A stretch of 64,000 nucleotides of DNA. Source: Blastocatellia bacterium. GTDB taxonomy: Bacteria > Acidobacteriota > Blastocatellia > UBA7656. The stretch is taken from assembly GCA_035607285.1 (NCBI GenBank), contig DATNBZ010000239.1:2194-66193 (forward strand), in the 5' to 3' direction. Below, piece by piece: positions 1-64,000 of the stretch. The position numbers and the translations under genes were made by a program. Positions within the stretch are counted from its first letter, which is position 1, and each line of letters begins with the position of its first letter. Below the pieces are notes generated by a model. It did no database searches. It saw only the letters and a list, made by a program, of their open reading frames with translations, and had not been told where the DNA came from.

Positions 1-152
1 CAAAGACACTAAGGAACGAAGTAAGCCGTTTGAGTGGTGTCTCAGTTTGTCGGACATCCAAACTGAGACAGCACCGCCGTGTGTACGAACCCGCTTTGTC
101 ACAGCTTTGTGACTTCGTGTCTTTGTGGTTAAGTTATAGGGTAGCCGTTGCG

Positions 153-833
153 TTAGGCAATCGAAGCCAGGTAATTGGTGAGCTTATCTTCCATGACCAT
201 CAAATAGTGCTCTTCGCTAATCTCGATAAGACCAAGGTTACGGAATCTCTGCATGAAGACGCTGACGCGGGGCCGCGTTGTGCCGATCATGTTCGAGAGT
301 TCTTCGTGTGAAATCTTCAGCTCTATACGTGTGCTGCCCGGGCCCTTCTTGCCAAGTTGTTTGGCGAGCTGCAGCAAGGTCTTGCCCAGGCGCTGTTCGC
401 TATCAATCGTAACGAGATTGGCGATGACCGCCTGTTGGTCCGCCACGCGCACCGCCAGATACTTGACGAAGCCCTCGAGCAGCGAGTCCGCGGCCAGATG
501 TTCGAGGAACCTTTCGCACGGCACTTGTTTCAAGAGCGTGTCTTCCATTGCCGTCGCAGTTTCCAGCCGCCCCGTCAGCCCTGAGAGGCACAACTCGCCA
601 AAGACGTCTCCGGCGCCGTGGATGGCGAGCAAACACTCTCTGCCTTCAGAAGAGACCATCGAGAGCTTCACCTGCCCGCTCTGGATGAAGTAGATCATCT
701 CGTCGCGCTCACCGATGGTGTAGACGTTTTCGTGGCTTGGGATGTTGATGGCGCGCGAGTTTCTGGTCTCGCGTTGCATGGACTCGCGCATCTGTTTTTT
801 GAACAGAGCTGTTTCGGGATAATCTTGAATCAT
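153..833 (-). CDS. Crp/Fnr family transcriptional regulator (paralog 1)
   Basis: 226 aa; cNMP-binding fold with FGELCL...R, C-terminal HTH SHEELSNMIGTTRPRVS. Confidence 0.93.
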   Translation of the reverse strand: MIQDYPETALFKKQMRESMQRETRNSRAINIPSHENVYTIGERDEMIYFIQSGQVKLSMVSSEGRECLLAIHGAGDVFGELCLSGLTGRLETATAMEDTLLKQVPCERFLEHLAADSLLEGFVKYLAVRVADQQAVIANLVTIDSEQRLGKTLLQLAKQLGKKGPGSTRIELKISHEELSNMIGTTRPRVSVFMQRFRNLGLIEISEEHYLMVMEDKLTNYLASIA

Positions 834-932
834 ACATCGACCCTCACCTTCCGGGCGTTTACGAGGTAATGACTATCAATCACCCTTCGGGGCACAATGT
901 AAACACAACCACGATGAAGGTTTCAAGATCGG

Positions 933-1030
933 AATCCGTGTCAATCCGTCAAATCCGGTCATCCGTGGTGGTCTATTGCTTTGCGGGGATCGACCACCGA
1001 TGACGCGGATTTGACGGGTTCTCACGGATC
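933..1030. repeat. Short-period (about 9-nt) inverted-repeat hairpin element
   Basis: aatccgtgtc-aatccgtca-aatccg-gtc-atccgtgg arm, with a complementary cggatttgacgg...cacggat arm. Confidence 0.6.
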
Positions 1031-1060
1031 AAGGGAAACCCGGCCAACTATTTTCGAGAA

Positions 1061-1103
1061 TGTCCCCTACTGCACAGAAACCGATCTCGAACAGGCGTAG
1101 CAT
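1061..1103 (+). promoter_or_regulatory. Putative Crp-paralog box plus -10 (class II promoter)
   Basis: TGTCC-cctact-GCACA at 1061-1076; TAGCAT at 1098. Confidence 0.7.
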
Positions 1104-1191
1104 TCGAAGTGTAAGCCGAAGTGAAGCGGAGTCGGGATAGCGCGCTGAGCGCCCGACACGCACGGATGAACTGCACCTGGAGGTCGAAATC

Positions 1192-1341
1192 ATGCTTTGG
1201 ACAATTTTGGTTATTCTGCTGGTCCTGTGGCTGCTGGGAATGCTCGGCGGCGTTGGTGGTTCGTTGATTCATTTGCTGCTGGTTGTTGCAGTGATTGTGC
1301 TGGTCTTCAACCTGATCAGCGGGCGACGGGGCATCGTCTAA
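1192..1341 (+). CDS. lmo0937/DUF5670 family small membrane protein (not in ORF track)
   Basis: GGAGG RBS; MLWTILVILLVLWLLGMLGGVGGSLIHLLLVVAVIVLVFNLISGRRGIV*, 49 aa. Confidence 0.88.
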   Translation: MLWTILVILLVLWLLGMLGGVGGSLIHLLLVVAVIVLVFNLISGRRGIV

Positions 1342-1437
1342 GCGAAAACACAACGCGTCAGATAGCCCAGAGCTGAGTGGCTCGAGAAGTGTTCCCCGCC
1401 TCTTCTCCTGCGTCTGCTGCCGTAATAATCATTCCTG

Positions 1438-1665
1438 GTGGCGCTGGAGTACGAAATGACCGATTCGGATATGGTGGATCTCTATGAAGAGATGCTCTGG
1501 GTAAAGGCGACCAACAGCCGAATCAGACCGATGCTTTATGTCTCATCATCCAGGGACCTCGAGTGCAACGTGCTGATGCTGCTAAATGCGGCTCCTGAGC
1601 TAAGGCTGGCGCGACACGGGCACCTGATCGTAAGCGGACCCAGGCAACAAATCAGGACAATTTAG
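1438..1665 (+). CDS. Hypothetical protein
   Basis: 75-aa ORF; GGAG precedes an internal ATG; no recognisable family. Confidence 0.4.
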   Translation: MALEYEMTDSDMVDLYEEMLWVKATNSRIRPMLYVSSSRDLECNVLMLLNAAPELRLARHGHLIVSGPRQQIRTI

Positions 1666-1768
1666 GTTCCTGATTCGGATTCCTGATCTAAGGGCGCTGC
1701 TCGGTTCTGTTTTGTGGTTGTTCGGACTACCACGCGGCAGCGGCGGTGGTTGATTATCGCCTTAGTAG

Positions 1769-1922
1769 TAGTGGGGTATGAGCGTGTTGCCAGCAAGCAG
1801 TCCTCTGCGTCCCCGGCGTCCGCGGTTTTCCCTGCTCAGTAGCCCGGAATCAACCGCAGAGGACGCCGAGGACGCAGAGGAGAAACGCGAATGTGAGCGA
1901 GCAACACACTATCACCCGACTA
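1769..1922 (+). mobile_element. 154-bp MITE, copy 1
   Basis: Ends TAGTGGGGT...ACCCGACTA, flanked by direct repeat tcgccttagt; near-identical inverted copy at 5859-6011. Confidence 0.8.
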
Positions 1923-1967
1923 TCGCCTTAGTCAGGGCAGTGGAGGCAATCCAAGGGAGGTAGAGAA

Positions 1968-2564
1968 TTGAGTGACTATATAGAAAAACGAGTAGTAGTT
2001 CAGGCTGTCCCGGTTGGGAGAACCCCCGTCGTCGAGACTCGGATTGATTCAGTAGTCGGCGAACGTCGAGGGATGTCAGGAGTCGCAGTCGCCGCTTTGG
2101 TTGTGGCAGCAATCGCTGCCGCTGTCGTAATCACAATGCTGATCTTGAACAGTCAGCAAAAGAGGAGCGATGACCTACTGGCCCAGGAGCGAGCAAGAAC
2201 CGCCGCTGCCCAGCAGGCGCCCGCTCAGCCATCGCCGCAACAACAGCCGCTGATCCTTACGTTGCCCGCATCGCAGCCGGCTACAGTGGCGCCGGTACCG
2301 TCTCCCGTGGTTACTGCTGTTCAACCGCCTCCAAGTTACAAGGACAGCGCGCCTTCGAACGCCGCTCTCGAAATAGACGTGACGTCGCTACTGCAGAACG
2401 ACCCGCAACTGCGCACCTACGCGCTCGACGTGAAGGTCACCGATGGCACCGCAATACTGAGCGGGAACGTGTCAGATGAAGCGCTCAAGCAATTGGCAGG
2501 CAAGCTCGCTGGAACGGTCCGCGGTGTCAGGAGAGTAGTGAACGATATCGCCGTGAGACCTTGA
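1968..2564 (+). CDS. BON domain membrane protein
   Basis: N-terminal TM helix, Pro/Gln linker, C-terminal BON (DVKVTDGTAILSGNV...GVRRVVNDI). Confidence 0.85.
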   Translation: MSDYIEKRVVVQAVPVGRTPVVETRIDSVVGERRGMSGVAVAALVVAAIAAAVVITMLILNSQQKRSDDLLAQERARTAAAQQAPAQPSPQQQPLILTLPASQPATVAPVPSPVVTAVQPPPSYKDSAPSNAALEIDVTSLLQNDPQLRTYALDVKVTDGTAILSGNVSDEALKQLAGKLAGTVRGVRRVVNDIAVRP

Positions 2565-2640
2565 ATCCGTCAGAAGCTGTAACGACTCGACAGCGTGTTG
2601 CGAAGCGCGACGCGCTCAGCCACACAGAAGGGGAACACGT

Positions 2641-3102
2641 ATGGATGCACTGGAGCTATTGAAAGCGGATCATCGGAAAGTTGGAGATCTTTTCGCGCAG
2701 GTCAATGCGACTGAAGACGAAAAGCAACATCAACAGCTTTTCGAGCAGATCAAATGCGAACTCGAGATCCACAGCCACATAGAGGAAACCGTGTTGTATC
2801 CTACCTTTGAGAAATACGGCGAGCTGAAAGCCATAGTCCTTGAAGCCTACGAAGAGCACAAGCAAGTAAAGACACTCATCGACGAGATCACCGCGTTGAG
2901 TGAGGGCAGCGGACGCTTTGATGCAAAGCTCAAAGTCATGGGCAAGAACGTCAGACAGCATGTCAAAGAAGAAGAGGACGGAATGTTCCCCGCCGCGAAA
3001 AAGTTTCTTGATGGAAGGCGGCTCGAACAGCTCGGGCAGGAGTTGGAAGAGGCGAAGAGGCAGTTCGTGACACCGTCCCGTAAACACGCCAGCGCCGGCT
3101 GA
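2641..3102 (+). CDS. Hemerythrin/HHE domain protein
   Basis: MDALELLKADH, HSHIEE, EEH and HVKEEE motifs. Confidence 0.9.
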   Translation: MDALELLKADHRKVGDLFAQVNATEDEKQHQQLFEQIKCELEIHSHIEETVLYPTFEKYGELKAIVLEAYEEHKQVKTLIDEITALSEGSGRFDAKLKVMGKNVRQHVKEEEDGMFPAAKKFLDGRRLEQLGQELEEAKRQFVTPSRKHASAG

Positions 3103-3106
3103 CAGA

Positions 3107-3197
3107 GTCCGACAAGCTGCCGGCTTGTCGGAGGGTCTTCTCGTCGAGCTGGAGATCTTACAACGCGGACCTCGACAAGCTGGCAGCTTGTCGGACT
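3107..3197. repeat. REP-like palindrome pair (gtccgacaagctgcc...cttgtcggac family)
   Basis: Inverted pair; related copy at 55561-55622. Confidence 0.7.
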
Positions 3198-3245
3198 TTT
3201 CTAAAGTCCGAGTGTAGTCGGACGCTATCGATAAAGGAGTTCAAC

Positions 3246-3458
3246 ATGTGGAACAAGGATGAGATCAAAGGCAAAGGTAAACAGATCGAGGGTGCGGTAA
3301 AGGAAAAGGCCGGGCAGTACGTCACCAATCCGGACCTCGAAGCCGCCGGCAAAGCCGAGCGATTTGAAGGAAAGGTCCAGGAGAAGGCAGGCGAGTATCG
3401 CCGTAACGCTGCCGGACTGCTGGAGAAAGTGGTCAAAGTCGCTAACGGTAAGCGTTAG
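3246..3458 (+). CDS. CsbD family stress protein
   Basis: MWNKDEIKGKGKQIEGAVKEKAG...EGKVQEKAG; AAGGAG RBS. Confidence 0.9.
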   Translation: MWNKDEIKGKGKQIEGAVKEKAGQYVTNPDLEAAGKAERFEGKVQEKAGEYRRNAAGLLEKVVKVANGKR

Positions 3459-3565
3459 TTCGGAAGTCATCCGATTGGATAGCTAGCCAGGGGACGGTAA
3501 CGTGAAGCGCGGCGTAACTGTTATGCCGAACGATCCCAAACAGATTTGAAACAGGAGAATAGTAA

Positions 3566-5149
3566 ATGAAGATCAGTAGATTCATTGTCGCGAGCGCGCT
3601 GCTTTTTATGGCCCTCGTTGGTACATCTTTCGCTCAGACTATCGAAGTCACCAACACCTCGCAATGGGTTTCCGCGAGGCGTCAAATCCTTGCAGTCAAA
3701 TATATCGAGGATAAGCAAACGGCGGTCAATATGTCGGGCACATCACTTGTGCCGCGAGCCATGGGGAAGGCTGATGTTGAGTTCAAGCACGGCCGTTCGC
3801 GGATCAAGCTCGAGATGGAGAACCTGGGGCATCCGCAATCGCTGGGCGCTTATTACACCACCTACATTCTGTGGGCAGTGGCTCCGGAAGGACAGGCTGA
3901 GAGCCTGGTGGAATTGCCTATAGCCGGCAAGATCAACCTTGATGCGACGACGAAACTTCAGAACTTCGGTCTGATGATCACCGCCGAGCCTCACGCGAGT
4001 GTGGCGCTGCCGAGTCCGGTGATCGTGGCCGAGAACTCATTGCGCAAAGGGACGGAAGGGAACATCGGAGTCAGTAAAATTGAATACAGCGGCGATTCTG
4101 GAACTCTCTATGTCGTCACGTCGCCGAATGCTCCGGCGTTGAATGCGGACTTCAATACACCGTTGTTGATTCTGGGAGCACGTCGCGCAGTCTGGATTGC
4201 AAAACGAGCGGGCGCCGGCGAGTTTGCCGCTCCGGAGTTGCGATCAGCAGAAGTGAAGCTCGAGGCTTTGGAGCAGAGTTGGCCGGGATCGCGCGGGCAC
4301 GACAGCGAGCGCAAGAATGCGGAGAGACATGGCGGACAAGCTCGCGACGTTATGCGCCTGGGCGAGCACGCTCGAAGCCTGACGGTCGAGCGTCGCATTC
4401 AAGCGAGACTTGCGGAGGAACGACGTGACGCCAGCAACACTATTGCCCAGGCTCAGTCCGATGCCGATCGCGCGCGAACGGATGCTGACCGGGCTACGAT
4501 GGATGCCGATCACGCCAGAATGGAAGCTGAACGCGCACGCAGATCGGAGCGCGATGAAGCGGCAAGGGCGGCAAGTGACGCCGCACTATCACGCGAGCGA
4601 GTAGCGCAGGCACAATCGGAAACCGAGACCGCGAAAGCGAATGAAGCGACCGCATCCAACGAAGCAATGCGGGCGCGAATTCAGGCCCTCGACGCATTGC
4701 GTGAAAGAGACGCCGCGCGAGAAGGGCTCTACGTCTCGCTCTCGGGGATTCTTGAGACCAGGCGCGAGGCTCGCGGGCTGATCGTCAATCTCTCGGATGT
4801 CCTGTTTGATACCGCTCAGTCGACGCTCAAGCCGGGCGCTCGCGAGAAGCTCAGCAAACTGGCCGGCATACTCCTGGCTTATCCGGGTGCGTATCGGATC
4901 GAGATCGAGGGGCACACTGATTCGGTGGGGTCCGATGACAGCAACCTGCGGCTGTCACAGGGACGTGCTGACTCGGTACACGACTATCTGTTACACAGCG
5001 GCCTTAAGCCGGATCGCATTATGAGCGCTCGCGGTTTGGGCGAGACAACTCCAGTCGCGAGCAACGACACCGCGGCCGGAAGGCAAGTCAATCGGCGGGT
5101 TGAAATTATCATCGCCGATACCGTCACTAAGGCTCAGGCAGGTAATTGA
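3566..5149 (+). CDS. OmpA family protein with coiled-coil stalk
   Basis: Signal peptide, Ala/Arg coiled coil, OmpA C-domain (IEGHTDS...NLRLSQGRA...NRRVEI). Confidence 0.9.
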   Translation: MKISRFIVASALLFMALVGTSFAQTIEVTNTSQWVSARRQILAVKYIEDKQTAVNMSGTSLVPRAMGKADVEFKHGRSRIKLEMENLGHPQSLGAYYTTYILWAVAPEGQAESLVELPIAGKINLDATTKLQNFGLMITAEPHASVALPSPVIVAENSLRKGTEGNIGVSKIEYSGDSGTLYVVTSPNAPALNADFNTPLLILGARRAVWIAKRAGAGEFAAPELRSAEVKLEALEQSWPGSRGHDSERKNAERHGGQARDVMRLGEHARSLTVERRIQARLAEERRDASNTIAQAQSDADRARTDADRATMDADHARMEAERARRSERDEAARAASDAALSRERVAQAQSETETAKANEATASNEAMRARIQALDALRERDAAREGLYVSLSGILETRREARGLIVNLSDVLFDTAQSTLKPGAREKLSKLAGILLAYPGAYRIEIEGHTDSVGSDDSNLRLSQGRADSVHDYLLHSGLKPDRIMSARGLGETTPVASNDTAAGRQVNRRVEIIIADTVTKAQAGN

Positions 5150-5205
5150 TGAAGATCTCACACGAATGCCGGAGCGAGTTAAACCGGGCATGTGTTTGAA
5201 ATCAA

Positions 5206-5307
5206 TTTGGAGTGCGGCGCGGTCTGTGCGTTCGCGCCGCTTTTGGCTGATTAGTTTGAGAACAAAGGGAAAGCGGCGCGAACGCACAGACCGCGCCGCA
5301 CTCCAAA
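5206..5307. repeat. REP-like palindrome pair (ttggagtgcggcgc...gcgccgcactccaa)
   Basis: Long near-perfect inverted repeat in intergenic space. Confidence 0.75.
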
Positions 5308-5332
5308 TAAGCTGCATCCTGGAGGTCAAGCT

Positions 5333-5803
5333 ATGGGACGCAAGAAAAAGGCTGGGATAGGTCTAATACTCGAGCGGTTTTCACTCAAAGCTACGAAGGC
5401 AACCGGAACCTCCGGGGCGTTCGTCATTGCATTGGCGGTGCTTATCGTCTGGGCAATCTCAGGGCCGGTCTTCCATTTTTCTGATACCTGGCAATTGGTG
5501 ATCAACACCGGAACGACCATCGTAACCTTTCTGATGGTGTTTCTGATTCAACGAACACAGAACAAGGATGCGCTGGCGATACATCTGAAACTCAACGAAA
5601 TTGTCGCTGCCGTAGAGGGCGCCAGTAACCGGCTGATCGATGTCGAGGACCTCACCGAAGCCGAGATTGAGGTGCTTCACAAGCATTACCAAAAGCTGGT
5701 AGCCCTGGCAAAACATGACGCCAAACTTACCGAAACTCATTCCATCGAGGAAGCCGAGGATCGTCACAAGACCAAGCACGCAAAGCGCAAGCGCGCGGCA
5801 TGA
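5333..5803 (+). CDS. Low-affinity iron permease (Fet4-like) family protein
   Basis: FSDTWQLVINTGTTIVTFLMVFLIQ...KLNE signature. Confidence 0.9.
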   Translation: MGRKKKAGIGLILERFSLKATKATGTSGAFVIALAVLIVWAISGPVFHFSDTWQLVINTGTTIVTFLMVFLIQRTQNKDALAIHLKLNEIVAAVEGASNRLIDVEDLTEAEIEVLHKHYQKLVALAKHDAKLTETHSIEEAEDRHKTKHAKRKRAA

Positions 5804-5858
5804 TCGCAGGAACACCGGTTTGGTCATGTAAGGGCCTCCGTGGCCGCCCCTCTTCGGG

Positions 5859-6011
5859 TAGTGGGGTGATAGTGTTGCTCGCACATTCGCGTTTCTCCTC
5901 GGCGTCCTCGGCGTCCTCTGCGGTTGATTCCGAGCCACTGAGCAGGAAAAACCGCGGAGGACGCAGGGGACGCAGAGGACTGCTTGCTGGCAACACGCTA
6001 ATACCCCACTA
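5859..6011 (-). mobile_element. 153-bp MITE, copy 2, inserted inside a REP doublet
   Basis: Ends TAGTGGGGT...ACCCCACTA, flanked by direct repeat cccctcttcgg. Confidence 0.8.
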
Positions 6012-6116
6012 CCCCTCTTCGGCACGCGAGGTTTGAGCAACGAGGGGCGGCCACGGAGGCCCGCCCTTACATGACCCTCACTTTCGCCGCTACACTCCAA
6101 TAGCCGCGAGGTTTGG

Positions 6117-7439
6117 GTGAAGCCGAAACAACACTCTTATTCTGAAGAGAACCTCGACGCGCTCGAGCGCGTTACCTTTGACTATTTCCTGAAGGAAGCG
6201 AATCCGGAAAATGGTTTGGTTCCCGACAGCACTCGCCAGGGATCGCCGTGCAGCATTGCCGCAACCGGATTCGGGCTCGCGAGCTATCCGGTTGGCGTCG
6301 AGCGTGGATTCATCACGCGCGATGAAGCGATCACACGAACCCTTCTCACATTGCGCTTCTTTTGGAATAGCGCACAGGGTCCCGAACCGGACGTCACAGG
6401 CTACAAGGGTTTCTATTACCACTTCCTCGACATGAAGAGCGGACGCCGCGCCTGGGATTGCGAACTGTCGACCATCGATTCGACGTTCTTGATCGCGGGC
6501 GCACTGACCGCCGCGCAGTATTTCAATCGCGACAATCAAGATGAATTAGAAATTCGCACGGTAGCCGACGCGATCTATCGCCGGTGCGACTGGCAATGGG
6601 CGCAGAATCTGGGAGCTACAGTCACGCACGGCTGGAGACCTGAAAGCGGGTTCATAAAGTATCGTTGGGAAGGTTACAACGAGGCGCTGATCCTTTACGT
6701 TCTTGGGCTTGGATCGCCCACTCACGCCTTGCCCGAGGAGAGTTACAAGGCCTGGGCAAGCACGTATGAATGGAGGAGCCTTTACGGGCGCGAGTTTCTC
6801 TACGCCGGTCCGCTCTTCATCCATCAGCTCTCGCACATGTGGATCGACTTTCGGGGGATTCAGGACGACTACATGCGCGGCAAGGGAATCGACTATTTCG
6901 AGAACAGCCGCCGCGCAACTTACCTTCAGCAGCAATACGCGATTTGCAATCCGCGAGGCTTTCGAGGTTATGGTGAATACATATGGGGTCTCACGGCCAG
7001 CGATGGCCCGGGACCGGCGCGCAAGAAGATCGGAGGCAAGCTGCGGCAATTCTTCGACTATGAAGCGCGCGGCATTCCAGACGGTCCGGATGACGGCACG
7101 CTGGCGCCGTGGGCGGTGATCGCTTCACTTCCGTTTGCGCCGGAGATTGTGTTGCCGTCGATGCAGTATTTCGACGAGGCGTATCCTGAGATGACCAGCC
7201 ACTACGGATTCAAGTGCAGTTTCAATCCGACGTTTTCGACAGGTTCAGGGAATGACAAAGATTCAAGCAAGGAGTGGATCTCAAAGGGATACTACGGTCT
7301 CGATCAAGGCCCGATAGTTTTGATGATTGAGAACTATCGTACAGGCTTTTTGTGGCGGCTGATGCGCGGTTGTTCTTATATAGTTGAAGGGCTTCGCCGC
7401 GCAGGTTTTGAGGGCGGCTGGCTGCAGGAGCTCGAGTAG
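6117..7439 (+). CDS. Glucoamylase-like (GH144-like) glycoside hydrolase
   Basis: GFYYHFLD, ELSTIDS, WEGYNE, PLFIHQ, WGLTASDGP and GLDQG motifs. Confidence 0.85.
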   Translation: MKPKQHSYSEENLDALERVTFDYFLKEANPENGLVPDSTRQGSPCSIAATGFGLASYPVGVERGFITRDEAITRTLLTLRFFWNSAQGPEPDVTGYKGFYYHFLDMKSGRRAWDCELSTIDSTFLIAGALTAAQYFNRDNQDELEIRTVADAIYRRCDWQWAQNLGATVTHGWRPESGFIKYRWEGYNEALILYVLGLGSPTHALPEESYKAWASTYEWRSLYGREFLYAGPLFIHQLSHMWIDFRGIQDDYMRGKGIDYFENSRRATYLQQQYAICNPRGFRGYGEYIWGLTASDGPGPARKKIGGKLRQFFDYEARGIPDGPDDGTLAPWAVIASLPFAPEIVLPSMQYFDEAYPEMTSHYGFKCSFNPTFSTGSGNDKDSSKEWISKGYYGLDQGPIVLMIENYRTGFLWRLMRGCSYIVEGLRRAGFEGGWLQELE

Positions 7440-7440
7440 G

Positions 7441-7560
7441 TCGTTGGTCGTCCCAATCCTGATGCTCCCCCGGCGTCCTCAGCGACCTCTACGGTTGATC
7501 CCAGCGACTGATTAAGAAAACCGCAGAGGGCGCCGAGGACGCAGAGGACTGCCAACACCC
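7441..7560. repeat. Degenerate copy of the 9-mer hairpin core of the MITE
   Basis: aaccgcagagggcgccgaggacgcagag arm plus complementary arm; another copy at 27443-27545. Confidence 0.65.
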
Positions 7561-7650
7561 ATCGGCTCGCGTGCCGCATCTTGGAATAAGACGTAATATG
7601 ATTAAGTCGTCGCCCTGTTGAATAACTTTCGGGCGAAGTTGGGATCCAAA

Positions 7651-8151
7651 ATGCGACAGAAGTCCATTCAAGCCGCCGGCATGGTTTTGACCCTTTCTTA
7701 CGCCGCTTTCATTATTTGGATTTATGCGACGGAACCGCGAACCTTTAAGGAAGTCGCCACCAGCGCGGAGATCGCCGTCGGGACCTACCAGATCGACCAG
7801 GAGAAGTTCAATAGCGCACTCGCGCTTTTCCGGCGCGAACAATTTCGAGCCGCGCGTGACGAATGGTTGCGAGCCGATCCCGCTCAAGGCGACGCGCGCA
7901 CACAGTTCTATATCTCTTACGCCTTTTACCGCGAAGGCTGGGGCCGTGTTTACTACGACCAGGATTTGATCAAGCAGGGGCTGGAAGCCATCAACCGCGC
8001 AATCAGTCTCACCCCTAACGGTTCGCTCACCGTCGACGATCCAGACTTGCAGATGCATACCGCCGCCGAAGTCAAAGCCGAACTGGAACAGGCTAAGGAG
8101 CGAAGCTGGTCCGATCTCAATCCGTTCAAGATCTTGCGCACGCGAAAATAA
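7651..8151 (+). CDS. Membrane-anchored TPR-like hypothetical protein
   Basis: N-terminal TM segment, helical repeat-like core; start uncertain (7618 or 7651). Confidence 0.65.
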   Translation: MRQKSIQAAGMVLTLSYAAFIIWIYATEPRTFKEVATSAEIAVGTYQIDQEKFNSALALFRREQFRAARDEWLRADPAQGDARTQFYISYAFYREGWGRVYYDQDLIKQGLEAINRAISLTPNGSLTVDDPDLQMHTAAEVKAELEQAKERSWSDLNPFKILRTRK

Positions 8152-8206
8152 AGCGGTGATGATGCCCCTGCTGTATGTTGATCAAAATCAGCGTGACTGA
8201 ATTCCA

Positions 8207-9010
8207 GTGATGAGCTCAAGCATGACGGAAAGGAATCGTTCAACAAATCGGGTGCTGGTAAGTTTCATTCTGCTGCCGGTGTTGTTTTTGACTGTAGCGC
8301 TGCTGGGAGGTCTGCGAGTAAGCGCTGACGACCACGCGTTCATCTTCATCCCGCCGCCGCTGGTCACGCTTCTGCTCGCGGTACTGTTAGCCTTGCTCTT
8401 CGTGCGCGGCAACCTCATCGAGTTGCCGCGATGGGTGGCGAGCACTAATCCGCCAGTGACGAACGTTTCGAATGTCTGGATGCTGCTGACCCTCTTTTTC
8501 GCATCGGCGCAGGTGTTCAACTCGGTCCTGCCTGAACGCGGACTGCTTCACTGGTTGTTTTCTTTCTTTTTTCTGTGGACGCTCTGGAACAATTTGTTCT
8601 CGTGGTTTGACGCGCGCAGACTATTGCGCAGCCTTGTGGTTCTCTTCGGGACTGCGTTCGTGCTCAAACACCTGCTGTTGGCGGGTCTCTATGGTCAGGA
8701 AAGGGGGTGGCTGCAGCGAGTCGCGGGAGCGCTGTTGCAAGGAGTGTCGCTCGGCACACTCGACGCGCCGTCGTTTGCGCCGGCTTCGGGTTACATCTCT
8801 TTCTTCACGCTTGCGCTGTTCGTCACCGGATTGCTTTTGATTCCATTCGTGCAAAACAGCGAGGCTCATGAACCAGGGCATTCAGTTATCGAGAATCAAA
8901 AAAAGCTGCCTGCTTCCGATCGCGTAGTCGCGCACGAAGCGATCCTGGAGAATTCCAGTGCGCCCGTTAGAGAATTAGATGGGATACCAAAAGAAGGCCT
9001 GGAAGAGTAA
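8207..9010 (+). CDS. Multi-pass membrane protein, hypothetical
   Basis: About 6 hydrophobic segments. Confidence 0.7.
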   Translation: MMSSSMTERNRSTNRVLVSFILLPVLFLTVALLGGLRVSADDHAFIFIPPPLVTLLLAVLLALLFVRGNLIELPRWVASTNPPVTNVSNVWMLLTLFFASAQVFNSVLPERGLLHWLFSFFFLWTLWNNLFSWFDARRLLRSLVVLFGTAFVLKHLLLAGLYGQERGWLQRVAGALLQGVSLGTLDAPSFAPASGYISFFTLALFVTGLLLIPFVQNSEAHEPGHSVIENQKKLPASDRVVAHEAILENSSAPVRELDGIPKEGLEE

Positions 9011-9104
9011 GCAACAGCTCCCTTAATCAAAAGCACATACTCGTTACGCGTCGCCCTCAGAGCATCCGGGCAAAACTCCTGGCTTTTTACCTGCTCATAA
9101 GTCA

Positions 9105-9147
9105 ATCGTACAGACCAAATTCAGTGAAGTCTGTTCAATACTAGACG
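9105..9147 (-). promoter_or_regulatory. Putative Crp-paralog box plus -10, leftward
   Basis: TGTTC-aatact-AGACG at 9132-9147; minus-strand TACGAT at 9110-9105. Confidence 0.5.
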
Positions 9148-9192
9148 GAACCAAGAACAGTTCTGATCATAGCGGCCAATTATTTTCGAGAT

Positions 9193-9235
9193 TGTCCCAT
9201 ACGGTACAGAAAACGAAATCGAATGGGCGTAGCAT
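9193..9235 (+). promoter_or_regulatory. Putative Crp-paralog box plus -10
   Basis: TGTCC-catacg-GTACA at 9193-9208; TAGCAT at 9230. Confidence 0.7.
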
Positions 9236-9277
9236 TCGGAGTGTAAACGCGAGCGGGGAGAGAGCCGCGAACTCGGG

Positions 9278-9350
9278 TTGATTCACCTGTTGCTTGTTAT
9301 TCCGGTCATCGTGTTGATCTTCAACACGCTGAGCGGCGCCGAAGTCGTTA
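9278..9350 (+). pseudogene. Remnant of a DUF5670/lmo0937 family gene
   Basis: Translates LIHLLLVIPVIVLIFNTLSG, matching the 3' half of 1192-1341; 5' half and RBS are missing. Confidence 0.65.
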
Positions 9351-9368
9351 AGCGTCACGCAGCATGCG

Positions 9369-9383
9369 CGGCACGTATATTGC
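9369..9383 (+). promoter_or_regulatory. Putative sigma-54 -24/-12 promoter
   Basis: CGGCACGTATATTGC fits GGCAC-N5-TTGC. Confidence 0.5.
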
Positions 9384-9567
9384 CCTTTTGAGGTCTACGA
9401 CTGCTTTGAAGCTTGTAGGCGGCCAGTTTCGGGACGTTTGGCGGATTAAGTGATCTATTCCAATGCAATCACAATTCGGCCGGTCCTTTGTATGGCGGTA
9501 TCGGAAACCGTGAAATAACCGATACGCCCTGATTTGATTTTCTGAATTCCCAAAGGAGGTTTAGGCC

Positions 9568-11385
9568 ATGTGCAATCACGAAAAAAAGACTGCGATTGTG
9601 GTCTTGTCGCTGATGATGGTTATGGCATTAGTTGCTCCGGCGTTAGGACAACGCCGAGCTACGGTGCCGGTGGGTACGGTCATACCATTAAGGATGGATA
9701 CTTATCTGAGTTCGGAGTCTTCCCGGGTGGGTGACCGCTTTAGTGCGACAGTTCTTCGCCCGGCCGTAGTTGATGGCCGAGTAGTGGTCCCGGAAAACAC
9801 AAAGGTAGATGGACACGTCACGAGCGTGACTTCCACCGAGCGCGGGACCCGAGCAGGGACGCTTGCGGTGACGTTCGACAGAATGGTTCTTTCTCCCGGC
9901 GGGTCTGTTGCGATCGACGCCACGCTCACGCCGCTCAACGACGAATGGCGACGCAACGTTGAACGCGACGTCCGCTATCAGGAGGACGCTGCCCGGACTC
10001 GCCGCGCGGTGGTCTTCCTGGGCGTCGGTGAAGGAACTGATGCGATAATCGGAATACCCGAGAGGCGCACTGAGACTACAAGAGTGGGGTCGATACTTGG
10101 CAGCCTGCTGGGCAAGGGCTACAAAGCTGAAGTGCGACCCGGCGCCGAGTTCGGAATGATGGTCGAGCGCTCGTTCGAGGTTGAAGCGATCTCCCTTGCT
10201 CGTGATCGAAACTTCAATGACAACGATACGGGAGCGGCTTCTCAAACTGTTTTGACTTCGGCTGATTCCATTCGGGCCGCTCAAATCACTCTCAGAAGCA
10301 GGAACTACTACAACGGTCCAACGAATGGCGTGATGAATCAGGCAATGCGCGATGCGATTAACAGGTTCCAGCATGACCGTAACATCACAATAAGCGGGGA
10401 GTTGGACGTCGCGACAGCGCGAGCGCTTGGCATTCCAGTGGAAGTGGCCGGCGCACCCGCACAAACTGCATTCACTTCGGCAGAGTCAATTCGATTTGCT
10501 CAGATAAGTCTTAGGGATCGTGGCTACTATACGGGCCCGATCAATGGAGTGATGAATCAGCCCACGCGCAACGCGATTCGCCAGCTCCAGCGTGAACGCA
10601 ATCTCAACATGAGTGGTGAACTTGATCTAAGCACGGCACGCGAGCTTGGGATCGCCAGCGATTCCGGCATTGAGTCCGCGGCGATTGAAATCATGAACGC
10701 GCGCGCGGAACGCATCGGCCCAGGTTCGATTCGCATCAGCGCTGACTTGCACACTCAAGGCAGCGGCTGGCAGGTCTTTGTCAATCGGTTTGTGAGCGGC
10801 AACACATTGCACGTTTATGTGCGAGGAGTGGCGCCGCGATATCAGGCCGGCACGGCCGTTGATCAACATGCGTTCACTGAGACGTACACCGACTTGCCAA
10901 ATATAGCGCGGGTGATTATTCACGGTCCGCAGCGTGATTTCACGGCTGATCTGCTGCCTGGCGATCGAGGCGGCAATGTTGGCGCCGCGGGAATCGGCAA
11001 TCCTCGCCAGATCGCTCTTCTGGCAAATCGCCTGTTACAAGACTTTCAGCGCGAGCTGAACATGCGCAACAATCGCGGACAGGTGATCTTTGATACGCGG
11101 CGCGATTTCAGGCCCAGCGAGGTTGAAGTGCTTTTTCAGATAACGAGCTTGCAGGCGGCGGCTGAACTCTACAATCAGTTGACGACTTCAATAACTGACC
11201 CGGATGCAATCAAAGGCGCGGCCGGCGGGCTGATGAGACAAGCGCGGCTACTGGACCGGATTATGAGGCGCGACTCCCATCTGACCATGTCATCGATAGT
11301 GAGCGCCGACTGGCAGCAGTTGCAGGCGGAGCTTGCTCGAATCAGCGTAACTGACGTCAACCCGGATGGCGACATATTTCGCTAG
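9568..11385 (+). CDS. Secreted peptidoglycan-binding domain protein
   Basis: Signal peptide, TrbI/VirB10-like N-domain, two PG_binding_1-like repeats (YYxGPxNGVMNQ...FQ...GELD..TARxLG); AGGAGG RBS. Confidence 0.85.
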   Translation: MCNHEKKTAIVVLSLMMVMALVAPALGQRRATVPVGTVIPLRMDTYLSSESSRVGDRFSATVLRPAVVDGRVVVPENTKVDGHVTSVTSTERGTRAGTLAVTFDRMVLSPGGSVAIDATLTPLNDEWRRNVERDVRYQEDAARTRRAVVFLGVGEGTDAIIGIPERRTETTRVGSILGSLLGKGYKAEVRPGAEFGMMVERSFEVEAISLARDRNFNDNDTGAASQTVLTSADSIRAAQITLRSRNYYNGPTNGVMNQAMRDAINRFQHDRNITISGELDVATARALGIPVEVAGAPAQTAFTSAESIRFAQISLRDRGYYTGPINGVMNQPTRNAIRQLQRERNLNMSGELDLSTARELGIASDSGIESAAIEIMNARAERIGPGSIRISADLHTQGSGWQVFVNRFVSGNTLHVYVRGVAPRYQAGTAVDQHAFTETYTDLPNIARVIIHGPQRDFTADLLPGDRGGNVGAAGIGNPRQIALLANRLLQDFQRELNMRNNRGQVIFDTRRDFRPSEVEVLFQITSLQAAAELYNQLTTSITDPDAIKGAAGGLMRQARLLDRIMRRDSHLTMSSIVSADWQQLQAELARISVTDVNPDGDIFR

Positions 11386-11395
11386 CAGTGTTAAT

Positions 11396-11430
11396 GATGG
11401 GAGGAGATGAAATCTCCTCCCATCGTTTAG
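11396..11430 (+). terminator. Hairpin terminator
   Basis: gatgggaggagat-gaa-atctcctcccatc perfect stem just after the stop codon. Confidence 0.6.
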
Positions 11431-11578
11431 TTACGGAGTCAGATCATTTCTTCGAGGAGTGACGGCCAGGTCCGCGTCAAGAACTCAGACGCGCCGAATC
11501 TTTGTTAGTTCTCACCATCAGGAGTCCTTTACGCCGTCGGCGGCAGTTCAAGTCATACCGATGACTTATTCTCAAACT

Positions 11579-11621
11579 TGTCCTTTATTGCACTGAAAGC
11601 CATGCGCGCTGAGCCTATCAT
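11579..11621 (+). promoter_or_regulatory. Putative Crp-paralog box plus -10
   Basis: TGTCC-tttatt-GCACT at 11579-11594; TATCAT at 11616. Confidence 0.65.
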
Positions 11622-11647
11622 ATAGGGAAGCACGGTTTCGGGCAGAC

Positions 11648-11842
11648 GTGTCGAGGTCTGGAGATGCTGAGATGATGGAAGTTACCGGATTAGGGATGGG
11701 GCTTGTAATGACCGGGGTTGCGGTGGCAATGGGCGGGCTCATGCTCGAAGCTACGCTCCTGGTGCTCCGCAGAAGAATTCGAGTGACGACGCTCATCGCA
11801 ACACTTGAGCCTGCCACCGTCCAGTTGATTACTGGCGCGTGA
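11648..11842 (+). CDS. Small membrane hypothetical protein
   Basis: Hydrophobic ORF directly downstream of the predicted promoter; start likely at an internal ATG. Confidence 0.5.
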   Translation: MSRSGDAEMMEVTGLGMGLVMTGVAVAMGGLMLEATLLVLRRRIRVTTLIATLEPATVQLITGA

Positions 11843-11921
11843 GAGTCAGGTTAGAGCGCGCTCGACGAGCGTCCGAGGCCTCACAACAAACCTGATAATA
11901 AGAAGGTTCCTGAAGGGAGAC

Positions 11922-12218
11922 ATGAAAATGAAGCCAAAGATAACGCAGGTGCTGCTAGCAACAGCGGCAGTGATCATGTTCGCGTTGGCGGCGCCGATGG
12001 CGATTGCCCAGCAGGACAAACCTGGTAAGCCTTCGGCTACGGGCCAAATGAAGGAAAGCGGCAGGGAAGCAGGCAGAGCAGGAAAGAGCCTCGGCCACAA
12101 CTTCAAGCACGGCCGCCTTCGCCGCGGAGGCAAGCGCTTCGGCAAACATATTGGTTACGCCGGCAGGCACGTGGGACGTGGGACAAAGCACGCGTATAAG
12201 ACAGCGGTAAAGCCATAA
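11922..12218 (+). CDS. Small secreted basic protein
   Basis: GGGAGA RBS, signal peptide, Gly/Lys/Arg-rich repeats. Confidence 0.7.
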   Translation: MKMKPKITQVLLATAAVIMFALAAPMAIAQQDKPGKPSATGQMKESGREAGRAGKSLGHNFKHGRLRRGGKRFGKHIGYAGRHVGRGTKHAYKTAVKP

Positions 12219-12463
12219 TCAAACTGTGTTTTTCGGGGAGGCGCCGTACTCACCAGTGGACCACGGCGCTTCTCGACGCCGGCTATCAACTCGCCCTGGC
12301 TTATCAAACTCACCAATCGTCAGGGTCGCACCGTTGCGCTCCTGAACGAAGAAAGGAGAGCACTTCATGAACACGTCCCCACCAACGGAAGTGAGATGAT
12401 CAGGGCGATCCGAATCCGCCGGCCGTGCAACCGCAAGCCAGGCAGGTGTTCACAAGGAGAGTT

Positions 12464-12991
12464 ATGAGTGTAGAAGTCGACAAGAGCAATGTGTTGTTAG
12501 ACGAAGAGCGCAGACTCGCTTCGCATCAGGAGGTCAAGGCCTCGATCGATGACGATGTGAACGCGCGTATCAAGCAGGAGTCAGCACGTGTCAAGCCGGA
12601 GGAATCGGCCGAAGTGGCCGGCGTTGCCAGCGCGCTAAAACGCAAATCGGTGCACGAAGCCGTGAGTACCGAACGAGAGCTCGGGCGCGGCAGGGCCGCG
12701 GCGCGGATTTCACAGGTGGTCGATTATGTCTTTTACATAATTTATGGTTTGATCGCACTGGAGTTCCTGCTGGGCTTGATGGGTGCGCGGTCCGGCAATG
12801 GCTTCGTTCAGTTCATCGGAGCGCTAACTCGACCGCTGCTTGCGCCGTTCGAGCGCATTGTGGGAACTCCGTCGTCCGGAGCGTTTCAGGTTCGGATCTC
12901 CTACTTGTTCGCGCTTATTGTGTACGTTCTGATTCATCTCGCAATCAATGGCGCGTTTCGCTTAGTCGCGCACCGCAAGGTAACAGTGTAA
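12464..12991 (+). CDS. YggT family membrane protein
   Basis: AAGGAG RBS; C-terminal LMGA...FVQFIGALTRPLLAPF. Confidence 0.8.
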   Translation: MSVEVDKSNVLLDEERRLASHQEVKASIDDDVNARIKQESARVKPEESAEVAGVASALKRKSVHEAVSTERELGRGRAAARISQVVDYVFYIIYGLIALEFLLGLMGARSGNGFVQFIGALTRPLLAPFERIVGTPSSGAFQVRISYLFALIVYVLIHLAINGAFRLVAHRKVTV

Positions 12992-13036
12992 GAGATGATG
13001 CGATCGGCGTTCGCCGGCTGCATACAGGGAGAAACC

Positions 13037-13660
13037 ATGCGATACCGATCAAGATCGATTATTTCTGCAGCACTCACGGTGCTGCTTATCGCGGGCGCGG
13101 CGTATTATTTCTACGGCTACCGCAATCGAGACATCTCGTCGGACTTCAACGCGGCAAAGGAGTACACCGAGGACGCGGCGACAACCAGCGCCGTCAAGAG
13201 CGCCCTCGCTTTGAATAAGAAGAGCTCCTCTTTCGACATTCACGTTAACTCGATCGATAGTCCCGGCAAGAGTGGCAATGATGTGACTCTAACCGGGCAC
13301 GTGCCTTCCGAGGAGGACAAACGCGAAGTGGAAGCGATCGCGCGCGGCACAAAAGGCGTCGACAACGTTGTGAACAATCTCGAGGTCGATCCGAAGACCC
13401 AATCCGCCAATGCCGAAAAGCAATTCGTCCCCGACCTCGAAATAAAGGCAGCGGTGCTTCAGTCCATCCTCAACAACCCGGCCCTGAAGTCTCAGCAGAT
13501 CAAGGTTGATGTTAACAACGGTGAAGTAAAGCTAAGCGGCAGTGTTGGAAGCTCAGCACAGAAGACTGCAGCCGAAGCGGCTGCTCGAGGGATCACGAAT
13601 GTGCGTGACGTCGATTCCAATGCGTTGGCCGTGACAACCGCCGGAGCGGGACAACCATGA
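13037..13660 (+). CDS. Dual BON domain (OsmY-like) protein
   Basis: DAATTSAVKSAL...VTLTGHV...GVDNVVNNL, followed by a second BON. Confidence 0.88.
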   Translation: MRYRSRSIISAALTVLLIAGAAYYFYGYRNRDISSDFNAAKEYTEDAATTSAVKSALALNKKSSSFDIHVNSIDSPGKSGNDVTLTGHVPSEEDKREVEAIARGTKGVDNVVNNLEVDPKTQSANAEKQFVPDLEIKAAVLQSILNNPALKSQQIKVDVNNGEVKLSGSVGSSAQKTAAEAAARGITNVRDVDSNALAVTTAGAGQP

Positions 13661-13833
13661 AGGTGCGTCTGATCAAGCCGGGTATCTCGGCGGCACCCGA
13701 GAAACAAGAAGACTCGCCGGCCAAGGTTCCAATCATCGACACCATTCAATCATGGGTGCGCGAGTTTCGATCCAGGAAAACCGATAAATCACTTCTGGAC
13801 TTCAAGCGAATAAGGAATCTGGGGAAAAGATAA
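13657..13833 (+). CDS. Small hypothetical protein (not in ORF track)
   Basis: ATGA overlap with the BON gene; 58 aa MKVRLIKPG...IQSWVREFRSRK. Confidence 0.6.
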   Translation: MKVRLIKPGISAAPEKQEDSPAKVPIIDTIQSWVREFRSRKTDKSLLDFKRIRNLGKR

Positions 13834-13850
13834 AAAGACTGTATAGACTC

Positions 13851-14146
13851 GTGTGACTAAAAGTGGGACCCCGGGAGCGAACCGCCCGCGACTCTTCGCG
13901 GAGGAAGTGTCCTGAGAATTCCCTGGAACCCCGTAGGGGTAAAATGTCTATAGTTGGCGAGTTCCCTATGTTGCCAACCCCGCAGGGGTGAAATGTACCT
14001 GCGCTCAACTGTATGCCGCTCCTAACGGAGCCAGGAAATCCAGGTCGGCAGTCCGTAACTATAAACATCGCACCCCTACGGGGTTGCCGGGTCGGAACGC
14101 TCGATTCACTGCTCTGAGTTGCTGGTGACCTAAGTCCCACCCAAGT
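13851..14146 (+). repeat. About 295-bp composite REP/MITE-like element, copy 1
   Basis: Highly similar to 54265-54558; contains accccgtaggggt palindromes and cacccctacgggg. Confidence 0.85.
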
Positions 14147-14246
14147 CCGACTGATATGTGAACTCCTAATCACACTCGCCGTAGACTGTCCGGTCTGCGC
14201 TTGCTTGCGGGTGTGCGTCACCTTTGCGTTTGATTCGGGGGATTGC

Positions 14247-14537
14247 TCATTCACCGATTCCGTTCCTGGAAAGCAGTTCTTTGTTGATCGCCTGAATTAG
14301 ATCGAAATAAGGAAGCTTGCGGAAGTTGTGATCGAAGAGATAACGAACGTTATTCCAGAGCGCTTCCCGGGTTGTGTAGCCCGCAGGCAGTACGCCGTCG
14401 CGGGGATCATCAAATCCCAACTCCATGCGGAGCGGGACCAGCAGCTCTCTCAGCAACGCGTCTTCATCATCGGTCGCGGCTCTTGCTCTGACTTGCTGGC
14501 ATAATGATGCGAAGCCCTCTCGGTTAATATTCGTCAC
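14247..14537 (-). CDS. Hypothetical protein
   Basis: 96 aa with AGGAG RBS upstream of GTG. Confidence 0.6.
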   Translation of the reverse strand: MTNINREGFASLCQQVRARAATDDEDALLRELLVPLRMELGFDDPRDGVLPAGYTTREALWNNVRYLFDHNFRKLPYFDLIQAINKELLSRNGIGE

Positions 14538-14672
14538 CGCGTTCTCCTAACATCCGCCTCATACCTCTACAACATGGTTCGACATCGGTTCGCTGCTGAC
14601 AAGAGTAACGTCAGGGATATTGGATTGTTCGGTTCCACACGAGAAACCGCCTCGAGGGAGAGGGCAAAGGCT

Positions 14673-14858
14673 TCAGGTGCTATCTGAATGTGAGTGACGA
14701 ACGATTCGAAGTTGAATCGGGGCATTGATGATATTCAACTCGTCTCTCAGTACTTGAGAAGCCTTGAGTTGGTCATCGCCAACTTCAAACAGGGGCCGCC
14801 ACTCTGAGGACCTGAGAGGATTGTTGACTTCGAAGCGCCAGTGCGTCTGCTGTTCCAT
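14673..14858 (-). CDS. Small hypothetical protein
   Basis: 61 aa, directly downstream of the predicted leftward Crp-type promoter. Confidence 0.5.
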   Translation of the reverse strand: MEQQTHWRFEVNNPLRSSEWRPLFEVGDDQLKASQVLRDELNIINAPIQLRIVRHSHSDST

Positions 14859-14879
14859 AGTAATACCCGAAACCGCTTT

Positions 14880-15018
14880 ATGGTACAGAGTCAGTTCTAA
14901 CGAGTCTGTTCAAAATGATACAGAAGTGAAAATATTTCTGCGGAAACTGATCGTCCTCTCTCCTGAACGTGAACCGGTCTCCTATTGAACAGAAAGTTGT
15001 ACGGCGTGGTGATAAGTT
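14880..15018. promoter_or_regulatory. Back-to-back Crp-paralog class II promoters
   Basis: TGTTC-aaaatg-ATACA at 14907-14922 with minus-strand TACCAT at 14885-14880; GGTCT-cctatt-GAACA at 14976-14991 with TAAGTT at 15013. Confidence 0.6.
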
Positions 15019-15057
15019 GATCCAGAGGGCTGTAACTTTTGTCCGCAGGAGGAAACC

Positions 15058-15198
15058 ATGAGTATTGAAGAGAGAATCGGTCAGGCTGTTACGACGCTGA
15101 ATGAAGAGGAATCCAAGGAGTTCGACTGGCAATCCAACAGAGACGACGAGAATCCGAAAGACCTGCCCTGGCCGGAAGAAAATGAATCGAAGGAGTAG
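15058..15198 (+). CDS. Small acidic protein (not in ORF track)
   Basis: AGGAGG RBS; MSIEERIGQAVTTLNEEESKEFDWQSNRDDENPKDLPWPEENESKE*, 46 aa. Confidence 0.65.
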   Translation: MSIEERIGQAVTTLNEEESKEFDWQSNRDDENPKDLPWPEENESKE

Positions 15199-15479
15199 CT
15201 CACCTACCCGAGACATTTGGCAACGTAATTGCTCTGATGTTTACGGCGTCGGCTGAGAGACAAAGAAAAATTCGACATTTGTTGGGCGCCTGCGTCTTTG
15301 AACGAAGTACGCGATTCACAACAGTGTTTTGATTTGCGCCGGTTGTGTTTGACTTTGCTGCGTTCAGGCGTCGACGAAAGTACATGCGTTCTGACGTTGT
15401 TCGACAGGCGAATGCTTGCCGTTGAGTGTCGTCTGGTCGATCGCGGGGATATCACTGAAAACAAATTCAGAGGAGCAAT

Positions 15480-15833
15480 ATGGATCAAATGAACAGTAGC
15501 AATAGTCTCACAGGTAATGAGGATGGTTACGGGTCACGAGGCGGATCACAGCCTGCGGGTGTATCACTCGATACAATCAAGGAAGCTGTTGCCGACAAGT
15601 TACACGCCGCCGCGGGAGCAATTCAACAGAAGGCCGGACAGAAGCAGCTAGACCAGGGCGGCTACATCGGGCAGGCCGCGGGATGGCTCGACAATGCAGC
15701 AGAGTACGTTCGCGACGTAGACCCGCAAAGGGTTAAGTCGGATCTTCAAAGACAAGTGCGAAGCAATCCCGGGCGCAGCCTGCTCATAGCCGGAGCTGCC
15801 GGGCTTTTTCTTGGCATTCTACTGCGGAGGTGA
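15480..15833 (+). CDS. DUF883/ElaB-like tail-anchored protein
   Basis: C-terminal VRSNPGRSLLIAGAAGLFLGILLRR. Confidence 0.8.
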   Translation: MDQMNSSNSLTGNEDGYGSRGGSQPAGVSLDTIKEAVADKLHAAAGAIQQKAGQKQLDQGGYIGQAAGWLDNAAEYVRDVDPQRVKSDLQRQVRSNPGRSLLIAGAAGLFLGILLRR

Positions 15834-16258
15834 CCGGTATGGAGACGCGAAGAGGATTCGAAAGAAGAATCGAGGCGAGTATTCCGCGAGAATCGTTCGG
15901 CGAGTTGCTAAGTCAATTGGCGACCAACTCCGCGGCCCTGGTCCGTGATGAGATCCAACTGGCACGGCAGGAGCTGAGCGATAAACTCAGCGAATTTCGC
16001 TCTGGCATCCTGGTCCTAGCAGTCGGAGCGATAATCGCGTTCGTCGCCACCCTGGCGCTAACGGCCGCGGCAATCATCGGGCTGGCTCATTATGTCGGTC
16101 CTGGTTATTCGGCTCTCATCATTGGCGCGGCGCTCGCGATTGCCGGGGGCATAACGGCTTCCGCGGGAATGGTCCAGGTAAAGCGCATCAACCTTGCGCC
16201 AAAACAAACGATCGAGACACTCGAGGAGGATAAGGAATGGCTGAAAGAACTAACCTAG
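15830..16258 (+). CDS. Holin-X/YhjD-like phage holin family protein
   Basis: SFGELL...LVRDEIQLARQE, two TMs, PKQTIETLEED. Confidence 0.85.
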   Translation: MTGMETRRGFERRIEASIPRESFGELLSQLATNSAALVRDEIQLARQELSDKLSEFRSGILVLAVGAIIAFVATLALTAAAIIGLAHYVGPGYSALIIGAALAIAGGITASAGMVQVKRINLAPKQTIETLEEDKEWLKELT

Positions 16259-16785
16259 CAACTCAACCTGGCTTTCAGGACACGACAGTGGATCGAAGCG
16301 CATTCGCGATTCGTCAGGACATAGCTGCCAAGCGAGAGTCTATTTCCGAGACGGTAGACAAGCTTGGCGATCGCCTGCAGCAAACTTTTGACTGGCACGA
16401 ATACGTCGCCGCATATCCGGTTGTCGCCCTGGGGTTGGCTGCTGGAGCCGGTTTCCTGATAGCAGGCGCCTTCAAGCGAAAGCCAACGCCACAAGAGCGC
16501 ATTCACGAGGCAGTTGCTGAACTCACTGAGGACCTGGCTGACCGCGTGGGTGGCGTCATGGCGGGAGTGATACAGAAAAAGATGTTCTCGGGCGGTGCAG
16601 TGAAAGCGGCAGCGACAACGATACTCGCAAAGGTGGCGGTAGATTTTCTAAAGAGCCGGCCAGGTGGCGCGATGGCCGGAGACAACTCGAGACCGGGACA
16701 GCCACAATCCCGGTACAGCGCGCCGCGCAATTCCGATATGAATGTTCAACCGGGCAGCTTCTCTACGACCGGTAGCAGGGGCTGA
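16237..16785 (+). CDS. DUF3618-like protein
   Basis: IRQDIAAKRESISETVDKL followed by P..ALGLAAGAGFL. Confidence 0.75.
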   Translation: MAERTNLATQPGFQDTTVDRSAFAIRQDIAAKRESISETVDKLGDRLQQTFDWHEYVAAYPVVALGLAAGAGFLIAGAFKRKPTPQERIHEAVAELTEDLADRVGGVMAGVIQKKMFSGGAVKAAATTILAKVAVDFLKSRPGGAMAGDNSRPGQPQSRYSAPRNSDMNVQPGSFSTTGSRG

Positions 16786-16811
16786 CATTAATCTATCAAA
16801 GGGGAAAATAC

Positions 16812-17213
16812 ATGGAATCGAACAAGAACATAGCAGAGCAGGCCAAACCAGGCGGTACTCCTAATAAGCCCGTTTCCAGCGGCGCGTCGGGTCCGGCGAG
16901 CAGCGCGACCCAACGCGCGCGCGAGGTCGCCTCCGATGTCGGCAGCGGCGTCCAGAACGCTTACGACCAGACGGTGAAAGCTGTAAGCGACGCTTACGAC
17001 AAGACCAGCGAAGCAGTAGCGAACACCTACGATCAAACAATGACCTACGGACGCGAGAATCCCGGCAAGCTGACGATGATCGCGTTTGGCGCGGGCATCG
17101 GAATAGGCATACTTCTGGCTTCCGGGCTTAGCGGCGGTCGAAGCCGAAACACCCGTTTCGCAGAACCGATCGTGTCGGCGCTTTCGCAAGTCGCTCTCGA
17201 GTTGTTTAGATAA
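16812..17213 (+). CDS. DUF883-like membrane-anchored protein
   Basis: 11-aa AYDQT repeats followed by RENPG..MIAFGAGIGIGILL. Confidence 0.75.
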   Translation: MESNKNIAEQAKPGGTPNKPVSSGASGPASSATQRAREVASDVGSGVQNAYDQTVKAVSDAYDKTSEAVANTYDQTMTYGRENPGKLTMIAFGAGIGIGILLASGLSGGRSRNTRFAEPIVSALSQVALELFR

Positions 17214-17242
17214 CGAAGAATCGGCTTATTAAGACTGACAAC

Positions 17243-17281
17243 CAAGCCACAGGGGCTCTGCCTCTGTGGCTTGCTCGATTT
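17243..17281 (+). terminator. Hairpin terminator
   Basis: caagccacaggggc-tct-gcctctgtggcttg stem after the operon. Confidence 0.55.
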
Positions 17282-17423
17282 GGCACTTGATCTCTTCGAT
17301 TGCGCGATCGCGTATTGTCTCGCCTTTATCCTGCTTCAACTGGCTGTGCGAATATCACCTTCGCATGTTCGTTTTCTCGAGGGGGATGACGTTGATAGTG
17401 GTTCAGTCTGTGGCGCGGACCCC

Positions 17424-17508
17424 AATTAACCGCTGATTTTGCGCCGCCTTCGGTACGCTGATTCACGCAGATCAGCGAAACGCAGTCAGCGAAAATCAGC
17501 GGTTAATT
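17424..17508. repeat. Short-period hairpin element
   Basis: aattaaccgctgatttt...aaaatcagcggttaatt terminal inverted repeat. Confidence 0.7.
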
Positions 17509-17580
17509 CTTTCTTGGTGCTTGAAAGAGTCCGGCCTGAACCACTATTACCGATGATTTCAGCCCTCTAAATTGGATAAT

Positions 17581-17623
17581 TGTCCAATATTGCACAGCGC
17601 CGTCTTCATCGGGAGTTTATACT
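17581..17623 (+). promoter_or_regulatory. Putative Crp-paralog box plus -10 upstream of crp paralog 2
   Basis: TGTCC-aatatt-GCACA at 17581-17596; TATACT at 17618. Confidence 0.72.
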
Positions 17624-17680
17624 AGGGTAGTCGTTAGCATTAGCAGTAGAAAAGCCAATCGGCGAACGGACGGAAGAGGA

Positions 17681-18361
17681 ATGATTCAGCAGACTCCGCA
17701 CGCAGATCAATTCAAAGAACAGATGCAAGGGTCCTTGCTCAGTGAAACGAAGAACTCGAGCCCCATCAAGATCGGCAAGCACAATCATGTTTACACGGTT
17801 GGCGACGAACGCGAGACGGTGTACTTCATCGAAAAGGGTCAGATCAAGCTGGTAATGGTTTCCGAAGAAGGCAAGGAATGCATGCTTGCGATCCACGGCG
17901 CGGGAGATGTTTTCGGCGAGCTATGCCTGTCCGGGCTTGGGGCCCGGCTCGAAACCGCGACCGCAATGGAAGACTCATTCCTGAAAGAGATTCCGTGCGG
18001 CAAGTTTCTCGGGCGCCTGGCTACAGACAATCTTCTCGAAGGCTTCATCAAGTATCTGGCCGTTCGGATTGCGGACCAGCAACAGGTCATCGCCAACCTC
18101 GTCACGGTTGATAGTGAGCAACGCCTGGGGAAGACTCTGTTGCAAATCGCCAAAAAGCTCGGCAAGAAAGACCCGCGGAGCATTCGCATCGAGGTCAAGA
18201 TTTCTCACGAAGAATTAGCCGCTATGGTAGGCACTACGCGGCCGCGGATCAGCGTATTCATGCAGCGGTTCCGCAACCTCGACCTCATCGAATACAACAG
18301 TGAGCACCATCTGATCATCAAGGAACACAAGCTCACTGCTTACCTGTCTTCAATCCTCTAG
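17681..18361 (+). CDS. Crp/Fnr family transcriptional regulator (paralog 2)
   Basis: 226 aa, colinear with paralog 1; FGELCL and GTTRPRIS. Confidence 0.93.
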   Translation: MIQQTPHADQFKEQMQGSLLSETKNSSPIKIGKHNHVYTVGDERETVYFIEKGQIKLVMVSEEGKECMLAIHGAGDVFGELCLSGLGARLETATAMEDSFLKEIPCGKFLGRLATDNLLEGFIKYLAVRIADQQQVIANLVTVDSEQRLGKTLLQIAKKLGKKDPRSIRIEVKISHEELAAMVGTTRPRISVFMQRFRNLDLIEYNSEHHLIIKEHKLTAYLSSIL

Positions 18362-18463
18362 CTAATGTGTTAAATTACTGGTCCTGAATTTTCAGGGCCG
18401 ACTTCAGAGGGGAAACGACCGGCGCCTCTCACCAATCTCGAAAGGTTTACGACAAGTTCTGCT

Positions 18464-19600
18464 ATGACGAATACACAGGAGATTCTCTCGCACGATGCAC
18501 AACAATTTTCGGAGCCGGCGCGATCCGACCGGAGCTTGAAGTTCGCAGGCAGCAGCGATTTTCAAATCGAGCTTCGACGCCGGATCGATGAGTTCTTCCG
18601 AAGGACCGGACGGCGGCAACGCGATTGCCCGCAGATGTACGTGAAGACCGCGATACTCGTCGTACTCTTCGCAGCGTCTTACGTAATGCTGGTGTTCGTC
18701 GCTCAAGCGTGGTGGCAGGCGCTGCCGCTGGCGATACTGCTTGGATTAATCACCGGAGCAATCGGCTTCAATGTTCAGCACGATGGCAGCCATCACGCGT
18801 ATTCGAACTACGATTGGGTCAACAAAGTGATGGCAATGTCGCTGGATGTGATCGGCGGCAGTTCATACCATTGGTATTGGAAACACATCGTCTACCATCA
18901 CACCTATGTCAACATCACAGGCCACGATACAGACGTCGACATCGGCGGTCTCGGCCGCTTGACACCGCATCACCGGCGGCGATGGTTTTACCGTTTCCAG
19001 CAATTCTACTTCTGGCCGCTGTACGGGTTCATGGCCATCAACTGGCACCTGGTGGGTGATTTCCGAGACGTGATACCGGGACGAATTGGAGAACACAAGC
19101 TTCCACGCCCGAAAGGCTGGGAGTTGGTGGGATTCATCGCCGGCAAAGTGAGTTTCTTCGCACTGGCATTCGGAATCCCGTTTCTCCTGCACCCGATCTG
19201 GGTTGTTGTGTTGTTCTACGGCTTGGCGGCCATGGTGCTCGGCCTCGTGCTGAGCGTTGTATTTCAATTGGCGCATTGCGTGGAGCAAGCCGAGTTTCCG
19301 TTGCCCGGAAAAGACACCGGTAAAATCGAAAACTCGTGGGCAATTCACCAGGTTGAAACCACTGTCGACTTCGCGCGCCGCAGTCGCGTGGCGGCCTGGC
19401 TCCTGGGCGGGTTGAACTTTCAGATCGAACACCATCTGTTTCCCCGAATCTGTCATATTAATTACCCCGCAATCTCGAAAGTGGTCGAGCAGACCTGTCA
19501 GGAGTTCGGCGTCAAGTACAGCGAACATAAGTCCTTCTGGTCAGGGGTTGCGTCGCACTTCCGCTGGTTGCGGCAGATGGGAATGCCGGACACGCCTTGA
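18464..19600 (+). CDS. Acyl-CoA (linoleoyl-CoA-type) fatty acid desaturase
   Basis: His boxes HDGSH, HIVYHH and QIEHH. Confidence 0.92.
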   Translation: MTNTQEILSHDAQQFSEPARSDRSLKFAGSSDFQIELRRRIDEFFRRTGRRQRDCPQMYVKTAILVVLFAASYVMLVFVAQAWWQALPLAILLGLITGAIGFNVQHDGSHHAYSNYDWVNKVMAMSLDVIGGSSYHWYWKHIVYHHTYVNITGHDTDVDIGGLGRLTPHHRRRWFYRFQQFYFWPLYGFMAINWHLVGDFRDVIPGRIGEHKLPRPKGWELVGFIAGKVSFFALAFGIPFLLHPIWVVVLFYGLAAMVLGLVLSVVFQLAHCVEQAEFPLPGKDTGKIENSWAIHQVETTVDFARRSRVAAWLLGGLNFQIEHHLFPRICHINYPAISKVVEQTCQEFGVKYSEHKSFWSGVASHFRWLRQMGMPDTP

Positions 19601-19617
19601 GAGCCTAATCTCGAGAC

Positions 19618-19660
19618 TGTTCAATACTGGACGGAAGAGGATTCAGTAAAGGCGTATACT
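19618..19660 (+). promoter_or_regulatory. Putative Crp-paralog box plus -10
   Basis: TGTTC-aatact-GGACG at 19618-19633; TATACT at 19655. Confidence 0.7.
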
Positions 19661-19686
19661 GGTGTTGATACAGATAGAGGGAAACT

Positions 19687-19917
19687 ATGAGAAAAAGCAA
19701 CGCCCGACTAAGACTTATTGCTGAGAGTACCATACCGTCCACCCGATTCACTGACACGGCCGGTAACCCAAGCGAAAGTTATCACTGGGGTCACATGGCA
19801 GCGGTTCGCCGCGAATGGCAACACGAGTTCTGGCTCCCGTATGTGAATGATGTTGACTTTCCGCTGTCCGAAATCATGAGCATTGAAACTCGAGTGAGAA
19901 GGGAGCTCTATCCATGA
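19687..19917 (+). CDS. Hypothetical protein
   Basis: GAGGG RBS; ATGA overlap with the CarD-like gene. Confidence 0.55.
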   Translation: MRKSNARLRLIAESTIPSTRFTDTAGNPSESYHWGHMAAVRREWQHEFWLPYVNDVDFPLSEIMSIETRVRRELYP

Positions 19918-20474
19918 GCGCTCCAGGATTAGAACCGAGCCCTTCGCCTCATCAGAGCGCGAGTCAGGCGCCGCTGGCCGCCGGGACGAAGGCTATCTAT
20001 CCGGGTCAGGGGCCTTGCCGGATTGGCCGGGTCGTCAATAGAGATGTTGATGGAGTGGGCGTGATGTTCTACCACTTGATCATTCTGGACGACAACGGCG
20101 GCGAGTTATTCATCCCGGTAGAAAAAGCGCGGGCCATCGGTGTCCGGCTGCTGATGAAGAAGTCGGAGGTCCCGAGACTCCTGGCTCATTTCAAGAAGAG
20201 TGCCAAGGCGGCCGATAATTGGAAGCAGCGAGCGATCGACAACAATAAATTGTTCACGTCTGGATCGCCATTTGACCTTGCTGAGATCGTTGCCTCTTTG
20301 ACCGAGTTGAGCGGTACGAGGTCTTTGACACTTGGTGAATCCGGGACGCTTGACCGGGCGAGGAGGCTTCTGATTTCTGAAATCTCCGAAGTGATGGGCG
20401 AGACAAGGACAGAAGCGGCGGAACAAGTAGACCAGGCCCTGAAGAGCGCTAACAAAGGGAATAAGAGTGGGTAA
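19914..20474 (+). CDS. CarD family transcriptional regulator
   Basis: IYPGQGPCRI...FIPV...GVR...NWKQR...AEIV...ARRLLISEIS. Confidence 0.88.
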   Translation: MSAPGLEPSPSPHQSASQAPLAAGTKAIYPGQGPCRIGRVVNRDVDGVGVMFYHLIILDDNGGELFIPVEKARAIGVRLLMKKSEVPRLLAHFKKSAKAADNWKQRAIDNNKLFTSGSPFDLAEIVASLTELSGTRSLTLGESGTLDRARRLLISEISEVMGETRTEAAEQVDQALKSANKGNKSG

Positions 20475-20861
20475 TGTAACCGGACGAAGCGGTAAACAAT
20501 CCGACCGGTTGAATCAAGAACCAACAGTGGAAGACTTAGACGATAGGCATCTTCAATTGACGTGTTATTGATGTTGTTACGAACCGCGGGAGAGGCCGTG
20601 GGGACGGCCTTTCCTTGACCATCCGGCCTCCAGAGTATAATCTTGATGGGTCTGTAATACAGCAGAAAGCCATCCGGTCTAAGTGGTAGCCGGGATGACT
20701 CCACGAAATGCCACTTGTGGAGTTCCCAATGCCGGCGCCGGCCAATCAACCTCAATCACAGTTGCGAATCCGCATCTCCATCGGCGCGTAGCCGCCGATC
20801 TTGATTTTGAATTGATGACGGCAAGTGCGGACAAGCGCAGCGGGTCGTTCCGCTTAAAAGG

Positions 20862-21143
20862 GTGGCACGTCCTCCGAAGGGCTACGTATCTATGATGACG
20901 AGTCTGGTTGACATTGCTCAAGCGGAAAGCCGGCTTGCTTCAGGTGAGCAGGCTTACGCGTTTGAGATTAGCGACCGAGCGACGATGGTCGGGCCAGCCT
21001 GCGGATTTGGATCGGATTATCTTCGTCACCTCCGCGCGGAAGGCCGCTATGCGGAGACTCTCGAAGAGGCGACTCGAGTCGCCGTAGCAAGGGGCGCGAC
21101 AATAACCGGAATCTGGTTTGTGAAGACGGTTACTGAAGCTTAG
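20862..21143 (+). CDS. Hypothetical protein
   Basis: 93-aa ORF, codirectional with neighbours. Confidence 0.5.
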   Translation: MARPPKGYVSMMTSLVDIAQAESRLASGEQAYAFEISDRATMVGPACGFGSDYLRHLRAEGRYAETLEEATRVAVARGATITGIWFVKTVTEA

Positions 21144-21186
21144 AGCGCCCCAAGTATCGAGTCAGGTATCGAGTTAGGAATAGACA

Positions 21187-22131
21187 GTGAAATCAACGCA
21201 ATTGCTAAATGAACGTCCGTGGACGCTACCGTGGTGGAAACACTCCGCGGGGAACGGCCCCGTTCTATTCTATATTGTTATCGTTCACCTGCTGGCGGTT
21301 CTGGGACTAATTCTGTTCCCGCTGCCGACCTGGCGGGTGCTTGCGGTCACTCTTATTGTGACTTCAATCGGTGGAATCGGAACATCTGTCTGTTATCACC
21401 GAAGCCTGGCGCACCGCTCGCTGCGGTTGAATCGAGTTGTTGAAAACATTCTCATCTTTTTCACGATCTTCAACGCCTCCGGTGAGCCGATGTCCTGGGT
21501 GGCGAATCACAGGCAACATCATTCCAAGGCTGATACCGCGGAGGATGTGTCGAGTCCGCGATACGGAGGCTTCTGGTGGGCGCACATTCGATGGGTCTAT
21601 CAGTGGTCCGGTTCTGAGGTCGGACGGTGGTGCCCCGACCTGGACAACCGAAGATATCGAGTGTGGCGCAGAGTACAAATTCCAATAATCGTTCTCTCCG
21701 TGTGCGCCGGTTTCGCTTTAGGCTGGCAAGCTTTCTTCTGGATTGGCGCGATCCGATTAGTGTATGCGCTACACTTTCAGATGTTCGTGAACAGCTTGCT
21801 TCACATGACGCCTGGCCTGCCCGAAGGGGTGGACTCGAGCCGGAACATCTGGTGGCTGGGACCGCTCCAGTTCGGAGCCTGGGGAGAAAACTGGCACAAG
21901 AATCATCACTCGGATGCAAATGCGGCTCGCTTTGGCCACAGATGGTGGCAGATTGATGTTGGATGGTACGTGATCGAGGCGTTAAAGCTGCTCGGACTCG
22001 CCAGCGACATTAAGACGCCAAGAAATAAACTTAGAAACAAACTTAGCGCTAATGCAAGAAGGGCCGGGACGCCGCAGGGCGCGGCCTTTGAACGTCCACT
22101 AGCCATACCCATTTTGAAGGACGCTGAATGA
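21187..22131 (+). CDS. Delta-9-type acyl-CoA fatty acid desaturase
   Basis: HRSLAH, HRQHH and HKNHH His boxes. Confidence 0.9.
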   Translation: MKSTQLLNERPWTLPWWKHSAGNGPVLFYIVIVHLLAVLGLILFPLPTWRVLAVTLIVTSIGGIGTSVCYHRSLAHRSLRLNRVVENILIFFTIFNASGEPMSWVANHRQHHSKADTAEDVSSPRYGGFWWAHIRWVYQWSGSEVGRWCPDLDNRRYRVWRRVQIPIIVLSVCAGFALGWQAFFWIGAIRLVYALHFQMFVNSLLHMTPGLPEGVDSSRNIWWLGPLQFGAWGENWHKNHHSDANAARFGHRWWQIDVGWYVIEALKLLGLASDIKTPRNKLRNKLSANARRAGTPQGAAFERPLAIPILKDAE

Positions 22132-22385
22132 CCACGCTAGACCAGCAAGTGCTTCAGACTATTTTGCGCGAGATTGACTCCCGGCTTAGCCAGGGATTTC
22201 TGCCTGTGCACAACGGCCATTTGCAGGAGGTTTCTCAAAAAGAGGAAACGCTGGAATACCTGCTCTTGATGAAGAAAGAGGGGTTGATCAGCGGAGACTT
22301 GATCACAAAGGGCGCCAATAGCACCCCTTACCGGATGACCAATATCAGGCTGACATATCTAGGAATTCGAGTGCTACGGTCCTAG
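22128..22385 (+). CDS. Small winged-helix-like (DUF2513/YjcQ-like) protein
   Basis: EYLLLMKKEGLI...RLTYLG pattern; ATGA overlap. Confidence 0.55.
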   Translation: MTTLDQQVLQTILREIDSRLSQGFLPVHNGHLQEVSQKEETLEYLLLMKKEGLISGDLITKGANSTPYRMTNIRLTYLGIRVLRS

Positions 22386-22426
22386 CGTGACGCCTATATC
22401 CGCAATGCAAAAGGGAGACTATTACG

Positions 22427-22930
22427 ATGCCCAAACACTCAACCGCCAAAGAACTGCGAGTGCCCGACGGACAGGAGCGATTCGCGACCAGATCCGAACG
22501 TGACGAGATCGCTCGGCGACTCGATGGTCAATTGACTGGTCCGTTGGCCAGCACTTCGGACCGGCGCGAATGCGGCGACGAAGTCAATCGGTTTCTGCTC
22601 TGCAAGCTTGTCAACGATGCTTCAAAGCAAATAAAAGCAAACGCAGAGAGGTCGGGCGAAACACTTCCGATGACGATGATCGTTAGAGGTGTTCTGCGCT
22701 CCTTCAGGCTTGCGGCAATGGACAAAGATGGGCCGCTGGTTGGGTCGGTGTTGGATATGCCGGCACTTACGACCTTGAACTCCAAAGTCCTCCAAAGCGA
22801 GATCGCGCGTTATGATCGAGCGAGGGCAAAGAGAAATGAGGCGAAAAATTCGCGCGCCGAGCGGCCCAACGAGAACACGGGAGCTGTTGAAACCGCTATT
22901 AAGTGGCGCGAGCGGCTTGCGGATGCATAA
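22427..22930 (+). CDS. Hypothetical protein
   Basis: GGGAG RBS; 167 aa. Confidence 0.6.
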   Translation: MPKHSTAKELRVPDGQERFATRSERDEIARRLDGQLTGPLASTSDRRECGDEVNRFLLCKLVNDASKQIKANAERSGETLPMTMIVRGVLRSFRLAAMDKDGPLVGSVLDMPALTTLNSKVLQSEIARYDRARAKRNEAKNSRAERPNENTGAVETAIKWRERLADA

Positions 22931-22987
22931 GACAGGAAGAAATATGAAAGCCCGGTCTCTCAATCCGGGAATGCATTCACATCCTGA

Positions 22988-23530
22988 ATGGAGCGAACTA
23001 TGAAAATGAAGATGGGCGACGTCCTTGTGTACAAGGATTCTGAGATGTCGGCGCGGTACGGGACCGGAGTCGTAACCGCAATCACAAATGAAGAGTATTC
23101 AATTCTCTGGTCCGGGCGCGGGTTGACTAAGTACAGGCGCGCGATCCTGGACGACAAACTCGAAGATATCTTTCAACGAGGAGAGAAACAAACCGGCCTT
23201 CCCAAAGAACGGCATTTACATCTGGGGCCGTCCAAGATCGGCGTAGCATTCAATGAGAATTACGATCGCGCAAGACTTGAAGTGCTTTGTGACCAACTGA
23301 AGACTTCCGGAGCGCGCAAAGCGAAGGACGTTGCAGAAGGGCTGGCGGTAGAGTTGTTCACGAAGAAGCTTGCGTTGCGCGGAGCTGCAAAGAACGTACT
23401 CTTGCAGCTCGCCGAATTGTGCAGCGCTCGCAGCGGGGCCAGTGATGAGGCTCAGAACATATCCAAAGAACTGTTCTTCGGTTACGTGCTGAGGAAATCG
23501 GATTTTGCGGCGGTCGAGACTGAAAAATGA
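22988..23530 (+). CDS. Hypothetical protein with an SH3-like N-terminus
   Basis: MGDVLV...YGTGVVT...YSILW. Confidence 0.65.
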   Translation: MERTMKMKMGDVLVYKDSEMSARYGTGVVTAITNEEYSILWSGRGLTKYRRAILDDKLEDIFQRGEKQTGLPKERHLHLGPSKIGVAFNENYDRARLEVLCDQLKTSGARKAKDVAEGLAVELFTKKLALRGAAKNVLLQLAELCSARSGASDEAQNISKELFFGYVLRKSDFAAVETEK

Positions 23531-23538
23531 GGTTCGAT

Positions 23539-23826
23539 CTAAGACTCGTTTGCTACTAGAGCTTCCGTCTGGGCGGCGAGTATCGACGAACGAATCTTCT
23601 CTTCGCGCCTCGCAATAACTTTGATCTTTTTTAGCTCTGTTCCTTTGACGCCGAAGAACGTCGCCATCTCGATGATTTGGCCGGCGCCCTTGAAGTCTTT
23701 CGGGTCCGCGCAGAATTTTTCTATCCCCGGATCAAACTCACGGCATCCCATGGACTTTGGCAGGTTCAGACCGAACGCGCATTCGGCGTTATTGCGGTAC
23801 TGCAAACAGAATTCACAAATTAACAT
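23539..23826 (-). CDS. Small Cys-rich hypothetical protein
   Basis: CxxC...C...C...C; GGGG RBS-like element. Confidence 0.65.
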   Translation of the reverse strand: MLICEFCLQYRNNAECAFGLNLPKSMGCREFDPGIEKFCADPKDFKGAGQIIEMATFFGVKGTELKKIKVIARREEKIRSSILAAQTEALVANES

Positions 23827-24113
23827 CTAACAATAATCCCCTGGCGGTCATCCTCGCAGTAATAGAACCGGCGGTTCCAACCCTCGCCGCACCGCAAACG
23901 CTGTTATAGAAGTTTGGGGAGCGCTTCGTGTGAGGCCCCGGAAAACCGGGAAACCACCGGCAAGCAGAATGAGGCAGCGTGCCCGATTCCCTGAAACCGT
24001 AACGCGAGCACATCGGATTTGTCAACGTGAGATGCTTTGCACCTCAGATGCTTTACGCCATTTCACCCGCTTAGTTTGACAACGTTCGCAACGATGAGAT
24101 AGGCTGAAAGCCC

Positions 24114-26587
<2,474 letters not shown>

Positions 26588-26605
26588 TACTCAGTCACCC
26601 TCAAG

Positions 26606-27439
26606 GTGATTGCCCTTACAGGACTTAATCAAGACGACCAGTTCCTGGAGGCTGATTTGTTTGCGATTCGTTTGATTCCATTGGCCGCGCTCGCCGTGCT
26701 TCTGTTTCTGCCGCCTCGCGCAAACGCGCAAGACCTCTTCGAAATACAGGTCTACCCATACGACACCGTTGAGCCTCGGCACACGATGGTCGAGTTCCAT
26801 ATGAATTACTTTCCAAGTGGAACGAAAACTACCGAGAACGGTGAGTTGCCGAACAATCATCAATTCCACTTCACGGTGGAGGTGACTCACGGGCTGACAA
26901 AGCACTTCGAGCTGGCAGGCTATCTGGTTACGGCGATCGTACCCGACGTCGGGCCAAAGTTTGCGGGGGCGAGAATCCGGCCGCGCTTTCGCTTGCCGGA
27001 GGAGTGGCGCTTGCCGTTCAAGATCAGCATCAGCACCGAGCTGGGCTTCAATAAACATCAGTTCGATCCAAACACGATCACGCTGGAGATTCGTCCGATT
27101 TTGGAGAAGGAGTTCGGCAAATGGTACCTATCTCTCAATCCCGACTTCAGCAAGTCGCTTCGAGGACCGGACTCGCATCGAGGATTCGAGTTCGAGCCGG
27201 GGGTCAAGGTCTCATACGCGGTCACCAAAAAACTAGAGCCGGGTGTCGAGTACTACGCAGCCACGGGTCCGGTGACTAACTTTGAAACGCCGCACGATCA
27301 ACACCACCTGATCTTTGAGACTCTTGATGTCAACGCAGGGCCGGACTGGGAATTGAATTTCGGAGTAGGGCGCGGGCTGACCGGCACAAGCGAGCGCTGG
27401 GTTGTGAAGTGGATCATCGGGTACCGGTTCAAGTTTTGA
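26606..27439 (+). CDS. Putative outer-membrane beta-barrel protein
   Basis: Signal peptide, alternating beta-strands, C-terminal YRFKF; start uncertain. Confidence 0.65.
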   Translation: MIALTGLNQDDQFLEADLFAIRLIPLAALAVLLFLPPRANAQDLFEIQVYPYDTVEPRHTMVEFHMNYFPSGTKTTENGELPNNHQFHFTVEVTHGLTKHFELAGYLVTAIVPDVGPKFAGARIRPRFRLPEEWRLPFKISISTELGFNKHQFDPNTITLEIRPILEKEFGKWYLSLNPDFSKSLRGPDSHRGFEFEPGVKVSYAVTKKLEPGVEYYAATGPVTNFETPHDQHHLIFETLDVNAGPDWELNFGVGRGLTGTSERWVVKWIIGYRFKF

Positions 27440-27602
27440 GATTGCTGCTCTGCGTCCTCGGCGTCATCTGCGGTTTTCTCGACCAGTGGTGCAAAACAAC
27501 CGCAGAGGACGCCGAGGACGCAGAGGTTTGTTTCTCGCAACACGACGTGCGCTATCAAGTAGTCTACTCAGGCGCGATGGTTTGATATACTCTGTAGCTG
27601 TA

Positions 27603-27782
27603 ATGAACGCCTGTTCGCAGTGCAATAATTCATCCAGCGTATCCCGCGTATTGAAGTGCGCGCTATGCTTCAAGCCTGTCTGCGAGAAGTGCGCGACAAG
27701 GCGTTATGCGCAAATCTTCTGCTCGCATGTTTGCGCGCAATCGTTCTTTCTCGTCGGCCAGGATGAGTCAGCAATGGAATGA
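27603..27782 (+). CDS. Small zinc-finger-like protein
   Basis: 59 aa with CxxC, CxxC, CxxC and CSxxC. Confidence 0.65.
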   Translation: MNACSQCNNSSSVSRVLKCALCFKPVCEKCATRRYAQIFCSHVCAQSFFLVGQDESAME

Positions 27783-27808
27783 CGTTTTTCTGAACCGGAG
27801 TAGAAGCA

Positions 27809-28777
27809 ATGGATCTGATTGAACGACCCAGGAGGTTGCGGCGCACGGAGGCGATTCGCGCTCTCGTGCGTGAAACCCGATTATCGCCGGATGATTTCGT
27901 CTACCCTCTGTTCGTCTGCGAAGGCGAAGGAGTGCGTCGCGAAATATCGTCGATGCCCGGCGTATGCAATCTGTCGCTTGACGAGCTTGTTAAGGAAGTC
28001 GAGGCGGCTCGCGCAACCGGCGTGCGGTCCGTGATCCTGTTCGGCGTGCCCGACAAAAAAGATGCCGCGGGCACTCAGGCTTATGCGGAGGACGGCATAA
28101 CTCAACGAGCGATTCGAGCGATCAAGCGCGAAGTCAAGGACACGCTGGTCATCGCCGACAACTGCCTTTGTGAATATACCGATCACGGCCATTGCGGCGT
28201 GATCGAAGCCGGAGAAGTTCTGAACGACCCTTCGGTCGAATTGCTGGCTCGAACGGCGGTGTCTCAAGCCGAAGCGGGCGCCGACATCATAGCGCCGTCG
28301 AACATGATGGACGGATTCGTAGCCGCGATTCGTGAAGCTCTCGACGCGTCCGGGTTCGAGCAGATCCCGATCATGTCTTATGCGGTCAAGTATGCATCGG
28401 GGTTTTACGGACCGTTTCGCGAGGCGGCGCAGTCCGCTCCTCAGTTTGGCGACCGGCGCGGATACCAGATGGACCCGGCCAACGCGCGAGAGGCGATGCG
28501 TGAAGCCGAGCTTGATTTCGGACAGGGCGCGGATATGCTGATGGTGAAACCGGCGCTCCCTTATCTCGATATCATTCGCGCGGTTCGTGAGCGGTTCGAT
28601 GTGCCGGTCGCGGCTTATCAAGTGTCCGGTGAATACTCGATGATCAAAGCCGCGGCCAAGCTTGGCTGGATCGACGAGGAGCGCGTCGCAATGGAAGCGC
28701 TTACTTCGATCAAGCGCGCCGGCGCGAATATTATTCTTACGTACTACGCTCGCGAGATCGCCGCACGGCTTGGATAA
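27809..28777 (+). CDS. hemB: Porphobilinogen synthase
   Basis: [37 protein letters not shown]. Confidence 0.98.
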
Positions 28778-28967
28778 ATCTTGGGTGTAAGGTGTAAGTA
28801 GGGAAAAGCCCCCGAACCTTGCCTGCTTAATTTAGCGTTGAGCCTTCAGGCCTTAGCCGAGAATGAGCCTGTAGCGAAGACGGCAAACATTGAGCTTTCC
28901 GGCTTGCGCTACAGGCAGACTTCCAGACCCCTGGGTGCCCGGCCCAAGGGGTTCAATTCAGCCCTAC

Positions 28968-29597
28968 TCATTGGTTGGTCGCCTGCATGCAGGCGCATAG
29001 CGGCGTCGCGTCAATATAGAAGTAGGCCTTCTCAAAGAAGACTGACTGACCATTCGTCGAGGCGAGCCTGATCTTAAATGTGTGAGCGCCTGTACCGAGC
29101 TTTACGCACCAAGTGTAGTAGATGCCGTTGTCGTGCATATCGCCGTTGCCTCCACCGCCATCGCCACCAGACATGCCGCCGTTATAGGTGACGTCGTAGT
29201 TGAAGTGCTTCTGTGCGGTGAGCCATCCCGTCGGCAGACTTTCTGCTTGACCAGCCTCAGGGTTGAAGGGCAGCTCAGAGGATGCATTTGTATAGGTGGC
29301 ACTGAGCAGAAGGCCCGCGCCGAAGTGAGTGTCGCCTGTTGCCGAAATGGTCAGGTACACCGTCATGGTACTCGAGGGTACGAATACCGTCTTTTGGTAG
29401 ACAACACTTCCACCTAACCCGCCCGCCGCAGGCGCGGACGACGACATAGCTTCACCTTCATTCCAGTATCTGTACTCCGCTGAGAGGCGGGTCAAGTTTG
29501 CCTGGGCCTGTGCGGTCGGTATGCGCATACCCAGCGGGAAGAGAAACGTAACTACCGCCATGAACATTATCAAAGTGGGTGCAAATCGGTTTTTCAT
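28968..29597 (-). CDS. Secreted hypothetical protein
   Basis: AAGGAG RBS, signal peptide, GDGGGGNGDMHDN motif. Confidence 0.7.
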   Translation of the reverse strand: MKNRFAPTLIMFMAVVTFLFPLGMRIPTAQAQANLTRLSAEYRYWNEGEAMSSSAPAAGGLGGSVVYQKTVFVPSSTMTVYLTISATGDTHFGAGLLLSATYTNASSELPFNPEAGQAESLPTGWLTAQKHFNYDVTYNGGMSGGDGGGGNGDMHDNGIYYTWCVKLGTGAHTFKIRLASTNGQSVFFEKAYFYIDATPLCACMQATNQ

Positions 29598-29673
29598 TTC
29601 CTGTCTCCTTGTTAAGTCGCGCTAATGCCAAGCGCGGTTGAGGCTAACGTTAATCGGTGGTCTGAGCCTCGAT

Positions 29674-30597
29674 TCACGGCTGGTGAGGCTTGACCTGTTG
29701 TTGGGAGGGCTTGTTCGCCGAGGGCGGCCGGTTAACCTTTTTCAATCGGTCGAGAATCTCCTGGGCTTTTGCTTGAACAACTGCGCTTGGATCGCTCAGC
29801 ATCATCTCGGCGATCTGCGCGGCTTCCGGTTGGTTTGCCATCGCGTCCAGGGCCAGGAACCTGACGTCCGCCGACTGATCGTTAAGCATCAGATCGCGCA
29901 GAAAATCTGCTGGGATCTCCAGCCCCTTATTTGCTGCCAGGTAAAGAGTCTGTGCCCGAACCGTATCGTCGACATCATGAAGAGCCTTGAGGACCGGTCC
30001 CATCGCTTTATCGCGCTTACGGTCAATGAGAGACTCGATGGCCCGAGACCTCACTTGCGGGTCTGGGTCCGCCAGCATTGGCTCAAGTTCTTTGGTGCTG
30101 GCCCACAGCTCAGGCGGAACCGGCGCATAGCCCTGGGCCTTACCCCTGGGGTAAACCCAAACTACCTTCAGCGCAGCCGGGCCTTCTTTATCTGCGCCAT
30201 AGAAGAAAAAGGCATCATAGTCTTTCAGTATTTGCCGGAGTCCTTCTTCCAGCATGACGTCTTGAAAGCTTATTGAAGCTCGCTCTTCTCCGACGCCAGT
30301 GGCCATCACGATTGCCACTGGAGCCTCCCTTGAAATTTCTTCCAGAATCCCCGCTACCGTACGGTTCAAGGCGCCGACGCTCAATCGACCGTTCTTGAAG
30401 CTGACGAGCCGAGGCTTAGCACGACTGGTAGTCGCAACGGATTCCTTTGGAGCGGGACTGACGGGCGGAGCAGAATTCTTATGGGTGTGCTTTATTGCGG
30501 GAGGTCGGCGTCCATTCTGTGTCTTCACGATAGAAGGAGCCACAACAAACACCGTGAGCAACAAACCGCCAACGCCGAGCATTCTTTGAATCAACAT
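29674..30597 (-). CDS. Secreted HEAT-repeat protein with a secretin N-domain-like region
   Basis: DPDPQVRSRA / DVDDTVRAQT repeats; AAGGAG RBS. Confidence 0.8.
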   Translation of the reverse strand: MLIQRMLGVGGLLLTVFVVAPSIVKTQNGRRPPAIKHTHKNSAPPVSPAPKESVATTSRAKPRLVSFKNGRLSVGALNRTVAGILEEISREAPVAIVMATGVGEERASISFQDVMLEEGLRQILKDYDAFFFYGADKEGPAALKVVWVYPRGKAQGYAPVPPELWASTKELEPMLADPDPQVRSRAIESLIDRKRDKAMGPVLKALHDVDDTVRAQTLYLAANKGLEIPADFLRDLMLNDQSADVRFLALDAMANQPEAAQIAEMMLSDPSAVVQAKAQEILDRLKKVNRPPSANKPSQQQVKPHQP

Positions 30598-31034
30598 GCT
30601 CTTCTCCTTTTTTTGGTGCAGCGATCACTAGGTGAATCCGAAATAAGTTGATCTATCAACTTACTGTCGCTAGACGTTTCTTCACGTTAATTGTCGTTCG
30701 GTTATTCTCCTTACATAGTCATGACGTAAAGAATGAGAGATATGCTGCAAAAGAAATAAAATTTATTTACCGCTATTCAGATGTGCTCAATCATTGGCGC
30801 GGTTTGGATCGTTGGTGATGTCGCTTCGTTTGTCGGTTGGGATTTGATACCGGTCGATCACTCATTCTACCGCTGAGCGATTGACAGGGCGATTAGGGAA
30901 ATGGCAAAGAGCGCGGAGTCCTCTCCTGGATAAAAACAGCATGCGTTGCCCGGCCGGCTCGCGTACGCGCAGACACCCAAAAAAAGGGCTTGCTCGTGAG
31001 AGCAAGCCCTTCGAAATAGTGAATCCACCTTTGT

Positions 31035-34000
31035 CTATTGCCAGACGGGCCGAGATTGGGCGGGGGCCACCGCCGCATCCTCCGCAGCCGCCAGCAGCAA
31101 CTGATCGCCTGACCGCGTTACCTTGATTAAGGTAATGCCGCATACCGGGTTTGTAGCGCGGATGAAACGAGTCGCGCCGTTCGGGAAAAACGTTCCCAGG
31201 TCCTGTCCGCCTATTGACCCCTTGCTCAGGAATTTTCCTCCATTCTTCTTGATCCTGCCGGGTTTCGTAAAGGTGGCGAAGGTAGTGCCCGTCGCGTCTG
31301 TTGAGATCTCAACGACAAGCCCGTCCTTGAAGAGGACTTCCGTTCCGCCGGCCGGCGTCGTTGTGATCAGGAACAACTGGGTGTTGTTGTTGATGAACAT
31401 GCTCGACGTGTCAATCGTCGGCCCGGGTTCTCCGATGATGAAGTTCGCCGCACTCTTGCTTGAGGTCTGCACATTACTAAGACTGGTCGTGACTACCGCG
31501 ACCCTCGCGGTCTTCGTGCAGATGCTGGGCACGGTCCACACGAACTGTCGGATCCCTGGTCCGAGGGCCGGCTGCGTCGGATCACTGGGCGGCGCGATTT
31601 GGATTGGGAAGGTAGTTCCGCCGTCGGTCGAGAGCGAGATATCAAAGCCTTTGACTGAAGCGGCGACCGCCGTTGGCACGGTCCAGGTTATTGTGAACTG
31701 CTGACCGAACTTCAGAATCTCGCCGCCGTTTGGTGCTGTGATCGTAGCGCTCGTGCCGGCGTCAGTGATTGTGAAATTGGCATCGCTTTGATCCTGCCCC
31801 GTCGCTCCTTGATCATCTGTTGCGATTACCTGGATGCGTCCTTGCGTGGTGTTGAACCCGATTGGAACGGTCCAAGTTAACTTGCGCGAGGTGCCGGATG
31901 GGTTTGGCAGGATCGTCAAGCTGAAGTTTGAGCCTCCATCGGTTGAAAGCCGGACTTCGAATTTCTGAATCGTATTATCACCATTCAGATCCGAAGAGTC
32001 CCACTTGATGTCGAACTGCTGGCCGACCTGGAGGGTTTCACCGCCATTTGGCGCGGTGACGTGAACCGTCGGAGGCACATTGACCGGCGGCGGACTGGTC
32101 GTAGATGGTAGGACGTAAACAAGTCCCGCCTGTGTGCGAGTCCCTCCTGTCGTGACGGCATTGGCGAACGGCGCGCCGACCAGCAAGTCTCCGCCATGAT
32201 CGTTATTGACGTCGCCTGTCGCGATTGCCCATCCGATCTCATCGCCCTGGCCGACGCTCGGAAGGCCGCTTCCGTTAGAAGCAGTCTGGAACGTCGCGCC
32301 GTTATCGAGACTGGTCTCGATCTTTATGCTTGTTCCGGCGGCCGTAGTCTGAACCCACGATATCGCGGACGTGGTCGCGACGGTCGCCGCAGGGAAGGTA
32401 AATGTGCTGACTCGATTTCCGGTCAGGAAACGGCGGTCCGCGGGCGACACAATAGCAGCGCCGCCATTCAGCGTTCCATTATTTGCATTCACGGTCAGAT
32501 CGTTCGCCGTTCCGTTATTGAAATTCCAGTAAGCGCCGAGACCTGTCTCGGTGCCAAGCAACGTCAGCTTGAAATTGTCCGAGATCTGTTGAGCCGTCCG
32601 CGCAGTATTCCAGACGCGAATATCGTCGACGGTCCCATTGAGAAATCGAGTTCCTCCCGTTGCCTTGTCCGCTCCAACCAGGATCGGGTCCGCCTGATCG
32701 ACGGTCCCTGTCGGAAACGTAACGCTTCGCGAGGCGTCTTGCGCGCCGTTCTTGTAGAACACCACGTTGTTTCCCGCACGATCAAAGACAACCGCCCAGT
32801 GTTCCCATGTTCCAACCGAGGTCCCGTTTGCGCTTTGTGTGGTTGGCGCATCGAATCCGGTGGTTCCGTCGGCAAAGTGAGCAGACACTTTGAACGAGTT
32901 AGCCGAATCGAGTTCAATCGCCCAGCCTTTGTCGAGAGGAATAGACCACGCACGCGAACCTATCACTTGCGGGAAATCCCCTGTGCCCGCACCTGCTCTC
33001 TTAAGCCAAAACTCAACTGTCCAACTTCCAGAGCCCGGCTTAAGCGAGGCTGAGTTCCCCACGGACATGAAGCTCGTCGTGCCGTTCAACGATAGCGCTG
33101 GGTTCGAGGTGAGTTCCAGATCGCCGGCTGCAGTTGTGTCGCCTGGTATCGCTGTGTTTGCCGCGGTGACATTGGATGAACTAAGAGCCACGCCAAACTG
33201 AGCTTGTGTATCGTCGTTCACAACCGTAGAGCCATTGACGCTAATCATTAGCTGTTGCAGAAAAGGAGACACAGCTTGATCGGTAGTCGTGAGGGTTTGT
33301 CTGATTCTGAGAGTCTTGCCGGACAAATCGTTGCTGGTCGAACCTTGTCCCAGCACGCGAACGCTATCCTGGCCAAGTGCTACGTCGCGTTGCGACAACA
33401 GCAAAATGGTCGGCCCGCCGAAGATGACTGAGACGTAACCGGCCTTGTTGTTTCCGCCCGGAGCGCCGATGAGAAAGTCCGGAGTGTTATCGACGTTCTC
33501 CGCGATGTTGTAATTTCCGGCCGCGACCGTGGAACCGAAATGGTCCCCTGCTTGCGCGCCATATATGGTGATTATGTTGACAGTGGGATCGCCCGTGAAG
33601 AGATCGACTCTTCTTTCAGAACCGGAAGTTGGATTAAGACTCGTGCCGCCCTGGATGACGTAGGCCTCGCCTGCGCTCGCTCTAGTTTCGCCAAATGCGT
33701 CGGCATCCGGAGCCCCGATTAACAGGTCCGGTATACTGTCGCCGGTGACGTCGGAAACCGCAATCGAGAATCCGAAGTGGTCGGCGTCGCCCGTGCCGGG
33801 CGTATTCGTGTTCCCGGCCCCGTAGATCGATACGTTTTGTTGAGAGGTGCTGATGTCGAAGGTCTTCGATGTGCCGACAGCATTAAGGTTCGCGCCGCCG
33901 AATATCGCGAAGACAGCCCCGGTATCGGTTCCCGCAGGAACCGGTGGCGCCGCCGGCCGATCCGCCAGCGGGGCTCCAATAACAACGTCCGCAATTCCAC

Positions 34001-34976
34001 CGCCGTTTATGTCGCCGATCGCCACCGACGCGCCAAGCATGTCTCCCGTTCTCCCGAAGACAATCACGTTGGCGAGAGCGGTGGAAAGATCGCGAACGGT
34101 AGTCGCGCCGCCGACAGGATTGAGATACGAGCCACCGAACTGAACATAGGCTGCGCCGGCGCCGGGGCGTGAACTTCCCGTGGGCCCGTTGTTGCCGGGA
34201 GCGCCGGCGAGAATGTCTTTGGCAGCCTGGTCTGCCGGAGACTGCGAAGTAAGACCGCCGACGTCGCCGACCGCTACGCTCGCTCCAAACTGATCGCCGA
34301 TGTTGACGCCGTAAAGCGCGATGTTGGCAGCGTTCGCGGTGTTCAAATCGATGGTTTGAGGGGTGCCGAGAGCGGCTGCGCCGAGAATCACGAATACCGC
34401 TCCGGTGTCCGCTCGCGCCGGGGTTGGCGGCGCGGTCGTCCCGGGAAAGTCGGCGCCGGGGGCGCCGATAACTATGTCATTTGTGCCGTCGCCATTGACG
34501 TCGCCAATGGCGACTGAGAAGCCGAGCCTGTCCCCGGTCTTCCCGCCCAATATCTTCAGATCGGATTGCTCGCCAGTGTCGATCGCTCCCGTCAGTGTGC
34601 TTTTTCCGAAGACGATGTAAACGACTCCGGCGTTGGTTCTGGTTTGCGCTCCAACAGTGAAGGTCGCATCGGGGGAGGCCATCACGACATCCTGTATACC
34701 GTCGCCATTAACGTCGCCGACAGCGACCGCGTGAGCGCGAAGATTGGCCAGACTGACATCGAAGTTTGCGGGGTTGCCATTACCGCTTAAGTGACGGTCG
34801 CTGACTGCGCCCAGGAAAGTCGCGCTAGCTTCCGAGACGTTTATTAATCGTAACGTCTCAGGTTGAAATTGCGCGCTTGATGGGAAGATTATGGCGAAGG
34901 TTATGACGACGGTAAGGAATGCCACCAATAGCGCATTGCTGCGGCTCAGCCTCCGCATATGATCGTAGAACTTCAT
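31035..34976 (-). CDS. FG-GAP (integrin-alpha propeller) repeat protein with LamG and Ig-like domains
   Basis: Repeated GDVNGDG..D..IGAP; LamG WTVEFW...WEHWAVV...DDIRVWN; two PNGGE domains. Confidence 0.9.
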   Translation of the reverse strand: MKFYDHMRRLSRSNALLVAFLTVVITFAIIFPSSAQFQPETLRLINVSEASATFLGAVSDRHLSGNGNPANFDVSLANLRAHAVAVGDVNGDGIQDVVMASPDATFTVGAQTRTNAGVVYIVFGKSTLTGAIDTGEQSDLKILGGKTGDRLGFSVAIGDVNGDGTNDIVIGAPGADFPGTTAPPTPARADTGAVFVILGAAALGTPQTIDLNTANAANIALYGVNIGDQFGASVAVGDVGGLTSQSPADQAAKDILAGAPGNNGPTGSSRPGAGAAYVQFGGSYLNPVGGATTVRDLSTALANVIVFGRTGDMLGASVAIGDINGGGIADVVIGAPLADRPAAPPVPAGTDTGAVFAIFGGANLNAVGTSKTFDISTSQQNVSIYGAGNTNTPGTGDADHFGFSIAVSDVTGDSIPDLLIGAPDADAFGETRASAGEAYVIQGGTSLNPTSGSERRVDLFTGDPTVNIITIYGAQAGDHFGSTVAAGNYNIAENVDNTPDFLIGAPGGNNKAGYVSVIFGGPTILLLSQRDVALGQDSVRVLGQGSTSNDLSGKTLRIRQTLTTTDQAVSPFLQQLMISVNGSTVVNDDTQAQFGVALSSSNVTAANTAIPGDTTAAGDLELTSNPALSLNGTTSFMSVGNSASLKPGSGSWTVEFWLKRAGAGTGDFPQVIGSRAWSIPLDKGWAIELDSANSFKVSAHFADGTTGFDAPTTQSANGTSVGTWEHWAVVFDRAGNNVVFYKNGAQDASRSVTFPTGTVDQADPILVGADKATGGTRFLNGTVDDIRVWNTARTAQQISDNFKLTLLGTETGLGAYWNFNNGTANDLTVNANNGTLNGGAAIVSPADRRFLTGNRVSTFTFPAATVATTSAISWVQTTAAGTSIKIETSLDNGATFQTASNGSGLPSVGQGDEIGWAIATGDVNNDHGGDLLVGAPFANAVTTGGTRTQAGLVYVLPSTTSPPPVNVPPTVHVTAPNGGETLQVGQQFDIKWDSSDLNGDNTIQKFEVRLSTDGGSNFSLTILPNPSGTSRKLTWTVPIGFNTTQGRIQVIATDDQGATGQDQSDANFTITDAGTSATITAPNGGEILKFGQQFTITWTVPTAVAASVKGFDISLSTDGGTTFPIQIAPPSDPTQPALGPGIRQFVWTVPSICTKTARVAVVTTSLSNVQTSSKSAANFIIGEPGPTIDTSSMFINNNTQLFLITTTPAGGTEVLFKDGLVVEISTDATGTTFATFTKPGRIKKNGGKFLSKGSIGGQDLGTFFPNGATRFIRATNPVCGITLIKVTRSGDQLLLAAAEDAAVAPAQSRPVWQ

Positions 34977-35437
34977 TTGAATCTGCCTCCTCTAAGGTAA
35001 GTTGGTTCGCTTTTCTTCCCACTGAATGGTCTCGTTGAGAAAGACCAACAAGGACCTGCGCCCGCTGTGAATTAGATTATTTTCTTTGGCGCGCTCCATG
35101 TCGCGATTGAGCTTTAGGACCCTGGCTTGCTCGCGACTTAACATCTTCAGTCTATCACTGGGTCAGAAACCGGGCAATTGCAGCCCGATGAGATACGTGA
35201 GTGCTTCCATGAGCATTGCTCAAACCTGGTAGCAGTCCTGAGCCTTTAACGCAGTGAGATCGCCCTAGAGTGTTGATCTAGAGCAACTCATATTCCGTGT
35301 TATTTTGTTTTGAAACGGGCTTTCTTGCACCGAATGAAGGCCGCCAACAGCGAGTGTATACTAAGTTCGCCAACTAAGTACTCATTCGATACTCAATAGC
35401 CACTCGAAGTCTGATGAGTATTAGTGGACCGGGGATG

Positions 35438-35470
35438 GTACTTGACAATTTATCAAGTACAACGTATTAT
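35438..35470 (+). promoter_or_regulatory. Sigma-70 promoter overlapped by an operator palindrome
   Basis: TTGACA-17-TATTAT; GTACTTGA-N7-TCAAGTAC over the -35. Confidence 0.75.
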
Positions 35471-35560
35471 TCGATTTATAAAAATCAGGGAGAACGATCT
35501 CCTCCATAAAGAAAGGGACAATACGATGAACCGCAAACACGAAAGGAATAAGACGGCCCG

Positions 35561-35869
35561 ATGGACAAGAAGCCAAAGAAACTCACCGCCGCCGCGGCGA
35601 AGCAAAGACTCTTGTTGATATTGGAACATGGAAGAATTGCTTATACAGAGCATTGTGCAAATGTGAGAATGCCTCAGCGGAACGTCACACCGCTTGATGT
35701 TGAATTTCTCTTTGAGGACGGTACGGTAACAGATAACACGAAGTGGTCTGATGACTACCAAAACTGGCAATACCGCATTGAGGGAACTGATATTGAAGGC
35801 GAAGAATTGAAGGTCGTAACAATCATTATCGAAGAATACCTAATGGCTCGCGTCATAACGGTCTTTTGA
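35561..35869 (+). CDS. DUF4258-family putative toxin
   Basis: YTEHC..RM.QRNV...YRIEG...VITVF. Confidence 0.8.
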   Translation: MDKKPKKLTAAAAKQRLLLILEHGRIAYTEHCANVRMPQRNVTPLDVEFLFEDGTVTDNTKWSDDYQNWQYRIEGTDIEGEELKVVTIIIEEYLMARVITVF

Positions 35870-35877
35870 AAGGGGAA

Positions 35878-36390
35878 ATGAAAGAACTAGTAAAATGCGG
35901 AAAGTGTCGAGGGTCAATGGCCCTCCACATCGGACAACGCCATCGTTATAAAGAGTGTGGATTAGATAACGTCTATCTAGTGAATATCCAAACGCTCAAG
36001 TGTAAGGATTGTGGTGTCACGGAGATTGTCATTCCACGTCTGAAGCTATTGCACGCTACGTTAGCCAGGGCTATTGCCCTCTCACCTAACGTTCTATCCG
36101 GCACGGAAATTCGCTTTCTACGTAAGCAACTCAAGCTGAAGGCCAAGGAATTTGCAGTATTCCTGCACGTTGACGCGTCCACTCTCTCTAGATGGGAGAA
36201 TGGTGATCAAGAGCCTGGATCGCAATCTGATTCTCTTGTCAGGTATGTTTTCTTTCGGCTCTTTGAGGAACGCGAGGGGCATAAACAAGAAGGTCGAGTA
36301 GCCGAGCAAATCGCGTCCACTGGGTTTGCTCGAGAACGCCACGAAATATGTATTAACGTCGATAATCCCTCCGTATATTCCTATTCTTAG
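35878..36390 (+). CDS. MqsA-type zinc-finger/HTH antitoxin
   Basis: CGKC...CKDCG; EIRFLRKQL...STLSRWENG. Confidence 0.85.
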   Translation: MKELVKCGKCRGSMALHIGQRHRYKECGLDNVYLVNIQTLKCKDCGVTEIVIPRLKLLHATLARAIALSPNVLSGTEIRFLRKQLKLKAKEFAVFLHVDASTLSRWENGDQEPGSQSDSLVRYVFFRLFEEREGHKQEGRVAEQIASTGFARERHEICINVDNPSVYSYS

Positions 36391-36480
36391 ATCGCCAGCA
36401 ATTCGCGCAATGTCCGTAGGTGATTTGCGATTCCTGCTTCCATCGCAGGGGTAACCGCAAAGCTGACGTCTCATCCGGGG

Positions 36481-38256
36481 ATGGCAACCTTTGACCCGAG
36501 TTCACCCCGAACTGAAACAGAGAACCAAACGTTGGTTCGGCGTACTAGAAGAGAGAGGATAGTTCGATCGATGATTCGACAGTTGCCACATTTGAAACTT
36601 AAGCTGATTACTGCGTTGCTGGCGGTCTTGCACGCGGTCGGCGCTACCGGCGGGTGGGCGCTGCCGGCGCATCAACAACGTACAAGCGCGCAGGTTCGCG
36701 AGACACTGGGTGCGTTGCGCGAGCGGATCGCGGCACACATCGCTCAACCAAGATTCGCTCCCGCCGCGTGGGGCATAAAAATCGTTTCGCTCGATACTGG
36801 AAAAACGATCTTCGAGCACAACCCGCAGAAGTATTTCAATCCGGCATCAAACGCCAAGCTTTACACTGCCGCGCTGGCGCTCGAAAGGCTGGGGGCCGAT
36901 CATAGAATCAAAACCTCGCTCTATTCCACGGCAAGGCCTGGAGCCTCCGGCACACTCAAGGGAGATCTGATCGTGTACGGCCGAGGGGATCCAACGATGG
37001 CCGCGCGGCTGAACGGTGGTGATTATTTCAAAGGCATGGAGCCGTTGGTTACGCAGTTTGTGAATGCGGGAATCCGTCGCATCGAAGGAGACCTGATCGC
37101 CGACGAGAGCTACTTTGCGGGCCCGCCTTTTGGAGCGGGATGGGAATGGGATGACCTTCAAGCTTACTACGGCGCTGAAGTGTCGTCGCTTACCGTCAAC
37201 GACAACGCCGTGGATCTGTTTGTGAAACCGGCAGACAGGGCCGGCCTGCCGTGCCGCATCACCACCGGTCCGGCAACTTCATTCGTCACGTTGATGAATC
37301 GCACTCAGACGGCGGCGAAGGGGGCGGAATCGCGAATCGTTGTCTATCGGCCGGTCGGCGAAAACATCATCTACGTCTCCGGGCGGCTTTCGACCGATAG
37401 CACGGGATACTATGGCGCGATTGCTGTCCACAATCCGGCTGGTCTTTTCGTCAGCTTGTTGAAAGAGGCGCTCGACCGGCGCGGCATCTCGGTTACCGGG
37501 CGAACACGAGTGATCGATTGGAAGTATCGCGAGGTTACCCCGTTTGATTCCTCGAGGCTGATCGAATTGGGATCTGTGGAGTCGATGCCGCTCGGAGATA
37601 TTGTGCGCGAGACTCTGAAGCCTTCGCAGAATCTATGGGCGCAGTTGCTGCTGCTCCAGGTTGGGGAGAGATCCCGGTTCGGGGCATTGTTAGGAAGCGT
37701 GCCCGAGAACGTGGCTACTGACAGTTCACTGAAAGCCGCGCAGCTTCAGCCATCGGCTTCAAAGCCGGGCGAGCCGCGAGAGGGCACGAGTGAGGACCTG
37801 GGCGTCCGAGCGCTAAATGACTTCCTGAATGAAGTCGGCGTAAAAAAGGGTGACGTGCTGCTCGAAGAAGGATCTGGTCTTTCCCGTAGAGATGTCATCA
37901 CGCCTGAAGCGACAGTCGCACTCCTTGCCTATGCGAGCAAGAGCCGCTGGTCGGACGTTTATCGAAACGCTCTACCGATCGCAGGAATTGATGGGACGTT
38001 GCAGAATCGCATGAAAGGGACCGCCGCCGCCGGCAACGTGCGGGCAAAGACGGGAACGCTTCGTTATGTGTATACGCTCTCAGGCTACGTGACTACCGCG
38101 GCGGGCGAGCGCCTCGCGTTTTCGATCATGCTTAATAACTACAACGCGGAGCGTCCCGATGCTTCTTCTGTTTCGGATGCCGCTTCAACGGCGCCGCGAG
38201 ACGAAATGGATGCGATCGCAATTATGCTTGCGGGATTCACCGGACGAAGTCAGTAG
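36481..38256 (+). CDS. dacB: D-Ala-D-Ala carboxypeptidase/endopeptidase (PBP4)
   Basis: PASNAK, SQN and AKTGT motifs; start may be downstream. Confidence 0.92.
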   Translation: MATFDPSSPRTETENQTLVRRTRRERIVRSMIRQLPHLKLKLITALLAVLHAVGATGGWALPAHQQRTSAQVRETLGALRERIAAHIAQPRFAPAAWGIKIVSLDTGKTIFEHNPQKYFNPASNAKLYTAALALERLGADHRIKTSLYSTARPGASGTLKGDLIVYGRGDPTMAARLNGGDYFKGMEPLVTQFVNAGIRRIEGDLIADESYFAGPPFGAGWEWDDLQAYYGAEVSSLTVNDNAVDLFVKPADRAGLPCRITTGPATSFVTLMNRTQTAAKGAESRIVVYRPVGENIIYVSGRLSTDSTGYYGAIAVHNPAGLFVSLLKEALDRRGISVTGRTRVIDWKYREVTPFDSSRLIELGSVESMPLGDIVRETLKPSQNLWAQLLLLQVGERSRFGALLGSVPENVATDSSLKAAQLQPSASKPGEPREGTSEDLGVRALNDFLNEVGVKKGDVLLEEGSGLSRRDVITPEATVALLAYASKSRWSDVYRNALPIAGIDGTLQNRMKGTAAAGNVRAKTGTLRYVYTLSGYVTTAAGERLAFSIMLNNYNAERPDASSVSDAASTAPRDEMDAIAIMLAGFTGRSQ

Positions 38257-38262
38257 CCCTGC

Positions 38263-41200
38263 TCAAGGCGTAATAGTTATTCTCAGCAGCGACGATGTGA
38301 CCGTCGTCGGCGTCCCATCAGTGACAGTGACCGTGAAGGGGAATTGCCCCGTCGCCGTTGGTGTTCCTGAAATCACTCCAGTAGCCGGGTTCAAAACCAG
38401 CCCGGGCGGCAGCGGTCCGCTTCCTGCCGCCAACGCCCAGACATAGGGCGTCCTGCCCCCGCTTACGACAAGCTGATAGGAGTAGGCGACATTTATTCTG
38501 CCGTTCGTTAGGTCGCCGGTGCTGATGATGATCAACGGCGCCGGATCGACGATGATCCTTAGGGCTGTCGAGGTAGCCGTAAAGGGTGGATGTTGTGAAT
38601 CACTCAACCCGACGGTGAAGGTGAATGTTCCGTATTGGGTTGGCGTGCCCGAGATCACACCGGAATTCTGGTTCAACGATAGACCCGCGGGTAACGCGCC
38701 GCTCGCCAGTGCCCAGGTGTACGGCGCAAGGCCGCCCACTCCCGCCAGAGTGTAAAAATAACTCGTGCCGACGCCGCCTCTCGTAAGATCGCCGGTTGTT
38801 ACGACGATCAGTGGCCCGGGAACCACGGTTATTCGCAGCGGCTGAGACGTGACCGTCAGTTGAGTCGAGTCGGTTAATTGAACCGTGAAGTTATATGTAC
38901 CCACCAGTATTGGAGTTCCTGATATCACTCCGCTAACGGTATTAAGTGAGAGCCCGGGCGGTAGCAAGCCCGTTCCCATGCTCCAGATGCGCGGAGGATG
39001 CCCGCCGGTGAATAGCAACTGATGGGCGTAAGCGACACCGGTGCTCCCCTGCGTGAGGTCACCGCTGCTGATGATGCGCAAGGGCTCGACGTCGGGCAGG
39101 ACAATCAGCGTGTAACTGGCTATGGCCGTAGCGGCGGTTGAATCGGTCACGCGCACAACGAACGGGAAGTTTCCGTACACCGTCGGCGTCCCGGAAATAA
39201 GTCCAGCCGCATTGAGTGAGAGGCCGTTGGCCAGCGATCCGGAAATCAGCGTCCATGTGTAAGGCGGGTGGCCGTTCGCCGCTGCTAGTTGCTGGCTGTA
39301 GACGTCGCCCAGCTTGCCTCTCGCTATATCGGTCGTGACTATTGAAAACACCTGGTTCTGGAAGATTATCGTTCGCGTGCCGACTATCGTGGCATTGCCT
39401 GCCGCGTCTAGCAGCCTGATCGCCAACGTGTGCTCCCCAATCGTGAACTTGGTTGTGTCGATCGAGAAGCTGAACCCGGAGTGAGCGGCGTTCGGGAAGG
39501 CGCCCCACACGGCTCCGATATCGGGCCTGCTCAGGCCGTAGATCGCTTCTCCGACTTTCTGGTTGTCCAGCAGCACGTCTATTTGGGTCACCGCCACATT
39601 GTCCAGGGCCCAGCCGCTGCCGGTTGCGACGTTGCTCAACGTAGCTCGATAGTCGGGTGTCTCGAGCACGCCAAACGGCGCAAGCTTATCTGCGGGCTTG
39701 ATCGCAATTGCAAGGGTACGAGTGACGGACTGCGCGGCAGAGTCTGTAAGGCGCACTACGAAGACGCTTGTGCCCGGCGACGTTGGCGTTCCGGATATGA
39801 CGCCGCTGGCAGAGAGGTTTAATCCGTTTCCAAGACTTCCGCTCGCGATGCTCCACGTGTAGGGCGGCACGCCGCCGGTCGCTTGAAGCGTCTGAGTGTA
39901 TGGGCGCTCCGCGGTGGTATCCGGCAAAGATATCGTCTGAATCACCAGAGGAGGAGGCGGCTGGGCGATGACAAGAAGGAGCGACTTCGTACTTGTCGTA
40001 CCGAGAGTATCTTTCACCGAGACCACGAATGAGGTCGCGCCCGGGGTCGAAGGCCGGCCCGAGATCGCTCCAGCGGTGGTCATTGTCAGACCATCCGGCA
40101 AAACGCCGCTGTCTATTTTCCAGGTATAAGGGCCGATGCCGCCGGACGCTTCCAGCGCCGCGGTGTATGGAAGACCTTGCAGCGCCTGCGGCAGCGTGTC
40201 GGTCTTTATCGAAAGCGGAGGCGGAGGTGGTCCGACCTCCAGCGTTAAAGGTTTCGAGGCCTGTCTGTCACTCGCATCACTGACGAGAACGGTAAAGTTG
40301 GACACACCTTGTGTGGTCGGCGTGCCGGAGATTACTCCGTCGGATGAAAGCGACAGCCCCTCGGGAAGCGCTCCAAATTTCTTTTTCTTCTTCTTGACCC
40401 AGGCGTAAGGCGCCGTCCCGGCTGTTGCTTTGAGTTCATACCTGTAAGGCACACCGACCGCGGCGACTGGCAGCGCCCCCGGGCTCAAGACCGTGAGTTG
40501 CGGAGGTGGATTTATGTCGATCGAAAGAGAGACGGTAATTACCTGTCCGCTCTGGTCGGTCAGGCGAGCCTGAAACGCGATTTCACCTGGCGTGGTCGGT
40601 GTCCCCGAGATGACTCCCGTGTCGGAAAAGCTGAGTCCGTCAGGGACTCGTCCGGTCATGATGTCCCAGTGATAAGGCGGACTTCCGCCAGAGCCCTTCA
40701 GCGTTTGCGAGTAAGATTCGCCTACGACGCCATCCGGCAGCGACGTCGTGTCGACCGACAATACTATCGTTCCCGGATTGATCGTGACCGATAGCGTCGC
40801 TGTGACCGATGCGCCTACGGCATCAGTGAGCTTGAGAACGAAACTGGCAGTACCCGGCCGTCCGGGGGTGCCGGAAATGATTCCGGTTTGATTCAGAATC
40901 AAGCCGTCGGGAAGAGACCCGGATTGAATCGACCAGGTGTAGGGAGTTTGGCCGCCCGATGCGCCAATGCTCTGGCTGTAGGATGTGCCGACCGACCCGC
41001 GCGGCAACTGGCCGGCGGTGATGGTCAGCGGCGCCGCCGGTTTAACCAGGAGCGTCAGGGCCTTCGAAGCCGAATTGCCGTTGCCGTCAGTGACTCTTAC
41101 TACAAAGTTAAATGTACCCGCGGCGGTGGGCGTCCCCGTGATCGATCCGGTTTGAGCCAGCGAAAGACCGGAAGCCAGTGACCCGCTCTCGACGAGCCAG

Positions 41201-42936
41201 GAGTAGTCGGGTCTGCCGCCGACCGGCGTCAGCGTGCGGCTGTAGGATACGCCGACGATTGCGTCAGGCATGTCGGTTGTCCCGATCGCCAACGAGGGTG
41301 ATGTCGCGGGCGTGATAACAGTCGCTTCATTAGAGTAAGCCGAGGGGCCGGTGCCGTTAAACGCCCGGGTCCGGTATGCATACGCAGTATTGGCTTGAAC
41401 GCTGGTGTCGGCGTAGGAAGTCGAGTTCGCGCCGACGACCGCTATTTGGCTGTAGTCCGCGCTTGAGCCTCCGCGGCGTTCGATCTGGAACCCATCCTCG
41501 ACCGTTGAGGTATCTTGCCAAACCAGGGCCACTTGGGTTGGCGAGGTGGGGCTCGCAACCAGCCCGGCCGGCGCGGACGGCGCGGGCCTGGGAACCGATG
41601 AAGTCCATCCGATTTGCGCCACGGTGAATGGGCAAAGCGCAAGTTCGTTCAGCCGCATTATGCACTCGGTCGAACTGCGACCGCATGCTAGGTCCTGACA
41701 GTTTCCATTCACTGCTTCAGGTCTGACCTCGGGAGCGCAGGTACAACTGCAGACCAGGTTGCCGGGTTGGTAGTACTCGTCACACGCATAAAAGATGTGC
41801 CCGGTTTCGTGCGTCGCGATTCTTGAGAGCGGCCATCCGTAGCTTCGGAACAGGCTGATCGTGAACGGGCCTCCTATGTAAGCCCACGACGCTCTCCCGT
41901 CGTTGAACGCCGCCGGCGCCGGAGCCGGGTTATACGCGATGAACATCGAGTAAGCCCAACTGGTGTGGTTCTGATCCCGGATTACCTGGTCGTACGCCGC
42001 GACTCGTTCGAAAACATCGCCGGCCGTAGAACCGGCGTTTACCATCACCTGGTTGATCCACAGGGAACTATCGTTCCCGGAGCGCAACACCGGTTCGTAA
42101 GGTATCTGACAAATGGAGCTGGTCGGCTCCTTGAACAACAATGTGAAGTTCAAAGGTCTCGCGAGATTGAAAGCGCGCGATTGCTCGACCCACCAGTTCA
42201 GTCCCTCGACCACCGACGACTCGGTGGAAGCGACATCGGCTGGAGACCAGGTATAAACGTTGGGATCGATGCCGCCGTTGCTCTCGACCATGAAGACGGC
42301 AACCGCTACGGAGCCGTCCATCACGTCGCTGTTGCTAAAGTACTGAGGTGTGACCGTCGATTGGATGCCGACAACAGACTGTTCTGCGCCGAGCAGTCGA
42401 AGGTTGCGCATAACGTCGTTCCGGTTTATCTGCGGATGCGGTAAAGCATCGATCATCCCCGGCCGCCCGGCCTCGGCCCCGACCGGCTGTTTCGATTCGC
42501 GCAGTCTGCGTCTGGCGGCTCGTCCTGAAGCGATGTCGTTGAAGGCGCTGATGGTCAGTAATGTCTCGCGGTCCCGGAAACCCTGGGGTGCTGACCCGAC
42601 CGGTGAGCGATGAATCGAGCGAATGCCGTGATGTCCCAGCAGGGTCGAGTCCGCTGCGGGATTGATCCAGCCCATTATCGCGCGCGGCGGGACGACGACC
42701 GCGACCCTTCCACCTTGCGAGATGATGAAGTCGCGGGCTTGAGCGAGTTCCGCATTGGAGGCGGCGTCTATCAGAACGAGTGCATATCCGCTGCTACCGT
42801 CAGCCGGCGCGCCCGGCTGATTCTGCGAATGAGTGCCAGCTAAAACGTTATCGCTGCCGGTCAGGATTAAAAGCGCAACCAGCGACCGGAACACCAAACG
42901 AGCCATCAAAACAGACCTCGATGAGATTTGAACCAC
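38263..42936 (-). CDS. Large secreted metalloprotease-like protein with FN3 and many putative Ig (He_PIG) repeats
   Basis: HETGHIFYACDEY; FN3; repeated GG.PPY.W...G.LP.GL.L...G.ISGTPT. Confidence 0.88.
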   Translation of the reverse strand: MVQISSRSVLMARLVFRSLVALLILTGSDNVLAGTHSQNQPGAPADGSSGYALVLIDAASNAELAQARDFIISQGGRVAVVVPPRAIMGWINPAADSTLLGHHGIRSIHRSPVGSAPQGFRDRETLLTISAFNDIASGRAARRRLRESKQPVGAEAGRPGMIDALPHPQINRNDVMRNLRLLGAEQSVVGIQSTVTPQYFSNSDVMDGSVAVAVFMVESNGGIDPNVYTWSPADVASTESSVVEGLNWWVEQSRAFNLARPLNFTLLFKEPTSSICQIPYEPVLRSGNDSSLWINQVMVNAGSTAGDVFERVAAYDQVIRDQNHTSWAYSMFIAYNPAPAPAAFNDGRASWAYIGGPFTISLFRSYGWPLSRIATHETGHIFYACDEYYQPGNLVCSCTCAPEVRPEAVNGNCQDLACGRSSTECIMRLNELALCPFTVAQIGWTSSVPRPAPSAPAGLVASPTSPTQVALVWQDTSTVEDGFQIERRGGSSADYSQIAVVGANSTSYADTSVQANTAYAYRTRAFNGTGPSAYSNEATVITPATSPSLAIGTTDMPDAIVGVSYSRTLTPVGGRPDYSWLVESGSLASGLSLAQTGSITGTPTAAGTFNFVVRVTDGNGNSASKALTLLVKPAAPLTITAGQLPRGSVGTSYSQSIGASGGQTPYTWSIQSGSLPDGLILNQTGIISGTPGRPGTASFVLKLTDAVGASVTATLSVTINPGTIVLSVDTTSLPDGVVGESYSQTLKGSGGSPPYHWDIMTGRVPDGLSFSDTGVISGTPTTPGEIAFQARLTDQSGQVITVSLSIDINPPPQLTVLSPGALPVAAVGVPYRYELKATAGTAPYAWVKKKKKKFGALPEGLSLSSDGVISGTPTTQGVSNFTVLVSDASDRQASKPLTLEVGPPPPPLSIKTDTLPQALQGLPYTAALEASGGIGPYTWKIDSGVLPDGLTMTTAGAISGRPSTPGATSFVVSVKDTLGTTSTKSLLLVIAQPPPPLVIQTISLPDTTAERPYTQTLQATGGVPPYTWSIASGSLGNGLNLSASGVISGTPTSPGTSVFVVRLTDSAAQSVTRTLAIAIKPADKLAPFGVLETPDYRATLSNVATGSGWALDNVAVTQIDVLLDNQKVGEAIYGLSRPDIGAVWGAFPNAAHSGFSFSIDTTKFTIGEHTLAIRLLDAAGNATIVGTRTIIFQNQVFSIVTTDIARGKLGDVYSQQLAAANGHPPYTWTLISGSLANGLSLNAAGLISGTPTVYGNFPFVVRVTDSTAATAIASYTLIVLPDVEPLRIISSGDLTQGSTGVAYAHQLLFTGGHPPRIWSMGTGLLPPGLSLNTVSGVISGTPILVGTYNFTVQLTDSTQLTVTSQPLRITVVPGPLIVVTTGDLTRGGVGTSYFYTLAGVGGLAPYTWALASGALPAGLSLNQNSGVISGTPTQYGTFTFTVGLSDSQHPPFTATSTALRIIVDPAPLIIISTGDLTNGRINVAYSYQLVVSGGRTPYVWALAAGSGPLPPGLVLNPATGVISGTPTATGQFPFTVTVTDGTPTTVTSSLLRITITP

Positions 42937-43701
42937 GGCTTATGAGCCTGCTTGATTGCCGTGGAGGGCCAGGTTGAAAAAGAGAAGACTCCCTTAGGGT
43001 CGACAAATCCCACAGCGTGGGTTAGGTGTCATCATTGCTCGCAAAGAGAAATTTCCACGGGGTCGTGTGGAAGGGCGCTTGTCGATATGAGTGCATAATG
43101 ATCATCAGCAATCCTCGGTTCGCTCTGCTACTGTCCTTTCCCCGATTGCTGCTCTAACTGGCTCTCGAATAGCTCGACCAGTTATGAGCTGCCCTCTCTA
43201 CTGCTGGCAAGGCGGCGAGTATATCCTAAGCAGCTAAGTGCTAGCAAGCAGAAAAAAAATCGCCCCGTCGCGCCGGTACTTGATCCGGTTATCGGCAACC
43301 AAAACGGTTTTTTTGCGATGCTTGACACACATGAACCGCAAAGTGTAGAGTTCAGCCTTGCTCACGGCATTTATGAAGCGAGGAACACAAAGGCGCGTGT
43401 ACTCAGAGTCCTGTCACGATCTCTCTTGCAGAAGAGAGTGCCGCAGCACCAGCTAAACCTTACGTCTTCCCTCACGCTCTCCTCGCAGTACGGCGAGCGA
43501 ACGGGCGACGGCACTCTTAAGGTCAGCTTCGCAGCGCGACCGCGCAAAGACTCTCTCACGACGACGTTCATTGCTCATACTTCATAGGGCAGAAGACTTG
43601 ATGGTTATGGATCGATGAAGCATACTATGAAACACCAGTCCATCGGTCCGGTGACACCATTCCGATGAATTCAAATCGCAGTTCGGGAGGAGTAGCAATT
43701 A

Positions 43702-45675
43702 ATGGCGACAGAGAATGTAAACCAGTCCGGTGCGAGCACGGCGGCTGACAGCGCCAAAGAAGAGACCGTCGCGCTCGGAGATACCACCGGCCCAGACAGC
43801 GCAGCAGGCGAGCCACAAGCTGCGTCTGAACCCAACCAGACGGCTCAAACAGAAGCGGCTCAAACAGCAGACGGCGCGGCGGCAACTGCGCAGGCCTCCG
43901 CACCCACATCTGAACAGACCGACAGCAGCGAGGCGGCCACTGCTCCATTAGCTGAACCGCAAACCGACGGCGAACCGAGCGGCGCGCAGGATTTCAGCGC
44001 GATGCTCGAGAACTACGAAAAAGAGAGCGCGGCGTCGCGACAGGAGGGCGAGATTGTCCGAGGCATTGTAGTCGGCATCTCCGAACAGAATGTCCTCGTC
44101 GATATTGGATATAAGTCCGAAGGCGTAGTCGCGCGTGAAGAGTTTCTCGATCGACAGGGTAACCTTACCGTCAAGCGCGGCGATGAAGTCGACGTGCTGA
44201 TCAAGAGTCTCGAGAACCAGGACGGTTACGCCGAGTTGTCACGCGCCGCGGCAATGCAGGTCCAATCGTGGGAGCGACTGCGCCAGGCTCACCAGACTCA
44301 TGAAAATATCAAAGGCCGCGTGGTGGAACGCATCAAGGGCGGACTAAAGATCGATCTCGACGGAGTGCCGGCCTTTCTGCCGGGCTCGCAGATTGATATC
44401 AGGCCCGTGCGTAACCTCGAAGGTTTCCTGAAACAGGAAATTGAAGTCCGCGTAATCAAGCTCAATCGCAAGCGCGGCAATGTCGTGGTGTCCCGCAAGG
44501 CCGTACTCGAGGAGGCGTCCGGGAAGAAGAAATCCGAGACGCTCGCCAACATCGAAGAAAGCGTGGTGCTGGAAGGTGTTGTAAAGAACATTACCGACTA
44601 CGGCGCGTTCATCGACCTGGGCGGAATCGACGGCCTGCTGCATATCATCGATATGAGCTGGGGGCGAATCCAGTCACCGACCGACATAATCAAGGTTGGA
44701 GATACGATCCAGGTCAAGGTCCTCAAGTTCGACCGCGAGAAAGAGCGAATTTCGCTGGGCTACAAGCAGCTTTTGCCTGATCCCTGGCAGAGCGTCGCGG
44801 AGCGCTTCCCAAAGGGCTCGCACGTTCGCGGCAAAGTTGTGAGTCTTACCGATTACGGTGCGTTCATCGAAATCGAACCGGGCGTCGAAGGACTGGTGCA
44901 CGTCACCGAGATGACGTGGTCAAAGCGCTTGAAGCATCCGTCCAAACTGCTGTCGATCGGACAGGATGTCGAAGCGGTCGTGCTGGATGCAGATCCTCAT
45001 AGCCGGCGAATAAGCCTGGGTCTCAAGCAGGTCAGCGCCGATCCGTGGGAGACGCTGCCGGTTCGCTATCGCGTCGGTTCACGGGTATCCGGAAAAGTGC
45101 GCTCGCTTACAGACTTCGGCGCGTTTGTTGAAATCGAGGACGGCATCGACGGTCTCGTTCACGTTTCGGATATCTCCTGGACGAAACGAATCAAACATCC
45201 CTCCGACGTGCTTAAGAAGGGGCAGCAGGTCGACGCCGTTATTACAAACATCGACGTCGATGGCCGAAGACTCAGTCTTTCCATCAAGGACCTCGAACCC
45301 AATGCGTGGGATCGTTTCTTCGATACCCACAAACTCGGAGATGTGATCAAGGGCCGCGTAGTTCGCTTTGCAAACTTCGGCGCCTTTGTCGAGATTGAAG
45401 AGGGCATCGAAGGTCTTTGCCATGTTTCGGAGTTGAGCGACTCTCGAGTCGAAAAACCCGAGGACGCGGTTAAGATCGGTCAGACGCTGCCGTTCAAAGT
45501 ACTGAAGCTGGACCCCGCCCAGAAGAAGATCGGGCTGTCGGCGCGCGCGGTAGGCAAGGAGAACGATCCGGAGGACGTGCGCACCTACCACGAGACCGGT
45601 TCGGGTATGGCGACCTTGGGAGATATCGCCAACTTGCTTGGCGGTACTTCAGAGAAGAAGAGCGAAGAAGAATAG
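43702..45675 (+). CDS. rpsA: 30S ribosomal protein S1
   Basis: Six S1 repeats (TDYGAFI...GLLHI); GGAGG RBS. Confidence 0.97.
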   Translation: MATENVNQSGASTAADSAKEETVALGDTTGPDSAAGEPQAASEPNQTAQTEAAQTADGAAATAQASAPTSEQTDSSEAATAPLAEPQTDGEPSGAQDFSAMLENYEKESAASRQEGEIVRGIVVGISEQNVLVDIGYKSEGVVAREEFLDRQGNLTVKRGDEVDVLIKSLENQDGYAELSRAAAMQVQSWERLRQAHQTHENIKGRVVERIKGGLKIDLDGVPAFLPGSQIDIRPVRNLEGFLKQEIEVRVIKLNRKRGNVVVSRKAVLEEASGKKKSETLANIEESVVLEGVVKNITDYGAFIDLGGIDGLLHIIDMSWGRIQSPTDIIKVGDTIQVKVLKFDREKERISLGYKQLLPDPWQSVAERFPKGSHVRGKVVSLTDYGAFIEIEPGVEGLVHVTEMTWSKRLKHPSKLLSIGQDVEAVVLDADPHSRRISLGLKQVSADPWETLPVRYRVGSRVSGKVRSLTDFGAFVEIEDGIDGLVHVSDISWTKRIKHPSDVLKKGQQVDAVITNIDVDGRRLSLSIKDLEPNAWDRFFDTHKLGDVIKGRVVRFANFGAFVEIEEGIEGLCHVSELSDSRVEKPEDAVKIGQTLPFKVLKLDPAQKKIGLSARAVGKENDPEDVRTYHETGSGMATLGDIANLLGGTSEKKSEEE

Positions 45676-45805
45676 AATCATCGACAATGTGGCCTTCGCG
45701 GCTATTAGACTACGGTAGTAACGCGGCCCTGAGCGCCGGGTGATCCAATGCACTCGGACCTGCTCCGGGCCGCAATTGTTTATCAGGTAGTAAGGGAATA
45801 CACCA

Positions 45806-46720
45806 ATGAAGAAATTAAACCTCTCGGCAGTTCTGATCATAGCCGGATTCGGTTTTGTGTTCTTCGTCGCAATCATCCTGATTGCGGCGCTCGCCCTCTC
45901 GCGGGAGGGAGGGTTCACCGGCTGGGGCGGCGACCGCATCGCCGTAGTTTACGTCGAAGGGGTGATCTTCGATTCCAAGACCGTCAACGAACAACTGAAG
46001 ATGTATGCCGACGACTCCAGGGTGAAGGCGATCCTGGTTCGAATGGACACTCCCGGTGGAGGAGTCGCCGCCTCGCAGGAGATCGCCGACCAGGTCAGGT
46101 GGCTGCGCAGCGAAAAGGGCAAGACGGTCGTCATATCGATGGGTTCGGTGGGCGCGTCGGGTGGTTACTACATCGCGTGCGCGGCCGACAAGATCTACGC
46201 GAATCCGGGTACAATCACCGGCTCGATAGGCGTGATAGCCGAGTGGGTGAACTACGGCAATTTGCTGAAGTGGGCCCAGATGCAACCGGAGGTCATAAAG
46301 AGCGGGGAGTTCAAAGATGTAGGCTCTCCTACACGCGAGGTTACGCCAAAGGAACGCGAGTACCTTCAGGGCCTGATCAACCAGATGTTTGAGCAATTCG
46401 TCGGCGCGGTAGCGGACGGGCGCAAAGAGACCGGTCTCACTCGCGAGCAGGTCAAACAACTCGCAGACGGTCGGGTGTACACCGGAGAGCAGGCCCTGCG
46501 CGAAAAACTTATCGACGGCCTGGGCAACTACGACAAAGTGTTGAAGGCTACAGCCGAGCTGGTGGGAATCAAGGGCGAACCCCAGGTGGTCACGCCTCCA
46601 AAGCCTCGACGCGGATCGATCCTGGATTTGCTGACATCCACGGACGTTGGAGAGATTCTCTCGCACAACACCCTTCAACCACCCGGCTCGACGCTGCAGT
46701 TTGAATATCTTTGGAAGTGA
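45806..46720 (+). CDS. sppA: Signal peptide peptidase SppA (36K type)
   Basis: DTPGG, ASGGYYIA, TGSIGVI, KSGEFKD. Confidence 0.93.
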   Translation: MKKLNLSAVLIIAGFGFVFFVAIILIAALALSREGGFTGWGGDRIAVVYVEGVIFDSKTVNEQLKMYADDSRVKAILVRMDTPGGGVAASQEIADQVRWLRSEKGKTVVISMGSVGASGGYYIACAADKIYANPGTITGSIGVIAEWVNYGNLLKWAQMQPEVIKSGEFKDVGSPTREVTPKEREYLQGLINQMFEQFVGAVADGRKETGLTREQVKQLADGRVYTGEQALREKLIDGLGNYDKVLKATAELVGIKGEPQVVTPPKPRRGSILDLLTSTDVGEILSHNTLQPPGSTLQFEYLWK

Positions 46721-46723
46721 GGA

Positions 46724-46797
46724 GTGATGCGTGAAACGTGATGCGTGAGCGCCATACCGTTAGGTGCACGCATCACGTTTCACGCATCACGTATCAC
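46724..46797. repeat. Inverted heptamer-repeat hairpin
   Basis: 24-bp perfect inverted repeat gtgatgc-gtgaaac-gtgatgc-gtg / complement. Confidence 0.85.
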
Positions 46798-46798
46798 T

Positions 46799-47284
46799 AT
46801 GGATCACATCTGGAGTCCCTGGCGCTACAAATACATCGCTAATGCTGATCGGCAGGAAGGCTGCGTGCTCTGTCGAATCGCGCAGGAGCACAATGACGTC
46901 GAGAACTATGTTGTCCATCGCGCGCAGTTGAATTTCATTCTTCTCAACTTGTTTCCTTACACCAGCGGTCACTTGATGATCGTCCCGTATGAACATCAAG
47001 CGTCGCTCGCGGCAGTCGATGCGGCTACAACGACCGAGATGCTGGAACTCGCCAAACGGGCTCAAGGCGCATTGGAGGCCGAATACCATCCTGATGGGTT
47101 CAACATAGGCATGAACCTCGGTCGAAGCGCGGGAGCCGGAATCGCCGACCACCTTCACTTGCACGTCGTGCCGCGTTGGAGCGGCGATGCAAACTTTGTC
47201 TCAGTCGTTGGCGAGACTCGAGTTCTTCCCGAAGACCTCGCAACCACCTGCGAAAAGTTGAAACGGCACTTCGGTCGAGCTTAA
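46799..47284 (+). CDS. HIT family protein
   Basis: IWSPWR, NLFPYTSGH, HLHLHVVPRW. Confidence 0.93.
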   Translation: MDHIWSPWRYKYIANADRQEGCVLCRIAQEHNDVENYVVHRAQLNFILLNLFPYTSGHLMIVPYEHQASLAAVDAATTTEMLELAKRAQGALEAEYHPDGFNIGMNLGRSAGAGIADHLHLHVVPRWSGDANFVSVVGETRVLPEDLATTCEKLKRHFGRA

Positions 47285-47363
47285 CGCAAGGACGCAAAGA
47301 CGCAAGGACGCAAGCACCGAAAGGAGAGCTTTGCGTCTTTGCGTCCTCGCGTCTTTGCGTTAA
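47281..47363. repeat. 8-mer tandem/inverted hairpin element
   Basis: ttaacgcaagg-acgcaaag-acgcaagg...ctttgcgt..ctttgcgttaa. Confidence 0.8.
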
Positions 47364-47416
47364 GTCATGCCAACGTCCGAGTTGACATCGCCCGCCCGTT
47401 GCAGTTTGCTTTAGCC

Positions 47417-48487
47417 GTGAGCTCACACCCGAAACAGAACCCGACGCACGGGCGCGGCACGCCGGAGAATCCGCCCAACCGCTTTGAGAAACTTGTTTAC
47501 GTGCGGGACCCCGAATCGATCGATCCCGAAGAACCTTCACCAAAGACTCAATTCCTGCGAGACGTTTCAAAATCGCTGATCAGCTACAACGACAGTCCAG
47601 ACGTCGGTTTTGAAGCGAGTATCAATCCCTATCGAGGCTGCGAGCACGGTTGCATCTATTGCTACGCGAGGCCGTATCACGAGTATCTCGGCTTTTCATC
47701 GGGGCTCGACTTCGAAACGAAAATTCTTGTGAAAGAAAATGCGCCGAAGTTGTTGAGAGATGAACTCGCCTCGAAGCGATGGCAACCAAAGGTGCTCGCC
47801 ATCAGCGGCGTAACGGATCCCTATCAACCAATCGAGCGCAAGCTCCAGCTCACGCGCCAATGCCTTGAAGTGCTCGCCGAATTTCGGAATCCTGTGATCA
47901 TCATAACCAAAAACCAACTGGTCGCGCGTGACGTCGATCTCTTGAAAGAGCTCGCGAGCTTTGACGCGGCTGCGGTCTGCGTGTCGGTCACCACGCTCGA
48001 TGCCGAGCTTGCGCGGGTGATGGAGCCTCGAACATCGACGCCGGCCAACAGGCTCGAGGCTATTCAAACTCTCGCCCAGGCTGGCGTCCCGGTTCGCGTG
48101 CTGGTCGCGCCGATTATTCCCGGCCTTACCGATCACGAGACCCCCGCGATCATCAAATCCGCGGCGAAGGCCGGCGCCAGTCACGCGGGCTACGTGGTCG
48201 TGCGGTTGCCGCATAGTGTCGGAGAACTGTTTGAAGGATGGTTGGAGGAGCATTTCCCCGATCGCAAGAAAAAGGTGCTGAATCGTATTCGGGAAATGCG
48301 AGGCGGAAAGCTGAACGATCCGAACTTCGGTACAAGGATGAAAGGCGAAGGTGTCTTCGCCGATCAAATCAGATCGATGTTCAGACTCGCGTGCCGCAAA
48401 AGCGGCATCGAAGGCGGCGGTATGGAACTTTCCGTCAGCGCTTTTCGTCGCCCGCCCGGTCCACAATTGAATCTGTTCGAACCCTAG
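47417..48487 (+). CDS. PA0069/Rv2578c-like radical SAM protein
   Basis: SINPYRGCEHGCIYCYARP, TDPYQPIE, C-terminal QLNLF. Confidence 0.9.
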   Translation: MSSHPKQNPTHGRGTPENPPNRFEKLVYVRDPESIDPEEPSPKTQFLRDVSKSLISYNDSPDVGFEASINPYRGCEHGCIYCYARPYHEYLGFSSGLDFETKILVKENAPKLLRDELASKRWQPKVLAISGVTDPYQPIERKLQLTRQCLEVLAEFRNPVIIITKNQLVARDVDLLKELASFDAAAVCVSVTTLDAELARVMEPRTSTPANRLEAIQTLAQAGVPVRVLVAPIIPGLTDHETPAIIKSAAKAGASHAGYVVVRLPHSVGELFEGWLEEHFPDRKKKVLNRIREMRGGKLNDPNFGTRMKGEGVFADQIRSMFRLACRKSGIEGGGMELSVSAFRRPPGPQLNLFEP

Positions 48488-48880
48488 TACTCAGTCACAC
48501 TCAGGGTGATGAAACCTGTAAGGGCGCCCCATCGTGGCAATGAAAATTGGCCGGCAAAGAGAGGCGCCCACGGAGTAAGCCAGCTCGGAATAACGAGCCG
48601 ATAGGGCGAAGAAACCGATGGGAGCTGTTTCCCTAGCCCGGGCGTTTACGCCTGGGATCGTGCGAGGCCAGCCGCTTCCAAGCCCCGTTAACGGGGCTTG
48701 GAAAAGCGCTTTAGCGATTCGTCGATCCGTAGAGAAGCCCGATAAATCGGGCTGGAAATAAAATCAACCGCCGTGAACCCAGGCGTGAACGCCTGGGCCA
48801 ATGCAAAAGGACCGACGGTGGTTTCTGAGGAGGGACGCCCTTACAGGTGTTTATCTAATATGACTGCCAAGCTGAGACTT
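48484..48880. repeat. Nested composite REP element
   Basis: Outer cctgtaagggcg...cgcccttacagg pair enclosing cccgggcgtttacgcctggg / gccccgttaacggggc palindromes. Confidence 0.7.
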
Positions 48881-48885
48881 AACTG

Positions 48886-49641
48886 ATGGCTGACTACCTC
48901 GGAAGCGGCAGGTTCCCCGTCACGCGAGTGTCCGCGATCATCGGGACTTCAAGCTCAAACCCTGAAGAACGCGCGCGTGCATTCGAAGCGCTGGTGTCCG
49001 CTTACTGGATGCCGGTCTATAAGTACGTCCGCATCAAGTGGAACAAACCTACGGAAGACGCTCGCGATCTCACACAGGGCTTCTTCGCCGAAGCGATCCA
49101 GAAGAACTTCTTCGCGCGCTTCGACCCGTCTAAGGCGAAGTTCAGGACTTTCCTTCGAACCTGTCTGGACGGCTTTGTTGCTAATGAGAACAAAGCCGCG
49201 GGCCGCATAAAACGAGGTGGCGGCGCGACGATCCTCTCGCTCGACTTCGACGGCGCCGAAGAACAGTTGCAAGTCGCAGCGCCGCCCTCGGCCAACGCTA
49301 TCGATGAGTACTTCGATAAGGAGTGGGCGCGAAGCGTCTTCAGCCTGGCGCTGGAAGGCTTCCGCGCGCGGATGCTTGCCTCCGGCAAAGAGATTCACCT
49401 TCGACTCTTCGAGCGATATGTTTTGGATGATGCGGATGAGAAGGAGAAACCGAGCTACAAAGGTCTCGCCGGTGAATTCAATCTCTCAACCACCGACGTC
49501 ACGAACTACCTTGCTCTCGCGCGGCGAGAGTTCAGGAGACACGTTCTGGAAGAGCTCCGCGAGTTGACGACAACGGACGAGGAGTACCGCCGTGAAGCTC
49601 GCGCTCTGCTTGGAATAGATACTAATGAACTGGCTTTCTGA
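48886..49641 (+). CDS. ECF-type RNA polymerase sigma factor
   Basis: FPVTR...YWMPVYKYVR...EDARDLTQGFF...KFRTFL; C-terminal HTH. Confidence 0.88.
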   Translation: MADYLGSGRFPVTRVSAIIGTSSSNPEERARAFEALVSAYWMPVYKYVRIKWNKPTEDARDLTQGFFAEAIQKNFFARFDPSKAKFRTFLRTCLDGFVANENKAAGRIKRGGGATILSLDFDGAEEQLQVAAPPSANAIDEYFDKEWARSVFSLALEGFRARMLASGKEIHLRLFERYVLDDADEKEKPSYKGLAGEFNLSTTDVTNYLALARREFRRHVLEELRELTTTDEEYRREARALLGIDTNELAF

Positions 49642-50725
49642 TAAAGCGGTCGACCGGCTTCGCGAAGAGGCGGACTTGCCCGATCTTGGCGGCTCGAAAT
49701 ACATGGTGCTTCATAAGCTGGGCTCGGGCGGGATGGGCGCGGTTTACCTCGCCCAGGACGTGGACCTCGGCCGGAAGGTCGCAGTGAAAGTAATGAACAT
49801 TTCCGATGGTTCTCTCGCATCCAGAATGATGCGCGAAGCCCGGATCGTGGCGCTTCTCGAACATCCCAGCATTGTCCCTATTCACGATGTCGGCGTACTG
49901 GAGGACGGGCGCGTCTACTACGCGATGAAGCTCGTGCAGGGAAAGCGGCTGGATGAGTTCGCCGCCGGCGCGGATTCTCCTTCCGACTTGCTGCGAATAT
50001 TTCAAAAAGTCTGCGAAGCGGTAGCGTTCGCCCATGCCCGCGGAGTGATTCATCGCGACCTCAAGCCTGAGAACATAATGGTCGGGCCGTTCGGTGAAGT
50101 GCTGGTGATGGACTGGGGTGTCGCGAAAGTGCTGGGCGAGCGGCCGCTCGACTCGCAAGACGGATTGCAGTCTCACGGAATCGAGCCTCGAGCCATCGAT
50201 GACGCCGACCTTGTCATGACGTTGCCGCTCGCCTCGAGCCGCGAGTCCGGTGACACAAGGAGCGGAATGGTGATCGGCACTCCAGCCTACATGCCTCCCG
50301 AGCAAGCAATGGGCAAGACCGAACTGCTGGATCAGCGCAGCGATGTCTACGCGCTTGGAGCGGTTTTGTATTTTCTGCTCGCCGGGCGCGCGCCGTTTTT
50401 TGAATCTACCACGAAGACAACCACACTCGAGCAAACAAATCGTGGTCGAGCCGCGCGTCCTCGACAGATGAACCCCAGAATCCCCAGGGCCATTGAAGCG
50501 GTCTGTTTGAAGGCGATGTCCGAGCGGCGGGAGGATCGATATGCGAGCGCGGAGGAAGTCGCCGGCGACATCGTGCGCTTTCTGGACGGACAGCCTGTTT
50601 CAGCTTATCGCGAAAACGTCTTCGAGAAGGCGGGCAGGTGGTTCGGCAAGAATCGCTTTATCGTTCTTCTGATTCTTACCTATCTGATAGCGCGGCTCGT
50701 AGTGTTTTTTTGGATGGGGCGTTAA
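49625..50725 (+). CDS. Hanks-type Ser/Thr protein kinase
   Basis: LGSGGMG, VAVK, HRDLKPEN, DWG, GTPAYMPPE; C-terminal TM. Confidence 0.95.
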   Translation: MNWLSDKAVDRLREEADLPDLGGSKYMVLHKLGSGGMGAVYLAQDVDLGRKVAVKVMNISDGSLASRMMREARIVALLEHPSIVPIHDVGVLEDGRVYYAMKLVQGKRLDEFAAGADSPSDLLRIFQKVCEAVAFAHARGVIHRDLKPENIMVGPFGEVLVMDWGVAKVLGERPLDSQDGLQSHGIEPRAIDDADLVMTLPLASSRESGDTRSGMVIGTPAYMPPEQAMGKTELLDQRSDVYALGAVLYFLLAGRAPFFESTTKTTTLEQTNRGRAARPRQMNPRIPRAIEAVCLKAMSERREDRYASAEEVAGDIVRFLDGQPVSAYRENVFEKAGRWFGKNRFIVLLILTYLIARLVVFFWMGR

Positions 50726-50789
50726 AGGGCGCGCCGCGCGTGTTTAATAGAATTGCAGGGCGAAGAAAAAAACGACGGAGGAAACGCAG

Positions 50790-51149
50790 ATGTCAAAACC
50801 GGTACTTGGGCTTTTGCTTGGAGGAGTTTTGGGAATCATCGATGGACTGAGCGCGTGGTTCACACCGGCGGTTCGCGCGCAGCTTGCGGGGATCGTTGTT
50901 GGATCGACGGTCAAGGGATTGATCGCCGGAATATTGATTGGCGTGTTTGCAAGGAAGTTCAACTCGCTTCCATTGGGAATCGTCTTCGGGCTGGCGGTCG
51001 GATTGCTGCTGGCGTTTCTGGTGGCGTTTCTTCAGAAGGGCTACTACTTCGAGATCATGCTGCCGGGGGCGATCCTTGGGTTGATCGTCGGCTTTGCGAC
51101 TCAAAAGTACGGCCGTCCGGCGGCGCAGACGGCAACCGCGAGCCGTTAA
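50790..51149 (+). CDS. Small membrane protein
   Basis: GGAGG RBS; four hydrophobic helices. Confidence 0.75.
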   Translation: MSKPVLGLLLGGVLGIIDGLSAWFTPAVRAQLAGIVVGSTVKGLIAGILIGVFARKFNSLPLGIVFGLAVGLLLAFLVAFLQKGYYFEIMLPGAILGLIVGFATQKYGRPAAQTATASR

Positions 51150-51199
51150 CTGCTGACCTGGTAAGTTGGTGATGATGGTTCGTGTAAGGTGGGTCGTCC

Positions 51200-51300
51200 T
51201 CGCGTGCTTTGCGGTCCTTAGCGAGCTTTGCGTAAGGTATCGGTTTTTCTTGCAGAGATTCGTTTAACGCAAAGCTCGCAAAGGACCGCAAAGCACGCGG
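51200..51300. repeat. 9-mer hairpin element
   Basis: ctttgcggtccttagcgagctttgcgt / aacgcaaagctcgcaaaggaccgcaaag; related copy at 55240-55336. Confidence 0.8.
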
Positions 51301-51355
51301 AGGTTATTAAGCAACGCAGATTGACAGAAGCAGCACGTCTCGACATCCTGTCCGC

Positions 51356-52072
51356 GTGACCAAACAGGAAATCAGAGAGGCCGTCTGGAGCCTGCTGCAA
51401 GCCGAACATGTCGCCCGCTTCCCCGGGGCGCGAGGACGCATCCCAAACTTCACGGGCGCCGAACAGTGCGCCGTGCACGTCGCGGAGCTTGAAGTCTGGA
51501 AAGCCGCGCGTTTCATCAAGTCGAATCCCGACTCGCCCCAGCGCGCGATCCGTCACCTCGCCCTCAAGCAAGGCAAGACGATCTACATGGCGGTGCCTCG
51601 CCTGCGAGAAGAGAAGTGCTTCATCGAACTCGATCCCGCGCGACTTGGTAAGAGTATTTACAAAGCTTCCAGCATCAAGGGAGCTTTTGAATCAGGCAGG
51701 CAAGTCGCCGTGACGCAAATGAAACCCGTCGATCTGATTCTCTGCGGCTCGGTGGCGGTTCGGCGCAACGGCGCTCGCCTTGGCAAGGGTGGCGGCTATT
51801 CGGATCTCGAATACGGGATTGCGCTGGAAACCGGACTCATTACCGCGAGCACTCCCGTTATCACCACCGTTCATCCGCTTCAGGTTGTCACCGACAAGTT
51901 CTCGCTCATGCCGCACGATATCCCGGTTGATTTCATCGTGACGCCTGACAAGATCATCGACTGCAAGACCAGGCTGGCGAAGCCGGAAGGGATCTACTGG
52001 GAATATCTCGATGAGGAGAAGATCGCCGCGATCCCGCTGCTTCAGAAGATGAAAGCTCGCCTCGAGGACTAG
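51356..52072 (+). CDS. 5-formyltetrahydrofolate cyclo-ligase family protein
   Basis: GRIPNFTGA, NPDSPQ, RLGKGGGYSDLE, HDIPVD. Confidence 0.88.
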   Translation: MTKQEIREAVWSLLQAEHVARFPGARGRIPNFTGAEQCAVHVAELEVWKAARFIKSNPDSPQRAIRHLALKQGKTIYMAVPRLREEKCFIELDPARLGKSIYKASSIKGAFESGRQVAVTQMKPVDLILCGSVAVRRNGARLGKGGGYSDLEYGIALETGLITASTPVITTVHPLQVVTDKFSLMPHDIPVDFIVTPDKIIDCKTRLAKPEGIYWEYLDEEKIAAIPLLQKMKARLED

Positions 52073-52094
52073 CGATCGCTATAATCGCCGACTG

Positions 52095-52184
52095 ACCTGG
52101 GAGCGCAGGCATCCTTGCCTGCTGACTTGATAAGAAGTTCATGTGACAACTGCCGAGCAGGCAAGGATGCCTGCGCTCCCAGGT
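52095..52184. repeat. REP-like palindrome pair
   Basis: acctgggagcgcaggcatccttgcctgc / gcaggcaaggatgcctgcgctcccaggt. Confidence 0.8.
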
Positions 52185-52212
52185 GTCGGACTTTCGCAGG
52201 AGGAAACGAACG

Positions 52213-52674
52213 ATGCTTTCAGTTGGAGACAAGGCGCCCCAGTTCACATTGAGTGACGGCGATGGAAACAAGGTCAAGCTTTCGGACTTCAAAGGCAAGA
52301 AAGTCGTGTTGTATTTCTACCCGAGGGATCTTACGCCGGGCTGCACGATTGAAGCGTGCGCGTTTCGAGATGACATCGGGCCGCTTAAGAAACTCGGAGC
52401 GGTTGTGCTGGGCGTTTCAGCCGACACAGAAAAAACACATCAGAAGTTCACGGCTAAACACAATCTCAACTTCCCGCTGCTTGCCGATGTGGACCATTCG
52501 ATGTCGGAGAAGTACGGCGCGTGGCAAGAGAAAAGCTTGTATGGAAAGAAGTATTGGGGCATAGCGCGGATCACCTACATCATCGACGAGAACGGTAAGA
52601 TCGCGAAGGCCTGGCCCAAAGTGAAACCGGACGGACACAGCCAGGAAGTGATCGAGGCAATCAAGTCTTTATAA
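52213..52674 (+). CDS. bcp: Thioredoxin-dependent thiol peroxidase (Bcp)
   Basis: [21 protein letters not shown]. Confidence 0.93.
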
Positions 52675-53349
52675 GATGCCGGCGATTTTTTTCAGGTCAT
52701 CGACGAAGCGGCGCATTTCAGTTCGACGAGTGTCTTCGTCAGGCGCCCGAAGGATTGAGGAAGGATGAACCGTAGCCATAACCAGCGGGGCCAGCGGCGA
52801 TTCGAGAAACTCGCCGCGCTGGCGCGTGACTCGAAAGTCCTTTCCAAGCAGGCTCTGCGCGGCAGTAGCTCCAAGACAAACGATGGCTCTTGGTTTGACC
52901 GCAGCGATCTCCGCCTCGATCCAGGGCCTGCACGCCTCAATCTCCGTTGAGTTCGGCTTCTTGTGAATGCGGCGCTTCCCACGAGCTTCCCATTTGAAGT
53001 GCTTCACTACATTTGTGACATAAGCCTGGCGGCGATCGATGCCTGCCTGCTCGAGCGCCTCGTCGAGTAAACGTCCGGCGGGTCCTACGAAAGGCTTGCC
53101 TTGAAGGTCCTCTTCATTGCCGGGCTGCTCACCGATAAACATGACTTTGGCGCGGCGCCCGCCTTCGCCAAAGACGGTCTGCGTGCCGCGTTCCCACAAA
53201 TCACACGCCCTGCAATCAGCCGCAGCTTCTTTCAGCGATGATAAGCCTGGCTTTTCGGGGATTAGATCTTCAACTGAGTCTCGAGATTTCCGCCTGGCCA
53301 CGACCGTGCCTCGTTTGGGTAGTGGGTCAGTTTGAGGTTCCGAGTTCAA
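52669..53349 (-). CDS. udgX: UdgX-family uracil-DNA binding protein
   Basis: CRACDL Fe-S ligands, GEQPG, R-loop KRRIH, HPSSILR; start uncertain. Confidence 0.88.
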
Positions 53350-53470
53350 GCTTTAGCTTGCCCTCGAGCTTTATGGTTGAAAAAAGGCAAGCTAAAGATT
53401 GAACTCTGAACCGGACCTTAAAACTGGCCCACTACCCTTGTTTGGCGTCCTGATTTATTGATATCACGTC

Positions 53471-53528
53471 TTGACAATGAAGCGCGACAGGTCTAAATTG
53501 ATTTTCGTTAATCTTCTCTAAATTTTCG
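53471..53528 (+). promoter_or_regulatory. Sigma-70 promoter with downstream TTC direct repeats (candidate SOS box)
   Basis: TTGACA-17-TAAATT, then ttttcgttaatcttctctaaattttcg. Confidence 0.55.
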
Positions 53529-53547
53529 AGAGATTATTACGACACTT

Positions 53548-54270
53548 ATGAAGCTCGCATTTTCACAGAAGGAAATCGAGTCCGAGTTGGAGCAGCGCTT
53601 CGGCTCCGCGTTCAAACTGCGCGAAAGACCGGTCGTCGAAGTAATGTCCACCGGCATTCCCGAAGTCGATCGCATAACAGGAGGCATTCCGCGAGGGGCG
53701 ATCACTGAAATTCTCGGCCCCGCATCATCGGGCCGCACAAGCCTGCTTCATGCGGTAATGGCTGCGTCCACTAATCGTCGGGAAGTGTGCGCTCTGGTTG
53801 ACTCGAGCGACTCGTTCGATACCGCATCGGCTGCCAATGCCGGCTCAGACTTTGATCACCTGCTTTGGATACGCTGCGCGTCAAATATCGAGCACACGAT
53901 CAAAGCCACTGATCTTCTTTTGCAGAGCGGCGGCTTCGGGTTGGTGGCTTTGGATCTCGGGGACGTTCCGCTCGCGCAGTCACGCCGCATTCAATTGAGC
54001 TGGTGGTTTCGGTTTCGTCGCGCAATAGAGAACACTCCAACGGCCATGCTTGTGATCAGCCGCGACCCCAACGCAAGATCCTGCGCGTCACTGGTGTTGG
54101 AGACGCGCAGAGAAGCAGCGTTTTGGTCGCGGCCATTAACTTCGATTGAAGTTAAGGTGCGTGCGCTTCCGACTTGCGCGAATCTCCTGGGCGGGTTGCG
54201 AGTTCATGTCGAGCGCTGCAAACCGGTGTGTTTGGATGAAAGAGAAGTCAGCTTTGAAGCGAAGGTGTGA
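53548..54270 (+). CDS. imuA: ImuA/RecA-like protein
   Basis: STGIPEVD...GGIPRGAITEILGPASSGRTS; truncated RecA fold. Confidence 0.78.
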   Translation: MKLAFSQKEIESELEQRFGSAFKLRERPVVEVMSTGIPEVDRITGGIPRGAITEILGPASSGRTSLLHAVMAASTNRREVCALVDSSDSFDTASAANAGSDFDHLLWIRCASNIEHTIKATDLLLQSGGFGLVALDLGDVPLAQSRRIQLSWWFRFRRAIENTPTAMLVISRDPNARSCASLVLETRREAAFWSRPLTSIEVKVRALPTCANLLGGLRVHVERCKPVCLDEREVSFEAKV

Positions 54271-54558
54271 TTAAAAGCCGGACTTGAACCGGAAACCGCC
54301 CGCGACTCTTCGCCCGAAGAAGTGTCCTGAGAATTCCCTGGAACCCCGTAGGGGTAGAATGTCTATAGTGGCGAGTTCACTATGTTGCCAACCCCGTAGG
54401 GGTGAAATGTACCTGCGCCGAACTTGTATGCCGCACCTAACGGAGCCAGGAGTCCACGTCGGCGTCCGTAACTATAAACATCGCACCCCTACGGGGTTGC
54501 CGGGCGGAACGCTCGATTCCCCGCCCTGAGTTCCGGGTAACCTAAGTCCCGCCCAAGT
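54265..54558 (+). repeat. About 295-bp composite REP/MITE-like element, copy 2
   Basis: Highly similar to 13851-14146. Confidence 0.85.
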
Positions 54559-54668
54559 TGCATTCTTAACCACACCCTTGAAGCGAAGGCGTTCGTTCCT
54601 AAAACTAGCAGCTCAAGAGACACTATGATACCGTTCTCCTGAATCAGTCAGGAGCCGGAGCAAGCATT

Positions 54669-55220
54669 ATGGATAGAAGCACATATACCGCCATTCTTGT
54701 GTTTGCGATTCTTCTCGCCCCCTTATCAACCCGGCAATGCTTCGCTCAACAACCGAAAGAAACCCACTGGGATTCGTTTCGCTTTCTCCTGGGCGAGTGG
54801 GTTGGCGAAGGCAGCGGCGCGCCCGGCGAAGGAGCCGGAGGCTTCTCGTTCACCTTCGATCTGCAAGGGAAAATACTCGTCAGGAAAAACACCGCCGACT
54901 ATCCGGCTACAAAAGACAAGCCGGCTTATTCACACACCGATCTCATGGTTATCTATCGAGAGGCTGATGACCCTATAAAGGCGATCTACTTCGATAACGA
55001 AGGACACGTGATTCATTATGCTGTCAGCTTTTCGAAGGACCAGAGCACGCTGACGTTTCTCAGCAACCCTTCCCCGTCGTCGCCGCGATTTCGATTCATC
55101 TACAGCAAAGCGACTCCTGATAAATTGAAGCTGGAGTTTGATATTGCGCCACCCGGGAAACCGGAAGCGTTTTCGAAATACGTCGAAGGCTCAGCGCATC
55201 GGAAGCCGGCGTCCAGGTAA
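54669..55220 (+). CDS. Secreted beta-barrel hypothetical protein
   Basis: Signal peptide; FLLGEWVG...YFDNEGHVIHY. Confidence 0.75.
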   Translation: MDRSTYTAILVFAILLAPLSTRQCFAQQPKETHWDSFRFLLGEWVGEGSGAPGEGAGGFSFTFDLQGKILVRKNTADYPATKDKPAYSHTDLMVIYREADDPIKAIYFDNEGHVIHYAVSFSKDQSTLTFLSNPSPSSPRFRFIYSKATPDKLKLEFDIAPPGKPEAFSKYVEGSAHRKPASR

Positions 55221-55349
55221 TACTCGCGAGAAGAACCATCCTTTTGCGATCTTTGCGGTCCTTTGCGAGCCTTGCGTTAAAGGAATCGTTAATTCGTTTA
55301 ACGCAAAGATCGCAAAGGACCGCAAAGCTCGCAAAGACAGTGACAATCC

Positions 55350-55547
55350 TTACGAATTCCTGGTCCGTAGTTTTTCTACAGCCGCTTCGTTTATGTGCTT
55401 GTGAAGGATGGCGACCAGTTGAGAGGCTTCGACAACCGAGAGGGTGAACGCCACAGTATTATCACCTGCATCGATCGTTAAGTTGATAGCTCCGCTGCGA
55501 TGATCGATTTCAAAAGAACTGCCCTTAGCTTGAAAAGTGTCCATTAT
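55350..55547 (-). CDS. Small hypothetical protein
   Basis: GGAG RBS before internal MDTFQ start. Confidence 0.45.
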   Translation of the reverse strand: MMDTFQAKGSSFEIDHRSGAINLTIDAGDNTVAFTLSVVEASQLVAILHKHINEAAVEKLRTRNS

Positions 55548-55618
55548 GGTTCTCCAGTGATGTCCGACAAGCCGGCAGGTTTCCGACAGTCGGCTCGACA
55601 AGCCGGCACCTTGTCGGA

Positions 55619-57917
<2,299 letters not shown>

Positions 57918-58079
57918 CTCAGCCTCGGTTTATCAGCTATTTATCCTATGACAGACATTTGACCTAATCAAATAGTCATTTGTTATGTTCGAATTTCGCG
58001 TTCCCAAAGTTGCTTTCATGTTGTTTCGTAGTAGAATCGCGCGTACCGATACTCCAAAGCAAAGAAAGGAACATGGATA

Positions 58080-58490
58080 ATGACAACTCTCACCCATCGG
58101 TTGCCCGTAGCTGCGGCGCTCCTAGTTGTAATGGCTAGTCACACCATAGCCACCCAGCAACCAAAACAATCATATCAAGAGATTATTCAAACCAAGCTTC
58201 TTCGATTCACGAAATATGCGGATGACTTCTATCGTCAAGGGCGTGCGGCTGGCGGAAATCAATGGAAGGCACCCAGTTACCTTCACGATACGGCAATAGA
58301 CGCGTGCGGTTATCTGTTAGCGGTGCGCGCACTGTTGGAAATCCACGATCAACTTTCCTGTCGAGAGGATCGAGGCAATGCATCGCTGATAATCGCGAGA
58401 GAACTGCGTTACTATTCGCAGCGATTAGATGTTGACATGAAGAAAGTGAATCTCGACCTGTCATCTGCAAAGCTTCGTGCCGTAGCTTAG
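58080..58490 (+). CDS. Secreted hypothetical protein, possibly 3'-degraded
   Basis: Signal peptide; a helical-looking continuation MNDDLQELKAFF lies out of frame after the stop. Confidence 0.5.
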   Translation: MTTLTHRLPVAAALLVVMASHTIATQQPKQSYQEIIQTKLLRFTKYADDFYRQGRAAGGNQWKAPSYLHDTAIDACGYLLAVRALLEIHDQLSCREDRGNASLIIARELRYYSQRLDVDMKKVNLDLSSAKLRAVA

Positions 58491-58630
58491 ATCGGCCGCA
58501 CAAATGAATGACGACTTGCAAGAATTAAAGGCGTTCTTTGAATCTATCCGGTCGAACTGACTCAGGCACCATGCAGGAGGTCTTCTGGAAACCACCTGGC
58601 CCTTCGATTCATAGGTACGATCCCAGCCTC

Positions 58631-58984
58631 TTATATGAATCCTATGTTACGCCGTGGCGTTGATGATGGCAGCAACGTGCTGTCCAGGTAGATCGGCTTC
58701 AGTTCATTTACCAACTGTACCCAGCGCCGCCAGCGATTCGCAGCGTCGTTGTGGATTTCGTATATCACAGCCATGCTAAGGCTATGACCCGAAACAGAAA
58801 GATCCTTTGAGTTCCGAATCTCAGCCATACTCGCTTCAAGGTCTTCTGTTATCCCGACGAACAATGCCGTCTCAAGGTTGTTAATATTCGGAATGATCTG
58901 GAAGACAGCAGCACAATTGGGCATTTGATCTGGACCAAGGATACCCACATAGCGCGGTCTGTCGGTACATTCAATAGGCATCAT
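58631..58984 (-). CDS. Hypothetical protein, degenerate GIY-YIG-like
   Basis: AVFQI...LFVGITEDL...ELKP pattern. Confidence 0.45.
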   Translation of the reverse strand: MMPIECTDRPRYVGILGPDQMPNCAAVFQIIPNINNLETALFVGITEDLEASMAEIRNSKDLSVSGHSLSMAVIYEIHNDAANRWRRWVQLVNELKPIYLDSTLLPSSTPRRNIGFI

Positions 58985-59072
58985 TAATTCCCTTCTTTCA
59001 AATAATGTTTAGATCGGACGGTTTGATATCGGAGAAAAGGTTATCACGCGGCGAGTAGCTCGCCAACCGTTG

Positions 59073-59705
59073 TCATCGAGGAAACGCGCCAAGCCAATTG
59101 CTGATGGTTTTCTTGATAGTCTTCCAGTCCGTTTTCCACAGCATCCTTGGCATCCGCTCTTTGTCGGCATCGTCAAAGTAAGCAAGACCGTAAAGGACGT
59201 GCGACATGTCCTCAACACCGTACTTTCGCTTATACAGACTCAAAATGTCGGGAAGGGGATGGTGTTTCAACGCCATAGCGTAGATATCAACGAAGTCCTT
59301 TTTTGAGCCGCGTTGAGCAAGGGCAGAAAGTTTCATACATGCGAGGTCATCAAGCGATGCGACTGAGCAATCGAAATCTTTGAGCTTCACCAGAGGGCTG
59401 AGCAAATTGTACGGGTATTCCAGGAAACTGAACCTCACTCCGGACAGGAACCCATGAAGCGTACCCGCCTCCACGTAGCTTGTCGTAAAGTCAATGGCCC
59501 GGCTTCGCATATGTTGCGCCAACAGCATCGGATCGCCGAGGGGCTTTTGAATAAACCAGTCAAAATCTATTGAACGCCGATGCCCGAGATGAAGCGCAAC
59601 CGCAGTTCCGCCACCAAGGTAAAAGCCACGTCGAGTGGCGAATGATGCAATCTGTTCGAGCGTCTTCTTTTGAGCCGGAGCCAGCGCTTCCAGGTGAGCC
59701 GTCAT
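59073..59705 (-). CDS. AbiEii/AbiGii nucleotidyltransferase toxin family protein
   Basis: FYLGGGTAVALHLGHRRSIDFD, MKLSAL..RG.KKDFVD. Confidence 0.9.
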   Translation of the reverse strand: MTAHLEALAPAQKKTLEQIASFATRRGFYLGGGTAVALHLGHRRSIDFDWFIQKPLGDPMLLAQHMRSRAIDFTTSYVEAGTLHGFLSGVRFSFLEYPYNLLSPLVKLKDFDCSVASLDDLACMKLSALAQRGSKKDFVDIYAMALKHHPLPDILSLYKRKYGVEDMSHVLYGLAYFDDADKERMPRMLWKTDWKTIKKTISNWLGAFPR

Positions 59706-60034
59706 CGCGCCATTCTCTTTTCCCATATGTTTTCCGATCTGGCTGAGAGCCATTCGCTCACTCGCTTGTGCGGTAGCGCTAAGATGATTTCCCAGAATCG
59801 GAGCTGGCGCGGACTGAGTTTTTGATGATGACTTGTTATCCATTCCTTGAGTCCGTCATCTCCCAATCGGGACCGTAGCCATTTCACGCTCTCCCAATCA
59901 CCGATCGTCAACACTCGATCAACGATCAAATCCTGATCGGTCTCCCAGGCCATGTCTTCGAATTTGTAATCCCAGAAGAGTGCACGCAGTCGGGATGGCA
60001 GCTTTATAGTTTTGTTTTGAGCCCTGGAAGTCAT
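59702..60034 (-). CDS. DUF6922-like putative antitoxin
   Basis: LFWDY...IVDRVL.IGD...LSPR..RFW; ATGA overlap with the toxin. Confidence 0.8.
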   Translation of the reverse strand: MTSRAQNKTIKLPSRLRALFWDYKFEDMAWETDQDLIVDRVLTIGDWESVKWLRSRLGDDGLKEWITSHHQKLSPRQLRFWEIILALPHKRVSEWLSARSENIWEKRMAR

Positions 60035-60657
60035 GTTTTTGTAGGCCTCGTTGAGCGTTCTTTCCGAAGCAGCAATATATCCCACGTGGTTATGTTTGTG
60101 AATCGAACAGGCGCGGCTAAGTTCCGAGCAAGATCAATGAAAATCGTGCGAAGCTGATGCTTCTATCGCGTATGACAGCGGTTCGATGCGCCTTGCTCGA
60201 ACGTGAATCACGTTGTCCTGGTTTTGCAACGGGCCTTCGATGAGAAGCAGCGGCTGGTTTACGAGCACCGCGCGATTGCGGTCGAAAATGTCCGGCGTGA
60301 TGATCACGTTTGCTACGCCGGTCTCATCCTCCATAGTCAAAAACATAAAGCCTTTTGCCGTGCCCGGACGCTGCCGCACGATTACCCAGCCTGCAATCTT
60401 TACCCAAACCCCATTGCGAATTTGAAGCAGATCGATTGAGCGCTTGATGCCGAGCTTGTTCAGCTCCTCACGCCGGTAAGCCATCGGGTGCCGCCCAATA
60501 GTCACTCCCGTCCCGCGAAAGTCCGCGTTCACCCGCTCTTCGATAGTCATCGCCGGAAGCGGCGAATCTGCGATCGGATCTTTCTGATCCTTGAGCAGAG
60601 GGCCGACTTCACGCGTCGCGCGTTCGACTTTCCACAGCGCGCTGCGACGGTGAAGGA

Positions 60658-60847
<190 letters not shown>

Positions 60848-61020
60848 TGAAGTTCAGCGCGCCGACTCCCGCAAGCTTTCTCATTTCATCCTTGCGAAGC
60901 TCGGGCACGCGATTGTGGAGATCGTCAATGTCAGTGAAAGGCTGCTTCGCGCGCTCGAGCACGATCGCCCGAGCGGTTTCTTCTCGAAACCCTTTCACGT
61001 ATCGCAAGCCCAAACGCATG

Positions 61021-61148
61021 GCGGGTGACACAGCGTTCCATGTAGGGGCGGCCCTCCGTGGCCGCCCCTCCTTGCCATGTCCTTTTTGATTTTCTGAAGA
61101 GGGGCGGCCACGGAGGGCCGCCCCTACATGGAACGCTGTGTCACCCGC
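61021..61148. repeat. Perfect 50-bp inverted repeat (GTAG-type REP doublet) translated in frame within dnaE2
   Basis: 61021-61070 is the exact reverse complement of 61099-61148. Confidence 0.92.
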
Positions 61149-63674
61149 AACTTCCTCCAGCGTGCACAGCCAGTCCGAACGCGTGACGTCGATGGGATTG
61201 ATCTTCAATCCGTGTCGCTGCGCATCCTTGATGATCGTAGCCGGGTGATAGAAACCCATCGGCTGATTGTTCAACAGCGCAGCGGTGAACGCGGCGAGAT
61301 AATGGCATTTCAAATAGGCGCTGGCATAAGCAAGCAAGGCGAAGCTCGCGGCGTGAGATTCGGGAAAGCCGTACAACGCGAACGAGGTGATTGCCTGCAC
61401 GATCTTGTCCTGAGTCTCGCCGGTGATTCCGTTGTCGTCCATGCCGCGGCGCAGCTTGATTTCAATCTCTCGCATGCGCGCTTCGGACCTTTTGAACCCC
61501 ATTGCTCGTCTAAGCTCTTCGGCTTCGCCGCCGGTGAAATTCGAACAGATCATCGCGATGCGCAGCAACTGCTCCTGGAACAACGGCACTCCGAGCGTGC
61601 GCCTGAGCACCGGCTCGAGCGAGGAATGCAAACAAGTCGCTTCTTCGCGGCCCAGCCGGCGATTCAAATAAGGATGAACCATATTTCCTACAATGGGTCC
61701 GGGCCTGATGATCGCCACCTGCACGACTATATCGTAGAACTTTTCAGGCCGGAGCCGCGGAAGACAGGACATCTGCGCGCGGCTTTCGATTTGAAACAAA
61801 CCGATGGTGTCGGCCTTCTGTAACGCGCCATACACTTCAGGATCGTCCTGCGGAAGATGAGCCAGATCGACTTCTTCCTTATAGTGATCGCGAATCAGTA
61901 TCAGGCATTCTTCAATCGCGGCCATCATGCCAAGCCCGAGCAGGTCTACTTTGATGATGCCCATATCGGCGCAGTCTTCTTTGTCCCACTGAACGACTAC
62001 GCGGCCGGGCATCGCCGCCGGTTCGAGCGGAACTACCGAATCGAGCTGGCCCTGGCAGATCACCATCCCGCCCGAGTGCTGGCCCAGATGGCGCGGAAGG
62101 TCCTGGGCTGCAATGTACAGCTCGAAGAATTTCTTGATTCGCGGACTGGTCAGATCGAGCCCCGCATCGCGAAACTGGCGTTCGGTTGTGTCGTTGGGGT
62201 CCTGCCACTCCCAGGTCCTTACAAGGCTTGAAAGCCGGGTGATGGTTTCTTCGTCGAAGCCGAGCGCCTTGCCTACTTCGCGAGCCGCCGAACGCCCGCG
62301 ATAAGTAATAACGTTTGCGGTCATCGCGGCGCCGCGCGTCCCGTAGCGCTGATAAACGTATTGAATCACCCGCTCGCGCTGATCGCCGCTCGGCAGATCC
62401 AGATCGATGTCCGGCCACTCGCCGCGCTCTTCGGAGAGAAAGCGCTCGAACAATAATTCCATGCCGACCGGATCGACGGCGGTTATTCCGAGCGAGTAGC
62501 ACACCGCGCTGTTTGCGGCCGACCCGCGGCCCTGGACCAGGATTCCGTTGTCGCAGCAGAAGTTGACGATGTCCCAGACGATCAGGAAGTAGCCCGCGAG
62601 ATGAAGCTTCTCGATCAACGCAAGCTCACGATCTATCTGCTTGATCGCGCGTTCGTAAGGCGGCATACCGTGAGCGCCGTTGTAGCGCCACCGCGCGCCT
62701 TCGTAGGTGCGCTTGTGAAGAAACGAGTCCATCGTTTCGCCGTCGGGAACGGGATACTTCGGGAACTCATAACCGAGATCTTCAAGCGTAAAGCCAAGTC
62801 GTGAAGAAAGCTCGACCGTGTGGGCGATCGCTTCGGGCAAATCTGAAAACAGCGTTGCCATTGCAGAAGCTGACTTCAGAAATCGTTCGGAGTTTTTGGC
62901 CAGCAGTCGCCCCGCGGTTTCAAGCTGCACGTGGTTGCGAATACATGTGAGCACATCGGCAAGCTGACGCCGCGCGGCGCTCGCATAACAAACCCCGTTG
63001 GTGGCAAGGAGCGGCAGCCCCGATCGCCGGGCTATTTCAACAACTGCCTGGTTGCGCGATTCTTCTTCGCGATTGAAGTGCCGCCCGAGCTCGGCGTAGA
63101 CATTGTTCCTGCCGAATATGTTAATGAGCTTTTCTGTTATTGCGCATGCCTCATCGGGCCCGCTTCGAAGCGCTTGTGCCAGCGGCCCATCATCACCGCC
63201 GGTCAAACAAATCAAGCCCTCAGCATGAACTGCCAGCTCTTCTAAAGTTGCCGCGACCTCGCCCGGCTTCGCATGCTTCGGAGCGCGCAGTTTCATGAGG
63301 GTGATCAGCCGGCAAAGATTCTGATAACCGGCTCGGCTTTCGACTAACAGGGGAAGAGTAGCAGTGACTGAGTGATTCGTGATTCGTGATTCGTGATTGG
63401 TTTGTAAGGCTAAGGTGATCTCGGCGCCGATGTGGGCTTGGATTTCATGTTTCTTTGCTGCCATGTGGAACCGCGGCGAGCCGTAGAGTCCGTCGCGATC
63501 CAGCAGGGCCATTGCTTTGCCATTGAGGTCGGCGCACACGGATATCAACTCTTCGGGGAGCGATGCGCCTTCGAGAAAGCTGAAGGCAGACCGCGCGTGG
63601 AGTTCTACGTAATCTTCGCTCATATGCCAGCGACTAGTGACCTGCAACAAAGGTTCGATAGCGAGTAAGGGCAC

Positions 63675-63763
63675 TCCTGTATGGGCGGTCCTCCGTGGCC
63701 GCCCCTCCCTGGATGAAGCGCTTCCTCATTAAGGGGCGGCCACGGAGGACCGCCCATACAGGA
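63675..63763. repeat. REP doublet of the same family, upstream of dnaE2
   Basis: tcctgtatgggcggtcctccgtggccgcccc / ggggcggccacggaggaccgcccatacagga. Confidence 0.85.
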
Positions 63764-63915
63764 CTACCGATTTGTCCGATACACCCAACTAGTATACTGC
63801 GATGCCGAGCCCCCATCTACGAAAATCTTCGAAATATCTTCTACAATTTTCGATTGGGCTGGCCGACTAGAACGCGAAATAGCGCCGACTACCAGGACTG
63901 CGCGAAAGGCAATGC

Positions 63916-63996
63916 TCGTAGTCCGGCCTTCAAGCGGAAGTTCGTAATTTCACCACGAGTCGAACTACAAACTTCCGCCTGAAGGCCGGACTACGA
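63916..63996. repeat. GTAG-type REP doublet
   Basis: cgtagtccggccttca.gcggaagtt / aacttccgcctgaaggccggactacg. Confidence 0.8.
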
Positions 63997-64000
63997 ACCT

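Follow-up and report, generated by a model that had tools for sequence, protein, structure and literature searches.

This locus raises the question of which protein reads a set of 16-bp boxes in its intergenic DNA, and whether that reading turns the neighboring genes on or off. A preliminary description of the 64,000-nt stretch of soil-acidobacterium DNA analysed here (the window) had listed eight such boxes, each with a TAnnnT hexamer 21 nt away, and assigned them to two local Crp paralogs that would activate a stress island. Boxes and letters have been confirmed at all eight positions, six on the + strand and two (9132 and 14907) on the - strand, and the 21-nt gap to the named hexamer is exact in 8/8 cases:

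Box 1, 1061..1076, + strand: TGTCCCCTACTGCACA; -10 TAGCAT at 1098-1103; predicted start near 1110
Box 2, 9132..9147, - strand: CGTCTAGTATTGAACA as read on the - strand; -10 TACGAT at 9105-9110
Box 3, 9193..9208, + strand: TGTCCCATACGGTACA; -10 TAGCAT at 9230-9235; paralog of the box 1 promoter
Box 4, 11579..11594, + strand: TGTCCTTTATTGCACT; -10 TATCAT at 11616-11621
Box 5, 14907..14922, - strand: TGTATCATTTTGAACA as read on the - strand; -10 TACCAT at 14880-14885
Box 6, 14976..14991, + strand: GGTCTCCTATTGAACA; -10 TAAGTT at 15013-15018
Box 7, 17581..17596, + strand: TGTCCAATATTGCACA; -10 TATACT at 17618-17623; crp2 promoter (putatively autoregulatory), conserved in relatives
Box 8, 19618..19633, + strand: TGTTCAATACTGGACG; -10 TATACT at 19655-19660; orthologous promoters in relatives

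The motif had been worded as TGTYC-N6-GNAC[AG], which describes four of the eight boxes and is too narrow for the rest. The actual consensus is TGTYCAATATTGRACA with an invariant G directly after it: the 13 sites of this genome from which it was built give tGTyc-aATAtT-GrACA, with G at the next base in 13/13 and a purine at box position 12 in 9/13. The site is a 16-bp palindrome with a conserved distal half (TGTYC); the promoter-proximal half is the better conserved one in these 13 sites and, together with the G after the box, holds the best-conserved positions. The promoters of boxes 1 and 3 are visibly paralogous over ~90 nt, as supposed before, and the DNA flanking the other six boxes is mutually unrelated. 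Regex and matrix scans found no further box in the window beyond 19618, in agreement with the earlier scan by eye; a ninth site lies ~100 nt to the left of the window on the - strand (C88:2092).

Genome-wide, the regex by itself shows no enrichment (154 strand hits vs ~242 expected from base composition), but the box combined with TAnnnT at 21 nt is sharply enriched. Around the 154 hits TAnnnT occurs nine times at spacing 21 downstream and five times at 21 upstream, and 0-4 times at each of the remaining spacings between 0 and 44. When a matrix seeded with the eight boxes was used, 13 of the 17 strand hits scoring at least 18 had TAnnnT at 21; the retrained matrix gave 13 of 18 at a score of at least 20, and one more at 22. 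Most of the remaining high-scoring hits are the opposite strands of palindromic sites. The 7.4-Mb genome contains ~15 box-plus-spacing sites, nine of them inside one 20-kb island, the home of crp1 and crp2, and 14/16 sites fall outside ORFs of at least 150 aa, which make up 83% of the genome. One high-scoring box (C76:1625), located inside a 239-aa ORF, has no -10 and counts against the activator reading proposed below.

The two regulators of the island are:

crp1, 153..833, - strand: Crp/Fnr-family regulator; helix GTTRPRVSVFMQRF
crp2, 17681..18361, + strand: Crp/Fnr-family regulator, 69% identical to crp1; helix GTTRPRISVFMQRF

Both products, like that of a paralog on C270, belong to the Crp/Fnr superfamily (PF00027 and PF13545 above cut-offs) and consist of an N-terminal cNMP-binding beta-roll and a C-terminal Crp-type helix-turn-helix. 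The recognition helix reads TTRPR(I/V)S where CRP has RETVGR, and does so in 108/113 homologs; among the CRP positions that we take to contact DNA, R180 is kept, E181 is replaced by P and R185 by V/L/M. The TGTYC box matches this altered helix, which upholds the earlier idea of a different half-site. The sole canonical RETV-helix Crp of the genome is encoded elsewhere (C130), and 18 perfect TGTGA-N6-TCACA sites are present elsewhere in the genome. Boxes flank the Crp paralogs and their orthologs. The naming of crp2 as a target is borne out in the + oriented loci of relatives: a box with a TATACT-like -10 stands ~100 nt upstream of the crp2 orthologs, and it is at the box that the upstream regions first become alignable. 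A class II promoter with such a box is absent in front of crp1. The other regulator candidates of the island are a receiver-only response regulator and the CarD-like protein.

The box is tied to this Crp type across genomes. In 41 related genomes searched with the pattern TGTN4TANTGNACNG-N20-TANNNT (Crp type called at an E of 1e-90 or better), 130 matches were found in 19 relatives with the type, 18/19 having at least one, and two matches in 19 relatives without it, counts that overstate independent events because the relatives are not independent; 149 further phylum-mates without the type gave two. In the same 41 genomes seven matches remained when the -10 was moved by 6 nt and one when the pattern was read backwards. 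There are two exceptions: G033 (99% complete) encodes two same-helix homologs and has no strict match but two near-consensus boxes, and G008 is without the Crp type yet has one good, correctly spaced box. Beyond the relatives, 63 loci were fetched via Crp homologs of 68-75% identity from MAGs titled Binatia, Deltaproteobacteria, Verrucomicrobia and others, the phylum being that of the record title. They hold 86 boxes, 49 with TAnnnT at 21 or 22, compared with two boxes in the reversed-sequence control, and their conserved targets are DUF5670, desaturase, CsbD and the crp genes themselves.

The class II geometry proposed earlier agrees with the fixed gap: in PMC10187061, 22 bp to the second -10 position, to which the 21 nt here are equal, is described as the spacing exclusive to class II CRP promoters. 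The boxes have the features of activator-type sites that overlap the -35, being centred near -41.5 relative to the predicted start and standing at a fixed distance from the -10. A sigma-70-like -35 is absent at 7/8 promoters, a single one reaching even a 9-of-12 match. An RNA-library contig of a relative starts at 1118, 8 nt past the predicted start, a weak indication coming from assembled contigs only. Another starts at 19586, before box 8, which leaves room for transcription from a site other than the predicted one.

The genes that follow the boxes are:

Downstream of box 1, 1192..7439, + strand: DUF5670 small membrane protein (1192-1341), BON (1968-2564), hemerythrin (2641-3102), OmpA-like (3566-5149), low-affinity iron permease (5333-5803), glycoamylase (6117-7439)
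Downstream of box 3, 9278..11385, + strand: truncated DUF5670-like remnant (9278-9391), then PG_binding protein (9568-11385)
Downstream of box 4, 11648..13660, + strand: 64-aa membrane protein, 98-aa basic protein, YGGT (12425-12991), BON (12995-13660)
Downstream of box 5, 13802..14858, - strand: ORFs of 61, 96 and 150 aa with no family match
Downstream of box 6, 15058..17213, + strand: 46-aa acidic protein, 117-aa tail-anchored protein, Holin-X family (15830-16258), DUF3618 (16237-16785), 133-aa tail-anchored protein (16812-17213)
Fatty-acid desaturase, 18464..19600, + strand
Downstream of box 8, 19687..20474, + strand: 76-aa ORF and CarD-like protein (19914-20474), stop and start overlapping

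One RNA-library contig covers 16813-17137 at a depth of 408. No convincing gene follows the box 2 promoter, from which transcription would be antisense to the ORF at 8207-9010. The desaturase had been counted among the activated genes; it has no box of its own in this genome and would depend on read-through from crp2. In L068 a box does precede a desaturase.

Judged from the DNA, it is likely that a new Crp/Fnr subfamily uses the box as its class II activator site and so drives a stress regulon together with its own gene. A dimer of crp1 and/or crp2 (helix TTRPR(I/V)S) would bind TGTYCAATATTGRACA(G), under the control of a presumed signal or ligand, with the box centred ~41.5 nt before the predicted start, a gap of 21 nt to the TAnnnT -10 and no usable -35, and once bound it would bring in or activate RNA polymerase as class II activators do. 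crp2 itself would be activated in this way (positive autoregulation), as would ~14 further promoters. The putative targets are mostly stress-type proteins that are small and either membrane-bound or hydrophilic: DUF5670, BON, hemerythrin, YGGT, Transgly_assoc, Holin-X/DUF3618, tail-anchored proteins and the CarD-like protein.

The same Crp proteins might instead act on the box as repressors and mask the -35 of constitutive promoters, the regulon being de-repressed on release of the protein. A site overlapping the -35 region can indeed block RNA polymerase, and MrpC of Myxococcus xanthus, the motif of which is similar, both activates and represses and is subject to negative autoregulation (PMC8844925, PMC4320627). 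Repression nevertheless seems unlikely to us, since it does not require one fixed distance, and the spacing here is 21, rarely 22, in the relatives as well; it would need promoters without a -35 to be usable by the polymerase unaided, and it is the promoter-proximal half-site and the following G that are best conserved. That the box is read by a factor other than crp1 and crp2, be it another dimeric regulator or an alternative sigma factor with a TTGRAC(A) -35 and a (G)CGTAnnnT -10, we hold to be quite improbable. TTGAAC or TTGGAC does occur within the proximal half, GCG or CTG precedes many of the -10s, and G008 with its well-spaced box but no Crp, and G033 with its Crp but almost no boxes, would suit such a factor. 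However, the distal TGTYC is conserved and the whole site palindromic, in keeping with a dimer, and the 22 nt between TTGRAC and the -10 exceed the spacers of sigma-70 or ECF-type promoters. Moreover, the distant loci were fetched via the Crp alone and at least one box was present in 51/63 of them, and no other DNA-binding regulator common to the box loci was found.

The lack of enrichment of the bare regex and the duplicate nature of boxes 1 and 3 could suggest that the boxes are functionless, having arisen by chance or being left over from a single duplicated segment. This we regard as already refuted by the enrichment of the spacing, the intergenic location, the conservation in orthologous promoters and the joint occurrence of boxes and regulator in different genomes and phyla, as well as by the unrelated flanks of the other six boxes.

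Beyond the activator site itself, a wider reading may be put forward tentatively, as possible rather than probable. This Crp/Fnr branch (helix TTRPRIS, box TGTCCAATATTGGACA) might be the master activator of a general stress/dormancy regulon in soil bacteria, with an RpoS/SigB/EcfG-like role, and might move with its target promoters as an island shared horizontally between phyla (Acidobacteriota, Binatia-type lineages and others), its two or more paralogs of identical DNA specificity feeding in different signals. Soil is rich in Acidobacteria and Binatia-type bacteria, which are hard to grow, and we know of no described regulator of stress or dormancy responses in them. What is offered here is a candidate regulator, a 16-bp site that is sharply defined and fixed in its promoter geometry, and a short target list. 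Many uncultured lineages have conserved all three, so the regulon should be predictable in any metagenome. It is also a clear example of a Crp whose half-site and recognition helix (E to P, R to V/L/M) differ together.

Among known systems, FNR is distinguished by an N-terminal Cys cluster, an E-x-x-S-R helix and a TTGAT-N4-ATCAA site; Cys is absent from the first 60 residues of crp1 and crp2, helix and box differ, and NF008365 scores 56-58 bits vs a cut-off of 228. The best solved-structure matches (E ~4e-18) are E. coli CRP/CAP and M. tuberculosis Crp, which have the same two-domain architecture (cNMP_binding and HTH_Crp_2). CRP likewise binds a 16-bp palindrome beginning with TGT and ending with ACA, and the class II spacing is the same, but its half-site is TGTGA instead of TGTYC and its helix R-E-T-V-G-R instead of R-P-R-I-S-V. 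The proteins are not CRP proper: PRK11753 (NF008732) gives 61 bits vs a cut-off of 266, and in place of an R-E-x-x-x-R helix with TGTGA-N6-TCACA they combine R-P-R-I-S-V with TGTYC-N6-GRACA. In the alignment to CRP the Arg that presumably binds the phosphate is kept, the next residue is Leu, and the positions that we take to contact adenine are Gln.

The DNA motif of MrpC, TGTYN8RAC, was described from ChIP-seq as an imperfect palindrome with 1608 putative, variably placed sites (PMC4320627), and PMC8844925 presents MrpC as an autoregulated protein without a known ligand that controls a programme of starvation and dormancy. Of the known systems MrpC is the closest by DNA motif: the consensus box fits TGTYN8RAC and its outer positions match. 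The box differs in its AATATT core, which is strongly conserved, and in its class II position, which is fixed. The name MrpC was not found among the 120 homologs listed, and Myxococcus lay outside the control genomes.

NtcA, the global nitrogen regulator of cyanobacteria, has the Crp/Fnr fold in common with crp1 and crp2 (PDB 2xgx, 3la2 and 8h3v at E 1e-12 to 1e-14), but they are not NtcA by TIGR03697 (58-60 bits vs a cut-off of 245). The box TGTYC-N6-GRACA differs from GTA-N8-TAC of NtcA, GTA or TAC occurring in only some boxes, and the helix here is TTRPRIS and the regulon one of stress-type small proteins, as opposed to the nitrogen assimilation genes of NtcA. NtcA promoters have a palindrome near -41.5 and a TAN3T -10 ~22 nt downstream, with no -35, and NtcA carries a non-acidic residue at the position of E181 in CRP. 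In promoter architecture NtcA is the closest known case to the box genes.

The preliminary description had reported eight 16-bp palindromic boxes in the stress island, each followed by a TAnnnT hexamer, the putative -10 element, at a spacing of 21 nt. This observation is real: the positions and letters of all eight boxes are correct in the window sequence, and the named hexamer lies exactly 21 nt from each of them, which was confirmed by a matrix scan. Six of the promoters are on the forward strand and two on the reverse strand. The boxes and the two Crp/Fnr-family genes of the island (crp1 and crp2) are arranged as follows:

153-833, reverse strand: crp1, encoding cNMP_binding and HTH_Crp_2 domains
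1061, forward strand: box 1; downstream a DUF5670 small membrane protein (1192-1341), then BON, hemerythrin, OmpA-like, low-affinity iron permease and glycoamylase
9132, reverse strand: box 2; no convincing gene downstream, the transcript would be antisense to a 267-aa membrane-protein ORF (8207-9010)
9193, forward strand: box 3; downstream a truncated DUF5670 remnant and a peptidoglycan-binding protein
11579, forward strand: box 4; downstream two small proteins, YGGT and BON
14907, reverse strand: box 5; downstream three ORFs without family match
14976, forward strand: box 6; downstream a 46-aa acidic protein, tail-anchored proteins, a Holin-X family protein and DUF3618
17581, forward strand: box 7; downstream crp2 and, by putative read-through, a desaturase
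17681-18361, forward strand: crp2, encoding cNMP_binding and HTH_Crp_2 domains
19618, forward strand: box 8; downstream a 76-aa ORF and a CarD-like protein

No box was found to the right of 19618 within the window by regex or matrix scans, in line with the earlier impression that the housekeeping half lacks it. The desaturase had been counted as a regulon member, which may hold through the read-through from crp2; it has no box of its own in this genome. Relatives carry a correctly spaced box directly after crp2, and the corresponding stretch here (18362-18463) contains none, only a hairpin (GGTCCTGAATTTTCAGGGCC). The boxes at 1061 and 9193 had been ascribed to one duplication, and the two promoters are indeed visibly paralogous: promoter 3 (9172-9262) is a duplicate of promoter 1, followed by no more than a 37-aa remnant of the truncated DUF5670 gene (9278-9391). 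An RNA-library contig from a relative joins position 1250 to 9278, suggesting that the 8-kb block between the promoter copies is absent there.

The motif initially proposed, TGTYC-N6-GNAC[AG], proved too narrow, as it matches only four of the eight boxes, and on its own it is not enriched in the 7.4-Mb genome (154 strand hits versus about 242 expected from base composition). Enrichment was seen for the combination of box and -10 hexamer: among the 154 hits TAnnnT occurs nine times at 21 nt downstream and five times at the same distance upstream, and only zero to four times at any other spacing between 0 and 44. A matrix derived from the eight seeds gave 17 strand hits scoring at least 18, 13 of them with TAnnnT at 21. 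When retrained on 13 sites with TAnnnT at 21, it gave 18 strand hits scoring at least 20, with the hexamer at 21 in 13 cases and at 22 in one, the remainder being mostly opposite strands of palindromic sites. The consensus reads tGTyc-aATAtT-GrACA, followed by G in 13 of 13 sites, and its conservation is higher in the promoter-proximal half of the box.

The genome (318 contigs, the window being C88:2194-66193) contains about 15 good sites. Those beyond the window, together with one high-scoring box that counts against the pattern or is unexplained, are:

C88:2092, reverse strand: ninth site, about 100 nt left of the window
C130:10410: spacing 21 or 22
C19:21433: spacing 21 or 22
C82:15479: spacing 21 or 22
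C227:30404: spacing 21 or 22
C33:31959: spacing 22
C213:14039: weaker site
C76:1625: high-scoring box without a -10, within a 239-aa ORF

Fourteen of 16 sites lie outside ORFs of at least 150 aa, which make up 83% of the genome; the C33 site, one of the two exceptions, was counted as internal because of a spurious upstream TTG start. Boxes outside the island lie in front of genes for a Transgly_assoc (YeaQ-type) protein and a B12-binding radical-SAM protein, of several small ORFs without family match and, in one case, of a 64-aa ORF with a receiver-only response regulator behind it.

Comparison with relatives, proposed earlier as a check, showed that the box with its spacing tracks the Crp type represented by crp1 and crp2. 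Of 41 genomes, the window's own included, 19 carry the Crp type (E of at most 1e-90), and three others (G022, G030 and G032) gave weak or fragmentary matches only. A strict pattern with 13 specified bases, TGTN4TANTGNACNG-N20-TANNNT, matched 130 times in the 19 carriers (at least once in 18 of them) and twice in the 19 genomes without the Crp type (once each in G008 and G024), counts that overstate the number of independent events because kin are not independent. The weak-match genomes gave three matches in G030 and none in G022 or G032. With the -10 moved by 6 nt the pattern matched seven times across the 41 genomes, and at least two of the seven are the same promoters with a second TAnnnT; read backwards it matched once. 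Many orthologous promoters are recognisable between genomes by their spacers. Upstream regions of crp2, aligned for forward-oriented loci only, align solely from the box onwards, and in relatives a box with a TATACT-like -10 is located about 100 nt before crp2.

The search was extended to another 150 genomes, sampled evenly from the phylum and all at least 90% complete: the Crp type reached an E of 1e-60 or better only in G033, and the 149 others gave two strict-pattern matches in total. Within the window's family the Crp type is present in 18 of 24 genomes, versus one of 150 other sampled phylum genomes. The plain box with at most one mismatch gave 36 strand matches in G013, which has seven paralogs, none in G008, three each in G024 and G019, and four in G033. 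G033 is an unexplained exception, having two homologs with the same recognition helix (loci L120 and L122), no strict match and only two near-consensus boxes. The well-spaced box of G008, without the Crp type, likewise counts against the association or is unexplained.

The crp1 and crp2 products are 69% identical and belong by both domains to the Crp/Fnr superfamily. None of the NCBIfam equivalogs fits them, the best being PtrA (65 bits versus a cut-off of 300); assignments as CRP (61 versus 266), NtcA (58-60 versus 245) and FNR (56-58 versus 228) were rejected. The closest named relatives in NCBIfam and PDB are generic Crp, NtcA and PtrA, and the ESM Atlas returned generic names only. Their recognition helix reads G-T-T-R-P-R-I-S-V in place of G-C-S-R-E-T-V-G-R of CRP, as aligned directly with Crp of M. 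tuberculosis and by shared frame with CRP of E. coli. In CRP, R180 reads the G of TGT, and the next two base pairs, the fourth and fifth, are read by E181 and R185. The Arg corresponding to R180 is kept and the counterparts of E181 and R185 are replaced; in the box the TGT of the CRP half-site is kept and GA is changed to YC, so that the change of the helix appears to agree with the change of the half-site. In the alignment the Arg that we take to be phosphate-binding is kept, and neighbouring and presumably adenine-contacting positions differ.

Two further proteins bring the Crp family in this genome to four:

C270:129-803 (locus L118), reverse strand: third paralog, 52% identical to crp2, with the changed helix TTRPWISR (TTRPWISRLLHKF); no recognisable box or other element was seen in its upstream region
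C130:36141-36338: unrelated Crp-family protein with a canonical RETV helix

Outside the window there are 18 perfect, non-repetitive TGTGA-N6-TCACA palindromes (e.g. C25:48442 and C300:23070), an excess of about 3.5-fold over the expectation from base composition. The protein with the RETV helix would be their natural reader, and the genome probably has a second, classical Crp regulon beside that of the box.

With crp2 as query, named genome contigs yielded 80 loci, the closest titled Blastocatellia or Acidobacteriota; the best match at the DNA level was a soil metagenome, and the organism most likely comes from soil. Homologs of 68-75% identity were found in loci titled Binatia, Deltaproteobacteria, Thermodesulfobacteriota, Verrucomicrobia, Limnocylindrales and others, these phylum names being record titles of MAGs. 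Of the 63 distant loci (L048-L110), 51 have a box scoring at least 16; they hold 86 distinct boxes, 49 with TAnnnT at 21 or 22, compared with two boxes in the reversed-sequence control. Among the genes behind them are those for DUF5670 proteins, a fatty-acid desaturase, CsbD, a histidine kinase and the Crp proteins themselves. When the full-length homologs of all loci were translated, 108 of 113 showed the helix TTRPR(I/V)S. The DNA-binding half matched 3588 metagenome clusters at an E of 1e-5 or better, with generic Crp/Fnr names only among the 120 matches listed. Patchy distribution within the phylum, together with approximately 70%-identical copies and the same box in MAGs titled as other phyla, suggests that the regulator may have spread horizontally together with its promoters.

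At class II promoters CRP, FNR and NtcA act as dimeric activators that touch RNA polymerase. At least nine of 12 matches to the sigma-70 consensus were found in only one of the eight promoters, and a sigma-70 scan of the first 20 kb, used only to show the missing -35 elements, gave seven promoter-like sites versus 9.0 expected. The fixed distance, the missing -35 and the better-conserved proximal half of the palindrome argue for a dimeric activator in contact with RNA polymerase. As 21 nt separate the end of the box from the -10, the distance to the second -10 position is 22 bp, a value that PMC10187061 describes as exclusive to class II CRP promoters; the class II geometry claimed earlier agrees with it, and the box centre would fall near -41.5 if transcription starts 7 nt past the hexamer.

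The interpretation given earlier is supported by several independent computational lines, and it is likely that crp1, crp2 or both bind the box and activate transcription, the dimer touching RNA polymerase in the class II manner. Repression by the same proteins we consider unlikely. Another factor acting at the box, for which the exceptions G008 and G033 might speak, seems quite improbable. A chance origin of the boxes, which the regex count alone would allow, is hardly conceivable beside the enriched spacing, the location outside long ORFs, the recognisable orthologous promoters and the co-occurrence with the Crp type. Under activation by the Crp proteins, crp2 would be positively autoregulated through box 7. 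The window sequence has no class II box promoter in front of crp1, so that crp1 might, speculatively, be the entry point of the signal.

Related sequence was found in two public metatranscriptome runs, as assembled contigs of 88-95%-identical relatives; such contigs carry no information on starts, strand or level, DNA may be present in the libraries, and uncovered parts are uninformative. One contig starts at 1118, 8 nt past the predicted start of promoter 1, and another at 19586, upstream of box 8. The deepest (depth 408), from a library labelled ice metagenome, spans 16813-17137 and corresponds to a 133-aa tail-anchored protein without family match (16812-17213).

The box, searched in full text as TGTCCAATATTGGACA, TGTTCAATATTGAACA, TGTCC-N6-GGACA and TGTTC-N6-GAACA, was found in no paper of the library searched. 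The main texts of two Crp/Fnr surveys (PMC3590769 and PMC8510549) lack the strings TGTC, TGTT, GACA and Acidobacteria, and their supplements might list such motifs. Judged from sequence, this is a Crp/Fnr subfamily with a helix, a box and a predicted stress-type regulon of its own, built on the known class II design. It overturns no principle, and the regulator and regulon that it offers for these soil bacteria, which are abundant and poorly understood, can be tested directly. The closest known system by promoter architecture is NtcA, whose promoters combine a palindrome at -41.5 with TAN3T. By motif the closest is MrpC of Myxococcus xanthus: its ChIP-seq motif is given in PMC4320627 as the imperfect palindrome TGTYN8RAC, and PMC8844925 describes MrpC as controlling a starvation and dormancy programme without a known ligand.
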